Source of the DNA: an uncultured beta proteobacterium | GTDB lineage: Bacteria; Pseudomonadota; Gammaproteobacteria; Burkholderiales; SG8-41 | Reading direction: 5' to 3' | DNA length: 64,000 nucleotides | NCBI GenBank assembly: GCA_942492335.1 | Contig: CALOEN010000002.1 | Span: 60 to 64,059 of the forward strand | Shown here: piece after piece, positions 1-64,000 of the stretch | How positions within the stretch are numbered: position 1 is the first letter of the stretch | Layout of the letters: each line of letters starts with the position of its first letter | The notes under the pieces: model-generated | Told to the model about the DNA's origin: nothing | Seen by the model: the letters and a program-made list of their open reading frames with translations, nothing else | Database searches by the model: none | Program-made: the position numbers and the translations under genes

Positions 1-732
1 GTCGACTCGTATCCGGGCCGGACCTTTCGGGGAACAGTGTCGCAGGTGCGCAAAGCGGCGCTGGTCGTGCAGAACGTCGTGACCTATGTTGCCGTGATTG
101 GCGCGTCCAATCCAGACCTGGGTTTGTTTCCGGGCATGACGGCCAACGTTCGCCTCGTAGTGGATACGCGCGAAAAAGTGCTCAAGATTCCCAATGCTGC
201 TTTGCGTTTCAGGCCTGCCGGTATTTCCGTTACCCGGTCTTCCGAGAATGCCGCCGCTGCCGGATCGGCAGGCAAAGGCGGGGGGCAGGCTGCCCAGGCG
301 CGCGAGAGACTCATCAAGGAACTCGGTCTCAATGCCGAGCAGCAGGCTAAAGTGGAAACCATATTCAATGAGGTGCAGGACAAGATCAGAGCGCTCAATA
401 TCGAAGACCAGACCGAGCGCCGCCGGCAGGCCGGGCGGCTGCGCGCGGAATCGCGCCCGCGCATTGCAGAGGTGCTGAATCCCGAGCAGCGCAAACGCTA
501 CGAGGAAATGACCGCTTCCCGCGCCGCGGGCGGCACCACCAGCGGCAGCGTGTGGGTGCTCGACAAAAAAGGCGAGCCCACGCCGGTCAACGTGCGCGTC
601 GGCCTGTCTGACGGCACTTTCGCAGAGCTCGTGTCCGGCGACATCACCGAGGGCAGGGAGGTGATCATCGGCACCGGGGAAGCCGGCAAGGGGCGTAATC
701 AAACGACGAGCGGACCGCGGTTTGGATTTTAA
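1..732 (+). CDS. Efflux pump periplasmic adaptor subunit (HlyD/MacA family); the 5' end lies outside the window
   Basis: Frame 1 is open from base 1 to TAA 730-732. The translation looks like an adaptor C-terminus (VLKIPNAALRF, VWVLDKKGEPTPVNVRVGLSDG). It sits directly upstream of a MacB-type ABC ATPase and FtsX permease pair. Confidence 0.75.
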   Translation, partial: VDSYPGRTFRGTVSQVRKAALVVQNVVTYVAVIGASNPDLGLFPGMTANVRLVVDTREKVLKIPNAALRFRPAGISVTRSSENAAAAGSAGKGGGQAAQARERLIKELGLNAEQQAKVETIFNEVQDKIRALNIEDQTERRRQAGRLRAESRPRIAEVLNPEQRKRYEEMTASRAAGGTTSGSVWVLDKKGEPTPVNVRVGLSDGTFAELVSGDITEGREVIIGTGEAGKGRNQTTSGPRFGF

Positions 733-737
733 GGGCG

Positions 738-964
738 GTGATTTAGTGATTCAGTGATTCAGTGATTGAGTTATTTAGTGATTAAGTGATTCAGTGATTG
801 AGTGATTTAGTGATTGAGTGATTGAGTGATTAAGCAACAGCAAATACGTGAACATCTTGTGAAGGGTGTCCCAAAAATGCTTTATTGCTCCGCGACGGCG
901 GGGAGAGCGGCGGGGGATGTTGAATTGAGCTTTAATCACCCAAATTACTTAATCACTTAATCAC
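738..964. repeat. Inverted tandem-octamer array: 12 x GTGATTNA (738-833), ~98 nt unique core, 4 x TTAATCAC-like (932-964)
   Basis: Read directly from the sequence: gtgattta gtgattca gtgattca gtgattga gttattta gtgattaa gtgattca gtgattga gtgattta gtgattga gtgattga gtgattaa ... ttaatcac ccaaattac ttaatcac ttaatcac. It fills the gap between the adaptor gene and the ATPase gene. Confidence 0.95.
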
Positions 965-970
965 TAAAAA

Positions 971-1712
971 ATGTCCGAACCCCTCATCGTCACCCGCAAT
1001 CTCGCCAAGGTGTACCGCATGGAAAGCTACACCGTGACGGCGCTGCAGGGCGTGTCGGTCGAGATCGGAGCCGGAGAATTCGTGGCGGTGATGGGCCCGT
1101 CAGGATCGGGAAAATCGACCTTCATGAATCTGCTGGGCTGCCTCGATACGCCGACCAGCGGCGACTATAGTCTTGCCGGTGAGAAAGCCTCCGAGCTTTC
1201 GGGCGATGCGCTTGCGGCCATCCGCAATCGCAGAATCGGGTTCGTGTTCCAGAACTTCAATCTGCTGCCGCGCACGAGTGCGCTGGAAAACGTCGAGCTG
1301 CCGCTGCTTTATGCGCACGTTTCAGCGCAGGATCGACGCAACCGGGCGCTGGCCAGGCTCTCCGATGTCGGCCTGGCCGAACGCGCAGACCATCACCCGG
1401 CGCAGCTCTCCGGCGGGCAGCAGCAGAGGGTGGCGATTGCGCGCGCATTGGTCAACGATCCGGTGCTTATCCTCGCCGACGAACCTACGGGGGCACTCGA
1501 CTCCCGCACCAGCTTCGAAGTCATGGGGCTGTTGCAACAACTGAACCGCGGCAGGGATGACGGTGGTGCTGGTGACCCACGAACGCGACATGGCGGCATT
1601 TGCCTCCCGCATGAGTGAGTTTCCTCGATGGCGCGTCGTCGTCAACGATCAGCGGATCGCGCAAGCCGGCCGATGCCCCAGGCGATGCTGCGCGAACAGG
1701 GCGGCGGCATGA
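971..1712 (+). pseudogene. ABC transporter ATP-binding protein (MacB/LolD family); the frame is broken once (extra G near 1550-1551), possibly a sequencing error
   Basis: ORF 971-1618 has Walker [10 protein letters not shown], signature [15 protein letters not shown] and Walker B ILADEPT. After LLQQLNR the expected [23 protein letters not shown] continues in the frame starting at 1551. That frame ends at TGA 1710-1712, which overlaps ATG 1709 (ATGA). Confidence 0.85.
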
Positions 1713-1739
1713 CCGTGGCTTGCCAGCATACGCATCGCA

Positions 1740-2942
1740 TTGCGGGCGCTGCGCGTGAACAAGCTGCGCAGCATCTTGACCATGCTCGGCATCATCATCG
1801 GCGTCGCGGCGGTGATTACCATGATTGCAGTCGGCGCCGGTGCGCAGGCAAAAGTGGAAGACCAAATCAAGAGTCTCGGCTCCAATCTCATCATCCTGTT
1901 GCCGGGGTCGGTGACTTCCGGGGGGCGGCGCATGGGCGCGGGGTCGCGTTCTACACTGACGGAAGACGACGCATACGCTATTCAACGCGAAGTGACAGAC
2001 GTCCAGGCGGCCGCGCCCACGCTGCGCGGAATCGGTCAGGTGGTGGCGGGAAACAACAACTGGTCGACTGCGTTCTACGGCATTACACCCGAGTATTTCG
2101 AGGCGCGCAATTGGGTGATCGCTTCCGGCAAAAGCTTCGATCCGGCCGATGTCACCGGCTCCGGCAAAGTTGTGCTGCTCGGAGAAACGGTGGCCCGCAC
2201 TTTGTTTGGCGATAGCGATCCGGTCGGTCAGGTGGTGCGCGTGCACAAGGTTCCTATGCGGGTGATCGGCACGCTTGAGCGCAAAGGCCAGAGCCTGATG
2301 GGCCAGGACCAGGATGACGTGATCCTGATGCCGATTTCCACTGCGCGCAATCGCATTCTCGGCGGCAATGCCGCGAAGCAGCGTTCCGTGCAATCGATCT
2401 CGATCAAGGTACGCGAGGGTGCCAGCATGGCCGAGGCTGAAAGTGAGATGAGAAGGCTGTTGCGGCAGCGCCATCGTCTTCAATCCAGCCAGGAGGACGA
2501 CTTTACGCTGCGCAATCTCTCGGAAGTGCTGGGTGCGCGAGAAGAGTCGAGCCGGATCATGACGCTGCTGCTTGCCGCCGTGGCATCGGTGTCGTTGCTG
2601 GTGGGCGGCATAGGCATCATGAACATCATGCTGGTCTCGGTCACGGAACGCACGCGCGAGATCGGACTGAGGATGGCGGTCGGTGCGCGCGGGAGCGATA
2701 TCCTGTCTCAGTTCCTGGTCGAAGCAGTTACGCTGGCACTGATCGGCGGTCTGTGCGGGACTGTGCTCGGCGTGGGGGGGTCCTATGCCATCGGACATTT
2801 TGCCGGGTGGCGCATTGCGATCAATGTCCAGGCAGTGGTGCTCGCCGTCGGTTTTGCGGCGGCCATAGGCGTCTTCTTTGGCTTTTATCCTGCGCGCAAG
2901 GCCTCGCGGCTGCTGCCGATAGAGGCGCTGCGCTATGAATGA
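1740..2942 (+). CDS. ABC transporter permease, MacB/FtsX type
   Basis: N-terminal TM IRIALRALRVNKLRSILTMLGIIIGVAAVI, a large periplasmic domain, and a C-terminal FtsX bundle (GGIGIMNIMLVSVTERTREIGLRMAVGAR). The ORF-track start is TTG 1740. ATG 1709 (MT-WLASIRIAL) fits better but needs a 1-nt correction around 1712-1715. Confidence 0.88.
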   Translation: MRALRVNKLRSILTMLGIIIGVAAVITMIAVGAGAQAKVEDQIKSLGSNLIILLPGSVTSGGRRMGAGSRSTLTEDDAYAIQREVTDVQAAAPTLRGIGQVVAGNNNWSTAFYGITPEYFEARNWVIASGKSFDPADVTGSGKVVLLGETVARTLFGDSDPVGQVVRVHKVPMRVIGTLERKGQSLMGQDQDDVILMPISTARNRILGGNAAKQRSVQSISIKVREGASMAEAESEMRRLLRQRHRLQSSQEDDFTLRNLSEVLGAREESSRIMTLLLAAVASVSLLVGGIGIMNIMLVSVTERTREIGLRMAVGARGSDILSQFLVEAVTLALIGGLCGTVLGVGGSYAIGHFAGWRIAINVQAVVLAVGFAAAIGVFFGFYPARKASRLLPIEALRYE

Positions 2943-2946
2943 CCCC

Positions 2947-3082
2947 GTGATTGAGTGATTGAGTGATTAAGTGATTAAGTGATTAAGTGATTGAACCAAA
3001 CCCCTGCGCCACGGACAGCGCTCACCAAATCACCAAATCACCAAATCACCAAATCACCAAATCACCAAATCACTCAATCACC
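2947..3082. repeat. Inverted tandem-octamer array: 6 x GTGATTRA (2947-2994), 28 nt core, 7 x CACCAAAT-like (3023-3082)
   Basis: Read directly: gtgattga gtgattga gtgattaa gtgattaa gtgattaa gtgattga ... caccaaat x6, cactcaat, cacc. The right-arm unit is the reverse complement of GTGATTTG. The array starts 5 nt after the permease stop. Confidence 0.95.
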
Positions 3083-3112
3083 GTCTTTTAAGCATAGAAT
3101 AGCCCCCTGCTC

Positions 3113-3937
3113 ATGGACCTAGCCCTATACCTCAAGGCCCTGATTCTCGGTGTTGTCGAGGGCCTCACCGAATTCCTGCCTGTTTCCAGTACCGGTCACC
3201 TGATCGTCGTCGGCGACCTTCTCGGGTTCAATGACGATAAAGCCAAAGTGTTCGAGATCGTCATTCAGCTTGCTGCGATACTCGCGGTGTGCTGGGAGTA
3301 TCGGGCGCGTTTTTCCGGGGTGATACGCGGCTACGCCACCGAGGAGCCGGCGCGGCGCTTCGTTTACAATCTGGCGATCGCATTCATGCCCGCCGCGATT
3401 CTTGGGTTCCTGTTTCACAGCGCGATCAAGAGAGTGCTGTTTCACCCGGTGCCGGTGGCGCTGGCGCTGATCGTCGGCGGCGTCCTGATTTTGTGGGTCG
3501 AGCGCAGGCCGCACACCGTGACGATACGGGAAGTCGATGATATGCGCTGGCGCGATGCACTCAAGGTGGGTTTTGCCCAGGCGCTGGCGCTAATTCCGGG
3601 CACGTCGCGCGCGGGCGCGACCATCATCGGCGGGTTGTATTTCGGCATGACGCGCAAGGCCGCAACCGAATTTTCATTTTTTCTCGCCGTGCCAACGATG
3701 TTTGCAGCGGTGTTCTACGATGTTTATAAAAACCGTGCGTTGCTGAACGTGGACGATCTCGGGGTGTTTGCGGCCGGATCCGCGGCGGCTTTTGTCAGTG
3801 CGTTTTTTGCTGTGCGTGGACTGCTGCGTTATATCAGCCGCCATGACTTCAGCGTATTCGCCTGGTACCGCATCATTTTCGGATTGATTATTCTGGCCAC
3901 AGGATATACGGGCTGGATTGCCTGGTCCGCTGCCTGA
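3113..3937 (+). CDS. uppP: Undecaprenyl-diphosphate phosphatase
   Basis: 274 aa polytopic membrane protein with BacA/UppP motifs ([34 protein letters not shown]). Confidence 0.95.
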
Positions 3938-4203
3938 AGCGTTGCGGCTGTGTCGGTCTAAAGCCCATCAGGCCATGACGGATACCGTCCAACCCAATGA
4001 TTTTGTGATATAATTTCTTCATCCTGGATGGCGCGCATGTAGTTTGCGCTAACCGGATGGTCTATGGGCGGGCAGGGTCTGTGCTGTTCACTTCCACCCC
4101 ACATCATCACGACCTGGTCATGCGTTGTTGAGCGATCACACCCCCACCTTGCTCCTGAACAGGCCCTGGTCCCCGGCCCCAAATACAGAAAAGGCGGATA
4201 CAC

Positions 4204-5784
4204 ATGAACAAGACTTCTAATAAAAACCAATTCTCCGATCCCAAGTCACGGCTGATGTTACGCAACGCCACGCTGAATGACGTGCCGGCGATCTGCGAAC
4301 TCAGCAGGCGTGTATATGCAAGTACCGGCATGCACGGGTATTCGGAAGGTGCGGTAACCGGCCAGATCAATATCTTTCCCGAAGGGCAGTTTGTTTTGCT
4401 GGCAGGCGACAAGGTGGTCGGCTATTGCGCCACCTTCAGGATCAACGGCGAAATCGCGCTCAAGCCGCACACCTGGGTGGAAATCACCGGCAACGGGTAT
4501 GCTTCCCGCCACGACAACGGGGGCGACTGGCTCTACGGCATGGAGGTGTGCGTCGATCCCGAATTCCGCGGCTACCGCCTGGGGCAGCGGCTTTATAACG
4601 AACGCAAAAAACTGTGCGAATCGCTGAAACTGAAGGGCATAGTCTTCGTCGGCCGCCTGCCGGGATTGTCGCGGCACATCAAGCGCGCCGGGTCGGTGGA
4701 AAATTACGTCGAGCAGGTCAAACTCAAGCAGATTAAAGATCCCGTGCTGTCATTCCAGCTTCGCAATAATTTCGAGATCATCGAGGTAATTCCAAAGTAT
4801 CTCACCACCGACCACGAATCGATGGGGTATGGCGCGCATCTGTTGTGGCGCAATCCCAAAGTGCCGGATCAAGCCAAGGACAAGGCGCAGTCATTCGGTG
4901 GCAGGAGCGCAGACACCATACGCGTGGGCACGGTACAGTACATGCAGCGCCGCGTGCATTCCTTCGAGGAGTTCATGAGCGGCGTGGAATATTTCGTCGA
5001 TGTGGTGTCGGACTACAAGGGCGACTTCGTGGTCTTCCCGGAAATGTTCACGCTGCAGTTGCTGTCGATAGAAAATCGGGAAAGCGCCCCCGCGGACGCG
5101 ATCGAGTCGCTGACCAATTACACCCCGCGTTTCCAGGAGGCCATGCGCGAACTTGCGTTGCGCTACAACATCAACATCATCGCGGGATCGCATCCCACGC
5201 GCATGCCCAACGGCAGGGTGGAAAACATCGCGCATATCTTCCTGCGCGACGGCACCATGCACGTGCAACCCAAGATCCACCCGACGCCCAACGAAGCGCA
5301 ATGGTGGAACATCGAAGGCGGCAGCACCCTCAATGCCATCGAAACCGACTGCGGGCCGATCGGTGTGCTGATTTGCTATGACGCGGAGTTTCCCGAGTTG
5401 GTGCGACATCTGACCGACCAGGGTATTCATATCCTGTTCGTGCCTTTCTGCACCGACGAGCGGCAGAGTTTTCTGCGGGTGCGCTATTGCTGCCAGGCGC
5501 GCGCGGTCGAGAACCAGATTTACGTGGTGATGTCAGGCAACGTCGGCAATTTGCCCTATGTGTTCAACATGGACATCCAGTACGCGCAGAGCTGCATACT
5601 GACGCCTTGTGATTTTCCCTTTGCCCGCGACGGCATTGCCGCCGACACTACGCCCAACACGGAGACCGTGGCCATTGCCGATCTGCGTCCCGAGACCCTG
5701 ATTACCGCGCGCAACAACGGAACGGTGCGAAATCTGCGTGACCGGCGCCACGACCTCTACAGCGTGCAGTGGCGCGGAAAATAG
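4204..5784 (+). CDS. Bifunctional GNAT N-acetyltransferase / carbon-nitrogen hydrolase (nitrilase superfamily) fusion protein
   Basis: N-terminal GNAT fold (VVGYCATF, VDPEFRGYRLGQRLY). C-terminal nitrilase-type domain with the Glu (VVFPEMF) and Cys (GVLICYDAEFPE) motifs. Confidence 0.85.
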   Translation: MNKTSNKNQFSDPKSRLMLRNATLNDVPAICELSRRVYASTGMHGYSEGAVTGQINIFPEGQFVLLAGDKVVGYCATFRINGEIALKPHTWVEITGNGYASRHDNGGDWLYGMEVCVDPEFRGYRLGQRLYNERKKLCESLKLKGIVFVGRLPGLSRHIKRAGSVENYVEQVKLKQIKDPVLSFQLRNNFEIIEVIPKYLTTDHESMGYGAHLLWRNPKVPDQAKDKAQSFGGRSADTIRVGTVQYMQRRVHSFEEFMSGVEYFVDVVSDYKGDFVVFPEMFTLQLLSIENRESAPADAIESLTNYTPRFQEAMRELALRYNINIIAGSHPTRMPNGRVENIAHIFLRDGTMHVQPKIHPTPNEAQWWNIEGGSTLNAIETDCGPIGVLICYDAEFPELVRHLTDQGIHILFVPFCTDERQSFLRVRYCCQARAVENQIYVVMSGNVGNLPYVFNMDIQYAQSCILTPCDFPFARDGIAADTTPNTETVAIADLRPETLITARNNGTVRNLRDRRHDLYSVQWRGK

Positions 5785-5799
5785 CCTGACAGGAAAGTA

Positions 5800-6249
5800 T
5801 CAGCCCTGTATCCAGGGCAAACCTGCCGCGCGCCAGCCGCCTTTGACGTTGCGATGACCGGCGGCGTCCTTGTCGCCCTCGAAGCCTTCGAGCACGTTGT
5901 AGCACCTGGCATAGCCGGCCTGGGTGGCCAGCGCCGCGGTGTTATGCGAACGGGCGCCGCTGCGGCAAACGAACATCACCAGTGCTTCCTTGCTGACCAT
6001 TTGCTCGAGCTCGGGCAGAAAAGACGCGTTCAGTTGGTTGGCGGGATAGGTGAGGAACTCGATTTCAACGGCACCGGGAATGCGGCCGACCCAGTACCAT
6101 TCGGCGTGCGTGCGCACATCGACCAGCGTGGCGTTGGACGCTTCTTTCCAGATCTGATAGGCCTCGCCGGGCAGCAGGGCGCCTTCATAAGGCAGTCTCA
6201 TTTGCCGGGCCCGTTCGCGGGCGGTTTTCAAAATGTCATCAATAGTCAA
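5800..6249 (-). CDS. Rhodanese-like sulfurtransferase domain protein
   Basis: 149 aa with LVDVRTHAEW and the catalytic loop CRSGARS. Confidence 0.8.
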   Translation of the reverse strand: MTIDDILKTARERARQMRLPYEGALLPGEAYQIWKEASNATLVDVRTHAEWYWVGRIPGAVEIEFLTYPANQLNASFLPELEQMVSKEALVMFVCRSGARSHNTAALATQAGYARCYNVLEGFEGDKDAAGHRNVKGGWRAAGLPWIQG

Positions 6250-6355
6250 AGCAGTTCCTTTGTGTCAGGCCGCATCCGGGAGAAATGAGGTCGCTGAAAT
6301 GTATCTGGCGCAAAAACAAGGCGTTATTTTACCCGAGCCCGGAGATGATCCATCG

Positions 6356-6403
6356 TGGCGCTATAATGGTGCAAGTTATGGCATGTTCGCACCATTATGG
6401 TGC
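6356..6403. promoter_or_regulatory. Putative NtrC (enhancer) binding sites upstream of glnA
   Basis: 6389-6403 GCACCATTATGGTGC is a near-perfect match to the NtrC palindrome TGCACCA-N3-TGGTGCA. A weaker site TGGCGCTATAATGGTGCA lies at 6356-6373 and overlaps a TATAAT hexamer (6362-6367). Confidence 0.6.
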
Positions 6404-6465
6404 CGATGAATTTTAGTGTTTTGCTCAAATCCCTTATGGCACAATGCTTTCCTTATAAAAATTGC

Positions 6466-6481
6466 TGGCACATTTTGTGCT
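6466..6481 (+). promoter_or_regulatory. Sigma-54 (-24/-12) promoter of glnA
   Basis: tGGcacattttgtGCt has the GG and GC spaced as in TGGCAC-N5-TTGC. It lies ~56 nt upstream of the glnA ATG and ~65-110 nt downstream of the NtrC-like sites. Confidence 0.65.
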
Positions 6482-6536
6482 CATATCAAGGTTTTGTATT
6501 TCCCGTTTCCGTCTTACCCACCGTTAGGAGAATGTG

Positions 6537-7949
6537 ATGGCATCCGCCGCAGATGTAATGAAAATGGTCAAAGACAACGAAGTCAGGTTTGTTGATTTCC
6601 GCTTCACCGATACCCGTGGCAAGGAGCAGCATGTATCGGTACCGGCCAAAGCGTTTACTGATGATAAATTCACCGACGGCCATGCTTTCGATGGCTCTTC
6701 GATTGCCGGCTGGAAGGGCATACAGGCCTCCGACATGCTGTTGATGCCGGACCCGGATTCCGTGCGCATGGACCCCTTTACCGACGAGCCGACGCTGATT
6801 TTGACCTGTGACGTGGTCGAGCCGTCGGATGGCAAGGGCTATGACCGCGATCCGCGTTCCATTGCCAAGCGTGCCGAGGCCTTCCTCAAATCAACCGGGA
6901 TTGGCGATACCGCTTACTTCGGTCCCGAGCCCGAGTTCTTTGTGTTCGACTCGGTGACGTGGAGCATAGACATGTCCGGCTCGATGGTGAAAATCAAGTC
7001 GGAAGAGGCGGCCTGGGCTTCGAACGAGGACGTGGAAGGCGGCAACATGGGACACCGGCCGTCGGTCAAGGGCGGCTATTTCCCGGTGGCGCCGGTCGAT
7101 TCGCTGCAGGACATCCGCTCGGCGATGTGCATGGCGCTCGAAGAACAGGGCGTCGAGGTGGAGGTCCATCACCATGAAGTGGCAACGGCGGGCCAATGCG
7201 AGATCGGCACGAAGTTCGAAAGCCTCGTGAAACGCGCGGACTGGAATCAGATCCTCAAGTACACCGTGCATAATGTTGCGCACTCTTACGGCAAGACGGC
7301 GACTTTCATGCCCAAGCCCATCGTCGGTGATAACGGCTCGGGCATGCACGTGCATCAGTCGATCTGGAAAGGCGGCAAGAACCTGTTCAGCGGCAACGGT
7401 TATGCCGGGCTGTCCGAGCTTGCGCTCTACTACATCGGCGGCATCATCAAGCACGCCAAGGCGCTGAACGCCATCACCAATCCCGGAACCAATTCCTACA
7501 AGCGGCTGGTTCCCGGCTTCGAGGCGCCGATCAATCTTGCCTACTCGGCCCGCAACCGCTCGGCCTCAATACGCATTCCCCACGTCATGAGCCCGAAAGC
7601 ACGGCGCATCGAAGTGCGCTTTCCGGATCCGACCGCCAATCCCTATCTCGCATTCACGGCGATGGTGATGGCGGGGCTCGACGGCATCCAGAACAAGATT
7701 CATCCTGGCGATCCCATCGACAAGAACCTTTATGATCTGCCGCCGGAAGAAGCGAAGAAAGTGCCCAATGTATGCTCGTCGCTCGACATGGCGCTTGAGC
7801 ACCTCGACAAGGACCGCGAGTTCCTGACCCGCGGCGGGGTGTTCTCCAACGACATGATCGATGCGTATATCGAGCTCAAGATGGAAGAGGTCACGGCGTT
7901 CCGCGTGACCACTCATCCGCTCGAGTTTCAGCTGTACTACAGCCTGTAA
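6537..7949 (+). CDS. glnA: Glutamine synthetase type I
   Basis: Typical GSI sequence ([35 protein letters not shown] adenylylation loop). AGGAG lies 7 nt before ATG 6537; the ORF track starts one codon earlier at GTG 6534. Confidence 0.97.
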
Positions 7950-7972
7950 TCCTGAGCAGAATGTTGCGGGAA

Positions 7973-7999
7973 GGGCGGGCGTGTGCCCGCCCTTTTTGC
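7973..7999 (+). terminator. Rho-independent terminator after glnA
   Basis: GGGCGGGC gtgt GCCCGCCC followed by TTTTTGCTTT. Confidence 0.8.
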
Positions 8000-8120
8000 T
8001 TTCAATTAACTGGCGCACCATATGGGTGCATTGCTAATTCTTTTTTCCTGACATAGACTTAGGCACGTATTTGAGCAGAATGATGTCAACCCAAACCACC
8101 GTCTGGGGGTTAAAGTAGAT

Positions 8121-8609
8121 ATGAAAGTGCGGGAGAAAAGCATGCGTGCCCTGGTTTTGGCCTTATTGGTGGTATTTCCGGCATTTACGGTGCATGGCGC
8201 GGATACCTTGTATGAATGCATCGACAAGAATGGAAACAAGCGCTTTACCAACATCAGTTCGGAAGCCAAGGGCTGCAAAGTGATAAGCGTCACGCCACCC
8301 AGCGTCGTTTCATCGCCTAAACCTGCCGCCAAGGGCGCCGCCCCCCCCGCCAACTTTCCCAGCGTCGATGCCCAGACGCAAAAGCAGCGCGATACCGATC
8401 GCCGCCGCATTCTGGAACAGGAACTTGCCGGCGAGCAAAAGCTCCTCGATCAGGCCCAAAAAGAACTCTCCGAGCAGGAAGCCATCCGTCTTGGCAGCGA
8501 GCGCAACTATCAACGTGTGCTCGACCGGCTTGAACCGTACAAGAAAAAGGTCAAGTTGCACGAAGATAACGTCGCTAATCTCAAGAAAGAGCTGGCGAAC
8601 ACCAGGTAA
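8121..8609 (+). CDS. DUF4124 domain protein with a coiled-coil C-terminus (secreted or periplasmic)
   Basis: Signal peptide MRALVLALLVVFPAFTVHG, DUF4124-like LYECIDKNGNKRFTN, and a charged heptad-rich tail. An uncharacterised gene between glnA and ntrB is, from memory, common in betaproteobacteria. The start may be ATG 8142. Confidence 0.7.
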   Translation: MKVREKSMRALVLALLVVFPAFTVHGADTLYECIDKNGNKRFTNISSEAKGCKVISVTPPSVVSSPKPAAKGAAPPANFPSVDAQTQKQRDTDRRRILEQELAGEQKLLDQAQKELSEQEAIRLGSERNYQRVLDRLEPYKKKVKLHEDNVANLKKELANTR

Positions 8610-8725
8610 ACAGACGGGCACAGGTATCGCGATATGAGCACGCGAGCACCAGACGTCATTTTCAGCCACCCGCATACTGGCGCGGTTCTTGCTCACTCAA
8701 TGCCATTCCCATCTAGAGTCGAATA

Positions 8726-9790
8726 ATGACACCAGCCGCACTTTCCGGCCTCGAATTGCTCGCGGCAGCCGTGGTGCTGGTGGACCGGAAACTGATCGTG
8801 CATTACATGAACCCGTCAGCTGAAAATCTGTTCGAACTCAACATCAAGAACGTTGCCGGTGCGGCGCTCGGTGATTTGTTTGATGGTGCCGCCGTGCTGT
8901 CGGCGGCGGTCAATTACGCACGCGAGCACAATAGCAGCTACACCGAGCATGCTCTCGAGTTGGGCATCGCCGGCAGGAAGCTGCATTTGTCATGCACCGT
9001 AACTCCCGTGGGGCTGGAGGAGCTCAAAAGCGGCGAGGACTTCCTGCTGGAATTCCAGCATACAGAACAACAGCTCAGGATTGCGCGCGAGGAGCGTCTG
9101 CTCGAACAAAGCCGGGCCAATCGCGAGCTGATTCGCAATCTCGCGCATGAAATCAAGAATCCGCTGGGCGGAATCCGCGGGGCGGCGCAGCTTCTGGAAC
9201 GCGAGCTCGAGCGTCCGAATCTGCACGAATATACGCAGGTGATCATGAAGGAGACGGACCGGCTGCAGCAACTGATGGACCGCCTGCTTACGCCGCACCG
9301 CCTGCCGCAACCCACGCTGGTCAACGTGCACGAAGTGCTGGAGCGCGTGCGCAGCCTGATCCTCGCTGAATACCCGCGGATCGTAATCCGCCGCGATTAC
9401 GATACCAGCCTGCCGTTGCTCAAGGGTGACAAGGAGCAACTGATTCAGGCCGTGCTCAATATCGTGCGCAACGCGGCGCAGGCGCTTTCAGGGGAAGGCG
9501 AGATCAGGCTCGGGACCCGTATCGCACGGCAGGTGACCCTGGCGCGCAAACGCTACCGCCATGCGCTGGAGCTGACAATTTGCGATAACGGTCCGGGCGT
9601 TCCGGACGTAATACGCGAGCAGATTTTTTATCCTCTGGTGTCGGGACGCGATGGCGGCAGCGGCCTGGGGCTGACGCTCGCCCAAAACTTCATTTCAGAG
9701 CATCACGGCACCATCGCATTTGAAAGCGAACCGGGCAGCACTTGCTTCACTATTTTGTTGCCCGTCAATGAACCAGGTAATGGGTCATGA
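8726..9790 (+). CDS. ntrB: Nitrogen regulation sensor histidine kinase NtrB
   Basis: PAS N-terminus, H-box LAHEIKNPLGGIRGAAQLL, N box NIVRNAAQA, G boxes DNGPGVP and GSGLGLTLA. The stop TGA 9788-9790 lies inside a heptamer array. Confidence 0.92.
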   Translation: MTPAALSGLELLAAAVVLVDRKLIVHYMNPSAENLFELNIKNVAGAALGDLFDGAAVLSAAVNYAREHNSSYTEHALELGIAGRKLHLSCTVTPVGLEELKSGEDFLLEFQHTEQQLRIAREERLLEQSRANRELIRNLAHEIKNPLGGIRGAAQLLERELERPNLHEYTQVIMKETDRLQQLMDRLLTPHRLPQPTLVNVHEVLERVRSLILAEYPRIVIRRDYDTSLPLLKGDKEQLIQAVLNIVRNAAQALSGEGEIRLGTRIARQVTLARKRYRHALELTICDNGPGVPDVIREQIFYPLVSGRDGGSGLGLTLAQNFISEHHGTIAFESEPGSTCFTILLPVNEPGNGS

Positions 9791-9916
9791 GTGATGGGTA
9801 ATGAGCACAACATAGTGTCTGGTTGCATCATCCGCATGTTGTCATTGACCTGCTGCAAGACGGGTAATGCACATGTCCTGGTGACCTTCGCCCCCCATTA
9901 CCCATTACCCATTACT
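9776..9916. repeat. Inverted tandem-heptamer array: GGTAATG GGTCATG AGTGATG GGTAATG (9776-9803), 92 nt core, 3 x CATTACC/T (9896-9916)
   Basis: Read directly. It occupies the whole ntrB-ntrC intergenic space. Confidence 0.9.
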
Positions 9917-9930
9917 CCTCACGGAAGCAT

Positions 9931-11337
9931 ATGAAACCTGTCTGGATCATCGATGACGACCGCTCGATACGCTGGGTGTTCGAGAAAGCGCTGGCGCGGG
10001 AGAATATTCCTTTCAGGGTTTTCCCCTCGGCGCTGGAAGCGCAGCGCGCCCTGGATGAGGAAACTCCCCAGGTCATCGTGAGCGACATCCGCATGCCCGG
10101 GGAATCCGGCCTGGATCTGCTGCAGAAGGCGAAGCAACGTTTTCCCGATCTGCCGGTCATTATCATGACGGCCTATTCGGACCTCGACAGCGCGGTCAGC
10201 GCGTTCCAGGGCGGGGCCTATGAATATCTGCCCAAGCCTTTTGACGTCGACCATGCCGTCGAGCTGATCCGGCGCGCGATGGAAGAGAGCATGCGGCAGG
10301 AGGGCGCCGCCGAAGTCAGCGAACCCGCCCCGGAGATACTCGGGAAGGCGCAAGCGATGCAGGAGGTGTTTCGCGCCATCGGGCGACTTGCGCAATCCCA
10401 CGCGACGGTGCTGATAACCGGCGAGTCGGGCACCGGCAAAGAACTTGTGGCGAGCGCGCTGCACCGGCATAGTCCGCGCGCCGCCAAGCCGTTCATAGCC
10501 ATCAATACTGCGGCAATTCCGAAGGAGTTGCTTGAATCCGAGCTGTTCGGACACGAACGCGGCTCGTTCACCGGCGCGCAAAGCATGCGCCGCGGCCGCT
10601 TCGAGCAGGCCGAGGGCGGCACGCTGTTCCTGGATGAGATCGGAGATATGCCGCCGGAGCTGCAGACGCGCTTGCTGCGCGTATTGTCGGACGGAAATTA
10701 TTACCGCGTTGGCGGACATCAGCCCATCAAGGCCAGTGTGCGCATCATCGCCGCGACCCACCAGGATCTCGAAGAACGCGTCAAACAGGGACTGTTCCGC
10801 GAAGACCTGTTTCACAGGATCAACGTGATACGGCTCCGGCTGCCGTCATTAAGAGAGCGGCGCGAGGATATTCCGCTGCTTGCCAGGCATTTTCTGCAGA
10901 AAAGCGCGCACGAACTCGGCGTTGAGGCCAAACGCCTGTCGGAGGCAACGCTGAAATATCTTTGTGCGCAGGATTTTCCGGGCAATGTGCGCCAGCTCGA
11001 AAACCTGTGCCACTGGCTCACGGTCATGGCGCCGAGTGTCGCAATCGAGGTCAAGGATCTGCCGCCGGAACTCAGGATGGAAGCGGCGCCGGCAGCGCAG
11101 GACTGGATTGCGGCACTCGAGCGGGAAGTCGAAATGCGCCTTAACCGTGGAGAGACCGGCATCATGGAGGAACTGACGCATCGCTTCGAAAAGTCGTTGA
11201 TCGTGAAAGCGCTCGCGCACACCGGCGGGCGGCGCATCGAAGCCTCGCAGTTGCTGGGACTGGGCCGCAATACCCTGACCCGCAAGATCCAGGAACTCAA
11301 GATAGAAACGGGAAAAGAAGCGGATCAGGCCGAGTAG
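9931..11337 (+). CDS. ntrC: Nitrogen regulation response regulator NtrC (sigma-54-dependent activator)
   Basis: Receiver domain (VIVSDIRMPGESG), AAA+ sigma-54 interaction domain (GESGTGKE, GAFTGA-type ERGSFTGA, ELFGHE), and a C-terminal Fis-type HTH. Confidence 0.96.
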   Translation: MKPVWIIDDDRSIRWVFEKALARENIPFRVFPSALEAQRALDEETPQVIVSDIRMPGESGLDLLQKAKQRFPDLPVIIMTAYSDLDSAVSAFQGGAYEYLPKPFDVDHAVELIRRAMEESMRQEGAAEVSEPAPEILGKAQAMQEVFRAIGRLAQSHATVLITGESGTGKELVASALHRHSPRAAKPFIAINTAAIPKELLESELFGHERGSFTGAQSMRRGRFEQAEGGTLFLDEIGDMPPELQTRLLRVLSDGNYYRVGGHQPIKASVRIIAATHQDLEERVKQGLFREDLFHRINVIRLRLPSLRERREDIPLLARHFLQKSAHELGVEAKRLSEATLKYLCAQDFPGNVRQLENLCHWLTVMAPSVAIEVKDLPPELRMEAAPAAQDWIAALEREVEMRLNRGETGIMEELTHRFEKSLIVKALAHTGGRRIEASQLLGLGRNTLTRKIQELKIETGKEADQAE

Positions 11338-11350
11338 GCAAAGAGAGTAG

Positions 11351-11393
11351 TCGGGATTTACAGGATTAATATAAATAGCCTTGTAAATCCCGA
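11351..11393 (+). terminator. Perfect 12-bp stem-loop after ntrC (possible terminator; no clear U tract)
   Basis: TCGGGATTTACA - 19 nt AT-rich loop - TGTAAATCCCGA. An alternative pairing CAGGATTAA (11361-11369) with TTAATCCTG (11405-11413) is also possible. Confidence 0.4.
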
Positions 11394-11494
11394 TCTCAAT
11401 GCTGTTAATCCTGTCCATTGTTTCAGGTCATTTAGACAGCCTCCCATCCGACATGGTTTAGAATCGCTGCTTCGATCACGATTGCGGAGTTGCG

Positions 11495-12850
11495 ATGCCT
11501 CGTTACGATTACGATCTCATCACCATCGGCGGCGGTTCGGGCGGCGTGCGTGCCAGCCGCCTGTCGGCCGGCTTTGGCGCGCGGGTTGCGCTGGTCGAGG
11601 AGAGCCGGCTCGGCGGCACTTGCGTCAACGTCGGTTGCATACCCAAGAAGCTGTTGTCGTATGCAGCACACTATGCCGACGATTTCGCGGATGCAGCCGG
11701 TTTCGGCTGGAACGTGGCGCCACGCGACTTCGATTGGGCGCGGCTTATCGCCAACAAAGACCGTGAAATTTCGCGACTCAACGGTGTATACGCGAAGCTG
11801 CTGAATGACGCCGGCGTCACGGTGATTGAGGCGCGTGGCAGCCTGGTCGATGCTCACACGGTGCAGGCCGGTGAACGGACGCTGACGGCACAGCACGTTC
11901 TGGTCGCGACCGGCGGCTGGCCGGTGGTGCCGCGGATTCCGGGCGCAGAGCTTGCCATCACCTCCAACGAAGCGTTTCATCTGGAACGCCTGCCGGCCCG
12001 CGCCGTGGTAGTCGGAGGCGGTTATATCGCTATGGAATTCGCATCCATATTCAATGGGTTAGGAGTAAAAACGGCACTGGTTTACCGCGGCCGGCAGTTG
12101 CTGCGCGGCTTTGACCTGGATCTGGGCCGGGTGCTGGCTGAGGAGATGGCGCAAAAAGGGGTGGAGATCCTGCTGGATTCGAACATCGAGCGCATCGAAC
12201 GCAAGGGCGCGGCATTTACTGTGCAGTTTGCATCAGGGGAAACGCGCGAAACCGACCTCGTGCTGTATGCGACGGGCCGCGCGCCCAATACACGCGACCT
12301 CGGGCTCGACGCCGCGGGTGTAGCACTTGCCGCCAACGGCTCGATCAAGGTCGATGAATTTTTCCGCAGCAACGTGCCGTCGATCTGCGCCATCGGCGAC
12401 GTAATCGACCGCATTCAGCTTACGCCGGTGGCGATCGCGGAAGGCACTGCGCTGGCCAATACGCTGTTCAATAATTCACCGCGCCGCATGGATTACGCCA
12501 ATGTGCCAACCGCGGTGTTCAGCCACCCCAATGTCGCCACTGTCGGGCTGAGCGAAAACCAGGCACGCGAGCAGCATGGAGAGGTTGAGGTTTATGTTGC
12601 GCACTTCCGTCCGCTCAAGGGGACCCTCTCCGGCAGCGCCGAGCGCGTATTCATGAAACTCGTCGTCGACCGCAAAACCGATCGTGTGCTGGGAGTGCAC
12701 ATGGTGGGCGCCGATGCGGGCGAGGTGATTCAGGGATTTGCGGTGGCGCTCAAATGCGGCGCGACCAAGGCGCAGTTCGATGCCACTGTCGGTATACACC
12801 CGACCGGCGCCGAGGAGTTTGTCACAATGCGCACGCCGCGAAGTGCGTAG
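11495..12850 (+). CDS. gor: Glutathione-disulfide reductase
   Basis: FAD motif GGGSGG, redox-active GGTCVNVGCIPKK, and the C-terminal dimerisation HPTGAEEF motif. Confidence 0.9.
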   Translation: MPRYDYDLITIGGGSGGVRASRLSAGFGARVALVEESRLGGTCVNVGCIPKKLLSYAAHYADDFADAAGFGWNVAPRDFDWARLIANKDREISRLNGVYAKLLNDAGVTVIEARGSLVDAHTVQAGERTLTAQHVLVATGGWPVVPRIPGAELAITSNEAFHLERLPARAVVVGGGYIAMEFASIFNGLGVKTALVYRGRQLLRGFDLDLGRVLAEEMAQKGVEILLDSNIERIERKGAAFTVQFASGETRETDLVLYATGRAPNTRDLGLDAAGVALAANGSIKVDEFFRSNVPSICAIGDVIDRIQLTPVAIAEGTALANTLFNNSPRRMDYANVPTAVFSHPNVATVGLSENQAREQHGEVEVYVAHFRPLKGTLSGSAERVFMKLVVDRKTDRVLGVHMVGADAGEVIQGFAVALKCGATKAQFDATVGIHPTGAEEFVTMRTPRSA

Positions 12851-12931
12851 ATCAACAGATGACCCACTCGTGCCCGCATTCCGGTAGTCCGGAATCGAAT
12901 CTGGACTGAACGCAGGGCCGGGGACGGACGA

Positions 12932-13699
12932 TTACAGGTCGAGCGTGGCGATGACCGGCGCATGATCTGAAGGGCGTTCCGCCTTGCGCGGCTCGACATC
13001 GACGGTACACGCCGTGCAGCATTGCGCAAGTTCCCCGGAGACCAGAATGTGATCGATGCGCATGCCCATCTTGCGGCGGAACGCATACATGCGGTAATCC
13101 CACCAGGTAAACGATTTCTCCGGTTGATCGAAAAGCCGGAACGCGTCCTTTAGTCCTGCCGCAACCAACATATTGAATGCGTCACGCTCGGGCTTGCTGC
13201 AAAGTACTTTTCCTTCCCATGCCGCAGGGTCATGCACGTCGCGCTCTTCAGGCGCAATATTGAAGTCACCGAGTACGGCGAGCCGCGGAAAATGACTGAG
13301 CTCGTCCCTGAGCCACGGCGTAAGGGCAGCCAGCCATTTGAGCTTGTATTGATATTTGTCCGAATCGACATCCTGGCCATTCGGCACATAGAGACAGATC
13401 ACGCGTACGTCGTTGATGGTGGCGGCCAGGACACGTTTCTGGGGATCGTCGAACGCGGGAATGGCGGTAACGGCTCCGGTTGCCGGGGTGCGGCTCAGGA
13501 TCGCTACGCCGTTGTAGGTTTTCTGCCCGCTGAATGCAGCGTGATAGCCGGCGGCTTCGATGTCGGCCAGCGGGAAATTCGCGTCCTCGAGTTTGGTTTC
13601 CTGCAGGCACAGCGCGTCCGGCTGGTGCTGCGCGAGCCAGTCGAGCACTTGCGGCAGCCGGACTTTCAGCGAATTGACGTTCCAGGTCGCGAGTTTCAT
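12932..13699 (-). CDS. xthA: Exodeoxyribonuclease III
   Basis: [21 protein letters not shown], and the C-terminal SDHAPV motif. The start overlaps the upstream stop (ATGA). Confidence 0.94.
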
Positions 13700-14130
13700 T
13701 GTTTTCGCACGAAGTAGATGTCGAATTTCTGCTTCGCTACGGCCTGATAGTAGACTCCCTTCAGTCGATCGCCCGCGGGATCGTAGGTGAGCTCGTAGGT
13801 AGACCCCGCGTAGCCCCCCGCCTGCAACTCGAAGCTGACGCGCAACGCCGAGCCCTCCTGCGATGCCAGCGCCCTGGCGAAGGGAAGCGGATTGGGATTG
13901 AAATACATCGCCTCAAGGCGGCCGTCCCGGGCGATGTTTTTGATCACGATTGTGTAGCCGCCGTCGGGCCGAACCCAGGCGCCCTTCAACACATCGATAT
14001 TGATATTTTTTGCCATTGCCGGAGTGCCCGCCCCTTTCGTGGCAGGCGCAGCACTTTGCGCTGTTGCGGTACCGCTCAAGGCCAACGCCAGCACTAAACC
14101 CAGTAACAAAGAGATACTTGATTTTCTCAT
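13696..14130 (-). CDS. Secreted protein of unknown function
   Basis: Clear signal peptide [25 protein letters not shown]. It is translationally coupled to xthA. I recognise no motif. Confidence 0.6.
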
Positions 14131-14253
14131 TCCATCACGCTTTCAGTGCCATATGAGACGATGATTTTGGCTGTTCATTTATTTGTCCTGGCACAGCATA
14201 TACGACTTGGAGTGCATTTCAAAAAGACCTGGACCGGGAAACCACTACAAAAA

Positions 14254-16695
14254 TTAATTTGCCCGCTCCAGTTCGGTCACCAGCCGCTTCACCTCGGGGT
14301 CGTCGGGCAGGGCTGCGGCGAGTTTTCTTGCATACGGGAGCGCAGCCGCAGGATTGCCCGCTTCGCGGTTCATCGAAACAAGCGCGCTGAGAATTTCCAG
14401 ATCGTATGGGTGATGCGCCTCCGCGGCCTGTAAAACCGACACCGCTTCGCGTTGCCTGCCGGTGGAGTGCAGCCCCACGGCGTAAACATAGATATAGCGC
14501 GCGTTGTCCGGTGCGAGCTTCGAGGCTGCGGCAAGCTCCTTGAGGGCCGTGACTTTGTCGCCTTTGCGCACGAGCAAAAGTCCTAAAGCGTGATGCAGGT
14601 CAGGCGCGAGAGGCAGCAGCGCAAGGCCGCGCCGCAGTGTCTTCTCCCCATCGTTTTCACGCATCTGCTGACGATAGGCGTCGGCAAGGTTGATATACGC
14701 ACCCGCGAACCGCGCATCCAGCGAAAGCGCGCGCTCGTACGCCGCGATCGCCTCGTCGGGTCGGCCCTGGCGCATCCGAAGGTTGCCGAGAGAGACGTTC
14801 GCCGTTGGCCAGTCGGCATCCTGCTGCAGCGATGCGACATATTCTGCCGTCGCCCGCTCCCGCTGGCGACGCTGATCGGTTGAAAGCTGGCCGTCGGCAA
14901 CGTCCGCGAGGACGCGCGCCGCCTCGGTGCGCACGCCCCGGATCGGATCGGCCAGCAACGGCGCGCCCGCCTGCGTGCGGACGGCCGGCTCGAACGGCTC
15001 CAGCAATCCCAGCGCGGCGATGCGCATGCCCGGATCGAAGTTCGCAAGCAGCTTGCGCACAACGGGCAGGTTTGCGGGCCGGACATAGGGTTGTGCCAGC
15101 GCCGCCGCGGTTGCCTTCACGATCAAGGGCATCGCAGCATCGTCGGCCAGCGCGAGAAGCGACGGGAGCGCCTTCACGCCATTTGTCGTGGCGGCATGGA
15201 GCGTGGGGCCGTACTGCGGACGATCACGCCAGGTCTTGCCGTACCACTTGTCCATTGCCGCGGTAGCCCAGTCCGGCTTGCGGTCGGCATGACATTGCGT
15301 GCAGGCATTCGGGCTGCCAAGCGCTAGCGACAGATCGGGGCGCGGCACACGTATGCTGTGATCGCGCCGCGCATCGACCCCCATGTAGTTCTGCGCCGGC
15401 ATGTGGCACTCGACGCATTGCGCGCCCCGTGTGCCCGCTTTGTGGAAATGATGCTTTTCCGTGTCGAACGCCGCGGCCTGGTGGCAACGTAAACACAGCG
15501 CATTGTCTTGCGCCCGCAGCTTGAGGGTATGGGGGTCATGGCAATCCATGCAGGTCACCCCTTGCTGGTACATCCTGCTTTGCAGGAACGATCCCCAAAC
15601 GTAGACCTCTTCGCGCTGCTGCCCATCGGCGTAGTAGTTGGGCGTGGTCAACAGCGCGAGGCGGTGCGTATCTTCGAGCGGGGCTCCCGGCATGCCCCCT
15701 TCGGCGAGGGTTGACCGGCGCGCGTGACAGGCCGCACAGGTATTCATGCCGGCCGGATCGGCGGGGCTGTCGCGGCGTGCGGACTGTGCATTCCCGCCTG
15801 GAAATTTCCAGGCTTCCTGCCATCGGCTTTTCAGGGGGAAAGCGAACCCTTTGTTGTCCGGTTTCGGGGACGGCGTGCCCGCCGGCTTGGCCCATGCCAC
15901 ATGACGCGACCCCGGGCCATGGCACGCTTCGCACGATACGTTGATTTCGCTGAAAGTGGTTTTGTAGGTGTCGCTTGCCGCGTCATAACCCTTGCGCAAA
16001 TTGGTCGAGTGGCATGCGGCACACTGCAGATTCCAGTTCTGATAAAGACCGGACCAGTGCAGTGGGTCGTCGGAAGCTATCGATTCATTCGGGTAGAGGG
16101 AGTACCAGCGCTGCCCGCCGGCGGCCTTGGGCCGCGTATCCCAGGCAATGCTTAGCGCTTGATAGCGTCCACCGTGGAATTCGATCAGGTATTGCTGTAA
16201 TGGTGCGACACCGAAAACGTAGCGCACTTCGAAGTCGGAGAGTTTCCCGTCCGGCCCATCCGTGCGCACCATGAATTTGTCATCGCGCTTGAAAAACGTG
16301 GATTCGACGCCGCGGTGCCTGAATTTTGCGTTGTTGAAATTACCAAGCACGGTAATGGCGTTCGCTTCTTGCATTGCCAGCTGGTGATGCGAGCCCTGCC
16401 AGGCGCTGTCCTGTGCTGCGTGGCACGAGACGCATGTGTTGCGGCCGACATATTGTGCTGTGCTGGCTGAATCTTTCGGACCGGCAGTGCTGATACCGGC
16501 TGGCGGCGGGACAGATGTATTTGGCAACATCCAGTACCCGATGCCCGCGACGGCAGCGGCAACGACGACGCACGCGGCCACGATGCCCCAGGCCCATCGG
16601 CCGCTGATTACCGGACTGGAAGGTCTTTTGATGTTGTGCGGCGCACCCGCCTGACCGGATGCTGCGCCTTGCCTGGGTCTACGATGATCGGCCAT
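14254..16695 (-). CDS. Membrane-anchored octahaem c-type cytochrome fused to a C-terminal TPR domain
   Basis: N-terminal TM helix. Eight CxxCH motifs (CVSCH, CAACH, CEACH, CAACH, CMDCH, CLRCH, CVECH, CTQCH). The C-terminal ~250 aa show TPR-like repeats (AIAAYERALSLDARFAGAYINLADAY...). Confidence 0.85.
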   Translation of the reverse strand: MADHRRPRQGAASGQAGAPHNIKRPSSPVISGRWAWGIVAACVVVAAAVAGIGYWMLPNTSVPPPAGISTAGPKDSASTAQYVGRNTCVSCHAAQDSAWQGSHHQLAMQEANAITVLGNFNNAKFRHRGVESTFFKRDDKFMVRTDGPDGKLSDFEVRYVFGVAPLQQYLIEFHGGRYQALSIAWDTRPKAAGGQRWYSLYPNESIASDDPLHWSGLYQNWNLQCAACHSTNLRKGYDAASDTYKTTFSEINVSCEACHGPGSRHVAWAKPAGTPSPKPDNKGFAFPLKSRWQEAWKFPGGNAQSARRDSPADPAGMNTCAACHARRSTLAEGGMPGAPLEDTHRLALLTTPNYYADGQQREEVYVWGSFLQSRMYQQGVTCMDCHDPHTLKLRAQDNALCLRCHQAAAFDTEKHHFHKAGTRGAQCVECHMPAQNYMGVDARRDHSIRVPRPDLSLALGSPNACTQCHADRKPDWATAAMDKWYGKTWRDRPQYGPTLHAATTNGVKALPSLLALADDAAMPLIVKATAAALAQPYVRPANLPVVRKLLANFDPGMRIAALGLLEPFEPAVRTQAGAPLLADPIRGVRTEAARVLADVADGQLSTDQRRQRERATAEYVASLQQDADWPTANVSLGNLRMRQGRPDEAIAAYERALSLDARFAGAYINLADAYRQQMRENDGEKTLRRGLALLPLAPDLHHALGLLLVRKGDKVTALKELAAASKLAPDNARYIYVYAVGLHSTGRQREAVSVLQAAEAHHPYDLEILSALVSMNREAGNPAAALPYARKLAAALPDDPEVKRLVTELERAN

Positions 16696-16811
16696 GGGTC
16701 AGATTCGGCGATTCATTCGAGTTTCGGCATCATCGTATGCCCGTGCTTTGCACGGGTACGCCTGCGACCCGACCGGATTTTTGTGCCGGCTGGAAAGGGC
16801 GGAAAAGCCAA

Positions 16812-17390
16812 TTAATATCGTGCGGGTGCAGGCTCTGGCGCAGTGCCCTGGGGTGCGGCGGCTTGCGGGGCAGGTGCGGGTTTCGCTGTTAGCGGTGCAG
16901 CCGCAGGCTTGGGCGGGGCATAACCCGGTGCCGGCTGACGGGGGTATCCCGCGATATCGAGCGCGTTGTCCCAGTCGCTTTCGAGGTAACCGCGGAGTTT
17001 GGTGCCGCCGACGAACAACAGCGGTATGCCCAAGTCACCACCCGACACTTTCTTGAAGGCGTCGAGATCGGCCTGCGGGTCCTTTTCAGTGTAAGGCACG
17101 CCGCGGCGATTGAGCTGGGCGCGCGCCTTGTCGCAGCCTGAGCCGCAATTGTTTGCCCATAGCGTGACCGGGAAGTTCTTCACGGCCTGCTGTACGCTGT
17201 AGGGCAGCTCCGAGGTCTGGATGGTGCTGGTGCTGATATTGCGCTTCTCTACCGATTTTGCGCTGGGCGGAGGCGGAGTGTCGCGCCATTCGACGCGGCC
17301 TGCATCGTCAACCCAGCGATACAGCTGCGCCGCGGTTGCCGGCATTGCCAATACCGAGCACATCATAGTTACAGCCATGACTTTGTTCAT
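16812..17390 (-). CDS. DUF4124 / glutaredoxin-like fusion protein with a Pro/Ala-rich tail
   Basis: The real start is ATG 17388-17390 (MNKVMAVTMMCSVLAMPATA signal). It has DUF4124-like LYRWVDDAGRVEWRD and a glutaredoxin-like VTLWANNCGSGCDKA...PLLFVGG. The upstream 87 codons of ORF 16812-17651 look non-coding. Confidence 0.7.
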   Translation of the reverse strand: MNKVMAVTMMCSVLAMPATAAQLYRWVDDAGRVEWRDTPPPPSAKSVEKRNISTSTIQTSELPYSVQQAVKNFPVTLWANNCGSGCDKARAQLNRRGVPYTEKDPQADLDAFKKVSGGDLGIPLLFVGGTKLRGYLESDWDNALDIAGYPRQPAPGYAPPKPAAAPLTAKPAPAPQAAAPQGTAPEPAPARY

Positions 17391-17449
17391 AGGGGCACCT
17401 CTTAGGATAGCGCCGTTGACTCTAGCATTTCGCGCGGCGTCACGCAAAA

Positions 17450-19504
17450 TCATGCACCGGCCATACCGTTGTGCCGGAGCAACGCTTCTATCTTCGGTTC
17501 CCTGCCCCGGAACGCGACGAACGATTCGAGCGCGGGCCGGCTGCCGCCGACACCGAGGATCTCGTTCCAGAAACGGCTGCCGGTCGCCGGATCGAGCACA
17601 CCGTTTTCTTCGAACAGGCTGTAGGCGTCGGCCGACAGCACTTCCGCCCATTTGTAGCTGTAATAGCCCGCCGCATAGCCGCCGCCGAAAATGTGCGAGA
17701 AGTTGTTGGGAAAGCGGTTATAGGGGGGTGGAATCAATACCGCAACCCGCGAGCGCACTTCTTCCAGCAGTTGCAGCGCGGTTTTGGCGCCGCGCGGTTC
17801 GAAATCGTAATGCAGATGCAGATCGAAGAGGGAAAATTCGATCTGGCGCACGGTGGCCAGCCCGCTCTGGAAATTCTTGGCGGCGAGCATTTTGTCGAAC
17901 AGTGTGCGGGGCAGGGGCGCGGCGGAGTCGACATGCCGTGTCATCGGCGCCAGCACGTCCCATTCCCAGCAGAAGTTCTCCATGAACTGGCTGGGCAGTT
18001 CGACGGCATCCCATTCGACGCCGTTGATACCCGATACGCCCAGGTAATCGACGCGGGTCAGCAGGTGGTGCAGGCCGTGGCCGAATTCATGGAACAGGGT
18101 GATGACTTCGTCGTGCGTGAACAACGCCGGTTTGCCGCCGACCGGCGCCGAGAAATTGCAGTTGAGGTAGGCGACCGGCGTTTGTACCCGGTTGTCCTTG
18201 CGCCTGCGCGTAATGGCCACGTCCATCCACGCGCCGCCGCGCTTCGATGGCCGGGCATAGAGGTCGATGTAAAACTGTCCGACAAGATTGTGCTCGCGGT
18301 CGTAAATGGAGAAAAAGCGCACATCGGGATGCCAGGTGGGCGCCTCGGTCGCTGCGATGGTCAGGCCGTAGAGTGTTTCGACCAGCTTGAACATGCCGGG
18401 CAGCACTGTCGTTTCCGGAAAATACTGTTTTACTTCCTGGTCGGAAAAGGCGAAGCGTGCGAGTCGCAACTTCTCCGAGGCATAGGCGATATCCCACGAT
18501 TCAGGCTGGGCTATCCCCAGTGACTCGAGGGCATAGGCGTTGATTTCATCCGCATCCTGGCGTGCATACGGCTTGGCACGATCAGCAAGTTGTGTAATAA
18601 AATCAATAACTTGTGACGGAGACTCGGCCATTTTCGGCTCGAGCGAGTATTCGGCATAATTTTTGAAACCCAGCAGCTTCGCCATCTCTCGGCGCAGCTC
18701 GACGATCTCGGCGATGAGAGGGGTATTGTCCAGCGCGATGGTGACGTCGGAGGGCGAAACAGGGGCTCCGAATTCCGAGGCACGCGTGACATAGGCGCGA
18801 TACATGAGCTCACGCAGTTTCCGGTTATCCGCGTATTGCAGCACCGGCAGGTAGGACGGCGCGTGCAACGTGAACTTCCAGCCGGGTTTGCCCTCCGCCT
18901 GTGCCGCTTCCCGTGCCGTCTGCAATACGTCTTGAGGGATACCGGCGAGTTCCTTCTCGGCGGTTACATAGTGAGCAAAGGCATTGGTGGCATCGAGCAC
19001 GTTATCGTTGAATTTGGATTCCAGTTCCGACAGCCGCTCTTTGATGGCCTTGAAGCGGGGTTTTTTTGACTCCGGCAGATCGACGCCGCCGCGGCGAAAA
19101 TCGCGCAGGTCATTTTCGATGATCTTGCGCTGCGCCTGGGCCAGCGTCGCGAATTCGGCGCTGGTATGAAGTGCGGCTATTTTATCGAACAGACCCTGGT
19201 GCTGGGAAAGCTCGGTGTAATACTCGGTTATTTTCGGCAGATTGGCGTTATAAGCTTCGCGCAGCGCCGGGCTGTTCTGGACGGCATTGAGATGGCCGAC
19301 CTGGCCCCAGGCGCGCTCCAGCTTCTCATTGGCGTCTTCGATCGGTTCAATCAGCGCGCACCAGGTCGGCGGCACATCGTCAGTGACCTGACGCTCGATC
19401 AAGTCGCGGTTCTCCTGCAGCAGCGCGTCGATGGCCGGTGTGACGTGCTCAGGCGTGAAATCAGCGAAACGGGGCAGCCCCGAAAAATCGAGCAAAGGAT
19501 TCAT
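17450..19504 (-). CDS. prlC: Oligopeptidase A (M3 family)
   Basis: 684 aa with zinc motif HEFGHGLHH and typical M3 length and sequence. Confidence 0.94.
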   Translation of the reverse strand: MNPLLDFSGLPRFADFTPEHVTPAIDALLQENRDLIERQVTDDVPPTWCALIEPIEDANEKLERAWGQVGHLNAVQNSPALREAYNANLPKITEYYTELSQHQGLFDKIAALHTSAEFATLAQAQRKIIENDLRDFRRGGVDLPESKKPRFKAIKERLSELESKFNDNVLDATNAFAHYVTAEKELAGIPQDVLQTAREAAQAEGKPGWKFTLHAPSYLPVLQYADNRKLRELMYRAYVTRASEFGAPVSPSDVTIALDNTPLIAEIVELRREMAKLLGFKNYAEYSLEPKMAESPSQVIDFITQLADRAKPYARQDADEINAYALESLGIAQPESWDIAYASEKLRLARFAFSDQEVKQYFPETTVLPGMFKLVETLYGLTIAATEAPTWHPDVRFFSIYDREHNLVGQFYIDLYARPSKRGGAWMDVAITRRRKDNRVQTPVAYLNCNFSAPVGGKPALFTHDEVITLFHEFGHGLHHLLTRVDYLGVSGINGVEWDAVELPSQFMENFCWEWDVLAPMTRHVDSAAPLPRTLFDKMLAAKNFQSGLATVRQIEFSLFDLHLHYDFEPRGAKTALQLLEEVRSRVAVLIPPPYNRFPNNFSHIFGGGYAAGYYSYKWAEVLSADAYSLFEENGVLDPATGSRFWNEILGVGGSRPALESFVAFRGREPKIEALLRHNGMAGA

Positions 19505-19539
19505 GGATATAGGATTCAGGATTCAGGATTCGGGACTCA
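19505..19539. repeat. Tandem heptamers GGATATA GGATTCA GGATTCA GGATTCG GGACTCA (single arm) abutting the prlC start codon
   Basis: Read directly. On the minus strand it reads GAATCCT repeats immediately 5' of the prlC ATG. Confidence 0.85.
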
Positions 19540-19589
19540 GTAGGATACCGGAACTACGGCGGAGTTCCCGTCAGGCGAAACAGCCGGAG

Positions 19590-20867
19590 CTATTTTGCTT
19601 CGTAGACGATCAGGCCTTCGACCAGGGTTTGCCGGACCTTGCCTTTGAGCTCGAGGCCAAGATACGGCGTATTTTTACCCTGGCTTTTCAGTGCGGCCGG
19701 TTCGACTTTCCAGCAGCGTTCGGGATCGAAGACGCAAATGTCTGCAGTGCTACCAGCAGACAAATGGCCGGCGTCGATATTCAGGATGCGCGCCGCATCC
19801 GTGGTGATTTTCGCCAGCGCGGCAGAAAGCGGAATGTTGCTTTCTTCGGCCCACTTCAGGGTGAGCGGCAGCAACAGTTCCAGCCCGGTGGCGCCACTCT
19901 CGGCTTCGGCGAAAGGCACCTGTTTGACGTCCTCGTCTATCGGCGTGTGATCCGAGCAGATCGCATCGACCGTGCCATCGGCCAGCGCGAGGCGCAGCGC
20001 ATCGCGGTCGCGCCCGCTCCTCAACGGTGGCGTCAGGTGACAGTTGGGATCAAAGTAGCTGAGGTCCATCTCGGACAGATGTGCGTGATGGACGGCGATG
20101 TCGCAGGTCACGGCTATGCCCAGTTTTTTGGCCTGGCGCACCATGTCGACGCCATCGGCACTCGAGAGCCGGCAGATATGGATGCTGGCGCCGGTTTCGC
20201 GCGCCAGCAGCAGGAACGTGGCCAGCGCGGTGGTTTCTGCGCAGACCGGTATCGCCGGCAGGCCGAGCCGCGTCGCCACCTGGCCGTCATGGGCGACGCC
20301 GTTTCGCGCGAGTGTGGCATCCTGTGCGCGCAACCAGACCGTGAATCCGAAAGTTGCCGCATATTGCAGGCCGCACAACAGCACATGGTTGTCCCTGATG
20401 GGCGCATCCGCTTGCGAGAACGCCACGCAGCCAGCGTCGACCAGTTCCGCCATCTCGGTGAGGCGCTCGCCTTTGAGCGCCTGAGTCAGCGCCCCGATCG
20501 GATAGACATGGGCTTGATGAAGATTCCTCGCGCGGAATTTGAGCATCTCGACGAGCCCGGGTTCATCCAGCGGTGGATCAGTGTCAGGCGGGCAGGCCAG
20601 ACTGGTAACGCCGCCGGCGATCGCGGCCACCATCTCCGATTCCAGCGTGGCCATGTATTCGAAACCGGGTTCGCGCAGGCGCGCGGAAAGATCGACCAGT
20701 CCCGGGCATACGATCATCGAGGAGGCATCGATTACGCGATTGGCGGAAAAGCCGTTGGGCGCGCTGCCGACCGCCACGATCTTGCCGGCGGCAATGAATA
20801 CATCCTGCTGTGCGTCAATGCCGTTTTTGGGGTCGATCAGCCGGCCGTTTTTGATATGTATCTTCAT
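19590..20867 (-). CDS. Dihydroorotase-like protein, probably the non-catalytic PyrC' partner of aspartate carbamoyltransferase
   Basis: It has the amidohydrolase fold and DHOase length, but the first zinc-binding motif DLHVHLREPG reads DLSARLREPG and the later HxxH reads HICR. It is adjacent to pyrB. Confidence 0.8.
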   Translation of the reverse strand: MKIHIKNGRLIDPKNGIDAQQDVFIAAGKIVAVGSAPNGFSANRVIDASSMIVCPGLVDLSARLREPGFEYMATLESEMVAAIAGGVTSLACPPDTDPPLDEPGLVEMLKFRARNLHQAHVYPIGALTQALKGERLTEMAELVDAGCVAFSQADAPIRDNHVLLCGLQYAATFGFTVWLRAQDATLARNGVAHDGQVATRLGLPAIPVCAETTALATFLLLARETGASIHICRLSSADGVDMVRQAKKLGIAVTCDIAVHHAHLSEMDLSYFDPNCHLTPPLRSGRDRDALRLALADGTVDAICSDHTPIDEDVKQVPFAEAESGATGLELLLPLTLKWAEESNIPLSAALAKITTDAARILNIDAGHLSAGSTADICVFDPERCWKVEPAALKSQGKNTPYLGLELKGKVRQTLVEGLIVYEAK

Positions 20868-20874
20868 GATGCTT

Positions 20875-20971
20875 GGTAATGAGTAATGGGTAATGGGTAA
20901 TGTGAGTTACCCGAGACCCGACTGCCGGTGACCGGGGGTTTACTCTTTACCCATGGTTCATTACTCATCAC
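20875..20971. repeat. Inverted tandem-heptamer array: GGTAATG AGTAATG GGTAATG GGTAATG (20875-20902), core, then TTTACTC TTTACCC ATGGTTC ATTACTC ATCAC (20938-20971)
   Basis: Read directly. It fills the gap between the pyrB stop (20976) and the pyrC' start (20867). Confidence 0.9.
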
Positions 20972-20975
20972 GATT

Positions 20976-21944
20976 TCAGTTTCCCGCGAGTATGCTCATC
21001 ACCGCCATGCGGATGCCAATGCCGAATGTAACCTGCGGCAGGATTACCGACTGCCCGCCGTCGGCCACGCTGGAATCGATTTCGACGCCGCGGTTCATCG
21101 GTCCCGGATGCAGCACGATGGCATCAGGCCGGGCCAGCGCGAGCTTGTCTTCGGTGAGGCCGTAATACTTGTAGAATTCCTGGGCCGAGGGCAGCAGTGC
21201 GCCCTGCATGCGCTCGCTTTGCAGCCTGAGCATCATGACTACATCTACGTCTTTCAGGCCCTTGTGCATATCATGATAGACGCGCACCCCGAGCTTCTCG
21301 ACGTGGCTGGGCAGCAGGGTTTTTGGCCCGATGACGCGGATTTCAGGACAACCCAGGGTCGTCAGGGCGTGGATCTGCGAGCGCGCGACGCGGGAATGCA
21401 GAATGTCGCCGATTATCGCCACCCGCAGCGAAGAGAAATCCTTTTTGTAGTGACGGATCGTGAACATGTCGAGCAGGCCCTGCGTCGGATGCGCGTGGCG
21501 CCCGTCGCCGGCGTTGATGACATGAATTTCCGGGGCAACATGGCGCGCAATCAGGTGCGGCGCCCCGCTCGCGGCGTGGCGCACGATGAACATGTCGGCC
21601 TGCATGGCCGCAAGATTCGCCACCGTATCGAGCACGCTCTCGCCCTTGGACTGCGACGATTGGTTGATGGCCAGGTTGATGACGTCGGCCGACAGGCGCT
21701 TGGCCGCGATCTCGAACGTGGTGCGGGTGCGCGTGCTGGGCTCGAAGAACAGGTTGAATACCGCTTTGCCGCGTAACAGCGGCACTTTTTTTACGTCGCG
21801 CTGGGTCACGCCCACGAAGGATTTGGCGGTGTCGAGGATTTGCCACAGAATGGCTTCAGGCAGACCTTCCAGCGTGAGCAGATGATGCAGCTCGCCGTTT
21901 TTGTTGAGTTGCGGGTTGGAAGAATTGAGCCACATGCCGGTCAA
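20976..21944 (-). CDS. pyrB: Aspartate carbamoyltransferase catalytic subunit
   Basis: STRTR carbamoyl-phosphate motif ([12 protein letters not shown]), HPTQ and HPGPMNRG motifs. Confidence 0.96.
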
Positions 21945-22444
21945 TTCTCGCGCATGACCAGTTCCAGGCGCCCGTTGCTGTCGCGTCTGAGCTCGATGGT
22001 CTGGTTGGGGGCGGCGGAAATGGTGGCGCCTGCAAACTGGGCGGCGACCGGCAGCTCGCGCCCGCCGCGGTCGACGAGCGCCGCCAGGCGGATGCTCGCG
22101 GCGCGCCCGTAATCGAACAGTTCGTTCATCGCGGCGCGTATGGTGCGCCCGGTATACAGGACGTCGTCGACCAGAATCAGGTGGCGGCCCTCGACTTCGA
22201 ACGGGATGGAAGAGGTTTTGACGTTGCGGTGCAGCCCGATTTTTTCGTAATCGTCCCGGTAGAACGATACGTCGAGTGTGCCGAGCGGGATTTTGAGCTG
22301 GAGGTCGCGGTGCAACCGTTCGGCAATCCAGGCGCCGCCGGTATGAATGCCAATCAAACCGGTCTCGGGCCCGACTTCGGGCCGCATTTTGTCAGTGAGC
22401 GCCTGGAGCAACTGCTCGGCGTCAGGTAGCGATTTTCCCGGCAT
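21941..22444 (-). CDS. pyrR: Bifunctional pyr operon regulator / uracil phosphoribosyltransferase PyrR
   Basis: PRPP-binding [17 protein letters not shown]. The likely start is ATG 22442-22444 ([13 protein letters not shown]). It overlaps the pyrB start by 4 nt. Confidence 0.9.
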
Positions 22445-22523
22445 GAGGTATGGTTTGTATGCGGCCGCTAGGGTAACACATCTGGGCGCCAACCTTAAGA
22501 GGTCCCGGGCGCCGTGGTGAAGA

Positions 22524-22997
22524 TTATTTTTGGGTGGATGAAAAATAGGCCGCGAGTATCTCGCGCGCCGCCGCCTGATCAAGCGCTCCCTTGAGCTTGG
22601 CGCCGCGGACGCCCGCTTCGCGCAACGCGGCTTCGGCCGCCCATGAGGTCAGCCGCTCATCCACCATCTGTACCGGGATGCCAAACCGGCCCTCGAGGCG
22701 CTGGGCAAAGCGGCGGCACAACCGGCTTATTTCGTGCTCGGTGCCGTCGGCGTGTGCCGGCAGTCCGACGACCAGGCAAGCCGGCTGCCATTCCGCAATC
22801 AGGGCGCCGATGGCGGCAAAGCGGGCGCTGTTGTCCTCGGCAGCGATGGTGGTGAGTGGGTGGGCAAGGCCGGTCTGGGTGTCGCCGACCGCAACACCGA
22901 TGCGCTTTTCCCCGAAGTCGAACGCCAAAACCGTGCCGGTTTTGGCGGAGTGTTGAGTGGTTTTCAGGCCCTGGGGTTTTAACTTATCACTCATCAC
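22524..22997 (-). CDS. ruvX: Holliday junction resolvase-like protein RuvX (YqgF)
   Basis: GTVLAFDFGEKRIGVAVGD and the C-terminal DERLTS motif. The annotated N-terminus MMSDK is encoded by the TCATCAC repeat array, so the true start is uncertain. Confidence 0.85.
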   Translation of the reverse strand: MMSDKLKPQGLKTTQHSAKTGTVLAFDFGEKRIGVAVGDTQTGLAHPLTTIAAEDNSARFAAIGALIAEWQPACLVVGLPAHADGTEHEISRLCRRFAQRLEGRFGIPVQMVDERLTSWAAEAALREAGVRGAKLKGALDQAAAREILAAYFSSTQK

Positions 22998-23011
22998 TCA
23001 TCACCCATGAC
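22984..23011. repeat. Tandem heptamers TTATCAC TCATCAC TCATCAC CCATGAC (single arm) between the yqgE stop and the ruvX start
   Basis: Read directly. On the minus strand it reads GTGATGA-type units. Confidence 0.85.
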
Positions 23012-23016
23012 CGGCG

Positions 23017-23576
23017 TCAGGCATGCCCGGCTTCTTCCGACAGGTTGGCGTAGTCCACGCCGAGCAGGCCCATCGCCGCCGCCAGCCTTTCCTCGGCCGG
23101 CAGTTCGAACAATATCTCGGGGCTGGCCTGGACCGTGAGCCAGGCGTTGTTGGCGAGCTCGTGTTCGATCTGGCCCGGCGCCCAGCCCGCATATCCCAAA
23201 GTGATGAGCATCTGCCGCGGGGCCTCGCCGCGGGCAGCCGCCTGCAGTATGTCCTTCGACGTGGTCAGGCCGATATCCGTGCCCACGGCCAGCGTGGACT
23301 GCCACTGTCCCGGCGGGGTGTGCAGCACGAAGCCGCGGTCGGTCTGTACCGGGCCGCCAAAATGGACCGGGAGCGAACCGAGGGCGCCTGCAGCGGATGT
23401 GATGCCCACCTGCTCGAGCAGCCTGTTCAGGCTCATATCGATAGGCCGGTTCACCACGATGCCCAGCGCGCCCTGATCGTTGTGCTCGCAAACAAAGGTC
23501 AGCGATTTGGCAAAATGCGGATCCACCATGTTGGGCATGGCGATGAGAAAGTGCTGGGTGAGGTTAACTTTTTGCA
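23017..23576 (-). CDS. yqgE: YqgE/AlgH family protein (UPF0301)
   Basis: [45 protein letters not shown] is the typical family N-terminus, with the start at ATG 23574-23576. The remaining 256 upstream codons of ORF 23017-24345 run through a non-coding element. Confidence 0.87.
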
Positions 23577-23680
23577 TGGGATATTGTAAATCCGGGACAC
23601 CCCCGCCACAATTAAAATCACGGCTGCCCGATCCCGATGCTATCGTCGCGCGGCGTTCATCAATCACAGTATTGCTGAAC

Positions 23681-24362
23681 TTAGAGCCCGTAACATAATG
23701 AAACACGTGTGCGTTGCAGCCAAAATTGGTGCTGACGCGAAGGGTGGCGCAGAGCATATCGCGGCGGCTGCGACTCGTTAGCCGCAGGCCCGTTTGCGGG
23801 AGCAGCCGCTGAAGCCCCGGGACGCCATCGCATCCACACGCCGCTTGGCGCCCCTGCCCGCACCACGCTGCGCGAGACCGAGTCCGGGGCGCATGGTCAA
23901 GCCGGCCGACAAAGTGTCCCGTGCAGGGCGGAGCAGGTTCCAAGCGTTCTATGCTTGGATGCGACCCCGGAGCGGGACGTAAGCGCGCCATCATGCACGG
24001 GCCTAACGCACGCCTGCGCGGTCGCATCCCCGCGAGCGGGGCGCGTCGGAGGGCGGAAGAGGGGCCCCTTTGGGGATCTGACCCCGCAGACGCGCATGGG
24101 ATCGGCTTTGACACGACGCGCTCACGATCGGCTCCACGGTCGCATCCCGCAAGCGGGTCCCTGCTCCACGTTGCGCCGATCCCTGCTCCACGCTTCGGCG
24201 CGCCGCCGGTTTTGGCTGCAACCCTTTGGGCTGGCACGAGTTTTGGCCCATGGCATTGTCGCTCCCCTTGCCAATATTCGCGATATTGGCTGCGGTGAGC
24301 TTCGCGCCCTGAGCCAAAATCGTGCCAGCGCATCGCGTGTTTCATTATGTTACGGGCTCTTA
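23681..24362. mobile_element. Non-autonomous TIR element (MITE-like), ~676 bp, no ORF, flanked by a TTA direct duplication
   Basis: GAGCCCGTAACATAATGAAACACG at 23684-23707 has its exact reverse complement at 24336-24359. TTA lies immediately outside both ends (23681-23683 and 24360-24362). The interior is GC-rich, rich in hairpins, and has no convincing coding frame. Confidence 0.6.
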
Positions 24363-24456
24363 AACAGGCGCTTGAGGTGATGGGCGGGGCCGGTCGTGCG
24401 CGCGACGAAACCCCGCGGCTCGCGGCGCCGGGTGTTGCCGCTCACTGCTTACTGAT

Positions 24457-25914
24457 TTACTTGCGCCAGAATGTCGGCGTAAAGATGATGAGAAAGGTGA
24501 ACAGTTCGAGACGTCCGAGCAGCATCGCGAAGGTGCATACCCAGATCTGGAAATCGGTCAATATTGCAAAATTGGTGGCCGGCCCCACCTGGTGCAGGCC
24601 GGGGCCGATATTGTTGAGCGTGGCGACCACGGCCGAAAAAGCAGTCAGGACATCGAGACCCGACGAGCCGAGGATCAAGGTCATGCTCACCAGCATTGCC
24701 ACCCACATGAAGAAGAAAGCCAGCACCCCGAACACCACCTGATTGGGAACCACCTGGCCGGCGACTTTTAACGGCACCATTGCATTGGGATGGGCCAGTT
24801 TTCTGAACTCGCGGTAGACCTGACGATACAGGATGATGGCGCGCATCATCTTGATGCCGCCGCCGGTGGATCCGGAACAGCTGAGGAAAGTGCCAAGGAA
24901 CAGCACCCACATCGGGGCGAAAACCGGCCACAGGCTGTAATCCGCGGTGGCATAGCCGGTGGTGGTGCCGACCGAAATTATGTTGAACGCGGCATAACGC
25001 AACGCTGTGGTGAAGTTCGGATAATCGCCGGCAAGCCACAGAAACAGGGAGATGCCCAAAATGCTGAGCCCTACAACGAGGGCAAAATAGCGCACCTCCG
25101 TGTCGCGCAGGTAAGGGGTAAGGCGCGCTTGCCGTAAAGCCAGGAAATGGGTGGCAAAGCTCATGCCCGCAAGCAGCATGAATACGATCGCAACGGTCTC
25201 GATGACAGCGGAATTAAAGTAGCCAAAGCTGGCATCGTGCGAGGAGAATCCGCCCAGGGACAGCGTGGTGAAACTGTGGATCAGCGCATCGAGCCAGCTC
25301 ATGCCGGCAAGGTGGTAGCTCAGCAGGCATGCCAGCGTCAGCCCCGCATAAATCAGCCATAGCCCTTTGGCGGTCTGGGTCAGGCGCGGGGTGAGCTGGT
25401 CCTCTTTCATCGGTCCGGGAATTTCAGATTTCGAGATCTGGCGGCCGCCGACGCCGAGCATCGGCAGTATCGCCACCACCAGCACGATCACGCCCATGCC
25501 GCCCACCCACTGCAATTCGGCGCGCCAGACATTGACCGACGGCGGCAGGTTGTCGAGTCCGTGAAGTATGGTGGCGCCGGTGGCCGTGAGACCGGATACA
25601 GCTTCAAAGTAGGCGTCGGTGAACGACAGTTCTGGGATTGAAAGCAGCAATGGAATGGCGGCGAACAATGCGCCGCCCGTCCACACCAGCACCACCAGCA
25701 GAATGCCTTCGCGCAGGCTGAGTTCGCGCTGATGCTTGCGTGTGGCAAGCCACAGCAGCACCCCGATTGCGAAGTTGATTGCCATAGAAAATGCGAAGTT
25801 CAGGGTATTGCCGTCTGCTAAAATCACTGAGATTGCTAGCGGCAGCAGATGGGACAGGCTCATCGCCATCGCAATGATGCCGAGTATGGGAAGAACGGCA
25901 AGCAGCCAACTCAT
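24457..25914 (-). CDS. trkH: Trk-type potassium uptake protein TrkH
   Basis: 485 aa polytopic protein with repeated selectivity-filter-like segments (TATGAT, SLGGFS, TTTGY, STGGGI). Confidence 0.92.
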   Translation of the reverse strand: [485 protein letters not shown]

Positions 25915-26010
25915 TCTTGATTGATCCCGGGCCGGTTGTTATGGTGTGAACGCTCAGACGAGCGTTCAGCAAACTTTACCAGAGGGTAGGGGTAGGGGGC
26001 ACCTGGTTTA

Positions 26011-27469
26011 TCACTTGCGCCAGAACGCCGGCGTGAATATCACGAAAACCGTGAACAACTCGAGCCGGCCGACCAGCATCGCGACCGAGCATACCCAGAT
26101 CTGGAAATCGGTGAGCGATGCGTAAGTGGTCGCGGGGCCGATCCGGTTCAGGCCCGGCCCGGTGTTGTTGATGCAGGCGATTACCGCCGTGAGCGCCGTG
26201 ACCAGATCGAGTCCTGAAACCAGCAGCAGAAAAGTCATCAGGGTAACGCTTGCGCCATAGAGCGACATGAACGCAAGCACCGCGAATACGATACGGTTTG
26301 GCACCACCTGGGCGCTTACTTTCACCGGCACCTGCGCCTGTGGATGGATAAGCTTTACCATTTCGCGCAGCCCCTGCAGGAACAGCAGTTGGGCGCGTAT
26401 CATCTTGATGCCGCCGCCGGTCGAGCCTGAACACGATGCAAAGCTGCATAGAAACAACATCCACAGCGGCGCGAAAATTGGCCACAGGTTGAAGTCCGTG
26501 CTGGCGTAGCCGGTCGTGGTTGCGATCGACACGGTGTTGAAACTTGCATAGCGCAGCGCGGAAGTGAAATCCGGATAGACGTTGTTCAGCCACAAATACA
26601 GGGCAAGCATTACGCAACTCGCAAGTGTAATGATAACGAACGGCAGCGCCTCGGCGTCGCGTTTGAACGGGACCAGGCTTTTCTGGCGCCACGCTGTGAA
26701 GTGCGTGCCAAAATTAATGCCCGCGATCAGCATGAACACGATGGCGATAGTCTCGATCAGCGGCGAGTTGAAATAGCCATAGCTCGCGTCGTGACTGGAG
26801 AAACCGCCCAGGCTCATGGTGCTGAAACTGTGGATCACCGCATCAAACACCGTCATGCCCGCCGCCCAGTAACCCAGGGCGCAAGCCAGCGTAATGCCGG
26901 CGTATACCAGCCACAAACCCTTGGCGGTCTCAGTGATGCGCGGTGTGAGCTTGGCGTCTTTCATTGGCCCGGGCGTCTCGGCCTTGTAGATCTGCCTGCC
27001 GCCGACGCCCAGCAGGGGGAAGGATGGCCACAGCCAGGACGATGATTCCCATGCCGCCCAGCCACTGCAACAAGGCGCGCCAAAAATTGATGGAAGGCGG
27101 CAGTTTGTCGAGACTGGAAAGCACGGTGGAGCCGGTAGTGGTCAAACCGGCCATGCATTCAAAGTAGGCGTTGGTGAAGGACAGATGCTGCATGTAAAAC
27201 ATGAGCGGGAGCGCGGCAAATACCGGCAGCACCGACCATACCAGCGTGACCAGCAAAAACCCGTCCCGAATCTGCAGGTCACCTTTTTTGCGGTGTGTGG
27301 CCAGCCACATCGCACCGCCACAGCTCAGCGTGATGGCCAGTGATTCATCATAGGCAAAGATAGCAGCATCCTGGTACCACAAAGCGACCCCCAGCGGTAA
27401 CAGCATCATTATGCTGAAGATCACTATGACCAGGCTCAGGACGTGTACGACGACGGCGACGCGGTGCAT
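26011..27469 (-). pseudogene. trkH: Second TrkH paralogue, frame broken once at a G5 (C5 on the coding strand) run at 27015-27019; possibly a sequencing error
   Basis: ORF 26930-27469 (N-terminal 140 aa collinear with trkH) and ORF 26011-26964 (remainder) join as [31 protein letters not shown] if one C is removed from ttCCCCCtg. Confidence 0.85.
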
Positions 27470-27521
27470 GTGGGCCGGGTGGTGGACTTATGAAACGGAT
27501 GGGCAGCGGGTAATCGCGTGC

Positions 27522-28943
27522 CTAGAAGAAGCCGAGATCGACCTGGAACAGTTTCTCGACCTTGGCAACCATGCGTTTGTTGATGACAAATACGATCACG
27601 TGGTCGTCAGGCTCGATTATGGTGTCGTGGTGCGCAATGATCACCTGATGATCGTAAACCGGTTTGCCATCGCCGTTTTTCGGGCCGGCGCGCTCATGGC
27701 GACGGACGACGGCCCCAATGGTCGTGCCTTTCGGAAGATCAATTTCCTCGACGCGTCGCCCGACCACCTTGGAGGACTTGGCATCCCCGTGCGCCACCAG
27801 TTCCAGGGACTCGGCCGCGCCGCGCCGCAGCGAGTGCACGGCAACGCAGTCACCGCGCCGCACATGCGCGAGCAAGGTGCCGATCGTCGCCTGCGCCGGA
27901 GAGATCGCAATATCGATCTGGCCGCTTTGCACCAGGTTGACATAGGAGCTGCGATTGATGAGCGCGATCACCTTGCGCGCGCCCATGCGCTTGGCGAGCA
28001 GCGAGGACATGATGTTGGTCTCGTCGTCATTGGTGAGCGCGCAGTACACATCCATCTCGCCGATGTTTTCTGTTTCCAGCAGATCTTCGTCGGTTACGTC
28101 ACCTGACAGAACCAGGGTTTTGTCGAGTTCCGCGGCAAGGCGTTCCGCGCCGGTTTTGTTGTACTCGATGATTTTGACCGCGTAGCGGTCTTCCAGCGCA
28201 AGGGCAAGCCGGCGCCCGATATTGCCGCCGCCGCCGATCATGACGCGCTTGACGGGCTTGTCCATGCGCCGAAGTTCACTCATCACTCCCCGGATGTTCT
28301 CGGTGGCAGCAAGGAAGAACGCCTCGTCGCCTGCCTCAATTATCGTGTCGCCCTCGGGGATGATCGGACTGCCTTGGCGGAAAATGGCCGCCACGCGGGT
28401 GTCGATTTGCGGCATGTGGGTGCGCAGGTATTGCAGTTCCTTGCCGACCAGCGGGCCGCCGTGAAATGCGCGTACTGCGACCAGGCTGACTTTGCCCTCT
28501 GCAAACTCGACTACCTGCAGGGCTTCCGGAAATTCGATCAGTTTGCCTATGTAATCGGTCATGATCTGCTCGGGACAGATCGAGAAGTCGACCGCAAAGT
28601 TCTCTGAAGAAAAGATTTCAGGATGAGACAGATAATCGGCGGAACGGATGCGCGCGACTTTGGTCGGGATGTTGAACATCGTCGCCGCCAGCTTGCAGGC
28701 GACCATGTTGGTCTCGTCGCTCTGGGTGACGGCGAGGATCATGTCGGCATCGCGCGCGCCGGCCTGTTCGAGGATTGCGGGATGGGCGGCGTTGCCGGTC
28801 ACGGTTCGCAGATCTAACCGGTCCTGCAGTGCTCTGAGCCGACCCGGGTCGGTGTCGATGACAGTAATGTCGTTGGCCTCGGACACCAGACTTTCGGCGA
28901 CCGAGGAGCCGACCTGTCCTGCTCCCAGTATGACTATTTTCAA
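27522..28943 (-). CDS. trkA: Trk system NAD-binding subunit TrkA
   Basis: Two Rossmann RCK-N domains (MKIVILGAGQVGSSVA and VMIGGGGNIGRRLA). Confidence 0.95.
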   Translation of the reverse strand: MKIVILGAGQVGSSVAESLVSEANDITVIDTDPGRLRALQDRLDLRTVTGNAAHPAILEQAGARDADMILAVTQSDETNMVACKLAATMFNIPTKVARIRSADYLSHPEIFSSENFAVDFSICPEQIMTDYIGKLIEFPEALQVVEFAEGKVSLVAVRAFHGGPLVGKELQYLRTHMPQIDTRVAAIFRQGSPIIPEGDTIIEAGDEAFFLAATENIRGVMSELRRMDKPVKRVMIGGGGNIGRRLALALEDRYAVKIIEYNKTGAERLAAELDKTLVLSGDVTDEDLLETENIGEMDVYCALTNDDETNIMSSLLAKRMGARKVIALINRSSYVNLVQSGQIDIAISPAQATIGTLLAHVRRGDCVAVHSLRRGAAESLELVAHGDAKSSKVVGRRVEEIDLPKGTTIGAVVRRHERAGPKNGDGKPVYDHQVIIAHHDTIIEPDDHVIVFVINKRMVAKVEKLFQVDLGFF

Positions 28944-29089
28944 GCTGGTCTTCCCGCAAAAACCGCGATTCTATGCCGCTTGGGTGCAACAGGCCAGATT
29001 ACTTCGGCGGAACGCCCCGGTCGGGTTGTCGCCTTGTGGCATGAACAAGCGCTGTCTGAAACCCTAGCATATGTCATAATTTTAACACG

Positions 29090-29842
29090 ATGATGAACGG
29101 CAAGTCTTTGACCCGAATATATTTTCCCGGTGAGATTCCGGTTCACGGCGTATGTGATCTGGCGCCCGACCAGGCACACCATGTGGCACGCGTGCTGCGT
29201 CTGGCGGTTGGAGAGCCGGTGGTGCTTTTCGATGGTTGCGGCAGCGAGCAAAGTGCGGTCATCACCCATATCGCCAAAGCCAGGGTCACGCTGCAGGTCG
29301 GCGAGTCGCACACCGTTGATCGTGAATCGCCCCTCGCGGTGATGCTGGCACAGGGCATATCGAGTGGCGAACGCATGGACTTTACTATACAGAAAGCCGT
29401 TGAACTGGGGGTCGCGGCCATCAGGCCGCTGGCGAGCAACCGTAGCGTAGTGCGGCTCGACGCCGCACGTGCGCTGAAGCGCGCGGCGCACTGGCAGGCC
29501 ATAGCTGTCGCTGCCTGCGAGCAATGCGGCCGCAATACGCTGCCGCAAGTGCTGCCGGTAATGGATTTCACCGACTGGCTGGCGCACGAAGCCCAGCAGG
29601 CGGCGGCGCTGCGGGTGATGCTGTCGCCGCCGGGACCGGCGACGCTGGGCAGTCTGTCGCGACCCGCGGGCAGGGTGACCCTGCTTGCCGGGCCCGAGGG
29701 CGGGTTGTCGCTGCAGGAGCAACAAGACGCGCTTGGCATAGGGTTCACACCCGTCAGACTGGGCCCGCGGATATTGCGGACCGAGACTGCTGCCCTGGCG
29801 GCGTTGAGCGCGATGCAGATGCTGTGGGGGGATTTTAAGTAA
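29090..29842 (+). CDS. rsmE: 16S rRNA (uracil1498-N3)-methyltransferase
   Basis: RsmE family: HHVARVLRL, LLAGPEGGLS, LGPRILRTETAALAALS. Confidence 0.9.
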   Translation: MMNGKSLTRIYFPGEIPVHGVCDLAPDQAHHVARVLRLAVGEPVVLFDGCGSEQSAVITHIAKARVTLQVGESHTVDRESPLAVMLAQGISSGERMDFTIQKAVELGVAAIRPLASNRSVVRLDAARALKRAAHWQAIAVAACEQCGRNTLPQVLPVMDFTDWLAHEAQQAAALRVMLSPPGPATLGSLSRPAGRVTLLAGPEGGLSLQEQQDALGIGFTPVRLGPRILRTETAALAALSAMQMLWGDFK

Positions 29843-29928
29843 ATGCGATCAGTTACCGTGATCGCGCTTTCCCTCGGCGGCGTTCTCGCATAATATGTGA
29901 TTGATTAATAACCAATACTGACCCTGAG

Positions 29929-31248
29929 ATGGCGCTGACATCCCCCGAAAAATTTGTCCAATGGTTCCGTTCCGCGGCGCCTTATATCCATTCCTTCAGA
30001 GACCGGACTTTTGTGATCGCATTTGGCGGCGAGGTGGTGGCGGACGGAAAATTCGTAGGGCTCACGCATGACTTGAATCTGCTGGCCAGCCTGGGTGTGC
30101 GGCTGGTGCTGGTGCATGGCGCGCGGCCGCAGGTCGATTCGCGGCTCAAACAGCTCAAGCACCGCTCCAAGTGCGTGCGCGGCCTGCGCGTCACTGACGA
30201 CGTTGCGCTGCAGTGTGTCAAGGAAGCCAGCGGCAGCCTACGCGTAGAAATTGAAGCACTGCTTTCGATGGGTTTGCCCAGTTCCCCCATGGCGGGGGCC
30301 GATATCCGGATGGCAAGCGGCAATTTCGTGACCGCCCGGCCTATCGGGGTGGTCGACGGTGTCGATCTTCAGCACACCGGGGAGGTACGCAAGATCCACG
30401 CCACCGCAATCAAGGACCGCCTGGATCATGGCGAGCTCGTGCTGATCTCTCCGGTGGGCTATTCGCCAACCGGGGAGATTTTCAATCTGGCGCTGGAAAA
30501 TATCGCCGAGGCAACAGCGGTCGCATTACGCGCCGACAAGCTGATTTTCCTCATGGATGCTACCGGCGTGACGGGCAAACGCGGGCAATTGCTGCGCGAA
30601 TTGACGCCGCAACAGGCCCAGCTCCGGCTTGCCAAGGGCGGTGACCGGGATGGCGACGTGCAGCTGTACCTGCCTTGCGCGCTGCGCGCCTGCCAGCAAG
30701 GGGTGGTGCGGGCCCACCTGATCTCGCGGCGCGCCGATGGCGGCCTGCTGCTCGAGTTGTTTACGCGCCAGGGCGTGGGCACCATGATTACTCCTGATGC
30801 ACTGCAGATTCTGCGCCAGGCCAGGATCGAAGACATCGGCGGCATTCTGCAGCTTCTTGAGCCGCTGGAGTCCGATGGCACCCTGGTAAAACGCAGCCGC
30901 GATCTGCTGGAGATGGAGGTTGAGCGATTTGTCGTGCTCGAACACGACCGCATGGTGGTCGGCTGCGCCGCGCTCTACCCATTTTCCGAGGACAAGGCCG
31001 GCGAGCTCGCCGGCCTTGCCGTTCATCCGGATTTCCGCAATGCCGGTGCCGGAGAGCGGCTGCTGAAGGAGATCGAGTCACGGGCGCGTCGGCGCAAACT
31101 TAAAACCCTGTTTGTGCTTACCACCCGCACCGAGCACTGGTTTGTCGAGCGCGGCTTTGCCGAGGTGGCGCCGGATGTGCTGCCGCGACATAAACGCGAA
31201 CTCTACAATTACCAGCGCCGCTCGGTAGTTCTGTCCAAGCGTCTTTAA
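29929..31248 (+). CDS. argA: Amino-acid N-acetyltransferase (N-acetylglutamate synthase)
   Basis: 439 aa with an N-terminal amino-acid kinase fold (FVIAFGGE...LVLVHGARPQ) and a C-terminal GNAT domain. Confidence 0.93.
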   Translation: MALTSPEKFVQWFRSAAPYIHSFRDRTFVIAFGGEVVADGKFVGLTHDLNLLASLGVRLVLVHGARPQVDSRLKQLKHRSKCVRGLRVTDDVALQCVKEASGSLRVEIEALLSMGLPSSPMAGADIRMASGNFVTARPIGVVDGVDLQHTGEVRKIHATAIKDRLDHGELVLISPVGYSPTGEIFNLALENIAEATAVALRADKLIFLMDATGVTGKRGQLLRELTPQQAQLRLAKGGDRDGDVQLYLPCALRACQQGVVRAHLISRRADGGLLLELFTRQGVGTMITPDALQILRQARIEDIGGILQLLEPLESDGTLVKRSRDLLEMEVERFVVLEHDRMVVGCAALYPFSEDKAGELAGLAVHPDFRNAGAGERLLKEIESRARRRKLKTLFVLTTRTEHWFVERGFAEVAPDVLPRHKRELYNYQRRSVVLSKRL

Positions 31249-31296
31249 CTTGCCGCAAACAGCTGATACCAGCATCCCCATGAACAGACGACCAGC

Positions 31297-34158
31297 ATGA
31301 AGGCTGCTCTGTTCTCGCTTTCATTGCGGTCCCGGCTGCTGCTCGCCAGCACCCTTGTGCAGATCGCAATGCTCGCGCTGCTGATCGTCAACGGCATCAG
31401 CATCATGGATGACAAGCTCAACGAGCGCACACGCATTCATCTGGAGGATCAAAAACAACTGTTGAATGCCGCGCTCTCCGTGCCGCTCGCCAAGGAAGAC
31501 TACCGGGGTCTGCAGTCCGTGCTTGAAGCTGTGCGTCGCGACAACGGCATTGCCTACATGGTGCTCCTTGATCCCGGCGGCAGGGTGGTTGCCGCGTCAG
31601 GCTGGGAGGCCAGCCTGCCGCTGCCGCCGGTTGATACCGCCAGCAACGTCCGGTTTGCCAAGCATGACGGGTATTTTCACACGGAAGTACAGATTGAAAG
31701 CGCCGGCCAAAAAATTGGCAATCTGCGCTTCGGTCTTTCGACGACGTTCATAATGAACGCCCGCGACGAACTGATCCGGGATAACCTGCTGATCGGCGGC
31801 ATCGCGCTGATCATGTCAGTGATCTCGATGATGGGGATAAGTTACTGGCTGACGCGCAGCCTGACCCAGCTGACCAGGGCCAGCGCGAATCTCGCGGGGG
31901 GCGACCTGAATGTGCGCCTGCCGGTTGAAGGGGGGGACGAGGTAGGCAGGCTGACCCACGCATTCAATATCATGGCGGCAGCGCTGCAAGACCGGGTCAA
32001 GGCGCTCGCCGAGAGCGAGGGCAAGTTCAGCGCCATCGCAGATTACAGCTATGACTGCGAATTGTGGATCAATCCGGAAGGCCGGTTGATCTGGATTAAT
32101 CCGCGCGTTCACGACATGTTTGGCTACACTCCGGAGGAATGCATCGGGACCGAAAATTTTCCGGCGCCATTCATCAGCAGTTCGGATGTCGAGCGCACTG
32201 TGCGCCAAATCAGGCGGGCATTGCGAGGTAACAGCGGACAGGATTACGAGTTTCGGGCGCGACACAAGGACGGTGCCGAATTCTGGGCGGCGGCCGACTG
32301 GCGGCCTATCTATGACAGCCGTGGCGGGTATCTCGGTATCCGCATCAGCATCCGCGATATCACACAGCGCAAGGAAGCCGAACTGAAGCTGGAGGCGAGC
32401 GTGGCCGAGTTGCGCGAAGCACAGGCCGTGCAGCAGGAATATCTGATGCGCGAGCAGGACGAGCACGCCCGGCTTTCGGCGCTGCTGGCGGCCATGGATA
32501 CCGGCATCCTGTTTGTGAGCCAGGACAACAAGGTCGTGTACTGCAATCCCGCATTCAAGCGCATCTGGCTGATCGAGCACGAGACGCAGCTCATCGGCTG
32601 CAATCCACAAGAGGTTCTGAGGGGCTCGGCCTGCACACTGGCGCGCCCCGAGGAGCAGATGCAGCGCATGCTGCGGCAGCCGCACGATGGTGAAATTTTC
32701 GGCGCGCTCGAAATCCAGATCGCTGACGGACGCCTGGTCACTCAGCAGGGCCACGCGGTCAGGGACAGTCTGGGACGGCCCGTCGGGCACCTCTGGCTGT
32801 TTGAGGATGTCACGCGGGAGCGTCAGACCGCGGATCAGCTGGTCTATCTTGCCGAGCGTGATGCGTTGACCGGACTTTACAATCGCCACCGCTTCAACGA
32901 AGAACTGACGCGCATGATCGCGGATGCAGGGCGCAACAAGTCGCGCGTGGCGCTGCTGTTTTTCGACCTCGATGATTTCAAGTACATCAACGACACCTTC
33001 GGTCATCGCGCGGGCGATGCGATGCTGATCCGGGTCGCGGGCGAGGTCGCGGGCCAGGTCCGGAAGAACGAAATCTTCAGCCGCATCGGCGGCGACGAGT
33101 TTGCGATCCTGGTGCCGGAAATTTCAGACGAGATGTTGCGCATTCTGGCCGAACGCATGATTCAGTCTATTGCCATGGTGCGTTTCCAGTTCGAGGGGCA
33201 GAGCCTGCGGCTGACTACCAGCCTCGGGATCGCGGTATTTCCAGACCATGCAGATAACGCTGAAGACCTTATCGCGCGCGCCGATACTGCGATGTATCAG
33301 GCCAAGGAAGTGGGAAAAAACGCGTATCGAGTCTACCGCGGCGATCTCGACACGTCGCAGGCGATGGTCTCCCGGATGTCGTGGAACGACCGCATCCTGC
33401 ACGCGCTCGAGAACAATCTGATGGATCTCCAGTTTCAGGGTGTTTATGCGACAAGGGACCGGTCGCTTTCGTATTTTGAGGTCCTGGTGCGCATGCGTGA
33501 CAAGAATGAGCCGGCGCTGATACTGATGCCGGCCCAGTTCATTCCGGTCGCCGAGAAATCAGGCAAGATTCTGGAGATCGACCGGTGGGTGTTGCGCGAG
33601 AGCATACAAATGCTCGCCGAGCTGGAATCCATTCCGGGGCTTGCGGTCAATATCTCCGGGCGCTCTTTTGATGAGCCGACGCTGCCCCAGTACATCGCCG
33701 AGCAATTGAAGCGGCATGGCGTATCGCCAAGGCGGCTGCTGGTCGAGCTTACCGAGACCTCGGCGGTGTCGGACCTGCATGACGCGCAGCGGTTCATCGA
33801 AGCGCTGCGCCAGACCGGGTGCCGCGTGTGCCTCGACGATTTCGGAACCGGCTTTTCATCCTTCGCCTATCTCAAACACCTGCAGGCCGATTCGGTCAAG
33901 ATAGACGGGCTGTTCATCCGCAATCTGCCCAGGGATGTCGACAATCAGCTGTTCGTCAAGGCCATCGTGTCTGTTGCGCGAGGGCTTAACAAGACCACTG
34001 TCGCCGAGTGTGTCGAGGACGAAGAAACGCTGGTGATGCTGAGGGACTTTGGGGTTGACTGTGTTCAGGGTTATTATCTGGAGAAACCGCGCGTCGATAA
34101 TCCCCTGATGGCCGAGTCCACCCGAATTCGCATCAACATGGAATTGCGGCTAACCTGA
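31297..34158 (+). CDS. Membrane sensor with HAMP, two PAS domains, GGDEF and EAL domains (c-di-GMP turnover)
   Basis: TM-periplasmic-TM N-terminus, HAMP (LAGGDLNVRLPVEGGDEVGRLTHAFNIMA), PAS blocks, RIGGDEF, and an EAL-type domain (FEVLVRM ... DDFGTGFSS ... KIDG). Confidence 0.9.
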   Translation: MKAALFSLSLRSRLLLASTLVQIAMLALLIVNGISIMDDKLNERTRIHLEDQKQLLNAALSVPLAKEDYRGLQSVLEAVRRDNGIAYMVLLDPGGRVVAASGWEASLPLPPVDTASNVRFAKHDGYFHTEVQIESAGQKIGNLRFGLSTTFIMNARDELIRDNLLIGGIALIMSVISMMGISYWLTRSLTQLTRASANLAGGDLNVRLPVEGGDEVGRLTHAFNIMAAALQDRVKALAESEGKFSAIADYSYDCELWINPEGRLIWINPRVHDMFGYTPEECIGTENFPAPFISSSDVERTVRQIRRALRGNSGQDYEFRARHKDGAEFWAAADWRPIYDSRGGYLGIRISIRDITQRKEAELKLEASVAELREAQAVQQEYLMREQDEHARLSALLAAMDTGILFVSQDNKVVYCNPAFKRIWLIEHETQLIGCNPQEVLRGSACTLARPEEQMQRMLRQPHDGEIFGALEIQIADGRLVTQQGHAVRDSLGRPVGHLWLFEDVTRERQTADQLVYLAERDALTGLYNRHRFNEELTRMIADAGRNKSRVALLFFDLDDFKYINDTFGHRAGDAMLIRVAGEVAGQVRKNEIFSRIGGDEFAILVPEISDEMLRILAERMIQSIAMVRFQFEGQSLRLTTSLGIAVFPDHADNAEDLIARADTAMYQAKEVGKNAYRVYRGDLDTSQAMVSRMSWNDRILHALENNLMDLQFQGVYATRDRSLSYFEVLVRMRDKNEPALILMPAQFIPVAEKSGKILEIDRWVLRESIQMLAELESIPGLAVNISGRSFDEPTLPQYIAEQLKRHGVSPRRLLVELTETSAVSDLHDAQRFIEALRQTGCRVCLDDFGTGFSSFAYLKHLQADSVKIDGLFIRNLPRDVDNQLFVKAIVSVARGLNKTTVAECVEDEETLVMLRDFGVDCVQGYYLEKPRVDNPLMAESTRIRINMELRLT

Positions 34159-34214
34159 CGGGACGTCAACGCGATAATTCTGCAATATTCGACTGCTAAT
34201 CTGGAGCATGAGTC

Positions 34215-34490
34215 ATGGCAAGGATGGTGTTGTGCGTGAAGCTGGGCCGCGAAGCCGAAGGGCTGGATTTTCCAACCTACCCCGGCGAACTCGGCAAGCG
34301 TATTTTTGAAAATGTGTCCAAGGAAGCCTGGAAGCAATGGCTTGAACAGCAGAAAATGCTGGTCAACGAAAACCGGCTCAACCTTGCGGACAAAAAGGCG
34401 AGAGATTATCTCGCGCAACAGATGGAGAAGCACTTTTTCGGCGGCGGTGCCGATGCCGCTGTCGGTTACGTGCCGCCTGCGTCGAAGTAG
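34215..34490 (+). CDS. yggX: Fe(2+)-trafficking / oxidative damage protection protein YggX
   Basis: 91 aa; [39 protein letters not shown] is the typical family sequence. Confidence 0.9.
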
Positions 34491-34559
34491 ACACGCCGCG
34501 ACTTTCTCCCCGGGATCCGTTGCCGATCTGGTAAGCGTTTTAGCGCGCACAGGCAGTTC

Positions 34560-36638
34560 ATGAGCAAACCCCGTCTCGACCCCGAGCTTTATCTCAACCG
34601 TGAAATCGGTCTGCTGGCATTCAACCGCCGGGTGTTGGCCCAGGCGGAAAACCCCGGCCACCCACTGCTCGAGCGGCTGAAGTTCCTGTGCATCGTCAGC
34701 AGCAACCTAGACGAATTTTTCGAAATTCGCGTCTCCGGGCTCAAGGAGGAAATCGAAGCCGGTTCACCCCCGGCCGGCCCTGACCGCATGCCCGCCGATC
34801 AGGTGTTCCTGCGGGTGGCGAAGGAGGCCCATGATCTGGTTGCGAACCAGTACCGACTGCTGAACGAAGAAATCCTGCCCGGGCTCGAGAAGGAAGGAAT
34901 ACGCTTCCTGCGCCGGTCGGATATCACGGCCAGGCAGGCTGAGTGGATCAAGGCTTACTTTTTGCGGGAGGTGATGCCGGTGCTGACGCCGATCGGGCTC
35001 GATCCGGCGCATCCGTTTCCGCGAGTGCTCAATAAAAGCCTGAATTTCGTGGTTGAACTCGAGGGCAAGGACGCCTTCGGCCGCAATTCCGGCATCGCCA
35101 TCGTCCAGGCGCCGCGCGTGCTGCCGCGCGTGATCCGGCTGCCGCCCGATATCGCGGCGGTCAAACACGACTTTATTTTCCTGTCATCGGTGCTTCATGC
35201 GCATGTCTCGGAGCTTTTCGCCGGCATGAAGGTTATCGACTGCTATCAATTCCGCGTCACGCGCAACAGCGATCTGTTCGTCGACGAGGAAGAAGCCACT
35301 GACTTGCGCGCCGCGCTGCGCGGCGAGCTGCCACACCGCCATTTCGGCGACGAGGTGCGGCTGGAAGTTGCGGACAACTGCCCGCAGCCGATTTCCGATT
35401 TCCTGCTGGCCCATTTCAAGCTCGGGCAGGATGATCTTTACCGCGTTGAAGGGCCGGTCAATCTGGCGCGGCTGATAAGCGTACCGGAATGGATAGACCG
35501 GGCCGACCTCAAGTTTCCGCATTTCACGCCGGGATTGCCGAAGAAACTGGAGCGGCCCGGGGACATGTTCAGCGCCATTGACGAAGGCGATATCCTGCTG
35601 CACCAGCCGTTCCAGTCGTTCCAGCCGGTGATCCTGTTTCTCGAACAGGCGGCGCGCGACAAAAACGTGGTGGCGATCAAGCAGACGGTCTACCGCACTG
35701 GCGCGGAATCGGAGTTGATGGAGATCCTGATCAATGCGGCACGCAGCGGCAAGGAAGTCACGGTGGTGCTGGAATTGCTGGCGCGCTTTGACGAGGAAGC
35801 AAACATCAACTGGGCGCAGCGACTGGAAGATGCCGGTGCGCATGTCGTCTATGGCGTCGTCGGGCACAAAACGCACGCCAAGATGCTGATGGTAGTGCGA
35901 CGCGAGGGGGAGCGGTTGCGGCGCTACGTGCATTTGTCGACCGGCAATTATCATCCCCGCACCGCAAAACTCTATACGGATTTCGGTCTGTTCACCTGCA
36001 ACGAAGAATTCGGCGTCGACGTCAGTGACGTTTTCATGCAACTGACCGGACTGGGCAAGGCGAGCAAACTCAAGCATCTGTGGCAGTCGCCCTTCACATT
36101 TCACAAGAAAATGCTTAACGCGATACAGAATGAGATGCGCATCGCCCAGGCCGGACACAAGGCGCAGATCATCGCCAAAATGAATGCGTTGCTCGAGCCC
36201 GAGATCATCGCCGCGCTCTATGAAGCATCGAAGGCGGGTGTCGAAATCGATCTCATCGTGCGCGGGGTGTGTGCGTTGCGGCCGGGTGTCCCGGGGGTTT
36301 CCGACAATATTCGCGTGCGCTCCATAGTCGGTCGTTTCCTCGAACACACACGCATATTCTTTTTCCACAATGATGGCGCGCAGGATGTCCACCTCGCCAG
36401 CGCCGACTGGATGGACCGTAATTTTTTCCGCCGTGTCGAAATCAGCTTTCCGGTTCTCGATCCCGATCTGAAGCAGCGCGTGATCAACGAGGGCCTGAAG
36501 CCTTATCTCGAGGATAATTCGCAGGCGTGGGAAATGGACCAGCAGGGACAATATCTATGTAAATCGCCGAAGCGAGCCAAACCATTGTATTCACAGAATT
36601 ATTTGCTGGATATTTTGGCGCGCCAGCCCTCGGTGTAG
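34560..36638 (+). CDS. ppk1: Polyphosphate kinase 1
   Basis: 692 aa. YLNREIGLLAFNRRVL N-terminus, two PLD-like HKD-type domains, and the histidine region (GHKTHAKMLMVVRRE). Confidence 0.96.
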   Translation: MSKPRLDPELYLNREIGLLAFNRRVLAQAENPGHPLLERLKFLCIVSSNLDEFFEIRVSGLKEEIEAGSPPAGPDRMPADQVFLRVAKEAHDLVANQYRLLNEEILPGLEKEGIRFLRRSDITARQAEWIKAYFLREVMPVLTPIGLDPAHPFPRVLNKSLNFVVELEGKDAFGRNSGIAIVQAPRVLPRVIRLPPDIAAVKHDFIFLSSVLHAHVSELFAGMKVIDCYQFRVTRNSDLFVDEEEATDLRAALRGELPHRHFGDEVRLEVADNCPQPISDFLLAHFKLGQDDLYRVEGPVNLARLISVPEWIDRADLKFPHFTPGLPKKLERPGDMFSAIDEGDILLHQPFQSFQPVILFLEQAARDKNVVAIKQTVYRTGAESELMEILINAARSGKEVTVVLELLARFDEEANINWAQRLEDAGAHVVYGVVGHKTHAKMLMVVRREGERLRRYVHLSTGNYHPRTAKLYTDFGLFTCNEEFGVDVSDVFMQLTGLGKASKLKHLWQSPFTFHKKMLNAIQNEMRIAQAGHKAQIIAKMNALLEPEIIAALYEASKAGVEIDLIVRGVCALRPGVPGVSDNIRVRSIVGRFLEHTRIFFFHNDGAQDVHLASADWMDRNFFRRVEISFPVLDPDLKQRVINEGLKPYLEDNSQAWEMDQQGQYLCKSPKRAKPLYSQNYLLDILARQPSV

Positions 36639-36660
36639 TGCCGTTGCCGGCGCGCAGAAT

Positions 36661-38262
36661 ATGCTGGCAGTGGGCGCCGGGTCGGCTATCATGAAGCGTC
36701 ACGTTATCAGTCAGACAAGCGCCTTGACTCATCCCCGCACCGACACGGAGACCGAACTCAAGTTGCTGGTGCCGCCGGGCGCATCGCGCCGGCTTGGCGC
36801 ACATCCGCTGCTCAGGGGTGCGGGGCGTTCGACCACAAAAAAGCTCTACAGCCTGTACTTCGACACGCCCGATCTTGATTTGTGGCGACAGGGTGTTGCG
36901 CTCCGGTTGCGCAAAGACGGCGCGCAATGGGTGCAGGCGGTAAAGGGCGGCGGAGAGGTAACAAGCGGCCTGCATCGCAGAGTCGAACTCGAGTCCGAGG
37001 TGGCTGGGCCATTTCCGGACTGCACGGTGATCGACAGCGGGGCGTTTTCCGGGTTGTTCTCGTCGCCCCGGTTGTGTGCCCGGTTTCAGCCTGTATTTAT
37101 TACTCAATTCAGCCGCACCAGCAGGATAATCACGCCCAGGCCGGGCATCGCGGTGGAAGTGTGCATCGACCGCGGCGTGATCAAGTGCGATGACAGCATC
37201 GAGATGATTAGCGAGCTCGAGCTTGAACTCAAATCCGGGGCGCCACGGTATCTGTATGAGCTTGCGCTGCAACTGCTGGAAAGCGTGCCCCTGCGCATAG
37301 AGAACCGTTCCAAGGCCGAGCGCGGCTATGCCTTGCTGCGCGGCGGGCATCCGGCGCCAGTCAAGGCGCAAGCGGTAGCATTGGATTCGGGCATGTCGAT
37401 CGACGATGCGTTCAAAGCGATTGTATGGGCATCGCTCGCTCAGTTGCAGGCCAACGAGCACGGCATGCAAGTGAGCCGTGATCCGGAATATCTGCATCAG
37501 ATGCGCGTGGCGCTGCGCCGGATGCGCTCGGCCTTCAGAACTTTTTCCGATGCGCTTAGGCAAGAGGAGGCCACTCACTTCGTGGCTGAAATCAGATGGC
37601 TGGCGCGTGAACTCGGGCCGGCTCGCGACTGGGACGTATTCATGTCCGGAACACTGTCGCCTGTCCTCAGTGAGTTTCGCGGGCACGGCGGACTGGCGGC
37701 ATTGAAAAAATGCGCCGCGCGCGCCAGAACGGCGAGCAGGCGACGGGCTAAGAGCGCGATCGAATCCCCGCGTTTTCGACGCCTGAGCCTGATGCTCCCC
37801 GCCTGGATGTTGGCCGATTCCTGTTTCAAACAGAAAGAGTCCGGACTTGCTGCGTCGAGTGTGCCGGTGCCGACATTCGCCGGTGCCGCGCTCAAACGGC
37901 GTTTTGCCGCTGTCAGAAAACGCGGCCGCAAGCTGCGGCAGCTGTCGGCCGCCGAATTGCATCTGCTGCGTATCGCCATCAAGAAGCTGCGTTATATCCT
38001 CGATTCATTCGCCATGTTCTATGACGAAAAACGCACGGCCAGGATGCTGGGGCGGCTTGCCCGATTGCAGGATGTCCTGGGCGCAATCAATGACGCGGCG
38101 ACGGTGGCTGGTCTGCTGGAGAGTTTGGGCGCAAAATCTGCCAAGGACATGAACGAGGCGCGCGGCATGGTACGAGGCTGGAGCAAAGGCCGGGCCGACG
38201 CGCTAAAATATGAACTCAACGCTGCCTGGGCAGCGTTCCGCGACAGCAAGAAATGCTGGTAG
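36661..38262 (+). CDS. CYTH (triphosphate tunnel) - CHAD domain protein
   Basis: N-terminal ExExK (TETELKLLV) CYTH fold. C-terminal CHAD helices (YLHQMRVALRRMRSAFRTF, LHLLRIAIKKLRYILDSF). ATG 36691 is an alternative start. Confidence 0.85.
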   Translation: MLAVGAGSAIMKRHVISQTSALTHPRTDTETELKLLVPPGASRRLGAHPLLRGAGRSTTKKLYSLYFDTPDLDLWRQGVALRLRKDGAQWVQAVKGGGEVTSGLHRRVELESEVAGPFPDCTVIDSGAFSGLFSSPRLCARFQPVFITQFSRTSRIITPRPGIAVEVCIDRGVIKCDDSIEMISELELELKSGAPRYLYELALQLLESVPLRIENRSKAERGYALLRGGHPAPVKAQAVALDSGMSIDDAFKAIVWASLAQLQANEHGMQVSRDPEYLHQMRVALRRMRSAFRTFSDALRQEEATHFVAEIRWLARELGPARDWDVFMSGTLSPVLSEFRGHGGLAALKKCAARARTASRRRAKSAIESPRFRRLSLMLPAWMLADSCFKQKESGLAASSVPVPTFAGAALKRRFAAVRKRGRKLRQLSAAELHLLRIAIKKLRYILDSFAMFYDEKRTARMLGRLARLQDVLGAINDAATVAGLLESLGAKSAKDMNEARGMVRGWSKGRADALKYELNAAWAAFRDSKKCW

Positions 38263-38288
38263 CAGTGTGCAGTGCTGATGGGAAAGAT

Positions 38289-38736
38289 ATGGAACTTATA
38301 TTGTGGCGCCATGCCGATGCCGAGGACGGGATGCCTGACACGGGCCGCGAGCTGACCGCGAAGGGTGTCAAGCAGGCCGAACGGATGGCCGCCTGGCTCA
38401 GGGAAAGATTGACGAAGGGACACGGTAGTGCTGGTGAGCCCGGCGCGTCGCGCCCAGCAAACGGCTCAGGCGCTGAGCAAGAAATTCGAGACCAGCGAGG
38501 CTGTCGATACCGCTGCAACGCCCGAGTCGCTGCTTGATGCTGCAGGGTGGCCCGATCGCAAGGGCGCGGTGGTGGTGGTCGGCCATCAGCCGACGCTGGG
38601 TGCGGCGGCGGCGCTGGCGCTGACCGGCAGCGCACAACAGTGGAGCGTCAAGAAAGGGGCGATCTGGTGGCTGGAACTGCGGGAACGCGACCATGTTGCG
38701 GTGTTGCGCGCCGTGCTTTCGCCAGACTTGATTTAG
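38289..38736 (+). pseudogene. sixA: Phosphohistidine phosphatase SixA, frame broken once at GGG 38417-38419; possibly a sequencing error
   Basis: MELILWRHADAEDG (RHA/G motif) in ORF 38253-38537 continues as DTVVLVSPARRAQQTAQAL...VVGHQPTLG in ORF 38428-38736 if one G is removed. Confidence 0.8.
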
Positions 38737-38795
38737 CGCCCTGGCTGAAACCCATCTCACGTATTTCATCATGTCAGGGTCTCACGGGAGGTCTC

Positions 38796-40288
38796 ATGTT
38801 CGAATCAGCCAACCTTTCGCACAAGGTCAGTAAGCAGGCCTATCAACGCGAGGAGCCGGGCCTGCGCGCGGCGTTGCTCAACGCCCAATACGATCTTTTT
38901 AAAAATGGCCGATTCCCGGTATTGATTCTGATCGCCGGCGTGGAGGGCGCGGGCAAGGGCGAGACCGTGAACCTGCTCAATGAGTGGATGGATCCGCGCC
39001 ACATCTACGCGCACGCATTTCCCCTGCCCTCCGATGAGGAGCGCGAGCGACCGCCGATGTGGCGGTTCTGGCGCGCGCTGCCGCCGAAGGGCAAGATCGG
39101 GGTTTTTTTCGGCGCGTGGCACACCAGCCCGTCGTCGGACGGGTGCAGGGCATCATCGGCGAAGGTGAATTTTCCCAGAGTATCGCGGAAATTCTGCGTT
39201 TCGAAAAAATGCTAGCCGACGAGGGCGTGCTGCTGCTTAAGTTCTGGTTCCACCTGTCCAAAGACCAGCAGAAGAAACGCCTGAAAGCCCTGGAGAAGGA
39301 CCCCAAAACCAAGTGGCGGGTCACCGATCTCGAGTGGAAATATTTCAAGATTTATAACAAGTTCGTCAAGGTGTGCGAGCCGTTTCTGCGCCGGACTTCC
39401 ACCGGCGAGGCGCCGTGGATCGTGGTGGCGGGCGCCGATCCGCGTTACCGCTCGATTACCGTCGGCCGGCACCTGCTGGCGGCCATGCGCGAGCGCCTCG
39501 ACGAGAAACCGGCCAGGCGCCTGCCCGACAAGACCCCGCCGCTGTTGCCCGCGGCCGATCATCTGAATGTCTTGCGCGCGCTCAAGCTCGACCAGCCGCT
39601 GACCAAAGCCGCTTACGGAAAACAGCTCGAAAAGTGGCAGGGCCGGTTGAATGTCCTGTCGCGCCATCCGCGCTTCAAGAACATATCGGTGGTCCTGGTG
39701 TTCGAGGGCAACGACGCTGCCGGCAAGGGCGGCGCCATCCGCCGCATCACCGGGGCGCTGGATGCGCGCAGCTATCACAGCGTTCCGGTTGCCGCTCCGA
39801 CCGAGGAGGAGCGGGCCCAGCCGTATTTGTGGCGTTTCTGGCGGCATGTCCCGCGTCACGGCCGGATCACCATTTTCGACCGATCGTGGTACGGGCGGGT
39901 ACTGGTGGAGCGTGTCGAGGGTTTTTGCTCCGAAAACGACTGGATGCGCGCTTACACCGAGATCAACGATTTCGAGCAGCAGCTCACTCGGCAGCATATC
40001 GTGGTCGTCAAGTACTGGCTGGCCATCAGCAAGGACGAGCAATTAAGGCGTTTCAAGGAACGGGAGAAAATCGCCTTCAAGCACTTCAAAATCACCGAGG
40101 AAGACTGGCGCAACCGCAAGAAATGGGATGCTTATGAACAGGCGGTGTGCGACATGGTGGACCGCACCTCGACTTCGATCGCGCCGTGGACACTGGTCGA
40201 GGCCAACAACAAATACTACGCGCGGCTCAAGGTGCTCAAGACCCTGTGCCACGCAGTCGAGGCGGCGCTGGAACAGGCCAAGCCCTGA
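38796..40288 (+). pseudogene. ppk2: Two-domain polyphosphate kinase 2 (polyphosphate:AMP phosphotransferase type), frame broken once near 39123-39126; possibly a sequencing error
   Basis: Domain 1 (VLILIAGVEGAGKGETVN, MWRFWRALPPKGKIGVFFGAWH) is in ORF 38547-39215. It continues (QPVVGRVQG...) with domain 2 (VVLVFEGNDAAGKGGAIRR, LWRFWRHVPRHGRITIFDRSWY) in ORF 39059-40288. ATG 38796 is preceded by GGGAGG. Confidence 0.85.
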
Positions 40289-40401
40289 CTGCAGCTAACA
40301 TTCCATTTGTGCAAAGCACGCAGGGGGTTGGCAGTATTGCCCGACATGCGCGCCGATCCTGCTGTTTTCTCCGCGGCACACTGCTGTTTCCAGGGACAGT
40401 C

Positions 40402-41919
40402 TTAGCCGGAGCCCGCATCGGCAGCGTCCGGTTCCGGCAGTTCCTTGATGTTGAGCTCGAATCCGAGTGCCTGCCATTCCTGTATTTCGTCGTGCAGCGC
40501 GGCCACGGTCAGTGGATAGCGCTTGAGCCATTCGGCATCCAGCGACAGGCGGAACTTGCGTCCTTGCGCTTTCGCCTGCAGCGGCGGCAGCGGGGTGTCG
40601 GAGCGGCCGCGATAGAACAAAACCGCAAGCCGCAGCGCGAGCACCGTTCTCCAGTCAATTTCCGGGTCGAACTGGTCCCGGATTTTGTGCAGAGAGCGGC
40701 GGTGCGCCAACACCAGCTGGCTCAACCTGATTTGCTCCTTGCGTGAAAAACCCGGCATATCGGCATTGCTGATGATGTAGGCCGAATGGCGGTGGTAGCC
40801 GCTGTAGGCGACTGAGATGCCGATTTCGCTCATTTGCGCGGCCCAGGTGATGAAGCGTGGCGCATCCTCATTCTGCTCGTCGCCGTTGGCGGCCAGCCTG
40901 GAGTTGAGTTCCAGCGCCAGGGTGCCGACGCGTCGCGCCTGCAATGCATCGACGTGATAAAGCTTCATGAACTGGCCGACCGTGACGTCGCGCATGTCCC
41001 GGTGATGAAAGCGGCCGATCATGTCGTACAGAACGCCCTGGCGCATCGCGCCCGCCGCCGTCACCATCGCGTCGATATCCAGCTCCGACAGCACGGCGCT
41101 CATGATGGCGAGCCCGCCGGGCAGCACCGGCACGCGGTCGGGCCGCAGGCCGGTGAGTTCAACGCGGTTCATGTCACCGGCCCTGATCAAATGCGAACGC
41201 AGGCGGTCAATGCCGGCCGGGGTGATGCGGCCGTCTTCGAAGCCGTTCAATTGCATAATATCCGCCAGCGCGCGCGCCGTGCCTGAAGAGCCGACGGCAT
41301 GATGCCAGTTGCCGCGAGAGAAGGTTGCGACGGCATGCTGCAATTCGGTCCGCGCCGCCAGCTCGGCCTGTTTCATCGCGGACTTGCTGATCTTGCCGCC
41401 GGGGAAAAAGTTCAGGCTGTAACTGACGCAGCCCATGAACAGGCTGTCCAGTTTCAGTGGTGCGTAGCCGGCGCCTATGATGATTTCAGTCGAGCCGCCG
41501 CCGATATCCACGACCAGGCGTTTCTTTCTGGAGGCCGGCAGGCTATGCGAGACGCCAAGATAGATGAGCCGCGCTTCCTCGCGTCCGGCCACGATCTCGA
41601 TCGGGAAGCCGAGCGCGGCCTCGGCTTTTTTCAGAAAGGGGACGGCATTTTTGGCCACGCGCAGGGTATTGGTGCCGATGGCGCGCACCGTGTGCTTGTC
41701 CAGTCCGCGCAGCCGCTCGCCAAATCGCTCGAGACAGGCCAGCGCGCGATCCTGAGAGGTCTCATCAAGCCGTTTGTCTTTATTCAGCCCGGCGCCGAGC
41801 CGCACCGGCTCGCGCAGCGCATCGAGCGGATAGATCTGATCGCCCACCACCCGCGCGATCTGGCAGTGAAAGCTGTTGGTGCCGAGATCGACCGCTGCAA
41901 GAGTTGAATATTCAGCCAT
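40402..41919 (-). CDS. ppx: Exopolyphosphatase (Ppx/GppA family)
   Basis: 505 aa with an ASKHA fold N-terminus (LAAVDLGTNSFH, DIGGGSTE) and an HD-like C-terminal domain. Confidence 0.92.
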   Translation of the reverse strand: MAEYSTLAAVDLGTNSFHCQIARVVGDQIYPLDALREPVRLGAGLNKDKRLDETSQDRALACLERFGERLRGLDKHTVRAIGTNTLRVAKNAVPFLKKAEAALGFPIEIVAGREEARLIYLGVSHSLPASRKKRLVVDIGGGSTEIIIGAGYAPLKLDSLFMGCVSYSLNFFPGGKISKSAMKQAELAARTELQHAVATFSRGNWHHAVGSSGTARALADIMQLNGFEDGRITPAGIDRLRSHLIRAGDMNRVELTGLRPDRVPVLPGGLAIMSAVLSELDIDAMVTAAGAMRQGVLYDMIGRFHHRDMRDVTVGQFMKLYHVDALQARRVGTLALELNSRLAANGDEQNEDAPRFITWAAQMSEIGISVAYSGYHRHSAYIISNADMPGFSRKEQIRLSQLVLAHRRSLHKIRDQFDPEIDWRTVLALRLAVLFYRGRSDTPLPPLQAKAQGRKFRLSLDAEWLKRYPLTVAALHDEIQEWQALGFELNIKELPEPDAADAGSG

Positions 41920-42120
41920 GAACCGGAGAAGTTGACGCGGAGATTAGCAGGGGCGCAACGGACAGGCAGCGCAGGTGCCGTGGCTGCGGTAGCAATGCAA
42001 CAGAGGAAAACAGGCATTTCTATCCGTTGCTGCGAGTCTTTACTTTCTTGCGCCTGGCGGTCATCCCGCCACAAACCAAGTATAGGTCGCGTCGCAGCCG
42101 GAATCCCTTTTTTTTTGTTC

Positions 42121-42834
42121 TTAACGCGGATCTAGCGCCTCGCGCTCGAAGGCTTCGACGCCGGTATGACGCACGTCCTTGCCCTTGACCATGTAGACCA
42201 CGTATTCGGACATGTTCTTGGCATGATCGCCGATGCGCTCGATCGCCTTGGCGATAAACAAAATATCGATGGCGTTGGAAATCGTGCGCGGATCTTCCAT
42301 CATGAAGGTGATGAGCTGGCGCAAAATGGCACGGAATGACTCGTCCACCTGCTCGTCCTGGCGCACGACTTTTGCCGCCACGGTGAGATCGAGGCGGGCA
42401 AACGCGTCCAGGGCGTTCCTCAGCATGCCAAGCGCAAGATCGGCGACATGCCGGATTTCCGTGGTGCGCGGCACGGCAGGACGATCGGATTGGTATATCA
42501 ACTGCGCCATGCGCGCGATTTTTGCCGCCTCGTCGCCGATGCGCTCGAGGTCGGTAATGGTCTTGACGACCATCATCAGCATGCGCAGGTCGCCCGCCGC
42601 CGGCTGGCGGCGGGCGATAATGGTGCTGCATTCCTCGTCAATCGCAACTTCCAGCGCATTGACGCGATGGTCGCCTTCGACCACGTTTTCAGCCAGCTGC
42701 ATGTTGCCATTGGAGAGCGCGTCGAGCGCGCCTACGATTTGCTGCTCGACGAGCCCGCCCATCTGCAACACGCGTGCGCGCACCGCTTCGAGCTCGGTGT
42801 CGAACTGCTTCAGGGTATGTTCGCTGTTGGGCAT
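42121..42834 (-). CDS. phoU: Phosphate signalling complex protein PhoU
   Basis: 237 aa with two PhoU repeats (DLERIGDEAAKIA and AIERIGDHAKN). Confidence 0.95.
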   Translation of the reverse strand: MPNSEHTLKQFDTELEAVRARVLQMGGLVEQQIVGALDALSNGNMQLAENVVEGDHRVNALEVAIDEECSTIIARRQPAAGDLRMLMMVVKTITDLERIGDEAAKIARMAQLIYQSDRPAVPRTTEIRHVADLALGMLRNALDAFARLDLTVAAKVVRQDEQVDESFRAILRQLITFMMEDPRTISNAIDILFIAKAIERIGDHAKNMSEYVVYMVKGKDVRHTGVEAFEREALDPR

Positions 42835-42884
42835 CTTGGTGCCTCCGTCGCACTCATGTGGTAAATGTTAACAGACCCTAACAT

Positions 42885-43571
42885 TTAATTATGACACTTT
42901 GGTGTCGGTGCACCCGCGGTCAGCGTCAGCACCCCGTCGGCCGTGCCCAGCAGCAGGACGTCGGCGCCGCGTCTCGCAAACAGGCCGTTGGTGACCACGC
43001 CGGCAATCTGGTTCAATGTCGATTCGAGTGCGCCCGGATCGGCGATCTGAAGACCATGCACGTCCAGGATGACATTGCCGTTGTCGGTCGTAAATCCCTG
43101 ACGCAGCAGCGGCCGGCCACCGAGCCGGGTGATCTCGCGCGCGACCTGGGCGCGCGCCATCGGGATCACCTCCACCGGCAGCGGAAACTTGCCGAGCATG
43201 TCGACCAGCTTCGACTGATCGGTGATGCAGACAAACTTGCGGGCCACCGCCGCCACGATTTTTTCCCGGGTGAGCGCCCCGCCGCCGCCTTTGATCATGG
43301 CCAGGTTCCGGGTAATCTCGTCGGCGCCGTCGACATACACCGGGAGATCATCGACGCTGTTCAGGTCGAGCACAGGGATGCCGAGATGCTTTAACCGCTG
43401 GGCCGAGGCCTCGGAGCTCGCAACCGCTCCTGCTATCAGTGCCTTGATGCTGCCCAGTTCTTCAATAAAGAAGTTTGCGGTGGATCCGGTGCCTACACCG
43501 ACAATGCAGCCGGCCGGGATATGGGCGATGGCCGCTTTGGCGACCGCTTGCTTCATTTCGTCTTGAGTCAT
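42885..43571 (-). CDS. rpiA: Ribose-5-phosphate isomerase A
   Basis: [40 protein letters not shown], and [11 protein letters not shown]. The start is ATG 43569-43571; the upstream part of ORF 42885-43685 runs into a repeat array. Confidence 0.93.
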
Positions 43572-43574
43572 AGT

Positions 43575-43700
43575 GGCAATGGTAAACGGTAAGCGATGGG
43601 CGGTAAATGGCTGAAGGCCGAAAGCGGAATGCGGTGAGCGGTTCAACCACGAAACCCTGAGTTGCTTTTTCGGCTTACTGCTCACCGCTTACTTTGCACG
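43575..43700. repeat. Degenerate inverted heptamer array (GGCAATG GTAAACG GTAAGCG ... GCGGTGA / CGGCTTAC TGCTCAC CGCTTAC TTTGCAC)
   Basis: A 7-nt periodicity is visible on the left arm (43575-43641). The right arm (43671-43700) contains the reverse complements of GGTAAGCG and CGGTGAGC. It lies in the divergent rpiA/ilvA promoter region. Confidence 0.7.
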
Positions 43701-43744
43701 CCTATTCCTGCTACTCTTGACGCCTGACTTTTGGTGCCTGTCGC

Positions 43745-45259
43745 ATGAAGAAAATCGATTATCTGGAGCGCATACTCAACGCCCGCGTCTACGACGTCGC
43801 GATCGAATCACCGCTCGAAGCGGCTGCGAATCTGTCGCGCCGCCTGCACAACCGGCTGCTGCTCAAGCGCGAGGACATGCAGCCGGTATTTTCATTCAAG
43901 CTGCGTGGCGCCTACAACAAGATGGTGAAATTGCCGGCGGCTGCATTGGCGCGCGGTGTCATTGCCGCTTCCGCCGGCAACCACGCCCAGGGCGTGGCGC
44001 TGTCGGCGCAGAAGCTCGGTTGTCGGGCGACCATCGTGATGCCGGTCACCACGCCCCAGATCAAGGTCAATGCGGTCAGGCAACTCGGCGCGAAAGTCGT
44101 GCTTTACGGCGATTCCTATGATGAGGCCCATGCCCATGCCCGCGAGCTGGAGCGCAAGCAGAAGCTGACCTTTGTTCATCCTTATGACGATCCGGACGTC
44201 ATCGCCGGCCAGGGCACCATAGGCATGGAGATCCTGAGGCAGCATGCCGACACGATACATGCCATATTCGTCGCCATCGGCGGCGGCGGGCTGGTCTCGG
44301 GGATTGCCGCCTACGTCAAGCGGCTGCGCCCGGAAATAAAAATCATCGGCGTCGAGCCCGTGGACGCGGACGCCATGTACCGTTCGCTCAAGGCCGGACG
44401 GCGGGTAAAACTCGCCCATGTCGGGTTGTTTGCCGACGGGGTGGCCGTGAAGCAGGTCGGTGTTGAGCCCTTCCGTTTGTGCCGCGAGTTGGTCGACGAC
44501 GTGATCCGGGTCGATACCGATGCGATGTGTGCGGCGATCAAGGACGTGTTCGAGGACACGCGGGCGATCCTTGAGCCGGCCGGCGCGCTGGCCATTGCCG
44601 GCGCCAAGGCCTATGTCGAGCGCACCGGGATCAAGGACAAAACGCTGGTAGCAGTGGCTTGCGGCGCCAATATGAATTTCGACCGCCTGCGCTTTGTCGC
44701 TGAGGAAGCCGAGCTGGGCGAAAAACGTGAGGCGATACTCGCCGTCACGATTCCCGAGCATCCAGGCAGTTTCAAGACGTTCTGCGAACTCCTGGGGACG
44801 CGCAGCATTACCGAGTTCAATTACCGTTATGCCGACCCCAGCGCGGCGCATGTGTTCGCCGGCGTACAGGTGCGCAACAAGGAAGAGACCGGGAAGCTGG
44901 TGCGGTCGCTGCGGCGCCACGGACTGAAGACGCACGATTTCAGCGAGAACGAACTGGCCAAGCTCCATATCCGCCATCTGGTCGGCGGTCATGCGCCGAC
45001 GGTGAAAAACGAGATACTCTACCGCTTCGAGTTTCCGGAACGGCCCGGCGCATTGATCAAATTTCTCACCAGCATGAGCCGCGGCTGGAACATCAGCCTG
45101 TTTCATTACCGCAATCACGGCGCCGACTACGGGCGGGTGCTGGTCGGCATGCAGGTGCCGCCGCAGGACCAGAAAAAATTCGGCGCTTTTCTCGCCGAGG
45201 TCGGCTACCCGTATACCAATGAGAGCAAAAATCCGGCGTACCGTCTGTTCCTTGGCTGA
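43745..45259 (+). CDS. ilvA: Threonine ammonia-lyase, biosynthetic
   Basis: 504 aa with the PLP lysine motif (FSFKLRGAYN), GGGGL loop, and two C-terminal ACT-like regulatory domains. Confidence 0.96.
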   Translation: MKKIDYLERILNARVYDVAIESPLEAAANLSRRLHNRLLLKREDMQPVFSFKLRGAYNKMVKLPAAALARGVIAASAGNHAQGVALSAQKLGCRATIVMPVTTPQIKVNAVRQLGAKVVLYGDSYDEAHAHARELERKQKLTFVHPYDDPDVIAGQGTIGMEILRQHADTIHAIFVAIGGGGLVSGIAAYVKRLRPEIKIIGVEPVDADAMYRSLKAGRRVKLAHVGLFADGVAVKQVGVEPFRLCRELVDDVIRVDTDAMCAAIKDVFEDTRAILEPAGALAIAGAKAYVERTGIKDKTLVAVACGANMNFDRLRFVAEEAELGEKREAILAVTIPEHPGSFKTFCELLGTRSITEFNYRYADPSAAHVFAGVQVRNKEETGKLVRSLRRHGLKTHDFSENELAKLHIRHLVGGHAPTVKNEILYRFEFPERPGALIKFLTSMSRGWNISLFHYRNHGADYGRVLVGMQVPPQDQKKFGAFLAEVGYPYTNESKNPAYRLFLG

Positions 45260-45382
45260 CAGGCAGACGTTGCCGGAGGTGCCGCGGATGATTCATGGCC
45301 CGGCCCTCTTGAAACATCAGCGCGCCGGCCTTGTCCAAGTTCCATGTGCTGCGCCGAAACCGGATAGAATAATCAACCCGAA

Positions 45383-47323
45383 ATGACAGATTTTGCTTTG
45401 ATCGCCAGGGCGTTCGTGGGCTGCGGATTGATTGTATTTGCCGCGCTCGCCTGCGGGGCGGACCGGGATGACGATGTGCTCGCCGCGCGCGAGGCTTTTC
45501 GCGTCGGTGACAGCAAGAAACTCGCGCTGCTTGCCAAGCGTCTCGACGGCGATATCCTCGAGTCTTATCCCGTTTACTGGCGGTTGCAGGTGAAGCTGGA
45601 GGCGGCGGATCCCCGGGACATTCGCGCTTTTCTCGCCACCTATCGCGACGGCCCGTTGCCCGAGCGGCTGCGCGCCGACTGGCTGAAGCTGCTCGGCAAA
45701 AACCAGCAGTGGGACATGTTCGAAGCCGAACTGCCGCTGCTTGTCAGAGACGATATCGAGATGGCCTGCTATGCGCTGCAATCCAGGGTCAGGCACGATG
45801 CCCATGCGCTGAGGGAGGCGCGGCCGCTGTGGTTCGTCTCGCAATCTATTCCTGAGAGCTGCAACCCATTGTTCGACGCGCTGGTGGAGGCGAACATGCT
45901 GTCGGCCGACGACCTGTGGACGCGCATCCGGCTTGCACTGGAAGCGGGACGGATCGGACAGGCGCGCCGCGTCGCCAAATTCCTGCAGGGTTCCCAGGCG
46001 CCCGACACCCGGAAGTGGGCCGCGATTTCCTCGAACCCTGCCGGGTATCTCAGAAAGCGCCAATTCGATTTCAAGAGCCGCGCCGGACGGGAAACCGTCA
46101 TGTTTGCAACGTACCGCTTGGCGCGCACGTCACCGCCTCAGGCCGCTGAGCAATGGTCCCGGCTGGAAGAACACTTCAACGAGGACGAGCTCGGCTATGT
46201 GTGGGGCCTGATCGCCTATTTTGGCGCCATCAACCACGATCCGAGCGCACTGGACTGGTATGCCATGGCCGGAGACATGAGCGATGTGCAGCTTGCCTGG
46301 AAGGCGCGTGCCGCTCTTCGTGCCCGCAACTGGCGGGAAGTCATCGCGGCGATAGAGGCCATGACGTCCAGGGAAAGCGCCGAGCCGAGCTGGCGCTACT
46401 GGAAGGCGCGGGCGCTGAAAGAGCTGGGACGCAACGAGGAAGCGGCCGCCCTATGGACGCCGCTTGCCGGTGAATTCAATTTCTACGGGCAGCTCGCAAC
46501 CGAAGAACTCGGCGCGCGGGTCACAAGCCCGGCCACCGCATTCAAGCCGGGTACGGCAGACGTGGCCGCAATCACCAAGCTTCCCGGCATCCAGCGCGCA
46601 TTGGCGTTATTTCGCCTCGATTTGAGAGTGGAAGGCGTGCGCGAATGGGTCTGGGCGATCCGTGGCTTCGACGACAGGCAGTTGCTCGCAGCTGCGGACG
46701 TCGCGCTGAGCAACGGCATCTACGACCGGGCCATCAATACCGCGGACAAGACCGTCATGCTGCACGATTTCACTTTGCGCTATCTTGCGCCCTACCGTGA
46801 TGTGCTGAAGGTGCGCACGGGCGAGATGGGGCTGGATGAGGCGTGGGTCTATGGGTTGATCCGGCAGGAGAGCCGCTTTATCGCCGGCGTGAAATCACGC
46901 GCTGGTGCGAGCGGTCTGATGCAACTCATGCCAGGCACCGCGAAATGGGTGGCCGGCAAGCTCGGGCTCAGGAACTGGCGCTGGTCGCAAGTGACGGAAA
47001 TTGAAACCAACGTCAGTCTCGGCACCTACTATCTGCGCCATGTTCTCGATGTGCTGGACAGCCATCCGGTGCTGGCATCCGCGGCGTACAATGCCGGTCC
47101 GAGCCGGGCCCGCGGCTGGCGGCCCGAGGCCGCGATCGAAGGTGCGATCTATGCCGAAAGCATACCGTTCAATGAGACGCGCAACTATGTTAAAAAAGTG
47201 ATGGCGAATGCCACCTACTATGCTGACGTGCTGGGCCAGCAGGCCCAGACACTGAAGCAGCGTATGGGGGTCATCCCGCCGCGCAACAGCGCCGGGGAAT
47301 CCGGATTGGGCGATACACCATGA
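45383..47323 (+). CDS. slt: Soluble lytic murein transglycosylase (Slt70-like)
   Basis: Signal peptide, a long superhelical U-domain, and a C-terminal SLT domain (ESRF ... GLMQLMPGTA ... AYNAGP). Confidence 0.9.
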   Translation: MTDFALIARAFVGCGLIVFAALACGADRDDDVLAAREAFRVGDSKKLALLAKRLDGDILESYPVYWRLQVKLEAADPRDIRAFLATYRDGPLPERLRADWLKLLGKNQQWDMFEAELPLLVRDDIEMACYALQSRVRHDAHALREARPLWFVSQSIPESCNPLFDALVEANMLSADDLWTRIRLALEAGRIGQARRVAKFLQGSQAPDTRKWAAISSNPAGYLRKRQFDFKSRAGRETVMFATYRLARTSPPQAAEQWSRLEEHFNEDELGYVWGLIAYFGAINHDPSALDWYAMAGDMSDVQLAWKARAALRARNWREVIAAIEAMTSRESAEPSWRYWKARALKELGRNEEAAALWTPLAGEFNFYGQLATEELGARVTSPATAFKPGTADVAAITKLPGIQRALALFRLDLRVEGVREWVWAIRGFDDRQLLAAADVALSNGIYDRAINTADKTVMLHDFTLRYLAPYRDVLKVRTGEMGLDEAWVYGLIRQESRFIAGVKSRAGASGLMQLMPGTAKWVAGKLGLRNWRWSQVTEIETNVSLGTYYLRHVLDVLDSHPVLASAAYNAGPSRARGWRPEAAIEGAIYAESIPFNETRNYVKKVMANATYYADVLGQQAQTLKQRMGVIPPRNSAGESGLGDTP

Positions 47324-47377
47324 TCCGGTATCGCCGTGAATATCGTTAATAAACAATTCCTTAAATAAGGAGAGCCA

Positions 47378-48349
47378 TTGGATATCACTACGGTTTGTGT
47401 GATCGGCGGTTCGGGGTTTGTCGGCCGCCACGTTTGCCGTCAACTTGCCGCACACGGTTACCGGGTGAGGGTGCCGGCGCGGGATCGCGAACGCGCCAAG
47501 GCGCTGATACTGTTGCCGACCGTGGATGTGATCGAGGCCAATATCCATGATGCCGGGCAGCTGTCGCAGGTCATTGCCGGGTGCGACGCGGTGATCAATC
47601 TTGTTGGCTTGCTGCATGACGGGCGCGGCAACAACAGTTTGGTCGCGGCGCATGTCGAACTGCCGCGCAAGATCGTGGCCGCGTGCCAGCGGCGGGGTGT
47701 GCGGCGGCTGGTGCATATGAGCGCGCTCAACGCCGATGTCAACGGGCCGAGCGCCTATCTGCGCAGCAAGGGCGAGGCCGAAGCCATCGTGCGCGCAGCC
47801 GGATTGGACGTCACGGTATTCCGGCCATCGGTGATTTTCGGGCGTGACGATTCGTTTCTCAATTTGTTCGCGAAGCTGCTCCGGTTGCCCATGGTACTGA
47901 TGCCGATACTTCCGCTTGCGAGTCCCGATGCGCGCTTCCAGCCGGTATTCGTCGGGGATGTCGCGGCGGCATTTGTGAAAAGTCTGGAGGGTTTCGACAG
48001 TATCGGCGAAAGCTATGACCTGTGCGGGCCGAAGGTGTACACCCTGCGCGAACTGGTCGAATTCGTCGGTGCTGCGACCGGGCGCGGGCGGCCCATCATC
48101 GGACTCAATGCTGCGTTGTCGTACTGGCAGGCGTTTATGATGGAGTTGTTTCCCATCAAGCAGGTCATGGGCGCGCTCAACATGCTCATGACCCGCGATA
48201 ATCATTACTCGATGAAAATCGACAGTGTCTGCAATTGCGATTTTCCGTTTGGCATACGGCCTGCGGCGCTTGAGGCGGTGGCTCCCGCCTGGCTGACGCC
48301 GGGCACGACGCCGCGTGCGCGCTACCAACGCTTCCGCGCGAGCAGATAG
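47378..48349 (+). CDS. NAD(P)-binding epimerase/dehydratase family protein (complex I NDUFA9-like)
   Basis: Rossmann VIGGSGFVGRHV and SDR-extended architecture. TTG start after AAGGAG. Confidence 0.8.
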   Translation: MDITTVCVIGGSGFVGRHVCRQLAAHGYRVRVPARDRERAKALILLPTVDVIEANIHDAGQLSQVIAGCDAVINLVGLLHDGRGNNSLVAAHVELPRKIVAACQRRGVRRLVHMSALNADVNGPSAYLRSKGEAEAIVRAAGLDVTVFRPSVIFGRDDSFLNLFAKLLRLPMVLMPILPLASPDARFQPVFVGDVAAAFVKSLEGFDSIGESYDLCGPKVYTLRELVEFVGAATGRGRPIIGLNAALSYWQAFMMELFPIKQVMGALNMLMTRDNHYSMKIDSVCNCDFPFGIRPAALEAVAPAWLTPGTTPRARYQRFRASR

Positions 48350-48356
48350 GCAGTGC

Positions 48357-48491
48357 ATGACTCTTAAGCTCGTCATCGGCAACAAGAATTATTCTTCGTG
48401 GTCGGTGCGGGAATGGGGGGCGGCGGCGTGCCGGGAAACCGGGTTGGTCACGGCTGACGAGCCTTATGCCAGCGTGAAAGGTGAATCGTGA
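48357..48491 (+). pseudogene. Relic of a glutathione S-transferase N-terminus (44 codons)
   Basis: MTLKLVIGNKNYSSWS matches the characteristic N-terminus of YfcF-type GSTs. The rest does not, and the frame ends in the GTGAATC repeat array. Confidence 0.45.
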
Positions 48492-48585
48492 ATCGTGAAA
48501 CGAGAGCCCCCTCTTTTCCCTTACCGGGAAAGAAGGTAAGGACCGAGCGCTGTTCTCCATTCACGATTCACCATTTACGATTCAC
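48474..48585. repeat. Inverted tandem-heptamer array: GTGAAAG GTGAATC GTGAATC GTGAAAC (48474-48501), core with its own hairpin CCTTACC-N9-GGTAAGG, then CATTCAC GATTCAC CATTTAC GATTCAC (48558-48585)
   Basis: Read directly. It ends 6 nt before the cca ATG. Confidence 0.92.
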
Positions 48586-48591
48586 GGCCTC

Positions 48592-49717
48592 ATGAAAATA
48601 TATTCAGTAGGCGGCGCGGTGCGCGACGAATTGCTGGGCCTGCCGGTCAAGGACCGCGATTATGTCGTGGTCGGCGCCTCTCCCGAGGAGATGGTCCGGC
48701 TGGGTTACAAGCCGGTGGGCAAGGACTTTCCGGTGTTCCTGCACCCGAAGACGCATGAGGAATACGCGCTGGCGCGCACCGAACGCAAGGTCGCGCGCGG
48801 TTACCACGGCTTCGAAATCAGCGCTTCGCCCGATGTCACGCTGGAGCAGGACTTGGCGCGGCGCGACCTCACGATCAACGCCATCGCTAAAGACGAGCAA
48901 GGCGCCATTACCGACCCGTATCATGGCGCGGCCGATCTCAAGGCCGGTGTGTTGCGCCACGTAAGCCCGGCGTTTACCGAAGATCCGGTGCGCGTCCTGC
49001 GCGTGGCGCGCTTTGCCGCGCGCTTTGGCTTTGTCATCGCCGCGGAAACCCAGGCGCTGATGCGCAGCATGGTGGCAGAGGGCGAGGTCGATGCGCTGGT
49101 CGCCGAGCGCGTATGGCAGGAAGTGGCGAGTGGCCTGATGGAACAGAGTCCCTCGCGCATGTTCAAGGTGCTGCGCGAATGCGGTGCGCTCAGTCGCGTC
49201 ATGCCCGAGATCGATGCCTTGTTCGAATCCGCGTGCTGCCCTCGATGCGCTGGATGCCGCGGCGCTGGCCGGATCTGCGCTCGAGGTGCGGTTCGCTGTG
49301 CTGGCGCGCACGCTGACGCCGCCGGCAGTCGAAGCACTTGCCGAGCGTCTGCGCGCGCCGGCCGCATGCCGCGACCTGGCGTTGCTCGCGGCGCGCCATG
49401 CCCATGCCATCACCGGTGCCGCAGCGCTCAATGCCGAGGCTTTGCTCGAACTATTCAATGACTCGGATGCGTGGCGCCGCCCTGAGCGCTTTACAGATTT
49501 GATGACGGCTGCGCTGGTCGCCGAGCCGGCAGCGCCGGCGTCACGCGCCAGACTGGAGCGTGCGTGGCAGGCCGCGGTGGCAGTCAACGCTGGGAAGATC
49601 GCGCAGGCCGCGGGCAAGGATGGCGACATCCGCGATCGCATCAACTCGGCGCGACTGGAAGCTGTGCGCCATACGCGAACATCGGAAAGCGGTGATGAGT
49701 TAATGAGTAATGCGTGA
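48592..49717 (+). pseudogene. cca: CCA tRNA nucleotidyltransferase, frame broken once around 49222-49235; possibly a sequencing error
   Basis: Class II NTase head ([24 protein letters not shown]) in ORF 48592-49461 up to PEIDALFE. It continues [24 protein letters not shown]...DAWRRPERF in ORF 49184-49717. Confidence 0.85.
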
Positions 49718-49767
49718 TGAGTGACGGGTGAACGCAGTCCACGATTTTGCTCATTACCCATTACCCG
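49691..49767. repeat. Inverted heptamer array (GGTGATG AGTTAATG AGTAATG CGTGATG AGTGACG GGTGAAC / CTCATTACC CATTACC)
   Basis: Read directly. The last 9 codons and the stop of cca lie in the left arm. Confidence 0.85.
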
Positions 49768-49787
49768 ACACGAACTAAGGAGCTGAA

Positions 49788-50411
49788 ATGATCGATCTTT
49801 ACACCTGGACCACGCCCAACGGCCGCAAGGTCTCCATCATGCTCGAGGAATGCGGTCTGCCCTATAACGTGCACCCCATCCACATCGGCAAGAACGAGCA
49901 GTTCACGCCCGGGTTCATCGCGATCAGCCCCAACAGCAAGATACCCGCGATCGTCGATTCCGACGGGCCGGACGGCAAGCCCTACGCGATGATGGAGTCG
50001 GGCGCGATCCTGCTTTACCTCGCCGAAAAGACCGGCAAGTTCCTGCCGCAGTCAGCGCGCGGCAAGTACGACGCGATGCAATGGGTGATGTTCCAGATGG
50101 GCGGCGTTGGCCCGATGTTCGGCCAGGTCCACCATTACCTGCGTGCGGCCAAGGAACCGGTGCCGTACGCGATTGAGCGCTACACCAGGGAAACCCAGCG
50201 GCTCTACGGTGTGCTCAACGACCGGCTCAAGGACCACGAGTATCTTGCCGACGAATACTCGATCGCCGACATCACGACTTATCCGTGGGTGGCGCGTTTC
50301 GAGTGGCACAAGACCGACCTCATGGAATATGCGCACGTGAAGCGCTGGTTCGACAAGCTCTCGGCACGGCCTGCGGTACAGCGCGGGATGAAAGTGCCGG
50401 TGGTGGCGTGA
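49788..50411 (+). CDS. Glutathione S-transferase family protein (Nu-class, YfcG-like)
   Basis: MIDLYTWTTPNGRKVSIMLEE...ISPNSKIPAIVD...ESGAILLYLAEK is typical of YfcG/YghU-type GSTs. Confidence 0.85.
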   Translation: MIDLYTWTTPNGRKVSIMLEECGLPYNVHPIHIGKNEQFTPGFIAISPNSKIPAIVDSDGPDGKPYAMMESGAILLYLAEKTGKFLPQSARGKYDAMQWVMFQMGGVGPMFGQVHHYLRAAKEPVPYAIERYTRETQRLYGVLNDRLKDHEYLADEYSIADITTYPWVARFEWHKTDLMEYAHVKRWFDKLSARPAVQRGMKVPVVA

Positions 50412-50467
50412 GCGAGAGGGGATCGAAGGGATGAGAGATGAGGTGCGCGCACTGCGCGCGCTTCATG

Positions 50468-51352
50468 TCATGCCCCAATGTCCGCAAGCAGGCTTTTGAC
50501 CTCGGCGCGGCCTGCCTCGGACAGCGGTGTCTGAGGCGGCAGTGGCGCGCCGACCTCATAGCCTTGGAGTTCCAGGCCGCCCTTGATACATGCCGCCAGA
50601 TTGTACTTGGCGAAGACCCGGTTCACGCGCCAGAGGCTGCGCTGCAATCTCATCGCCTCCTCCCATTTTCCGGCATGACACAGGTTGTAGAGCTGCACGC
50701 TTTGCCGGGGCACGACGCACGCCGGACCCGCCATCCAGCCCACGCCCCCGATCAACATGACGCAGGCAGGGATATGGGCAGAAGCGCTAAAGACGCGTAT
50801 ACGCTCGCCGACGGCGTTGATAATGCTCAGCAACCTGCCTGTATCGGAGGAGGCATCCTTGATATAGCAGACGTTCTCTATTTTTGCGAGACGCTCGATG
50901 GCGGGGAGCGTGAGGTCGCTGCGCTGAAACTGCGGATTCGTATAGAGCACGACCGGTAACACGGTAGCGTTTGCCATTGCGGTGAAATAGGCCACCACGC
51001 CGTCCTCGTTGAGAGGAAAGTAGGCTTCGAGTATCCCCAGGATGCCATCAACACCAAGCGCCGAGTATGCTTTAACCTGTTCGGCCGCATCGGCTATGGT
51101 AGTGGCTGCCACACCGGCCACGACAGGCACTCTGCCGCGCGTCGCCTGCACGACGACCTCCACAATGCGATGGCGTTGCTCCCGGTTCAAATAGGCAAAC
51201 TCCCCAGTCGAGCCCAGGGGCGTCAGGCCGTGGACCCCGGCGGCTATCAGATCGTTCACCAGCCGCGTCAATACTGTGTCCTTGACCCGGCCGCCATCGT
51301 CTATGGGTGAAACCAGATAGGGAAAAACGCCGTGAAATTTGTCGTGTGCCAT
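50468..51352 (-). CDS. Dihydrodipicolinate synthase family (class I aldolase) protein
   Basis: [19 protein letters not shown], a Schiff-base lysine context (YIKDAS), 294 aa. Confidence 0.85.
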
Positions 51353-51385
51353 GACCTTCTCCCGAATTGTTTGTGTCCTCTGCGT

Positions 51386-52566
51386 CTAAGGTTTGTGTGT
51401 TGAAGGTTCATTTCGCGCATTGCGCTGAAGGAAGCGGATGATTTCATCGGTCTTGAGCACCGGGGCTCCAGGAGACACGGGCCCAGGGGGGGGGGGGGGG
51501 GGGAAAGAAAACCGCGGCCCGAGGCGCGCGACTGGGGAGAATGCGCGGCGGCGGAGCCGTAGAGGAGGGGGGAGAGGAGGGAGGAAAGGGAAAGGGGGGG
51601 AGTGAAGGGATCGAGAATAAGGGGGAGATGGGACGCGTCAAGATGAGGGGGAGGGGGGGAGAGGGGGGAGGAAGGGGAGGGAGGGGGGGGGAGGAGGGGG
51701 ATTTGGGGGGTTGGGGGTAGGGGGGGGAGGGGGAGGGGGGGGGGGGGAGGAGGGGGGGGGGGGGAGTAGGGGGGGGGAGAGGAAGGGGGGAAGAGAAGAG
51801 AAGAGAAGGGGAGGGGGGGGGGGGGGGGCGGAGGGGGGGGAGCGGGGGGCGGGCGGCTCGCTGGCGCCGACCACGACATTGGCCCACGATATGTGCTGCT
51901 TCATGCGCCGCACCACCTGTGGCCATTCGCGCGCGGTGTGGCGGCGCGGGTCGGGCAAGGCATGGCATTGCGAGCAGGCGATGCTGAACATCTGGCCCGC
52001 TGCAGAGGCGAGCGCCGGATGTTTGGGGTCGATTTCCTTCTGGCCATGTTTCTGCAGGTAGAGCGTGAGCGTCGCGACCTCTTCATCGGTTGGCGCGTGG
52101 ACGTTGTCCATCATACCTTTCATCAGCCTGCCCATGTTGCCCTTGCCCTGCATGCGCCATACCATGCGTTCCACCGTTTTTCCCCAGTTGGCGGCGGTAT
52201 GCATTTGCGGATTGGGAAGGTAATGGCATTGAACGCAGTATTGCGTGGCGAGGCGCGCGCCTTCCGATTTCGGTTCGGGCAATTGAGCGGGCTCGATTGC
52301 GCGCGGCAGGATGCGCTCGAGCATGGTGCCGTGCGGGCTTTGCGACCAGAGAGAGGAGCGACGAGGGAGGCGTCGGGAGGGTGGACAGGGCCCCAGGGCG
52401 GGCCCTGGCGACATCCGGTGGGATTCTGTGGCATGCGCACCGGCTGTAAACTCCACAAGCGGATGTCTTGGCTATTGTCAGCAGGCGTCACTGCGGCAAG
52501 CGTGCCCGTCGCGAAAACGGCGGCCAGCATGCCCATTCCCCACCGGGTTTTTCTCAGAGCCGTCAT
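51386..52566 (-). pseudogene. Periplasmic dihaem c-type cytochrome, interrupted by a polypurine tract and at least one frameshift near its 5' end
   Basis: Signal peptide MTALRKTRWGMGMLAAVFATGTLAAVTPA (ATG 52564-52566) is in one frame. Two modules with CVQCH and CSQCH are in ORF 51638-52456. The expected tail of module 2 (PVLKTDEIIRFLQRNARNEPSTHKP, stop 51386-51388; compare module 1 APTDEEVATLTLYLQKHGQKE) lies in the same frame on the far side of the G/A tract. Confidence 0.6.
51486..51855 (+). repeat. ~370 nt low-complexity polypurine tract (almost only G and A on the + strand; G runs of 18 and 16)
   Basis: Read directly: G18 at 51486-51503, G16 at 51813-51828, and dozens of GGGG+ runs separated by A/GA. 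There is essentially no T or C apart from a ~40 nt island (51511-51560). Confidence 0.95.
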
Positions 52567-52690
52567 CAGCCATCCTGTTGTGCGCGCCATGGGTGAATGT
52601 TCGCTGTGGCGCGCGTGCCCGGTCTTTATCATAGCGCACGCGTCTTGATGCGGGAAATGGCGGGACTACCGGTAAAGCGCCCACATGGAT

Positions 52691-53899
52691 TCATAACGTA
52701 TGAGTCTTGTCGCCAGTGGCGAATCCGAGCAGCGGCAACGTGATGCCCTTGCCGAACGCGATGACTTTGAACAGCTCGCCCATTTCGGCGGGCGAGAGCA
52801 GCTTTTGTGCCTGTGATACGAGCGGCGCATAGACGCGTGCATCGGACGCCGGCGTCTCCCCCAGTATGCCGGTGATGCCGCAGTTGATCAGGAACTGCGC
52901 CTGATTGGTATAGCCCAGCACGTCAAGGCCGGAAGCCGCGCCCGCGTGAGCGATGGCGCTGAAGTCGACGTGGGCGGTGATGTCCTGCAGTCCCGTCAGG
53001 CACAACGGGTCGGCGTGAGCGTGGTGGCGATAATGGCACATCAGCGTGCCGCTGCTGCGCTGCGGATGATAGTACTCGTGCGCCGGAAAACCGTAGTCGA
53101 TGAAGAGGATGGCGCCGCGCTTGAGAACACGCGCGAAGCTTTTCACGAACGCGCGCGCTGCGAGCTGGACTTCAGTTTCGTAACCGTCCGGCAACTCGAG
53201 AGTCCGGGCGGCAGCCAGCAGCGCGCCATCGGCCGCGCGATAAGCGCGCACGAACGCGCCGCCGCTCTTGTCCTCGGTGATGCCCATCTCCTCGATGGTG
53301 CCGCCGTGCATGCGAACGATGTGCGCCGGCATCGCGTCGAGCACCTCGTTGCCGACGATGATGCCATTGAAATCGGCCGGCAGCACATCCAGCCATTGCG
53401 CGCTGGCGGCCTGCTGCGGCGCGCGTTCGGCAATGCGTTGCTGCTGGCGTTCGCGCAGATCGGCGCTGACTTCGAGTATGCAGTAGCGATCCGGCGCATG
53501 GCCCAGCGCGGCCAGTTCCGGCAGCAGATCTGCAGCGAGGGCGCCACTGCCGGCGCCGATCTCGAGTACATCGCGCAGGCCGCTACCGATCAGTTCGGCA
53601 AGCTGGCGCGCCAGGCAGCGGCTGAATAACGGGGCAAATTCCGGGGCGGTGATGAAATCACCGTCTTGCCCGAGTTTGCGACTGCCCGCGCTGTAATATC
53701 CGAGGCCCGGCGCATAGAGCGCAAGCTCCATGTAGCGTGCAAAGCTGATCCAGCCCCGATTGGCGGCCAACTCTGCGGTGATCAGCGTGGTCAACTGGTC
53801 GCTTATCGCCTGTGCTTCGGCAGAAGGCGCCGGCAGATGCGCGAGATGGAGCGGAATCTTCACGCCACGGATGATGCTCGAATAGGCTAAAATAAACAA
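52691..53899 (-). CDS. Class I SAM-dependent methyltransferase (DUF185 / NDUFAF7-MidA family)
   Basis: SAM motif LEIGAGSGALAADLL plus family-typical YYSAGSRKLGQDGDFITAPE. Confidence 0.8.
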   Translation of the reverse strand: MFILAYSSIIRGVKIPLHLAHLPAPSAEAQAISDQLTTLITAELAANRGWISFARYMELALYAPGLGYYSAGSRKLGQDGDFITAPEFAPLFSRCLARQLAELIGSGLRDVLEIGAGSGALAADLLPELAALGHAPDRYCILEVSADLRERQQQRIAERAPQQAASAQWLDVLPADFNGIIVGNEVLDAMPAHIVRMHGGTIEEMGITEDKSGGAFVRAYRAADGALLAAARTLELPDGYETEVQLAARAFVKSFARVLKRGAILFIDYGFPAHEYYHPQRSSGTLMCHYRHHAHADPLCLTGLQDITAHVDFSAIAHAGAASGLDVLGYTNQAQFLINCGITGILGETPASDARVYAPLVSQAQKLLSPAEMGELFKVIAFGKGITLPLLGFATGDKTHTL

Positions 53900-53943
53900 T
53901 ATGCTGAGAGCGGCCGCCAGGAAGGCAGGCCGCTCATCTCGTT

Positions 53944-54702
53944 ATGGCCCACAACACTCATCTCGAAGGCAAGGTCGTGCTGATCACCGGCGGCGCCAAA
54001 CGCGTCGGTGCGGCGATCTGTCGCCGGCTGCACGCCGCCGGTGCCAATATGATGGTGCACTATCGCAGTTCGACCGTCGAGGTGCGCGCGCTCAAATCGG
54101 AATTGACCGCGCAGCGCAGCGGTTCCGTGGCGTTGGTGCAGGCCGACCTGCTCAAACCCGATGCCTTGCCGAACCTGGTCAAGGCTACGGTCAAGGAATT
54201 TGGCCGGCTCGATGCGCTTATCAACAATGCCTCGAGTTTTTATCCGACACCGGTGGGCGAAATTACCGAGAAAGCCTGGGACGATCTGATCGGCACCAAT
54301 CTCAAGGTGCCGATGTTCCTGTCTCAGGCCGCGGCGAAGGAACTGAGGAAAGCGCACGGCTGCATCGTCAATATCATCGACATACACGCCGAGTTCCCGA
54401 TGAAAAATTACGTCGTCTATACCGCAGGAAAAGGCGGATTGCTGGCCCTGACGCGCTCGCTTGCGCGCGAGCTCGGCCCCGAAGTGCGTGTCAACGGCAT
54501 CGCCCCCGGCACTATCCTGTGGCCGGACGACGAGAGCTGGCAGGACGAAGTCTCGCGCCAGCGCATCATCAACCAGACGGCATTGAAGCGCATCGGCGAG
54601 CCCGACGATATCGCCAAGGCAGTGGAATTCCTGATCGCCAACGCCCCCTATGTCACCGGCCAGGTGCTTGCGGTCGACGGCGGACGTAGTGTGAATCTTT
54701 AA
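53944..54702 (+). CDS. Pteridine reductase (short-chain dehydrogenase)
   Basis: TGGAKRVG cofactor motif, NNASSF, and catalytic YxxxK (YTAGKGG). Confidence 0.82.
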   Translation: MAHNTHLEGKVVLITGGAKRVGAAICRRLHAAGANMMVHYRSSTVEVRALKSELTAQRSGSVALVQADLLKPDALPNLVKATVKEFGRLDALINNASSFYPTPVGEITEKAWDDLIGTNLKVPMFLSQAAAKELRKAHGCIVNIIDIHAEFPMKNYVVYTAGKGGLLALTRSLARELGPEVRVNGIAPGTILWPDDESWQDEVSRQRIINQTALKRIGEPDDIAKAVEFLIANAPYVTGQVLAVDGGRSVNL

Positions 54703-54708
54703 ATTTCA

Positions 54709-54836
54709 GCCACAGAGAACACAGAGAAAATCTTGAATCTAAGTCTGCAATTGACACAAGAGTCTGCCACTCAGCGCTATGAAAGTTTTTTCGTGGCCGA
54801 TTCATTTTTGTTGCCTTCCTCTGTTTTCTCTGTGGC
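54709..54836. repeat. Inverted repeat of short purine-rich units: GCCACAGAGAACACAGAGAAAA (54709-54730) / CCTCTGTTTTCTCTGTGGC (54818-54836)
   Basis: Read directly. It has the same arms-plus-core architecture as the heptamer arrays and sits between the reductase stop and the ttcA start. Confidence 0.8.
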
Positions 54837-54850
54837 AAACGTTTTTAAGA

Positions 54851-55720
54851 ATGAACATGAACGCACCTGAATCCAGAATCGTCCAGAAGCAGCAGTACGA
54901 GGCGAACAAACTCGCCAAGCGCCTGCGCCGCCTGGCCGGGCAGGCGATCGCCGATTTCGACATGATCCGCGCCGGCGACAAGGTCATGGTGTGCCTCTCC
55001 GGCGGCAAGGACAGTTACACGCTGCTCGATGTCCTGATGCATCTGCGCGAGCACGCGCCTATCGAGTTCGACATCGTCGTGGTCAATCTCGACCAGAAAC
55101 AGCCCGGTTTTCCGGAGCATGTGCTGCCGGATTATCTGACGCGGCTCGGCGTGCCGTTCCGGATAGAAGAGCAGGACACCTACAGCGTGGTGAAGCGCGT
55201 CATTCCCGAAGGCAAAACCATGTGCTCGCTGTGTTCGCGACTGCGGCGCGGCGTGCTCTACCGCGTGGCGGGCGAACTGGGTGCGACCAAAATTGCGCTC
55301 GGCCACCATCGCGACGACATCCTGGAGACGTTTTTTCTCAATCTGTTTTATGGCGGCAAGTTGAAAACGATGCCGCCCAAACTGGTGTCCGATGACGGCA
55401 AGCATGTCGTGATCCGGCCGCTGGCCTACTGCAAAGAAGATGACCTGGCCGGGTATGCCGAGGTCAGGCAGTTTCCGATCATTCCGTGCACGCTGTGCGG
55501 TTCGCAGGAGACATTGAAACGCAGGGAAGTAAAGGCGCTGCTGCGTGAATGGGAAAAGCGCCATCCCGGGCGCGTCGAAACCATATTCACTGGCATGCAG
55601 AACGCACAGCCATCGCATCTGCTGGACCGCGCGCTGCACGATTTTTGCTGCCGTGGGCGGCGACCGGGATCGCACCAGAAGATGGCGACCGCGCCTTCGA
55701 CCCACTGGATGATAGAATAA
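54851..55720 (+). CDS. ttcA: tRNA 2-thiocytidine(32) synthetase TtcA
   Basis: PP-loop [18 protein letters not shown] and CTLCGS cysteine motifs. The start is ATG 54851. The C-terminus probably continues in another frame after the T5 run 55642-55646 ([18 protein letters not shown], stop 55732-55734). Confidence 0.9.
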
Positions 55721-55823
55721 ATAGTTATTTATAATCAATAAGTTATAAAATATCTACGCTTGGCTTCGGGCGTCCACTCCGCAATTGTCAAAATAATTGC
55801 GACATGGTAATCTCGCGCATCTT

Positions 55824-56060
55824 ATGAACTGCGCCCAACGCCTAGTCGCCATATTCGGCACCCAAGCCGAAGTCGCCCGCCGCTTTCGCTTGGCGCGCGC
55901 CGTCGTCAACAACTGGGTCAAAACCGGTTACGTGCCGGCGCGCTGGGCGATGGAAGTCGAACAAGTTACCGATGGTCAGATTCCGGCAGTCGAAATACTC
56001 AGTGAAGCCAATACCCGCGAAACCGGTCCGCCTGGAAGTCGCGGTCGGACGGGGAAATAA
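55824..56060 (+). CDS. Small Cro/YdaS-like helix-turn-helix protein
   Basis: MNCAQRLVAIFGTQAEVARRFRLARAVVNNWVKTGYVPARWAMEVEQVT resembles YdaS/Cro-type DNA-binding proteins. It is preceded by an AT-rich patch and a palindrome GCAATT-N8-AATTGC. Confidence 0.6.
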   Translation: MNCAQRLVAIFGTQAEVARRFRLARAVVNNWVKTGYVPARWAMEVEQVTDGQIPAVEILSEANTRETGPPGSRGRTGK

Positions 56061-56092
56061 TTTCTTTGATACGACTTTTCAGGGAGAGCTAC

Positions 56093-57351
56093 ATGATGAT
56101 ACAATTCGCGCCTGCCAAACGCATCAGGCTCTTTCCACCCTCCGCGCCGCACGCTGATGGGGCCGGGGCCGACGGAAATCCATCCGCGCGTGCTGACCAC
56201 CATGAGCCAGCCGGCCATCGGCTATCTCGATCCGAAATTCGTCGAGATGATGGAAGAGCTCAAATCGCTGCTGCGTTATGCCTACCAGACGAAAAATCCG
56301 CTGACCTTCCCGATCTCGGGTCCGGGCTCGGTGGGCATGGAATACTGTTTCGTCAACCTGGTTGCGCCGGGCGACAAGGTGATTGTCTGCCGCAATGGCG
56401 TGTTCGGCGGCCGCATGATCGAAAACGTCGAGCGCTGCGGCGGCATACCCATCGTGGTCGAGGACAATTGGGGCGAGCCGGTCGATCCGCAGAAGCTGGA
56501 AGACGCGCTCAAGAAAAATCCCGGTGTGCGCGTTGTCGCGTTCGTCCACGCCGAGACCTCCACCGGCGTGCTGTCGGATGCCAAGACCCTGGTCGAGATT
56601 GCCCACAAACATAAAGCGCTGACCATCGTCGATGCCGTGACTTCGCTTGGCGGCTCGCCGGTGCTGGTCGACGAATGGAAAATCGACGCGGTGTATTCCG
56701 CCAGCCAGAAATGCCTGTCGTGCACGCCGGGTCTGTCGCCGGTATCGTTCTCGGAGCAAGTGGTCGATTACGTCAAGGCGCGCAAGGACAAGATCCACAG
56801 CTGGTTCATGGACATGAACCTGCTGCTCGGCTACTGGGGCGAAACCACGCGCACCTATCACCACACCGCGCCGACCAATTCGCTGTTTGCCTGCACGAGG
56901 CGCTGCTGCTGATCCGCGAAGAAGGACTGGAGAATGCCTGGGCACGTGCGCCGCGATCACATCGCGCTCAAAGCCGGCCTCGAAGCGATGGGCTTGAAGT
57001 TCCTCGTCAAGGAGCAATACCAGATCCCGCAGATGAACGCGATCTGTATGTCCCGAAGGCGTCAATGAAGCCGAGGTGCGCAAACGCCTGCTGTCCGAAT
57101 TCAGCCTGGAAATTGGTGCAGGCCTGGGCCCGCTTGCCGGCAAGATCTGGCGCTTCGGCCTGATGGGCTATTCCTGCCGGCCCGCCAACGTCATGCTGTG
57201 CCTCTCGGCGCTGGGTTCGGTGCTAGATGATCTCGGCTATGCGGTGCATGTCGGTGATGCCGAAGCCGCGGCCCACGGTGCGTATGCCGCGATGCATGCC
57301 GAGGCAGCTCAAACCAAGAAAAAGCGCGAAGCGGCCAAAGCCGCTGCTTAA
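56093..57351 (+). pseudogene. Class V aminotransferase (alanine-glyoxylate / serine-pyruvate type), at least four frame breaks
   Basis: The pieces are MMIQFAPAKRIRL | FHPPRRTLMGPGPTEIHPRVL...SASQKCLSCTPGLSPV...APTNSLFA | LHEALLLIREEGLENAW.. | RRDHIALKAGLEAMGLKFLVKEQYQIPQMNAI | VCPEGVNEAEVRKRLLSEFSLEIGAGLGPLAGKIWRFGLMG. The breaks lie near 56132-56134, 56889-56891, 56940-56948 and 57045. Confidence 0.82.
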
Positions 57352-57371
57352 CGCCTTTTATTTTTCGCTGG

Positions 57372-57400
57372 AACCGGCCGCCGCGCGCGGCCGGTTTTGT
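57372..57400. terminator. GC-rich hairpin between the convergent aminotransferase and mgtE genes (bidirectional terminator candidate)
   Basis: AACCGGCCG ccgcgcg CGGCCGGTT followed by TTGTTT on the + strand, and preceded by a T-rich run for the other strand. Confidence 0.6.
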
Positions 57401-57401
57401 T

Positions 57402-58640
57402 TCAGCGGATCAGAAGAGTCGCCAGCCCGAGCAACAAGCCCATGCTCACCACGTCGGTGGCCGTGGTGAGGAAAATGCTGGAAGCCGTCGCGGGGTCGGC
57501 GCCAAAACGCTTGAGCGTCAACGGCACCATGGCGCCGGAAATGCCGCTTGCGACACAGCTGCCGATCATCGCCAGCCATACGACGATGGCAAGCAGCAGC
57601 GCATTCGGCGTGTGCTGGTAGCTGGCCACGATGTACATGCCCACAGCGGCAACCAGGCCCACCAGTGCGCCGTTGAGCAGGCCGAGCAGGGCTTCCTTGA
57701 TCACCAGCAGCCGTTCCTTGCCGGGCTTGAGTTCGCCCAGGGTGATCCCGCGCAGGGTCACCGCCAGCGCCTGGCAGCCGGTGTTGCCCGATTGCCCGGC
57801 GAGCACCGGCAGGAACATGGCGAGAATCACCAGGCGATCGACGGTGTCCTGGAATAGCGCGACGACCGCGCCGGCAACGAATGCTGTGAGCAGGTTCAGT
57901 TGCAGCCACGGATGCCGAAACCTCAGGCTTTGCTTCCACGGCGTGGCCAGCCGTTCCTCTTTCTCAACGCCGACCATGCTGCCGACCTGCGCCGTGATCT
58001 CGAGGTTCTGCTCCTCGAACATCGCCTGGCCGCGCACCAGCCCCAGCAGCACACCGTTGTCGTCGCACACCGGGTAGACGGGGTAATGGCGGTCGAGCAC
58101 CAGTTTCATGGCGCCGGCGAGCGGCATGCCGGGCTTGAGATAGAACGGATCGCGCAGCATGATGGCTTCGAGCGGCGTCCCGTTTTCTGCAAACAACAGG
58201 TCGCGCATGGTGATGATGCCTGCCAGCTTGCCGCCAGCATCGGTGACATAGCCATAGGTGATGAAGCGGGTCCTGACCAGCATGCGCAACCGTTCGATAG
58301 TGTCGCCGACAGTGATCTCCGGTCGGAACAAGGCATAAGGGGGCTCCATCATGCGGCCTATGCTGCCTTCCGCATAATCGAGGTTGCGTTTCCATTGGCG
58401 GGCGATTTCGTCTGGCGCCGCACTCAACACCTCGTGGCGAAAGCCCGCAGCAAATTCAGAAAGTATGTCTTGGGCGAATCCTGGATTGAGCGCCAGAAGC
58501 ACCGGCGCAACAGTGGCTGCCGGGTGCTCAGCCAACAGCGCCGCGGCACTCTGTGCCGGCCGCAGCTTGGCCTCCTGGGCAAGGGTTTTCTGCTGCGCGG
58601 TCAGCGCGGACTGCTGCGACGCGGGCGAGCCTGCATTCAC
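57402..58640 (-). CDS. mgtE: Magnesium transporter MgtE
   Basis: N-domain, tandem CBS domains, and a C-terminal 5-TM MgtE domain (GNTGCQALAVTLRG, ATDVVS). The likely start is GTG 58638-58640, 5 nt after AGGGAGG. The upstream part of ORF 57402-58820 would overlap metF. Confidence 0.88.
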   Translation of the reverse strand: MNAGSPASQQSALTAQQKTLAQEAKLRPAQSAAALLAEHPAATVAPVLLALNPGFAQDILSEFAAGFRHEVLSAAPDEIARQWKRNLDYAEGSIGRMMEPPYALFRPEITVGDTIERLRMLVRTRFITYGYVTDAGGKLAGIITMRDLLFAENGTPLEAIMLRDPFYLKPGMPLAGAMKLVLDRHYPVYPVCDDNGVLLGLVRGQAMFEEQNLEITAQVGSMVGVEKEERLATPWKQSLRFRHPWLQLNLLTAFVAGAVVALFQDTVDRLVILAMFLPVLAGQSGNTGCQALAVTLRGITLGELKPGKERLLVIKEALLGLLNGALVGLVAAVGMYIVASYQHTPNALLLAIVVWLAMIGSCVASGISGAMVPLTLKRFGADPATASSIFLTTATDVVSMGLLLGLATLLIR

Positions 58641-58743
58641 GGGAGCCTCCCTGTTCAAAGTGCGCGGACCAGGCGGTCCCGAGCACGGCGACAGTATAGC
58701 CGCGGAAGGCTTGGGCGCGGCAACACCCGCCGCCGCGGGCGGG

Positions 58744-59625
58744 TTAGAGGCCCAGCCGTTGCCAGATGGTCGAGGCGAGCCCCGCCTGATTGAGCGTGTA
58801 GAAGTGCAGTCCCGGCGCACCGTTCTCCAACAGGTCGTCGCACAGGTCGGTCACGACATCGAGCCCGAAAGCGCGGATGGAGGCGGTGTCGTCGCCATAG
58901 CCTTCGAGCTTCTTGCGCATCCAGCGCGGGATCTCGGCGCCGCAGGCATCTGAGAAGCGCGCAAGCTGCGAGAAACGGCCGATCGGCATGATGCCGGGAA
59001 CGATGGGCACGTCTATGCCCATGGCATCGCATTGATCGACGAAATGATAGTAGGCATCCGGATTGTAAAAGTACTGGGTTATCGCAGAATCGGCGCCGGC
59101 TTCGACCTTGCGCTTGAAGTTCAGCAGGTCGTCCCGGGCGTTTCTGGCCTGGGGATGGTACTCGGGGTAGGCCGCGACCTCGATGAAAAATGTGTCGCCG
59201 AACTCCTCGCGTATGAACCCCACCAGTTCATTGGCGTAACGAAATTCCCCTGCGGCTGCGAGTCCCGACGGCAGGTCGCCGCGCAGCGCGACCAGGTGGC
59301 GGATGCCGTTGTCCTTGTACTTCTGCAACATCTCGCGGACGCTGTGCCGGGTCGAGGCGATGCAGGAGATGTGGGGGGCGGCCGCGTGACCCTGGGCGCG
59401 GATGTCGAGCACGGTGTCCAGAGTGCCCTCGCGGGTCGAACCGCCCGCGCCGAACGTGACGGAAAAGAACTCCGGCTTGAGCTGGGCGAGTTGACGGGTG
59501 GTCGCGCGCAGTTTCTCCAAGCCCTCCGGCGTATTCGGAGGGAAGAACTCGAAGCTGAAGACCCGTGTCTCTTCCCCCTCAAGGGGGGGGTGAGCAGAAC
59601 GGGGCGCGGAGGGTGACTCGGTCAT
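58744..59625 (-). CDS. metF: Methylenetetrahydrofolate reductase
   Basis: FSFEFFPP, VTFGAGGST and ALRGD motifs. ATG 59623-59625 is preferred over TTG 59637. Confidence 0.93.
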   Translation of the reverse strand: MTESPSAPRSAHPPLEGEETRVFSFEFFPPNTPEGLEKLRATTRQLAQLKPEFFSVTFGAGGSTREGTLDTVLDIRAQGHAAAPHISCIASTRHSVREMLQKYKDNGIRHLVALRGDLPSGLAAAGEFRYANELVGFIREEFGDTFFIEVAAYPEYHPQARNARDDLLNFKRKVEAGADSAITQYFYNPDAYYHFVDQCDAMGIDVPIVPGIMPIGRFSQLARFSDACGAEIPRWMRKKLEGYGDDTASIRAFGLDVVTDLCDDLLENGAPGLHFYTLNQAGLASTIWQRLGL

Positions 59626-59633
59626 TATCCTGC

Positions 59634-61049
59634 TCAATAACGGTAGTGATCCGGTTTATAGGGCCCGTTGATGTCGATGTCAAGATAACGGCTTTGCGCC
59701 TCGGTCAGCGAGGTGAGCTGCACTCCGAGTTTTTTCAAATGCAGGCGCGCCACTTTCTCGTCGAGCTGCTTGGGCAGCACATAGACTTTTTTCTCGTACT
59801 TGCCGACGCTGGTATGGAGTTCGATCTGCGCCAGCACCTGGTTGGTGAACGAGTTGGACATGACGAAGCTCGGATGCCCGGTGGCGCACCCGAGGTTGAC
59901 CAGCCTGCCTTCGGCCAGCACGATCAGCCGCTTGCCGCTGGGGAAAATTACGTGATCGACTTGCGGCTTGATGTTTTCCCACTTGTATTGCCTGAGGCTG
60001 GCGATGTCGATCTCGGAGTCAAAGTGCCCGATGTTGCACACGATGGCGTTATTCTTCATCTTGACCATGTGGTCATGGGTGATGACGTTGAGGTTGCCGG
60101 TCGCGGTGACGAATATGTCGGCCATGCCGGCGGCTTCGTCCATGGTCACGACACGGTAACCCTCCATCGTTGCCTGCAGCGCGCAGATCGGGTCGATTTC
60201 GGTCACGCAGATGTTGGCCCCGAGCCCCCGCAATGACTGGGCGCAACCCTTGCCGACATCACCATAGCCGGCCACAACCGCAACCTTGCCGGCGATCATG
60301 ACGTCGGTGGCGCGCTTGATGCCGTCGACCAGCGATTCACGGCAGCCGTACAGATTGTCGAACTTCGACTTGGTCACCGAATCGTTGACGTTGATCGCGG
60401 GGAACGGGAGTTTCCCTTCCTTCTGCATCTGATAGAGCCGGTGCACGCCGGTGGTGGTCTCTTCGGTCACGCCGCGGATGGCGGCGAGGTTTTTCGAGTA
60501 CCAGCCGGGATGGGTCGCAAGACGTTTCTTGATCGCGCCGTAGAGCGCATGCTCTTCCTCGTTGGCCGGCTTGGCGATGACCGAAGGATCCTTCTCGGCC
60601 TTGGAGCCCAGAATCACCAACAGCGTCGCATCGCCGCCGTCGTCGAGAATCAGGTTGGGCGTGCCGCCGTCCGCCCACTCGAAAATGCGGTGCGTGAATT
60701 CCCAGTATTCCTCGAGGTTTTCGCCTTTGTGGGCGAACACGGGGACACCGGAGGCGGCGATGGCCGCGGCGGCGTGGTCCTGGGTCGAGTAGATATTGCA
60801 CGAGGCCCAGCGCACGTCTGCGCCGAGCGCGACCAGCGTCTCGATCAGCACCGCGGTCTGTATCGTCATATGCAGCGATCCGGCGATGCGCGCGCCCTTC
60901 AGCGGCAGCTGGCCTTTGTATTCCTCGCGTACCGCCATCAGTCCCGGCATCTCGGTTTCGGCGATGGCGATTTCCTTGCGGCCGAAGTCAGCCTGTTTGA
61001 TGTCGGCGACCTTGTAGTCGGCTTTGGCATTCATTACTGCTGCGTTCAT
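59634..61049 (-). CDS. ahcY: Adenosylhomocysteinase
   Basis: [31 protein letters not shown]-binding GYGDVGKG, C-terminal YRY. ATG 61047-61049 lies downstream of AGGAG. Confidence 0.96.
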
Positions 61050-61067
61050 GAAAAACTCCTGAATATT

Positions 61068-61137
61068 GGGGCGCGGTTCCATATGCAAGGCCGTATTCCG
61101 AGCCTGACCAGATGACCCTGGTTGCAGCGCCCCTCGG
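61068..61137 (-). promoter_or_regulatory. SAH riboswitch-like aptamer 2 (RBS-proximal)
   Basis: Minus-strand RNA CCGAGGGGCGCUGCAACCAGGGUCAUCUGGUCAGGCUCGGAAUACGGCCUUGCAUAUGGAACCGCGCCCC. P1 is GGGGCGC/GCGCCCC, P2 is ACCAG/CUGGU, the pseudoknot is CCGAG/CUCGG, and the conserved UGCAAC, CAGGCUCGG and AAC blocks are present. It ends 7 nt before AGGAG. Confidence 0.65.
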
Positions 61138-61150
61138 AAAATCGACCCAC

Positions 61151-61187
61151 AAAAAAATAGCGCTCGCACCGTGTCCGGTGCGAGCGC
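61151..61187 (-). terminator. Intrinsic terminator forming the expression platform of SAH aptamer 1
   Basis: GCGCUCGCACCG gaca CGGUGCGAGCGC followed by UAUUUUUUU. The 5' half of the stem shares GCGCUC with the aptamer P1 3' strand. Confidence 0.8.
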
Positions 61188-61253
61188 CGTTAATTCTTGC
61201 TGAGCCTGGCCGGCGCATGGGGCTATACCCCCGCCGGTCGCAACGCTCCTCAG
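61182..61253 (-). promoter_or_regulatory. SAH riboswitch aptamer 1
   Basis: Minus-strand RNA CUGAGGAGCGUUGCGACCGGCGGGGGUAUAGCCCCAUGCGCCGGCCAGGCUCAGCAAGAAUUAACGGCGCUC matches the SAH element consensus blocks GAGGAGCGyUGCGAC ... CAGGCUC ... AACGGCGCUC. It lies upstream of ahcY-metF, as is typical in beta- and gammaproteobacteria. Confidence 0.8.
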
Positions 61254-61280
61254 CAGTTGCTATTTTAACTCAAAATCCGG

Positions 61281-62444
61281 CTATATGCCCGCGTCCGCCT
61301 TGAGCACAGCAGCCTTATCCGTCGCCTCCCAGGTAAATTCCGGTTCATCGCGACCGAAATGGCCATGCGCGGCAGTCTTGGTGTAGATCGGGCGCAGCAG
61401 ATCCAGCGACAGGATGATGCCTTTGGGACGCAGATCGAAATGTTTTTCGACCAGCTTGGCGATTTTTTCCTCGCTGATCTTGCCGGTGCCGAAGGTCTCT
61501 ACCAGCACGCTCACGGGGCGCGCCACGCCGATGGCATAGGCAATCTGGATTTCACATTTCTTCGCCAGACCCGCTGCCACGATGTTTTTTGCAACATGGC
61601 GCGCAGCATAAGCCGCCGAGCGGTCGACCTTGGAGGGATCCTTGCCGGAAAACGCGCCGCCACCGTGTCGCGAGTAGCCGCCGTAGGTGTCCACGATAAT
61701 TTTTCGTCCTGTAAGCCCCGTGTCACCCATCGGACCGCCGATGACGAAGCGCCCGGTCGGGTTGATCAGATAACGCGTGTCCTTGGTGATCATGTTCTTC
61801 GGCAGCACCGGTTTGACGATTTCCTCGATCACCGCTTCGGTCAGCGGTTCGTGGGAAATCTCGGGATTGTGCTGGGTCGAAATCACCACGGTGTCGATGT
61901 GATGCGGCTTGCCGTCCACATAACGCACACTGACCTGGGACTTCGCATCGGGCCGCAGCCACGGCAGGCGGCCGTCTTTGCGCAGTTCGCTCTGGCGTTC
62001 CATCAGGCGGTGGGCGTAGAAAATCGGCATCGGCATCAACTGCGGCGTCTCGTCGCACGCAAAGCCGTACATGAGCCCCTGGTCACCCGCGCCCTGTTCG
62101 AGGTCCGTGCCCGTGCCTTCATTCACGCCTTGCGCGATGTCCGGAGACTGGCGGTCGAACGCGGTCAGCACCGCGCAGGTCTGGTAATCGAAGCCGACAT
62201 CGGAGCTGTCGTAACCTATGCGTTTGATGATGTCGCGCGCGATATCCGCGTAATCGATACGGGCCTCGGTCGTCACTTGTCCGGCCATCATCACGAGCCC
62301 GGTCGCCACCAGCGTTTCGGCGGCCACGCGGCCGTGCTTGTCCTGGGTCAGAATGGCATCGAGTACGGCATCGGAGATCTGATCAGCTACTTTATCGGGG
62401 TGGCCTTCGGAAACTGATTCGGACGTAAACAGGAAGTCGCTCAT
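61281..62444 (-). CDS. metK: S-adenosylmethionine synthetase
   Basis: [21 protein letters not shown] and GGGAFSGKD motifs; 387 aa. Confidence 0.97.
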
Positions 62445-62515
62445 GGTGTGCGTTTCGTTAATTGAAAAAAGGCGCTTAGAATATCAGATAAGCTCCGATT
62501 TATAAAACAAAATCC

Positions 62516-63403
62516 ATGATAATCCCGTTGTTGCGACTGATCGCGCGGCTGCCGCTGGCGTGGCTGCACTGTGCCGGCGCCGCGTTGGGCTGGCTGGTCT
62601 ATCGGACCTCCCCCACCTATGCGGCGCGCCTCAGGGATAACCTTTTCTCCAGCGGGGTATGCACGGAAGCGGCGACCTGCGCGGTGCTGTTGCGCCAGGT
62701 CGTGGCGGAAACCGGAAAAGGCGCGGCCGAACTGATCGCGGTCTGGTTCGGTGCTGACGAACGTGTCGCGCAGTGGGTACGGTGCGACACCTGGCACGTC
62801 GTCGAGCAGGCCCAGCGCGGCGGCAAAGGACTGATATTCCTTACGCCGCATCTCGGATGTTTCGAAATATCCGCGCTCTATGGCGCACAGCGCCTGCCGA
62901 TTACCGTGCTCTATCGTCCGCCCAAACTGCGCTGGATAGAGCCGCTGATGGTCGCGGGCCGCAGCCGCTGGCAGTCGAACCTGGCGCCCGCGAGCCTGCG
63001 CGGCGTGCGCACGCTGTACAAGGCGTTGCAGCGCGGAGAAGCGGTAGGCCTGCTGCCGGATCAGGCGCCGGGCGTGGGCGAAGGCGCATGGGCTGATTTT
63101 TTTGGGCGCCCTGCCTATACCATGACGCTGGTGGCGCGGCTGCAAAAAGCCACGGGCGCGGCGGTGATCATGGCGTTTGCCGAGCGTTTGCCGCACGGCG
63201 CCGGTTACCATTTACATTTGCAACAGGTGCCGGATTCGGGTCTCGACGAGACCGCGCTCAATCGCGCGATCGAGGCGATTGTGCGCACCTGTCCTGCGCA
63301 GTATCTGTGGAGCTATAACCGTTACAAGGTGCCCGCAGGGGCGGAGAAACCAGGGATGAAGGGAATCAGGGATGAGGGCGGAAAGAGCGGGGATGAGGGA
63401 TGA
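62516..63403 (+). CDS. Lipid A biosynthesis (Kdo)2-lipid IVA acyltransferase (LpxL/HtrB family)
   Basis: HX4D/E motif TPHLGCFE and LPDQ. The C-terminal ~15 codons and the stop lie inside the GGGATGAG repeat array, so the true end is uncertain. Confidence 0.85.
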   Translation: MIIPLLRLIARLPLAWLHCAGAALGWLVYRTSPTYAARLRDNLFSSGVCTEAATCAVLLRQVVAETGKGAAELIAVWFGADERVAQWVRCDTWHVVEQAQRGGKGLIFLTPHLGCFEISALYGAQRLPITVLYRPPKLRWIEPLMVAGRSRWQSNLAPASLRGVRTLYKALQRGEAVGLLPDQAPGVGEGAWADFFGRPAYTMTLVARLQKATGAAVIMAFAERLPHGAGYHLHLQQVPDSGLDETALNRAIEAIVRTCPAQYLWSYNRYKVPAGAEKPGMKGIRDEGGKSGDEG

Positions 63404-63528
63404 GGGCAGAAGGATGAGGGTAACAGCGATGAATCTGGCGTGGCCAGCTAGTCGTAACATTCCCGATGACGAATCTGAGAAGGAACTTCGGTTTTTTTTC
63501 ATCCCTCATCCCTCATCCCTCATCCCTC
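63353..63528. repeat. Inverted heptamer/octamer array: GGGATGAA GGGAATCA GGGATGAG ... GGGATGAG GGATGAG GGCAGAA GGATGAG (63353-63421), ~78 nt core, 4 x CATCCCT (63500-63528)
   Basis: Read directly. It lies between the two acyltransferase genes, and a T8 run precedes the right arm. Confidence 0.92.
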
Positions 63529-63541
63529 GGAGCGAAGCGAC

Positions 63542-64000
63542 ATGACCCGTCTCGGCCTCGCCATCGTCTGGCTGCTGCGCTTTCTGCCGCTGGCATTGCT
63601 CGCACCCATCGGCCGCGCGATCGGCTTGCTGCTTTACCTGCTTGCACGCGAGCGCCGGCGTGTCACGCTCACCAATCTCCGCCTGTGCTTTCCCGGATTG
63701 AGCGATGCAAAGTACGCTCAATTGGCGCGACGCCATTTCCAGGTCTTCGGCAGAAGCTTCATCGAGCACGGCATTCTGTGGTGGTCATCGAAGGCGCGCA
63801 TACAGCGGTTGATCCGCCTCGAAGGTCTGGAACACTGGCAGGCAGTCGCCGGCCGGCCCGTCATCTGGCTTGCACCGCATTTCATCGGGCTCGACATGGG
63901 CGGTGTCCGCCTGAGTTCCGAATACCGGGCCACATCGCTTTACGCCCACCAGAAGAATCCGGTGTTCGATGCCATCCTGTATCACGGGCGCACGCGTTTC
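63542..64000 (+). CDS. Second lipid A late acyltransferase (LpxL/LpxM family); the 3' end lies outside the window
   Basis: The frame is open from ATG 63542 to the window end: MTRLGLAIVWLLRFLPLALLAPIGRAIGLLLYLLARERRRVTLTNLRLCFP...WLAPHFIGLDMGG (HX4D motif). Confidence 0.8.
   Translation, partial: MTRLGLAIVWLLRFLPLALLAPIGRAIGLLLYLLARERRRVTLTNLRLCFPGLSDAKYAQLARRHFQVFGRSFIEHGILWWSSKARIQRLIRLEGLEHWQAVAGRPVIWLAPHFIGLDMGGVRLSSEYRATSLYAHQKNPVFDAILYHGRTRF

Follow-up and report, generated by a model that had tools for sequence, protein, structure and literature searches.

The 64 kb stretch of DNA analysed here (the window) encodes betaproteobacterial genes with 78–79% protein identity to Burkholderiales and SG8_41 MAGs, and about one-third of its longer intergenic gaps carry a long hairpin, both arms of which are built from tandem 7–8 nt units. 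Based on flanking-gene identity, the DNA comes from an uncultured lineage of Burkholderiales close to SG8_41, in place of the cyanobacterial setting that the original prediction had implied.

Array 1 separates a periplasmic LTXXQ-like gene (37–732) from an ABC ATPase (lolD-like) gene; its 5′ arm (738–833, 12 copies of GTGATTNA) begins 5 nt past the stop of the former, its 3′ arm (933–964, four TNAATCAC-type units) stops 6 nt short of the ATG of the latter at 971, and the core between them (834–932), homologous to that of a relative (L083), holds a GC-rich REP-like hairpin, CTCCGCGACGGCGGGGAG. Array 2 pairs six copies of GTGATTNA (2947–2994), in register with the stop codon of a lolE-like gene (TGA, 2940–2942), with 7.6 copies of TCACCAAA/TCACTCAA (3022–3082), followed by a conserved −10-like TAGAAT and the bacA ATG at 3113. 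The inner units of this array (2947–3082) are unequal (GTGATTAA vs the complement of TCACCAAA), indicating that expansion is not always mirrored between arms. Array 3 (9776–9916; four GGTAATG-type units, a core of ~85 nt and three CCATTAC units) fills the ntrB–ntrC spacer, with the ntrB stop codon inside its 5′ arm. The first of two single arms (19505–19539; ~5 copies of GGATTCA) reads TGAATCC on the minus strand, where it reaches the ATG of an oligopeptidase A-like gene (17450–19504). Array 5 (20875–20971; four GGTAATG units, a ~35 nt core and degenerate CATTAC units) lies between two minus-strand genes, pyrB-like (stop 20976) and an amidohydrolase gene (start 20867), while the second single arm (22984–23011; ~4 copies of TCATCAC, GTGATGA on the minus strand) is located between an algH-like stop (23017) and ruvX.

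In the second half of the window, the divergent genes rpiA (−) and ilvA (+) flank array 7 (43575–43700), a degenerate GTAAGCG/GTGAGCG pair that was not called by TRF yet folds at −58 kcal/mol. Array 8 (48474–48585; four GTGAATC-type units, a ~56 nt core and four GATTCAC-type units) ends 6 nt 5′ of the ATG (48592) of a PolyA_pol/CCA-type gene, and array 9 (49691–49767; ~6 copies of GTGATGA/GTAATGA, a short loop and 2.5 copies of CATTACC) lies 20 nt 5′ of a GST gene ATG (49788), its upstream gene boundary being uncertain. A marginal member (54709–54836; two copies of CACAGAGAA, a ~80 nt core and the inverse complement), flanked by an SDR gene (stop 54702) on one side and a PP-loop ATPase gene on the other, has just two 9–10 nt units per arm and is nearer to a simple 21-nt inverted repeat. 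Array 11 (63353–63528; ~8 GGGATGA/GGGAATC-type units, a ~70 nt core and 4.3 copies of TCATCCC) separates two lipid A acyltransferase genes, with the stop of the first inside a 5′ arm that is, by sequence, G-quadruplex capable.

Detection of the arrays

The pattern of paired, inverted 7–8 nt tandem arrays is confirmed. TRF called period-8 arrays at 738–831 (11.8 copies), 943–965, 2947–2992 (5.8 copies) and 3022–3082 (7.6 copies), and period-7 arrays at 9894–9915, 19496–19540, 20875–20902, 22982–23008, 48473–48499, 48559–48586, 49692–49724, 49752–49766, 63390–63420 and 63499–63528. An inverted-repeat finder paired the arms at 2947/3036 (46 nt, 83%), 48473/48554 (33 nt, 82%), 771/943 (29 nt, 90%), 63390/63499 (28 nt, 89%), 9777/9896 (27 nt, 78%), 20876/20940 (25 nt, 80%) and 54709/54816 (21 nt, 90%). 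Compared to 30 first-order Markov shuffles with a poly-G stretch masked, period-7 arrays (7 vs 0.50 ± 0.62) and period-8 arrays (4 vs 0.13 ± 0.34) were ~14–30-fold more frequent in the window, and the same array count found practically none at periods of 9–12. Predicted hairpins ranged from −30 to −85 kcal/mol, bearing out the expectation of long hairpins with register freedom. Independent assemblies show this architecture in the corresponding intergenic spacers and, as such, the arrays are not an assembly artefact.

The eleven loci originally listed, nine as pairs and two as single arms, were recovered as seven clear pairs, two weaker pairs (43575 and 54709) and both single arms, but a two-unit mini hairpin of similar flavour (11351–11393; GGGATTTACAGG ... 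CCTTGTAAATCCC) had been overlooked. The claim that all are intergenic nearly holds; at 9776 and 63353, and perhaps also at 49691, the left arm extends over the final codons of the preceding ORF, whose stop codon it supplies. That the unit differs between loci was correct in part, as at least seven unit types occur in 64 kb, but some recur, with GTGATTNA common to the loci at 738 and 2947 and GGTAATG/GTGATGA common to those at 9776, 20875, 22984 and 49691.

Polarity and placement between genes

Most units conform to G-T-R-A-N3-4 and are G-rich, C-poor and contain TGA or TAA. The 5′ arm had more G than C in 33 of 33 elements, whichever strand is read, and a blind scan of the window and the clade for inverted repeats with periodic arms returned the same G-first polarity (19:0), compared to no polarity bias among ordinary inverted repeats from other taxa (93:100). 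Usually the 5′ arm carries TGA/TAA in all three frames and begins next to the stop codon of the upstream gene or on it; 5′ arms close two or three reading frames in eight of nine loci and 3′ arms close none in seven of nine. Of the eight co-directional pairs for which distances were measured, four have a 5′ arm beginning 4–6 nt past the upstream stop, three have one overlapping the end of the upstream ORF and in the remaining one it is 124 nt away, with the 3′ arm ending 6–30 nt short of the next start in all eight. These two regularities, the G-first polarity and the three-frame stops abutting the upstream stop codon, are new. As a consequence of the fixed polarity, a G/U-rich arm that closes all three frames would come after every gene end, and an A/C-rich arm lacking start codons would come before every gene start; the C-rich arm would be paired once made and so present no free Rho loading site.

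A polarity that is symmetric on both strands is expected of a duplex property, such as a DNA-level structure (cruciform, slipped DNA or G-quadruplex) that affects supercoiling, replication or transcription or acts as a recombination hotspot. The capacity of array 11 to form G-quadruplexes, like the Xanthomonas repeats, would fit such a role, as would the approximately equal stability of sense and antisense folds, whose energies show no consistent difference and count against the RNA-level explanation preferred below. However, G3 tracts are present in just one of the nine pairs, placement follows stop and start codons and not replication features, and cruciform extrusion with loops of 30–110 nt is kinetically unfavourable, making a DNA-level role very unlikely.

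Orthologous spacers among relatives

The lolE–bacA spacer contains an inverted array pair in 14 of 19 relatives (window, L002, L004, L008–L010, L012, L013, L017, L018, L021 and L083–L085), is reduced to a one-unit hairpin in L003, L005 and L011, and has no hairpin in L006 and L024. The orthologues vary in unit, in period, in copy number and in core, and the units are lineage-specific (GTGATTNA, GTGACTNN, GGTAATT/GGTGACT, GTGACGA, GTAAGCG and AGTKKRC), with both arms of a locus always sharing the unit of their own lineage. The hairpin is retained down to 65% BacA identity, by which point the sequence has been fully replaced, both arms in concert. In arm-versus-arm local alignments, left arms gave their best alignments with right arms from the same locus or subgroup (mean score, 20.2 on the diagonal vs 11.0 off the diagonal), and the unique-unit loci of L018, L021 and L084 scored 25, 24 and 16, respectively, within their own locus and ≤14 against others. 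Compensatory double changes were observed at 3 of 30 stem pairs, from only three orthologues.

Comparison of orthologous spacers for arrays 1 and 2 also showed that, as anticipated, arm copy number varies among relatives. The left arm of array 1 has 12 units in the window vs 5 in L083, array 2 has 6/8 units (left/right) in the window vs ~2.5/6 and 3/3 in relatives, and differences amount to whole units (e.g., array 1 shows a gap of 56 nt, equal to seven units); across relatives, core length spans ~10 to 240 nt. Presence is patchy, which suggests that single elements are dispensable. The ntrB–ntrC pair is present in 4 of 15 relatives, arrays in the spy–lolD spacer are confined to the window, L083 and L004 (the latter with arms of different units), and array density within the clade ranges from 0 to ~0.6 per kb, some members having zero arrays across 13–21 kb.

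Variation of units and cores by lineage, together with arms that match within a locus, indicates hairpins that evolve in place by slippage and not copies of a MITE, REP or CRISPR. Foldback transposon ends and subterminal repeats do resemble this architecture, and an unrelated inverted-repeat element lies inside the L012 loop, as might be seen if the arrays were miniature mobile elements (MITE, REPIN or foldback-like) with terminal inverted repeats composed of tandem subrepeats. Such an origin is largely refuted: the unit varies by locus, no core or terminal sequence is common across loci, no target-site duplications or matches to an Rfam family were found, the flanks examined gave no transposase signal, and orthologous sites are filled across deep divergence with arms that switch unit in concert. 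The original statements that the loci are not copies of a single transposed sequence and are neither REP/BIME nor CRISPR are thus upheld, the former also by relatives whose orthologous spacers have the same architecture built from other units.

A GTGA/GTAA core, repeated at a constant spacing of 7–8 nt, is common to most units, and GTGAATC, GTGACGA, GGATGAG and GTAAGCG recur at non-orthologous sites across genomes. These observations are compatible with arrays of protein-binding sites, in which, for example, a periodic URA/GTRA would be read every 7–8 nt, either on single-stranded RNA, as HutP and TRAP do, or by a DNA-binding protein, and the hairpin would compete with protein binding; S1, Csp or CsrA-type binding has been proposed for start-adjacent TAACTGA repeats (MacGregor 2015, PMC4679880). 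This is improbable, as GGATTCA, GGCAGAA, CACAGAGAA and AGTKKRC lack the GTGA/GTAA core, no candidate protein was identified, and strict arm complementarity with compensatory changes favours pairing over a protein-read sequence.

A purely mutational by-product has a lesser but appreciable chance of being correct. Units of 7–8 nt would be highly slippage-prone in this clade and any small intergenic palindrome with two units per arm would run away in length, with complementarity owed only to common descent and infrequent template switches inside the hairpin, and no cellular use. Consistent with this are the patchy gain and loss in close relatives over that range of densities, unequal arm copy numbers (12 vs 4, 6 vs 8 and 2.5 vs 6) and unlike inner units. 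Long repeats of 5–11 bp units were reportedly held by Mrazek and colleagues in 2007 to reflect a tendency to expand and not function. Polymerase slippage is cited as the source of heptamers by Rehm et al. (2015, PMC4692102), and no function was found in Xanthomonas. Conversely, slippage alone is not expected to produce an absolute G-first polarity (33 of 33; 19:0), the lolE–bacA hairpin persists to 65% BacA identity despite complete concerted turnover, and bacterial deletion bias should remove useless inserts of 100–270 nt.

Proposed mechanism and known systems

The preferred explanation, held at approximately even confidence, is that the elements are non-mobile chromosomal hairpins evolving in place that probably act as intercistronic or 3′-end RNA structures. 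Each would be an intergenic stem-loop in which slipped-strand mispairing of a 7–8 nt unit has expanded both arms, copy number drifting separately per arm and the loop (core) accepting insertions; complementarity could survive unit turnover through selection on pairing, through correction templated by the hairpin or through the two together. The arrays may be co-transcribed with neighbouring genes, the transcripts folding into imperfect stems of ~20–45 arm-to-arm bp whose base would put the upstream stop codon beside the downstream start region. Candidate roles include an RNase III substrate, an exonuclease barrier and a cistron-coupling device. Isolated stem mismatches were more often G·T than A·C (16 vs 3; 16:6 with one more co-directional locus added), which tests weakly for selection acting on the sense transcript; the loci are also not independent.

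The elements characterise a single uncultured clade of Burkholderiales. REP/BIME and REPIN elements likewise form hairpins that abound in intergenic regions, often where the flanking genes run in the same direction, and stabilise mRNA 3′ ends, but REPs have a genome-wide consensus of 20–40 nt spread by a RAYT transposase, whereas the present arrays have no common consensus, arms that are tandem arrays and in-place evolution. The STRR heptamer repeats of heterocystous cyanobacteria, reportedly described by Mazel and colleagues in 1990, and the Nostoc heptamers (GGGGAYT, TTTTGAA and GACYAAT) are similarly tandem, intergenic, often start-codon-adjacent and numerous per genome with several units, but are mostly single arms, with other units and in another phylum. 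The 2007 survey by Mrazek and colleagues is said to have found heptamers over-represented among 5–11 bp-unit repeats of free-living bacteria and to have proposed slippage; it is not known to have dealt with the pairing of inverted arms, with polarity or with conservation of position.

Closest are the Xanthomonas repeats, and the two are of the same kind. X. campestris and X. axonopodis have 70–75 convergent inverted GGGAATC array pairs per genome, which are intergenic, stem-loop capable, nearer the upstream ORF and mostly flanked by genes in the same orientation; for 83% of the Xcc repeats the surrounding genes are conserved in Xac, with length varying and pair/single type kept, and no regulatory effect was found (Rehm et al. 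2015, PLoS One, PMC4692102). Paired inverted heptamer arrays had been thought undescribed; with these pairs published in 2015, the claim to novelty is weakened, though not removed. Both systems have intergenic tandem heptamers with converging G-rich arms, and thus the same polarity. The Xanthomonas repeats have one dominant unit (GGGAATC/GGGANTN) with G3 tracts, interpreted via G-quadruplexes (PMC4692102), compared to at least seven unit types in 64 kb, periods of both 7 and 8 nt and G3 tracts at one locus in this betaproteobacterial host. Three-frame stops, stop-codon abutment and concerted unit turnover were not described for Xanthomonas (PMC4692102).

The TAACTGA repeats of marine Beggiatoaceae (169 direct sets and one inverted, with horizontal spread proposed; MacGregor 2015, PMC4679880) resemble the single arm at 19505–19539, which abuts an ATG, but use one unit throughout. 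In the Haemophilus influenzae hmw1A 5′-UTR, (ATCTTTC)n forms a long RNA hairpin cleaved by RNase III, and the hairpin, transcription and RNase III drive repeat-number change (Rapun-Araiz et al. 2025, PMC12721329). As in the present arrays, a heptamer array makes up one arm of a long hairpin, though at a single phase-variable virulence locus, with one repetitive arm and the opposite polarity (C/T-rich first); by analogy, it offers an experimental precedent for the proposed RNA-hairpin mechanism.

Detection and identity of the paired arrays

Tandem Repeats Finder located period-8 arrays at 738–831 (11.8 copies), 943–965, 2947–2992 and 3022–3082 in the window, and period-7 arrays starting at 9894, 19496, 20875, 22982, 48473, 48559, 49692, 49752, 63390 and 63499. 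An inverted-repeat finder paired the arms (21–46 nt, 78–90% complementarity, 39–175 nt apart), and direct reading was concordant. With the poly-G stretch at 51.4–51.9 kb masked, seven period-7 arrays were counted compared to 0.50 ± 0.62 in Markov shuffles, and four period-8 arrays compared to 0.13 ± 0.34; the same count returned essentially none for periods 9–12, and the surplus of period-6 arrays reflects ordinary coding periodicity. Agreement among the three approaches, with counts far above those of the shuffles, bears out the original prediction that the arrays are real. That prediction had assigned at least 11 loci to one family of inverted arrays, of which seven are clear pairs (starting at 738, 2947, 9776, 20875, 48474, 49691 and 63353). 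The locus at 43575 is a degenerate pair, that at 54709 is barely beyond a plain 21-nt inverted repeat with two 9–10 nt units, those at 19505 and 22984 are single arms, and a two-unit mini version at 11351–11393 had been missed. On a codon-usage gene map, arrays are present in ~11 of the ~32 window spacers of ≥100 nt.

At 51486–51860, a run of 18 G is followed ~140 nt on by ~210 nt of near-pure G/A low-complexity sequence, adjoining or inside a cytochrome-c-like ORF (51638–52456, minus strand), which has the appearance of a poly-G artefact of two-colour chemistry, or of a chimeric assembly join, rather than of biology. At 48592–49717, a PolyA_pol/CCA-adding-type gene of only 289 aa is overlapped by an ORF in another frame (49184–49717), which may reflect a frameshift or assembly error, so the upstream boundary of array 9 (49691–49767) is uncertain.

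The genes flanking the arrays are ordinary housekeeping genes (lolD/lolE-like, bacA, glnA, ntrBC, pyrB, rpiA, ilvA, metK, ahcY). Their proteins best match ‘Burkholderiales bacterium’ and ‘Betaproteobacteria bacterium SG8_41’ MAGs (78–79% identity), and the nearest metagenome contigs (L001, L002 and L083) reach 88–94% identity in flanking proteins. The host is therefore an uncultured betaproteobacterium and not a cyanobacterium, in place of the cyanobacterial setting that had been implied. STRRs are tandem heptamers of heterocystous cyanobacteria, with units such as CCCCAGT; membership in that family is excluded by the Burkholderiales matches, and further the units differ and 8-nt periods also occur. 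Independent assemblies from other samples show this architecture in the corresponding spacers, which rules out an assembly artefact.

The arrays are neither CRISPR nor REP elements, as predicted, and are not members of any Rfam family. CRISPR arrays consist of 24–48 nt direct repeats with unique spacers of similar size, and the units here are 7–8 nt, head to tail and without spacers. REP, BIME and REPIN elements share a palindromic consensus of ~20–40 nt in many copies, and here units and cores differ by locus, arm matches across different unit groups are at background level in an arm score matrix, and no RAYT (Y1 transposase) domain was found among the ORFs scanned in the 64-kb window. MITEs combine terminal inverted repeats with a target-site duplication and occur as near-identical copies at non-orthologous sites, with empty sites in relatives; a MITE origin was rejected here on the lack of target-site duplications and shared cores, the occupation of orthologous sites by diverged units, and the concerted turnover of the unit in both arms. 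An intrinsic (Rho-independent) terminator has a GC-rich stem, a short loop and a U-tract directly after it. A consensus scan of positions 1–20000 placed none at the arrays, and the 10 nt after the 3′ arm contain 0–5 T (five only at 2947 and 54709), with loops of 10–110 nt; as the scan was negative and the U-tracts are weak or missing, these are not canonical intrinsic terminators. TCACC arms as anti-Shine-Dalgarno mimics, GNRA motifs and telomere-like addition at breaks were weighed on sequence grounds and also set aside, each suiting only a subset of units or predicting direct rather than inverted arrays.

No Rfam family scored at or above its gathering score at the arrays, and the only hits were two complete SAH riboswitch aptamers in tandem (61062–61257, minus strand; 59.6 and 48.8 bits) between metK (61281–62444) and ahcY. 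The longest ahcY ORF extends 5′ into the second aptamer, so that the true start must lie near 61082 or further downstream. A repeat family distinct from the arrays occupies ~700 nt of apparently non-coding sequence upstream of an algH-like gene (23758–24456), where a ~30-nt GC-rich repeat (GGATGCGACCCCGGAGC...) occurs in four copies and both orientations.

Polarity and coding punctuation

The 5′ arm carries more G than C in all 33 hand-listed paired elements. In the window and clade, a blind scan for inverted repeats with periodic arms was likewise G-first (19:0), compared to an even split among ordinary inverted repeats from unrelated taxa (93:100). Because each element is an inverted repeat, this polarity is valid on both strands, and the G-rich arms thus converge on the core. 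An absolute polarity counts against the main rival explanation, that the arrays are purely a by-product of mutation, an explanation that we consider possible but on the unlikely side.

Most units carry TGA or TAA and the period is no multiple of three, so the 5′ arm closes several frames: two or three in eight of the nine window pairs, whichever strand is read. In seven of the nine, the 3′ arm leaves every frame open; on direct reading of the window arms, it is nearly G-free and hence without ATG, GTG or TTG. For the eight co-directional pairs with measured distances, the 5′ arm begins 4–6 nt past the upstream stop codon (n = 4), overlaps the last part of the upstream ORF, whose stop it provides (n = 3), or lies 124 nt downstream of it (n = 1), and the 3′ arm always ends 6–30 nt before the next start codon. 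In most orthologues of the lolE–bacA spacer, the stop codon is in register and constitutes the first array unit. Therefore, in any gene orientation, the 3′ end of a gene faces a stop-rich G/T arm and the 5′ end a start-free A/C arm. Polarity and stop content were not part of the original prediction, and are simple regularities that constrain any mechanism. A strong Shine-Dalgarno motif lies within 20 nt of only 7 of the 54 predicted starts across the window, which makes its lack downstream of the arrays uninformative; either the lineage uses the motif little or the start calls are rough.

Unit turnover at orthologous spacers

The gene order spy-lolD-lolE-bacA-...-ntrB-ntrC is kept in ~16 relatives, and an inverted array pair occupies the lolE–bacA spacer (array 2, 2947–3082) in the window and in 13 relatives. 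The unit at this site is GTGATTNA (8 nt) in the window, L083, L002, L085, L010 and L017, GTGACTNN (8 nt) in L004, GGTAATT/GGTGACT (7 nt) in L008, L009, L012 and L013, GTGACGA in L021, GTAAGCG/GTGAGCG with a 28-nt higher order in L018, and AGTKKRC in L084. Three relatives (L003, L005 and L011) have only a short GGTGA...TCAC hairpin, and in two others (L006 and L024) the spacer is bare (32–34 nt). When left arms were scored against right arms, each matched its partner from the same locus or subgroup (mean, 20.2 on the diagonal vs 11.0 off it), with loci of unique unit scoring 16–25 against their own arm and 14 or less elsewhere. An RNAalifold consensus of three orthologues contains a 30-pair stem that includes the lolE stop codon, with three of the 30 pairs kept through changes on both sides. 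Some force keeps the arms complementary during unit replacement, and the survival of the lolE–bacA hairpin through complete sequence turnover counts against a purely mutational by-product.

Copy number varies by whole units and, as had been anticipated, differs per arm between relatives. The left arm of array 1 (738–964, spy-like/lolD spacer) has 12 units in the window and five in L083, a 56-nt gap beside a homologous core, and array 2 has 6/8 units (left/right) in the window, ~2.5/6 in L083 and 3/3 in L002. In array 2, the two arms do not have the same inner units (GTGATTAA vs the complement of TCACCAAA). Loops in the lolE–bacA spacer range from ~10 nt to ~240 nt, and that of L012 holds an unrelated inverted-repeat element. 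Overall, the arrays are hairpin-forming microsatellite array pairs that evolve in place, in which slippage alters copy number independently per arm and the loop tolerates insertions. Most of the copy-number variation is regarded as near neutral.

Presence among relatives is patchy, which favors a mutational by-product. The ntrB–ntrC pair (array 3, 9776–9916) occurs only in the window, L001, L007 and L021, and those of the spy–lolD spacer are confined to the window, L083 and L004, the last with a different unit in each arm; within the clade, density varies between no arrays in 13–21 kb and five in 8.5 kb. Among the relatives and taxa compared, paired arrays of this type are essentially absent outside the clade. 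A metagenome scan with BacA placed three of 80 new loci (L083–L085) in the array-bearing clade, and the others lacked both synteny and paired arrays of this kind.

Several other features of these spacers were observed. Directly after bacA, L083 carries an extra single arm, (GTGATTGA)5 (3824–3869), with no counterpart in the window (3938–4203), and so exemplifies recent gain or loss. Within the array 1 core lies a GC-rich REP-like hairpin (CTCCGCGACGGCGGGGAG, 903–920) that is conserved in L083, and similar CCCTCTCCCCGC...GCGGGGAGAGGG hairpins occupy the spy–lolD spacer of L012 (2400–2640) instead of an array. A −10-like GTA(G/A)AAT lies 9–14 nt upstream of the bacA ATG (window 3094–3112) and is conserved in every relative (L002–L024, L083–L085), with or without an array, which is suggestive of a promoter directly downstream of the array 2 right arm whose leader is very short.

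Possible function and comparison with known repeats

The arrays would be co-transcribed with their neighbors, the transcripts would fold into stems with predicted energies of −30 to −85 kcal/mol, and the base of the stem would set the stop codon beside the following start region. Stems of ~20–45 bp are in the substrate range of RNase III. An intercistronic or 3′-end RNA stem-loop, which may be a site of processing, block exonucleases or act as a coupling device, is the favoured reading because the predicted stems are in that range and because the hmw1A hairpin of Haemophilus influenzae provides a precedent. The polarity might follow from translational hygiene, in which each gene is followed by stops and the next is not preceded by start codons, or from avoidance of Rho, for which a C-rich arm emerging first would offer a free loading site. 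Direct evidence for RNA-level selection is thin. Isolated stem mismatches favor G·T over A·C (16 vs 3; 16:6 after adding one more locus), which is suggestive only, and folds of the sense and antisense strands have equal stability overall. Fold energy gave inconsistent results as a test of RNA function.

A broader conjecture, which we think improbable, is that convergent heptamer and octamer hairpins are a general, selection-maintained RNA punctuation of bacteria, both here and in Xanthomonas. A register-tolerant stem would clamp the stop codon to the start region and set the coupling or insulation of cistrons through ribosome unzipping and/or RNase III cleavage; the obligatory G-first polarity would owe its existence to three-frame stops, a start-free leader and a C-rich arm hidden from Rho, with slippage as a tuning knob for operon stoichiometry.

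The clade offers an unusually clean natural experiment, with one intergenic site and one architecture built from wholly different units in each lineage, so that structure is separable from sequence. If the hairpins turn out to have a function, they would constitute a widespread, currently unannotated post-transcriptional element; if neutral, they show how a third of the longer spacers of a genome can be filled through slippage and palindromy. The arrays also pose a practical hazard to MAG assembly and to the calling of gene starts and stops. Bacterial heptamer repeats, known since 1990, are plentiful in several phyla, and to our knowledge no general function has been established for them. The arrays are a real feature and a variant of this known, unexplained kind of repeat; at present they overturn nothing, and provide a sharper description and concrete tests for the old question of the role of heptamer repeats.

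The closest described system is the GGGAATC repeats of Xanthomonas, with 183–186 arrays per genome and 70–75 convergent inverted pairs (Rehm et al. 2015, PMC4692102), a report that overturns the original belief that paired inverted heptamer arrays were undescribed. Those arrays are intergenic, sit ~28 nt away from the upstream ORF, are flanked mostly by co-directional genes and are transcribed; a regulatory role was not found (PMC4692102), a negative functional result that favors the mutational by-product. The features of sequence and position of that system all recur here except the single G3-containing unit: tandem ~7-nt repeats of at least two units are mostly intergenic, two opposite-strand arrays lie close together with G-rich arms converging, and related genomes conserve position and retain pair or single type with variable length. 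Xanthomonas has one dominant G-quadruplex-capable G3 unit (GGGAATC/GGGANTN), whereas the window has at least seven unit types, with G3 tracts only at 63353–63528 (array 11). Cyanobacterial STRRs and Nostoc heptamers, as well as the TAACTGA repeats of Beggiatoaceae (PMC4679880), are mostly single arms. For the heptamer-repeat hairpin of hmw1A, RNase III cleavage is experimentally proven, and changes in repeat number are driven by transcription, the hairpin and RNase III (PMC12721329); there the array is transcribed as one arm of a long dsRNA stem, and in the window stems with ~20–45 arm-to-arm bp are predicted. Compared to these systems, what appears to be new is the occurrence in a betaproteobacterial clade, the coexistence within one genome of several unit types and of 7- and 8-nt periods, concerted unit turnover demonstrated at orthologous sites, the universal polarity, and the stop content in all three frames.

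Follow-up and report, generated by a model that had tools for sequence, protein, structure and literature searches.

A G/A-rich tract within a dihaem cytochrome c gene of an uncultured Burkholderiales bacterium, very probably an artefact of sequencing, assembly or base calling

The 64,000-nt stretch of contig CALOEN010000002.1 analysed here (the window), from an uncultured beta proteobacterium of the Burkholderiales, carries on its minus strand a gene for a dihaem cytochrome c that is interrupted by a long stretch composed largely of G and A. The class of the gene is given by a match to PF13442 (3.9e-06, above the gathering score) and by two CxxCH motifs, which were found in all 120 of the sequences compared. 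Homologues of its protein numbered 1704 at E <= 0.001, and the closest of them, from Burkholderiales MAGs, are 85-88% identical to it over 156 residues. In order of their coordinates, the parts of the locus are:

51386 to 51463, minus strand: intact 3' end of the gene, PVLKTDEIIRFLQRNARNEPSTHKP followed by a TAG stop, which provides the C-terminal helix of haem module 2
51464 to 51856, plus strand: the G/A-rich tract, which stands in place of 12 nt (LRTx) in relatives
51638 to 51640, minus strand: in-frame TGA within the tract, which closes the frame that holds both haem motifs (ORF 51638-52456, from its translation)
51857 to 52351, minus strand: core of the gene with the two CxxCH motifs, from ...LWSQSPHG to ...VVVGASE, matched by PF13442 and free of window-specific indels
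52352 to 52358, minus strand: a second lesion, a 7-nt deletion with substitutions, located by DNA alignment with L030 (P0007) and L031 (P0005) and by three-frame translations
52359 to 52566, minus strand: signal peptide and variable linker (MTALRKTRWGMGMLAAVFATGTLAAV...), aligned to the N-termini of P0005 and P0007

Another cytochrome gene of the window, on the minus strand at 14254-16698, encodes a large multihaem protein (Cytochrome_C7/c554/c552-type matches) fused to TPR and CcmH-like TPR regions; it appears intact and is unrelated to the tract.

The limits of the tract were set by gap-free blastn alignment of its flanks to L001 (JAUXMZ010000025), a contig syntenic with positions 43355-57397 of the window at 84-92% nucleotide identity, and what remains without homology between them is 393 nt, or 131 codons. 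The initial annotation had placed the tract at 51486-51855, an interval that does belong to it (G 68%, A 21%, C 6.5%, T 4.3%), but the non-homologous part is wider, and over its full length the base make-up is G 66.4%, A 21.1%, C ~8% and T ~4%. G forms ten separate runs, each 7-18 nt long, the longest being G18 at 51486-51503, G16 at 51813-51828 and two of G13, and together they account for 10 of the 21 homopolymer runs of at least 7 nt in the window, in the rest of which no run exceeds 9 nt. Purine content per 100 nt reaches 0.99, the mean of the window being 0.51 (sd 0.057), and 92 of the window's 96 overlapping G4-motif starts fall inside the tract, so that the earlier remark that nothing else in the window resembles it is borne out by runs, purines and G4 motifs alike. 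Composition by bin revealed that complexity drops from left to right on the plus strand: the left ~120 nt are fairly complex (G 40-65%, C 15-25%), the right ~190 nt have G 68-82%, C near 0 and hardly any T, and the strand is G-rich all the way to both junctions. The length is divisible by three, the gene flanks on the two sides share a frame, and one TGA lies in that frame; on recount, these features, along with the runs and the composition, were all as first described.

One other 100-nt stretch of the window, and only one, is skewed toward purines. It lies at 63334-63434, with repeated GGGATGAGGG units, at the 3' end of the unannotated ORF 62492-63403, and about 60 nt after it, following a T8 run, comes an inverted counterpart, (CCCTCAT)n, at 63500-63527; the arrangement looks like an intergenic repeat or hairpin element.

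Comparison with relatives revealed what the tract replaces. The alignment to L001 is gap-free to 51463 and resumes at 51857, the space between being 12 nt in L001 and 393 nt in the window. On one side of it, the 3' end of the gene aligns without gaps to L001 (84% nucleotide identity) and also to the tails of all 119 homologues examined; on the other, the core at 51857-52351 has 87.7% nucleotide identity to L001 with no gaps, and 64% of the differences sit at one codon position. The same 119 homologues, without exception, read ...WANVVVGASE-LRTx-PVLKTDEIIRFLQR... into the segment that holds PVLKTDE, with a four-residue spacer of invariant length, and in each of them 54 residues separate the second CxxCH from the C-terminal helix motif (114 by pattern match and five by eye). 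The spacer had been expected, by analogy with the first haem module, to comprise some 20 residues, which is too long given the four (LRTx, 12 nt) that relatives possess. An insertion at this spacer was seen in none of the 119, the tract is absent from all 31 related loci, and across the 385 kb of those loci there is neither a G run of 10 or more nor a 100-nt window above 80% purine. Exact 24-26-mers of the tract and its left flank likewise found no match in JGI metagenome contigs. Direct joining of VVVGASE to PVLKTDE through a short segment in relatives had been named in advance as evidence against a genuine insertion, and that is the arrangement in 119 of 119, a result with which a lineage-specific insertion is still compatible. 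Judged from these alignments, the true sequence at this position would almost certainly be 12 nt encoding Leu-Arg-Thr-x.

The tract is not the only damage to the gene. The lesion at 52352-52358, 495 nt from the tract and independent of it, combines its 7-nt deletion with clustered substitutions; the conserved KARY of AKARYLWSQSPHG is lost, and the signal peptide is put out of frame with the haem domains. Whether the tract is an artefact or real, the gene as written is non-functional: it lacks an in-frame signal peptide, its frame closes within the tract, and haem module 2 is cut off from its C-terminal helix. The sole 100% match to the query in the protein databases was P0001, a 228-aa gene call that is a singleton from one NCBI contig, takes an internal Met as its start and the TGA within the tract as its stop. 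P0001 is presumably the gene call made on this very contig, so the tract would already stand in the public record.

Could the tract nevertheless be something that the cell uses, that is, an element that acts by phase variation or by forming G-quadruplexes or H-DNA, or else a proline-rich linker native to the cytochrome? Its length keeps the reading frame (393 = 3 x 131), its translation is mostly Pro/Ser/Leu, with Pro alone making up 49%, and its G4 motifs are dense, all of which would suit such a role. The codons tell otherwise: CCC serves for 67% of the Pro residues in the tract and CCG for 3%, against 31% and 55% in neighbouring genes. Ser and Leu codons show a similar skew. The tract is not evolved coding sequence. 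The literal reading of the tract as a Pro/Ser/Leu linker is thus accurate as translation and fails as native coding, since the codon usage is unlike that of the host genes, the frame is stopped within the tract and all homologues lack the linker. As for phase variation, which the initial annotation had put forward as the alternative to an artefact, the constant spacer of the 119 homologues and the absence of the tract from all relatives stand against it, and the tract is not one homopolymer or perfect repeat whose length could be adjusted. No repeat number would restore the gene, because of the in-frame TGA, the 131 extra codons in a four-residue spacer and the frameshift upstream. A functional element of either kind is therefore effectively excluded, and we give it next to no credence.

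Searches for other biological signatures were similarly negative. A hidden tandem-repeat unit was considered and rejected, as TRF returned only overlapping periods with 68-76% matches over the main body of the tract, and its exact or near-exact arrays were restricted to the G18 run and two short arrays of ~2 copies at the left end. A mobile element (IS or MITE) was rejected as well: neither a TSD nor a TIR is present, a second copy was not found, and the 12 nt of the relatives were replaced, not duplicated. Neither the rest of the window nor the 31 loci nor JGI metagenome contigs yielded a similar sequence, and Rfam gave no RNA-family match at E <= 1 over 50000-53500.

The composition of the tract has a plausible technical counterpart. 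In two-colour Illumina sequencing, C is seen in the red channel only, T in the green channel only and A in both, and G is the lack of signal (PMC6129281); a dark cluster is called G, and C and T each need one channel, and for that reason both fade to G in reads that lose signal. The tract has the proportions that such a process leaves, with A at 21.1% compared with 19.7% in the window and C+T down to 12.5%. In a simulation, random 393-nt chunks of the window had C and T converted to G until 12.5% C+T was left, and the products had G at 0.68 and A at 0.20, and their longest run of G averaged 13.7 (95th percentile 20), values close to the 0.664, 0.211 and 18 of the tract. The A-spacing statistics of the tract were inside the normal range of the window. 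Runs of at least 13 nt number four, against 0.9 expected under the simulation, and this excess fits a heavier loss toward the right side of the tract. The agreement is a quantitative fit, not proof.

If signal loss had simply masked local sequence, the tract should be traceable to it, and we considered and rejected the notion that it is a G-masked copy of the sequence due after the junction. An ungapped offset scan of its non-G bases against both strands of the whole window gave no outlier. When G was allowed as a wildcard, Smith-Waterman alignment to the 800-nt flanks scored 17-20, with the null at 19.6 (sd 2.6) and a positive control at 280. A match noticed by eye between ATGCGCGGCGGCGG and ATGCGCCGCACCACC was put down to chance.

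The same wildcard approach produced a candidate source for the left end of the tract. A specific sub-case of the artefact reading has the junk start from a chimeric read of another organism in the sample, in which the left ~120 nt would be a stretch of cca from a distant Burkholderiales relative, degraded by C/T-to-G change, and the rest would be signal-loss sequence. The alignment behind this idea pairs 51465-51585 (121 nt) with L008:11886-12005, inside the cca gene of L008, at a score of 41.75, where the maxima of 25 shuffled or reversed controls were 30-39.75; 39 of the 51 non-G tract bases agree, and G stands for C or T at 31 positions. Orthologous cca segments exceeded the 95th percentile of the null in 16 of 18 sequences, and L011 and L009 also match. 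These orthologous scores are not independent of one another, however, the alignment itself includes 16 contradictions and five gaps, and a competing locus, L002, scores 31 for the same segment of the tract. The window's own cca is at the null level (20.75), and significance after the many trials comes to only ~0.01-0.04. On balance we regard a cca origin of the left end as rather unlikely.

The cytochrome gene has company in its damage. Window-specific indels were called by alignment to at most six relatives per gene together with Pfam coverage, a GC3 frame plot having proved too noisy for finding frameshifts. In cca (plus strand, 48568-49669), an 11-nt deletion near 49231, seen against six relatives, splits the multifunctional CCA-adding enzyme into two frames. 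A class-V aminotransferase gene (plus strand, 56100-57350), intact in five to six relatives, has -1 at 56890, -2 at 56942 and +1 at 57046, with a possible fourth indel, +1 at 56127, that may lie upstream of the coding start; third codon positions still account for ~80% of its substitutions. Two further broken genes lie immediately downstream of ppk1 (34491-36638) and the gene for a CYTH-CHAD protein (36661-38262): a sixA-like phosphohistidine phosphatase gene (~38253-38736), which by Pfam coverage is split between two frames near 38420, and a two-domain ppk2 (~38826-40288), which is split near 39120, with profile positions 2-99 of the first PPK2 domain in one frame and the remainder in a different one. 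In the second of two tandem copies of trkH (26011-27521), the TrkH profile is matched only from position 114; with ~380 nt unassigned upstream (~27.14 kb), this copy is possibly cut at its N-terminus by another frameshift. In all, breaks affect about 6 of some 55 genes. Alignment of eight neighbouring genes to relatives revealed no frame-breaking indels, and Pfam coverage was full-length for glnA, an ntrC-like gene, pyrB, ppk1, oligopeptidase A and others. Such clustering would be seen with low-quality patches and with true pseudogenes alike.

The distribution of differences from L001 gives an indication of when the genes were broken. Four of the five segments of the broken genes have 64-93% of their differences at a single codon position, the exception being the downstream segment of cca at 49%, and in the intact neighbours the range is 56-85%. 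With this codon-position bias kept, selection must have acted on the broken genes during practically the whole of their divergence, and the lesions are then either errors or very recent.

On the view that the insertion is real, the organism is one that is losing dispensable genes: the cytochrome gene would have been inactivated first, for instance by the 7-nt deletion, and untemplated or slippage-driven synthesis at a break would later have left a G-rich polypurine stretch, which could persist in a gene that was already dead. The second, independent lesion in the same gene is what this account expects, as are the multi-nucleotide sizes of other lesions (deletions of 11, 7 and 2 nt) and their grouping in the non-essential-looking cca, sixA, ppk2, aminotransferase and second trkH genes, a pseudogene-like pattern set off by the eight neighbours free of frame-breaking indels and the full Pfam coverage of glnA, pyrB and ppk1. 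The strand consistency of the tract is also in its favour. Against it, no bacterial process is known to produce ~390 nt of G/A-rich, non-repetitive sequence, TRF gave no repeat unit for slippage to expand, and G runs of 13 to 18 would be very unstable during replication. Nor do the relatives hold anything alike in 385 kb, and the broken genes retain the codon-position bias of genes under selection. We consider an insertion into an already dead gene quite improbable, and the full proposition, a real, strand-asymmetric G/A tract of ~390 bp laid down by untemplated or runaway-slippage synthesis at a break in a lineage shedding dispensable genes, highly improbable. Were it true, it would be a dense G-quadruplex/H-DNA-forming polypurine insertion without a described counterpart in bacteria, and the mechanism of its synthesis would be new.

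The reading that we favour is that the tract is an artefact of sequencing, assembly or base calling and very probably no part of the organism's genome. We infer the artefact, and the platform behind it, from the absence of the tract in relatives, the lack of any biological signature, the fit of its composition and the other defects of the contig, and on the same grounds the initial annotation, which preferred dark-cycle poly-G reads or a low-quality long-read patch, appears to have been right. The junk would have been built into a draft contig, probably a MAG, by an assembly, gap-closing or consensus step. Its likeliest source would be reads that had lost signal, in which C and T were turned to G, leaving G and A; tails of this kind may have been extended from the left flank and then butt-joined to the next good sequence. 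Extension from one side with a butt join is assumed because, had tails grown inward from the two flanks, the plus strand would be rich in G next to one junction and in C next to the other. The gradient of composition along the plus strand resembles a decaying read. As a second possibility, the tract may derive from a stalled or low-quality part of a single long read that lay beyond the reach of short-read polishing. Of the two, junk from two-colour signal loss fits better.

Some observations pull the other way. At 393 nt the tract exceeds one short read, its plus strand is G-rich as far as both junctions, and it is no masked copy of its own flanks, three points that one-sided extension with a butt join would reconcile. 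The small lesions of the contig cluster in a few dispensable-looking genes, as true pseudogenes would. For a raw long-read patch in particular, there is the difficulty that the 495 nt between the two lesions of the cytochrome gene are without any indel. A search of the literature on poly-G or long-read junk within assembled contigs found nothing specific.

If the tract is an artefact, its relevance is one of data hygiene only: a public contig holds ~390 nt of junk, and a truncated 228-aa "protein", P0001, is already in the protein databases, and both the entry and the contig should be treated with caution. Given the further suspicious frameshifts, counts of gene content or of pseudogenes from this genome would be untrustworthy without the reads.

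It remains to set the tract beside the systems that it most resembles. Simple-sequence contingency loci, such as those of Neisseria and Haemophilus and the fim promoters of Bordetella, are single tracts of ~8-20 nt that are conserved between strains and prone to slippage, and some repeat number gives an intact gene. The tract is like them in having long G/C runs on one strand in or beside a gene; it is unlike them in its ~ten interrupted runs within 393 nt, its in-frame stop, the lack of relatives that share it and the second frameshift of the gene. With unpolished long-read patches, as they occur in hybrid or polished drafts, it shares a strand-consistent, low-complexity insertion, collinear flanks and the company of other gene-breaking indels, and it departs from them in that the interval between the two lesions is indel-free and the small indels are not associated with homopolymers. 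To our knowledge, there is no documented case of long-read junk that is specific to G and A.

The closest likeness is to the poly-G tails of two-colour instruments (NextSeq, NovaSeq), set out in the fastp paper (PMC6129281), which show the same dominance of G, retention of A and depletion of C and T, the same long bursts of G and the same fall in complexity along one strand. Unlike such tails, the tract is longer than one read, lies inside a contig, is G-rich up to both junctions and is not a masked copy of local sequence. The gene that it interrupts is otherwise an ordinary member of the dihaem c-type cytochromes of Burkholderiales MAGs (PF13442 / PF09626-like, 220-265 aa), whose source entries for the most part give them no name, and among these it is this contig's gene alone that has the tract and the 7-nt deletion.
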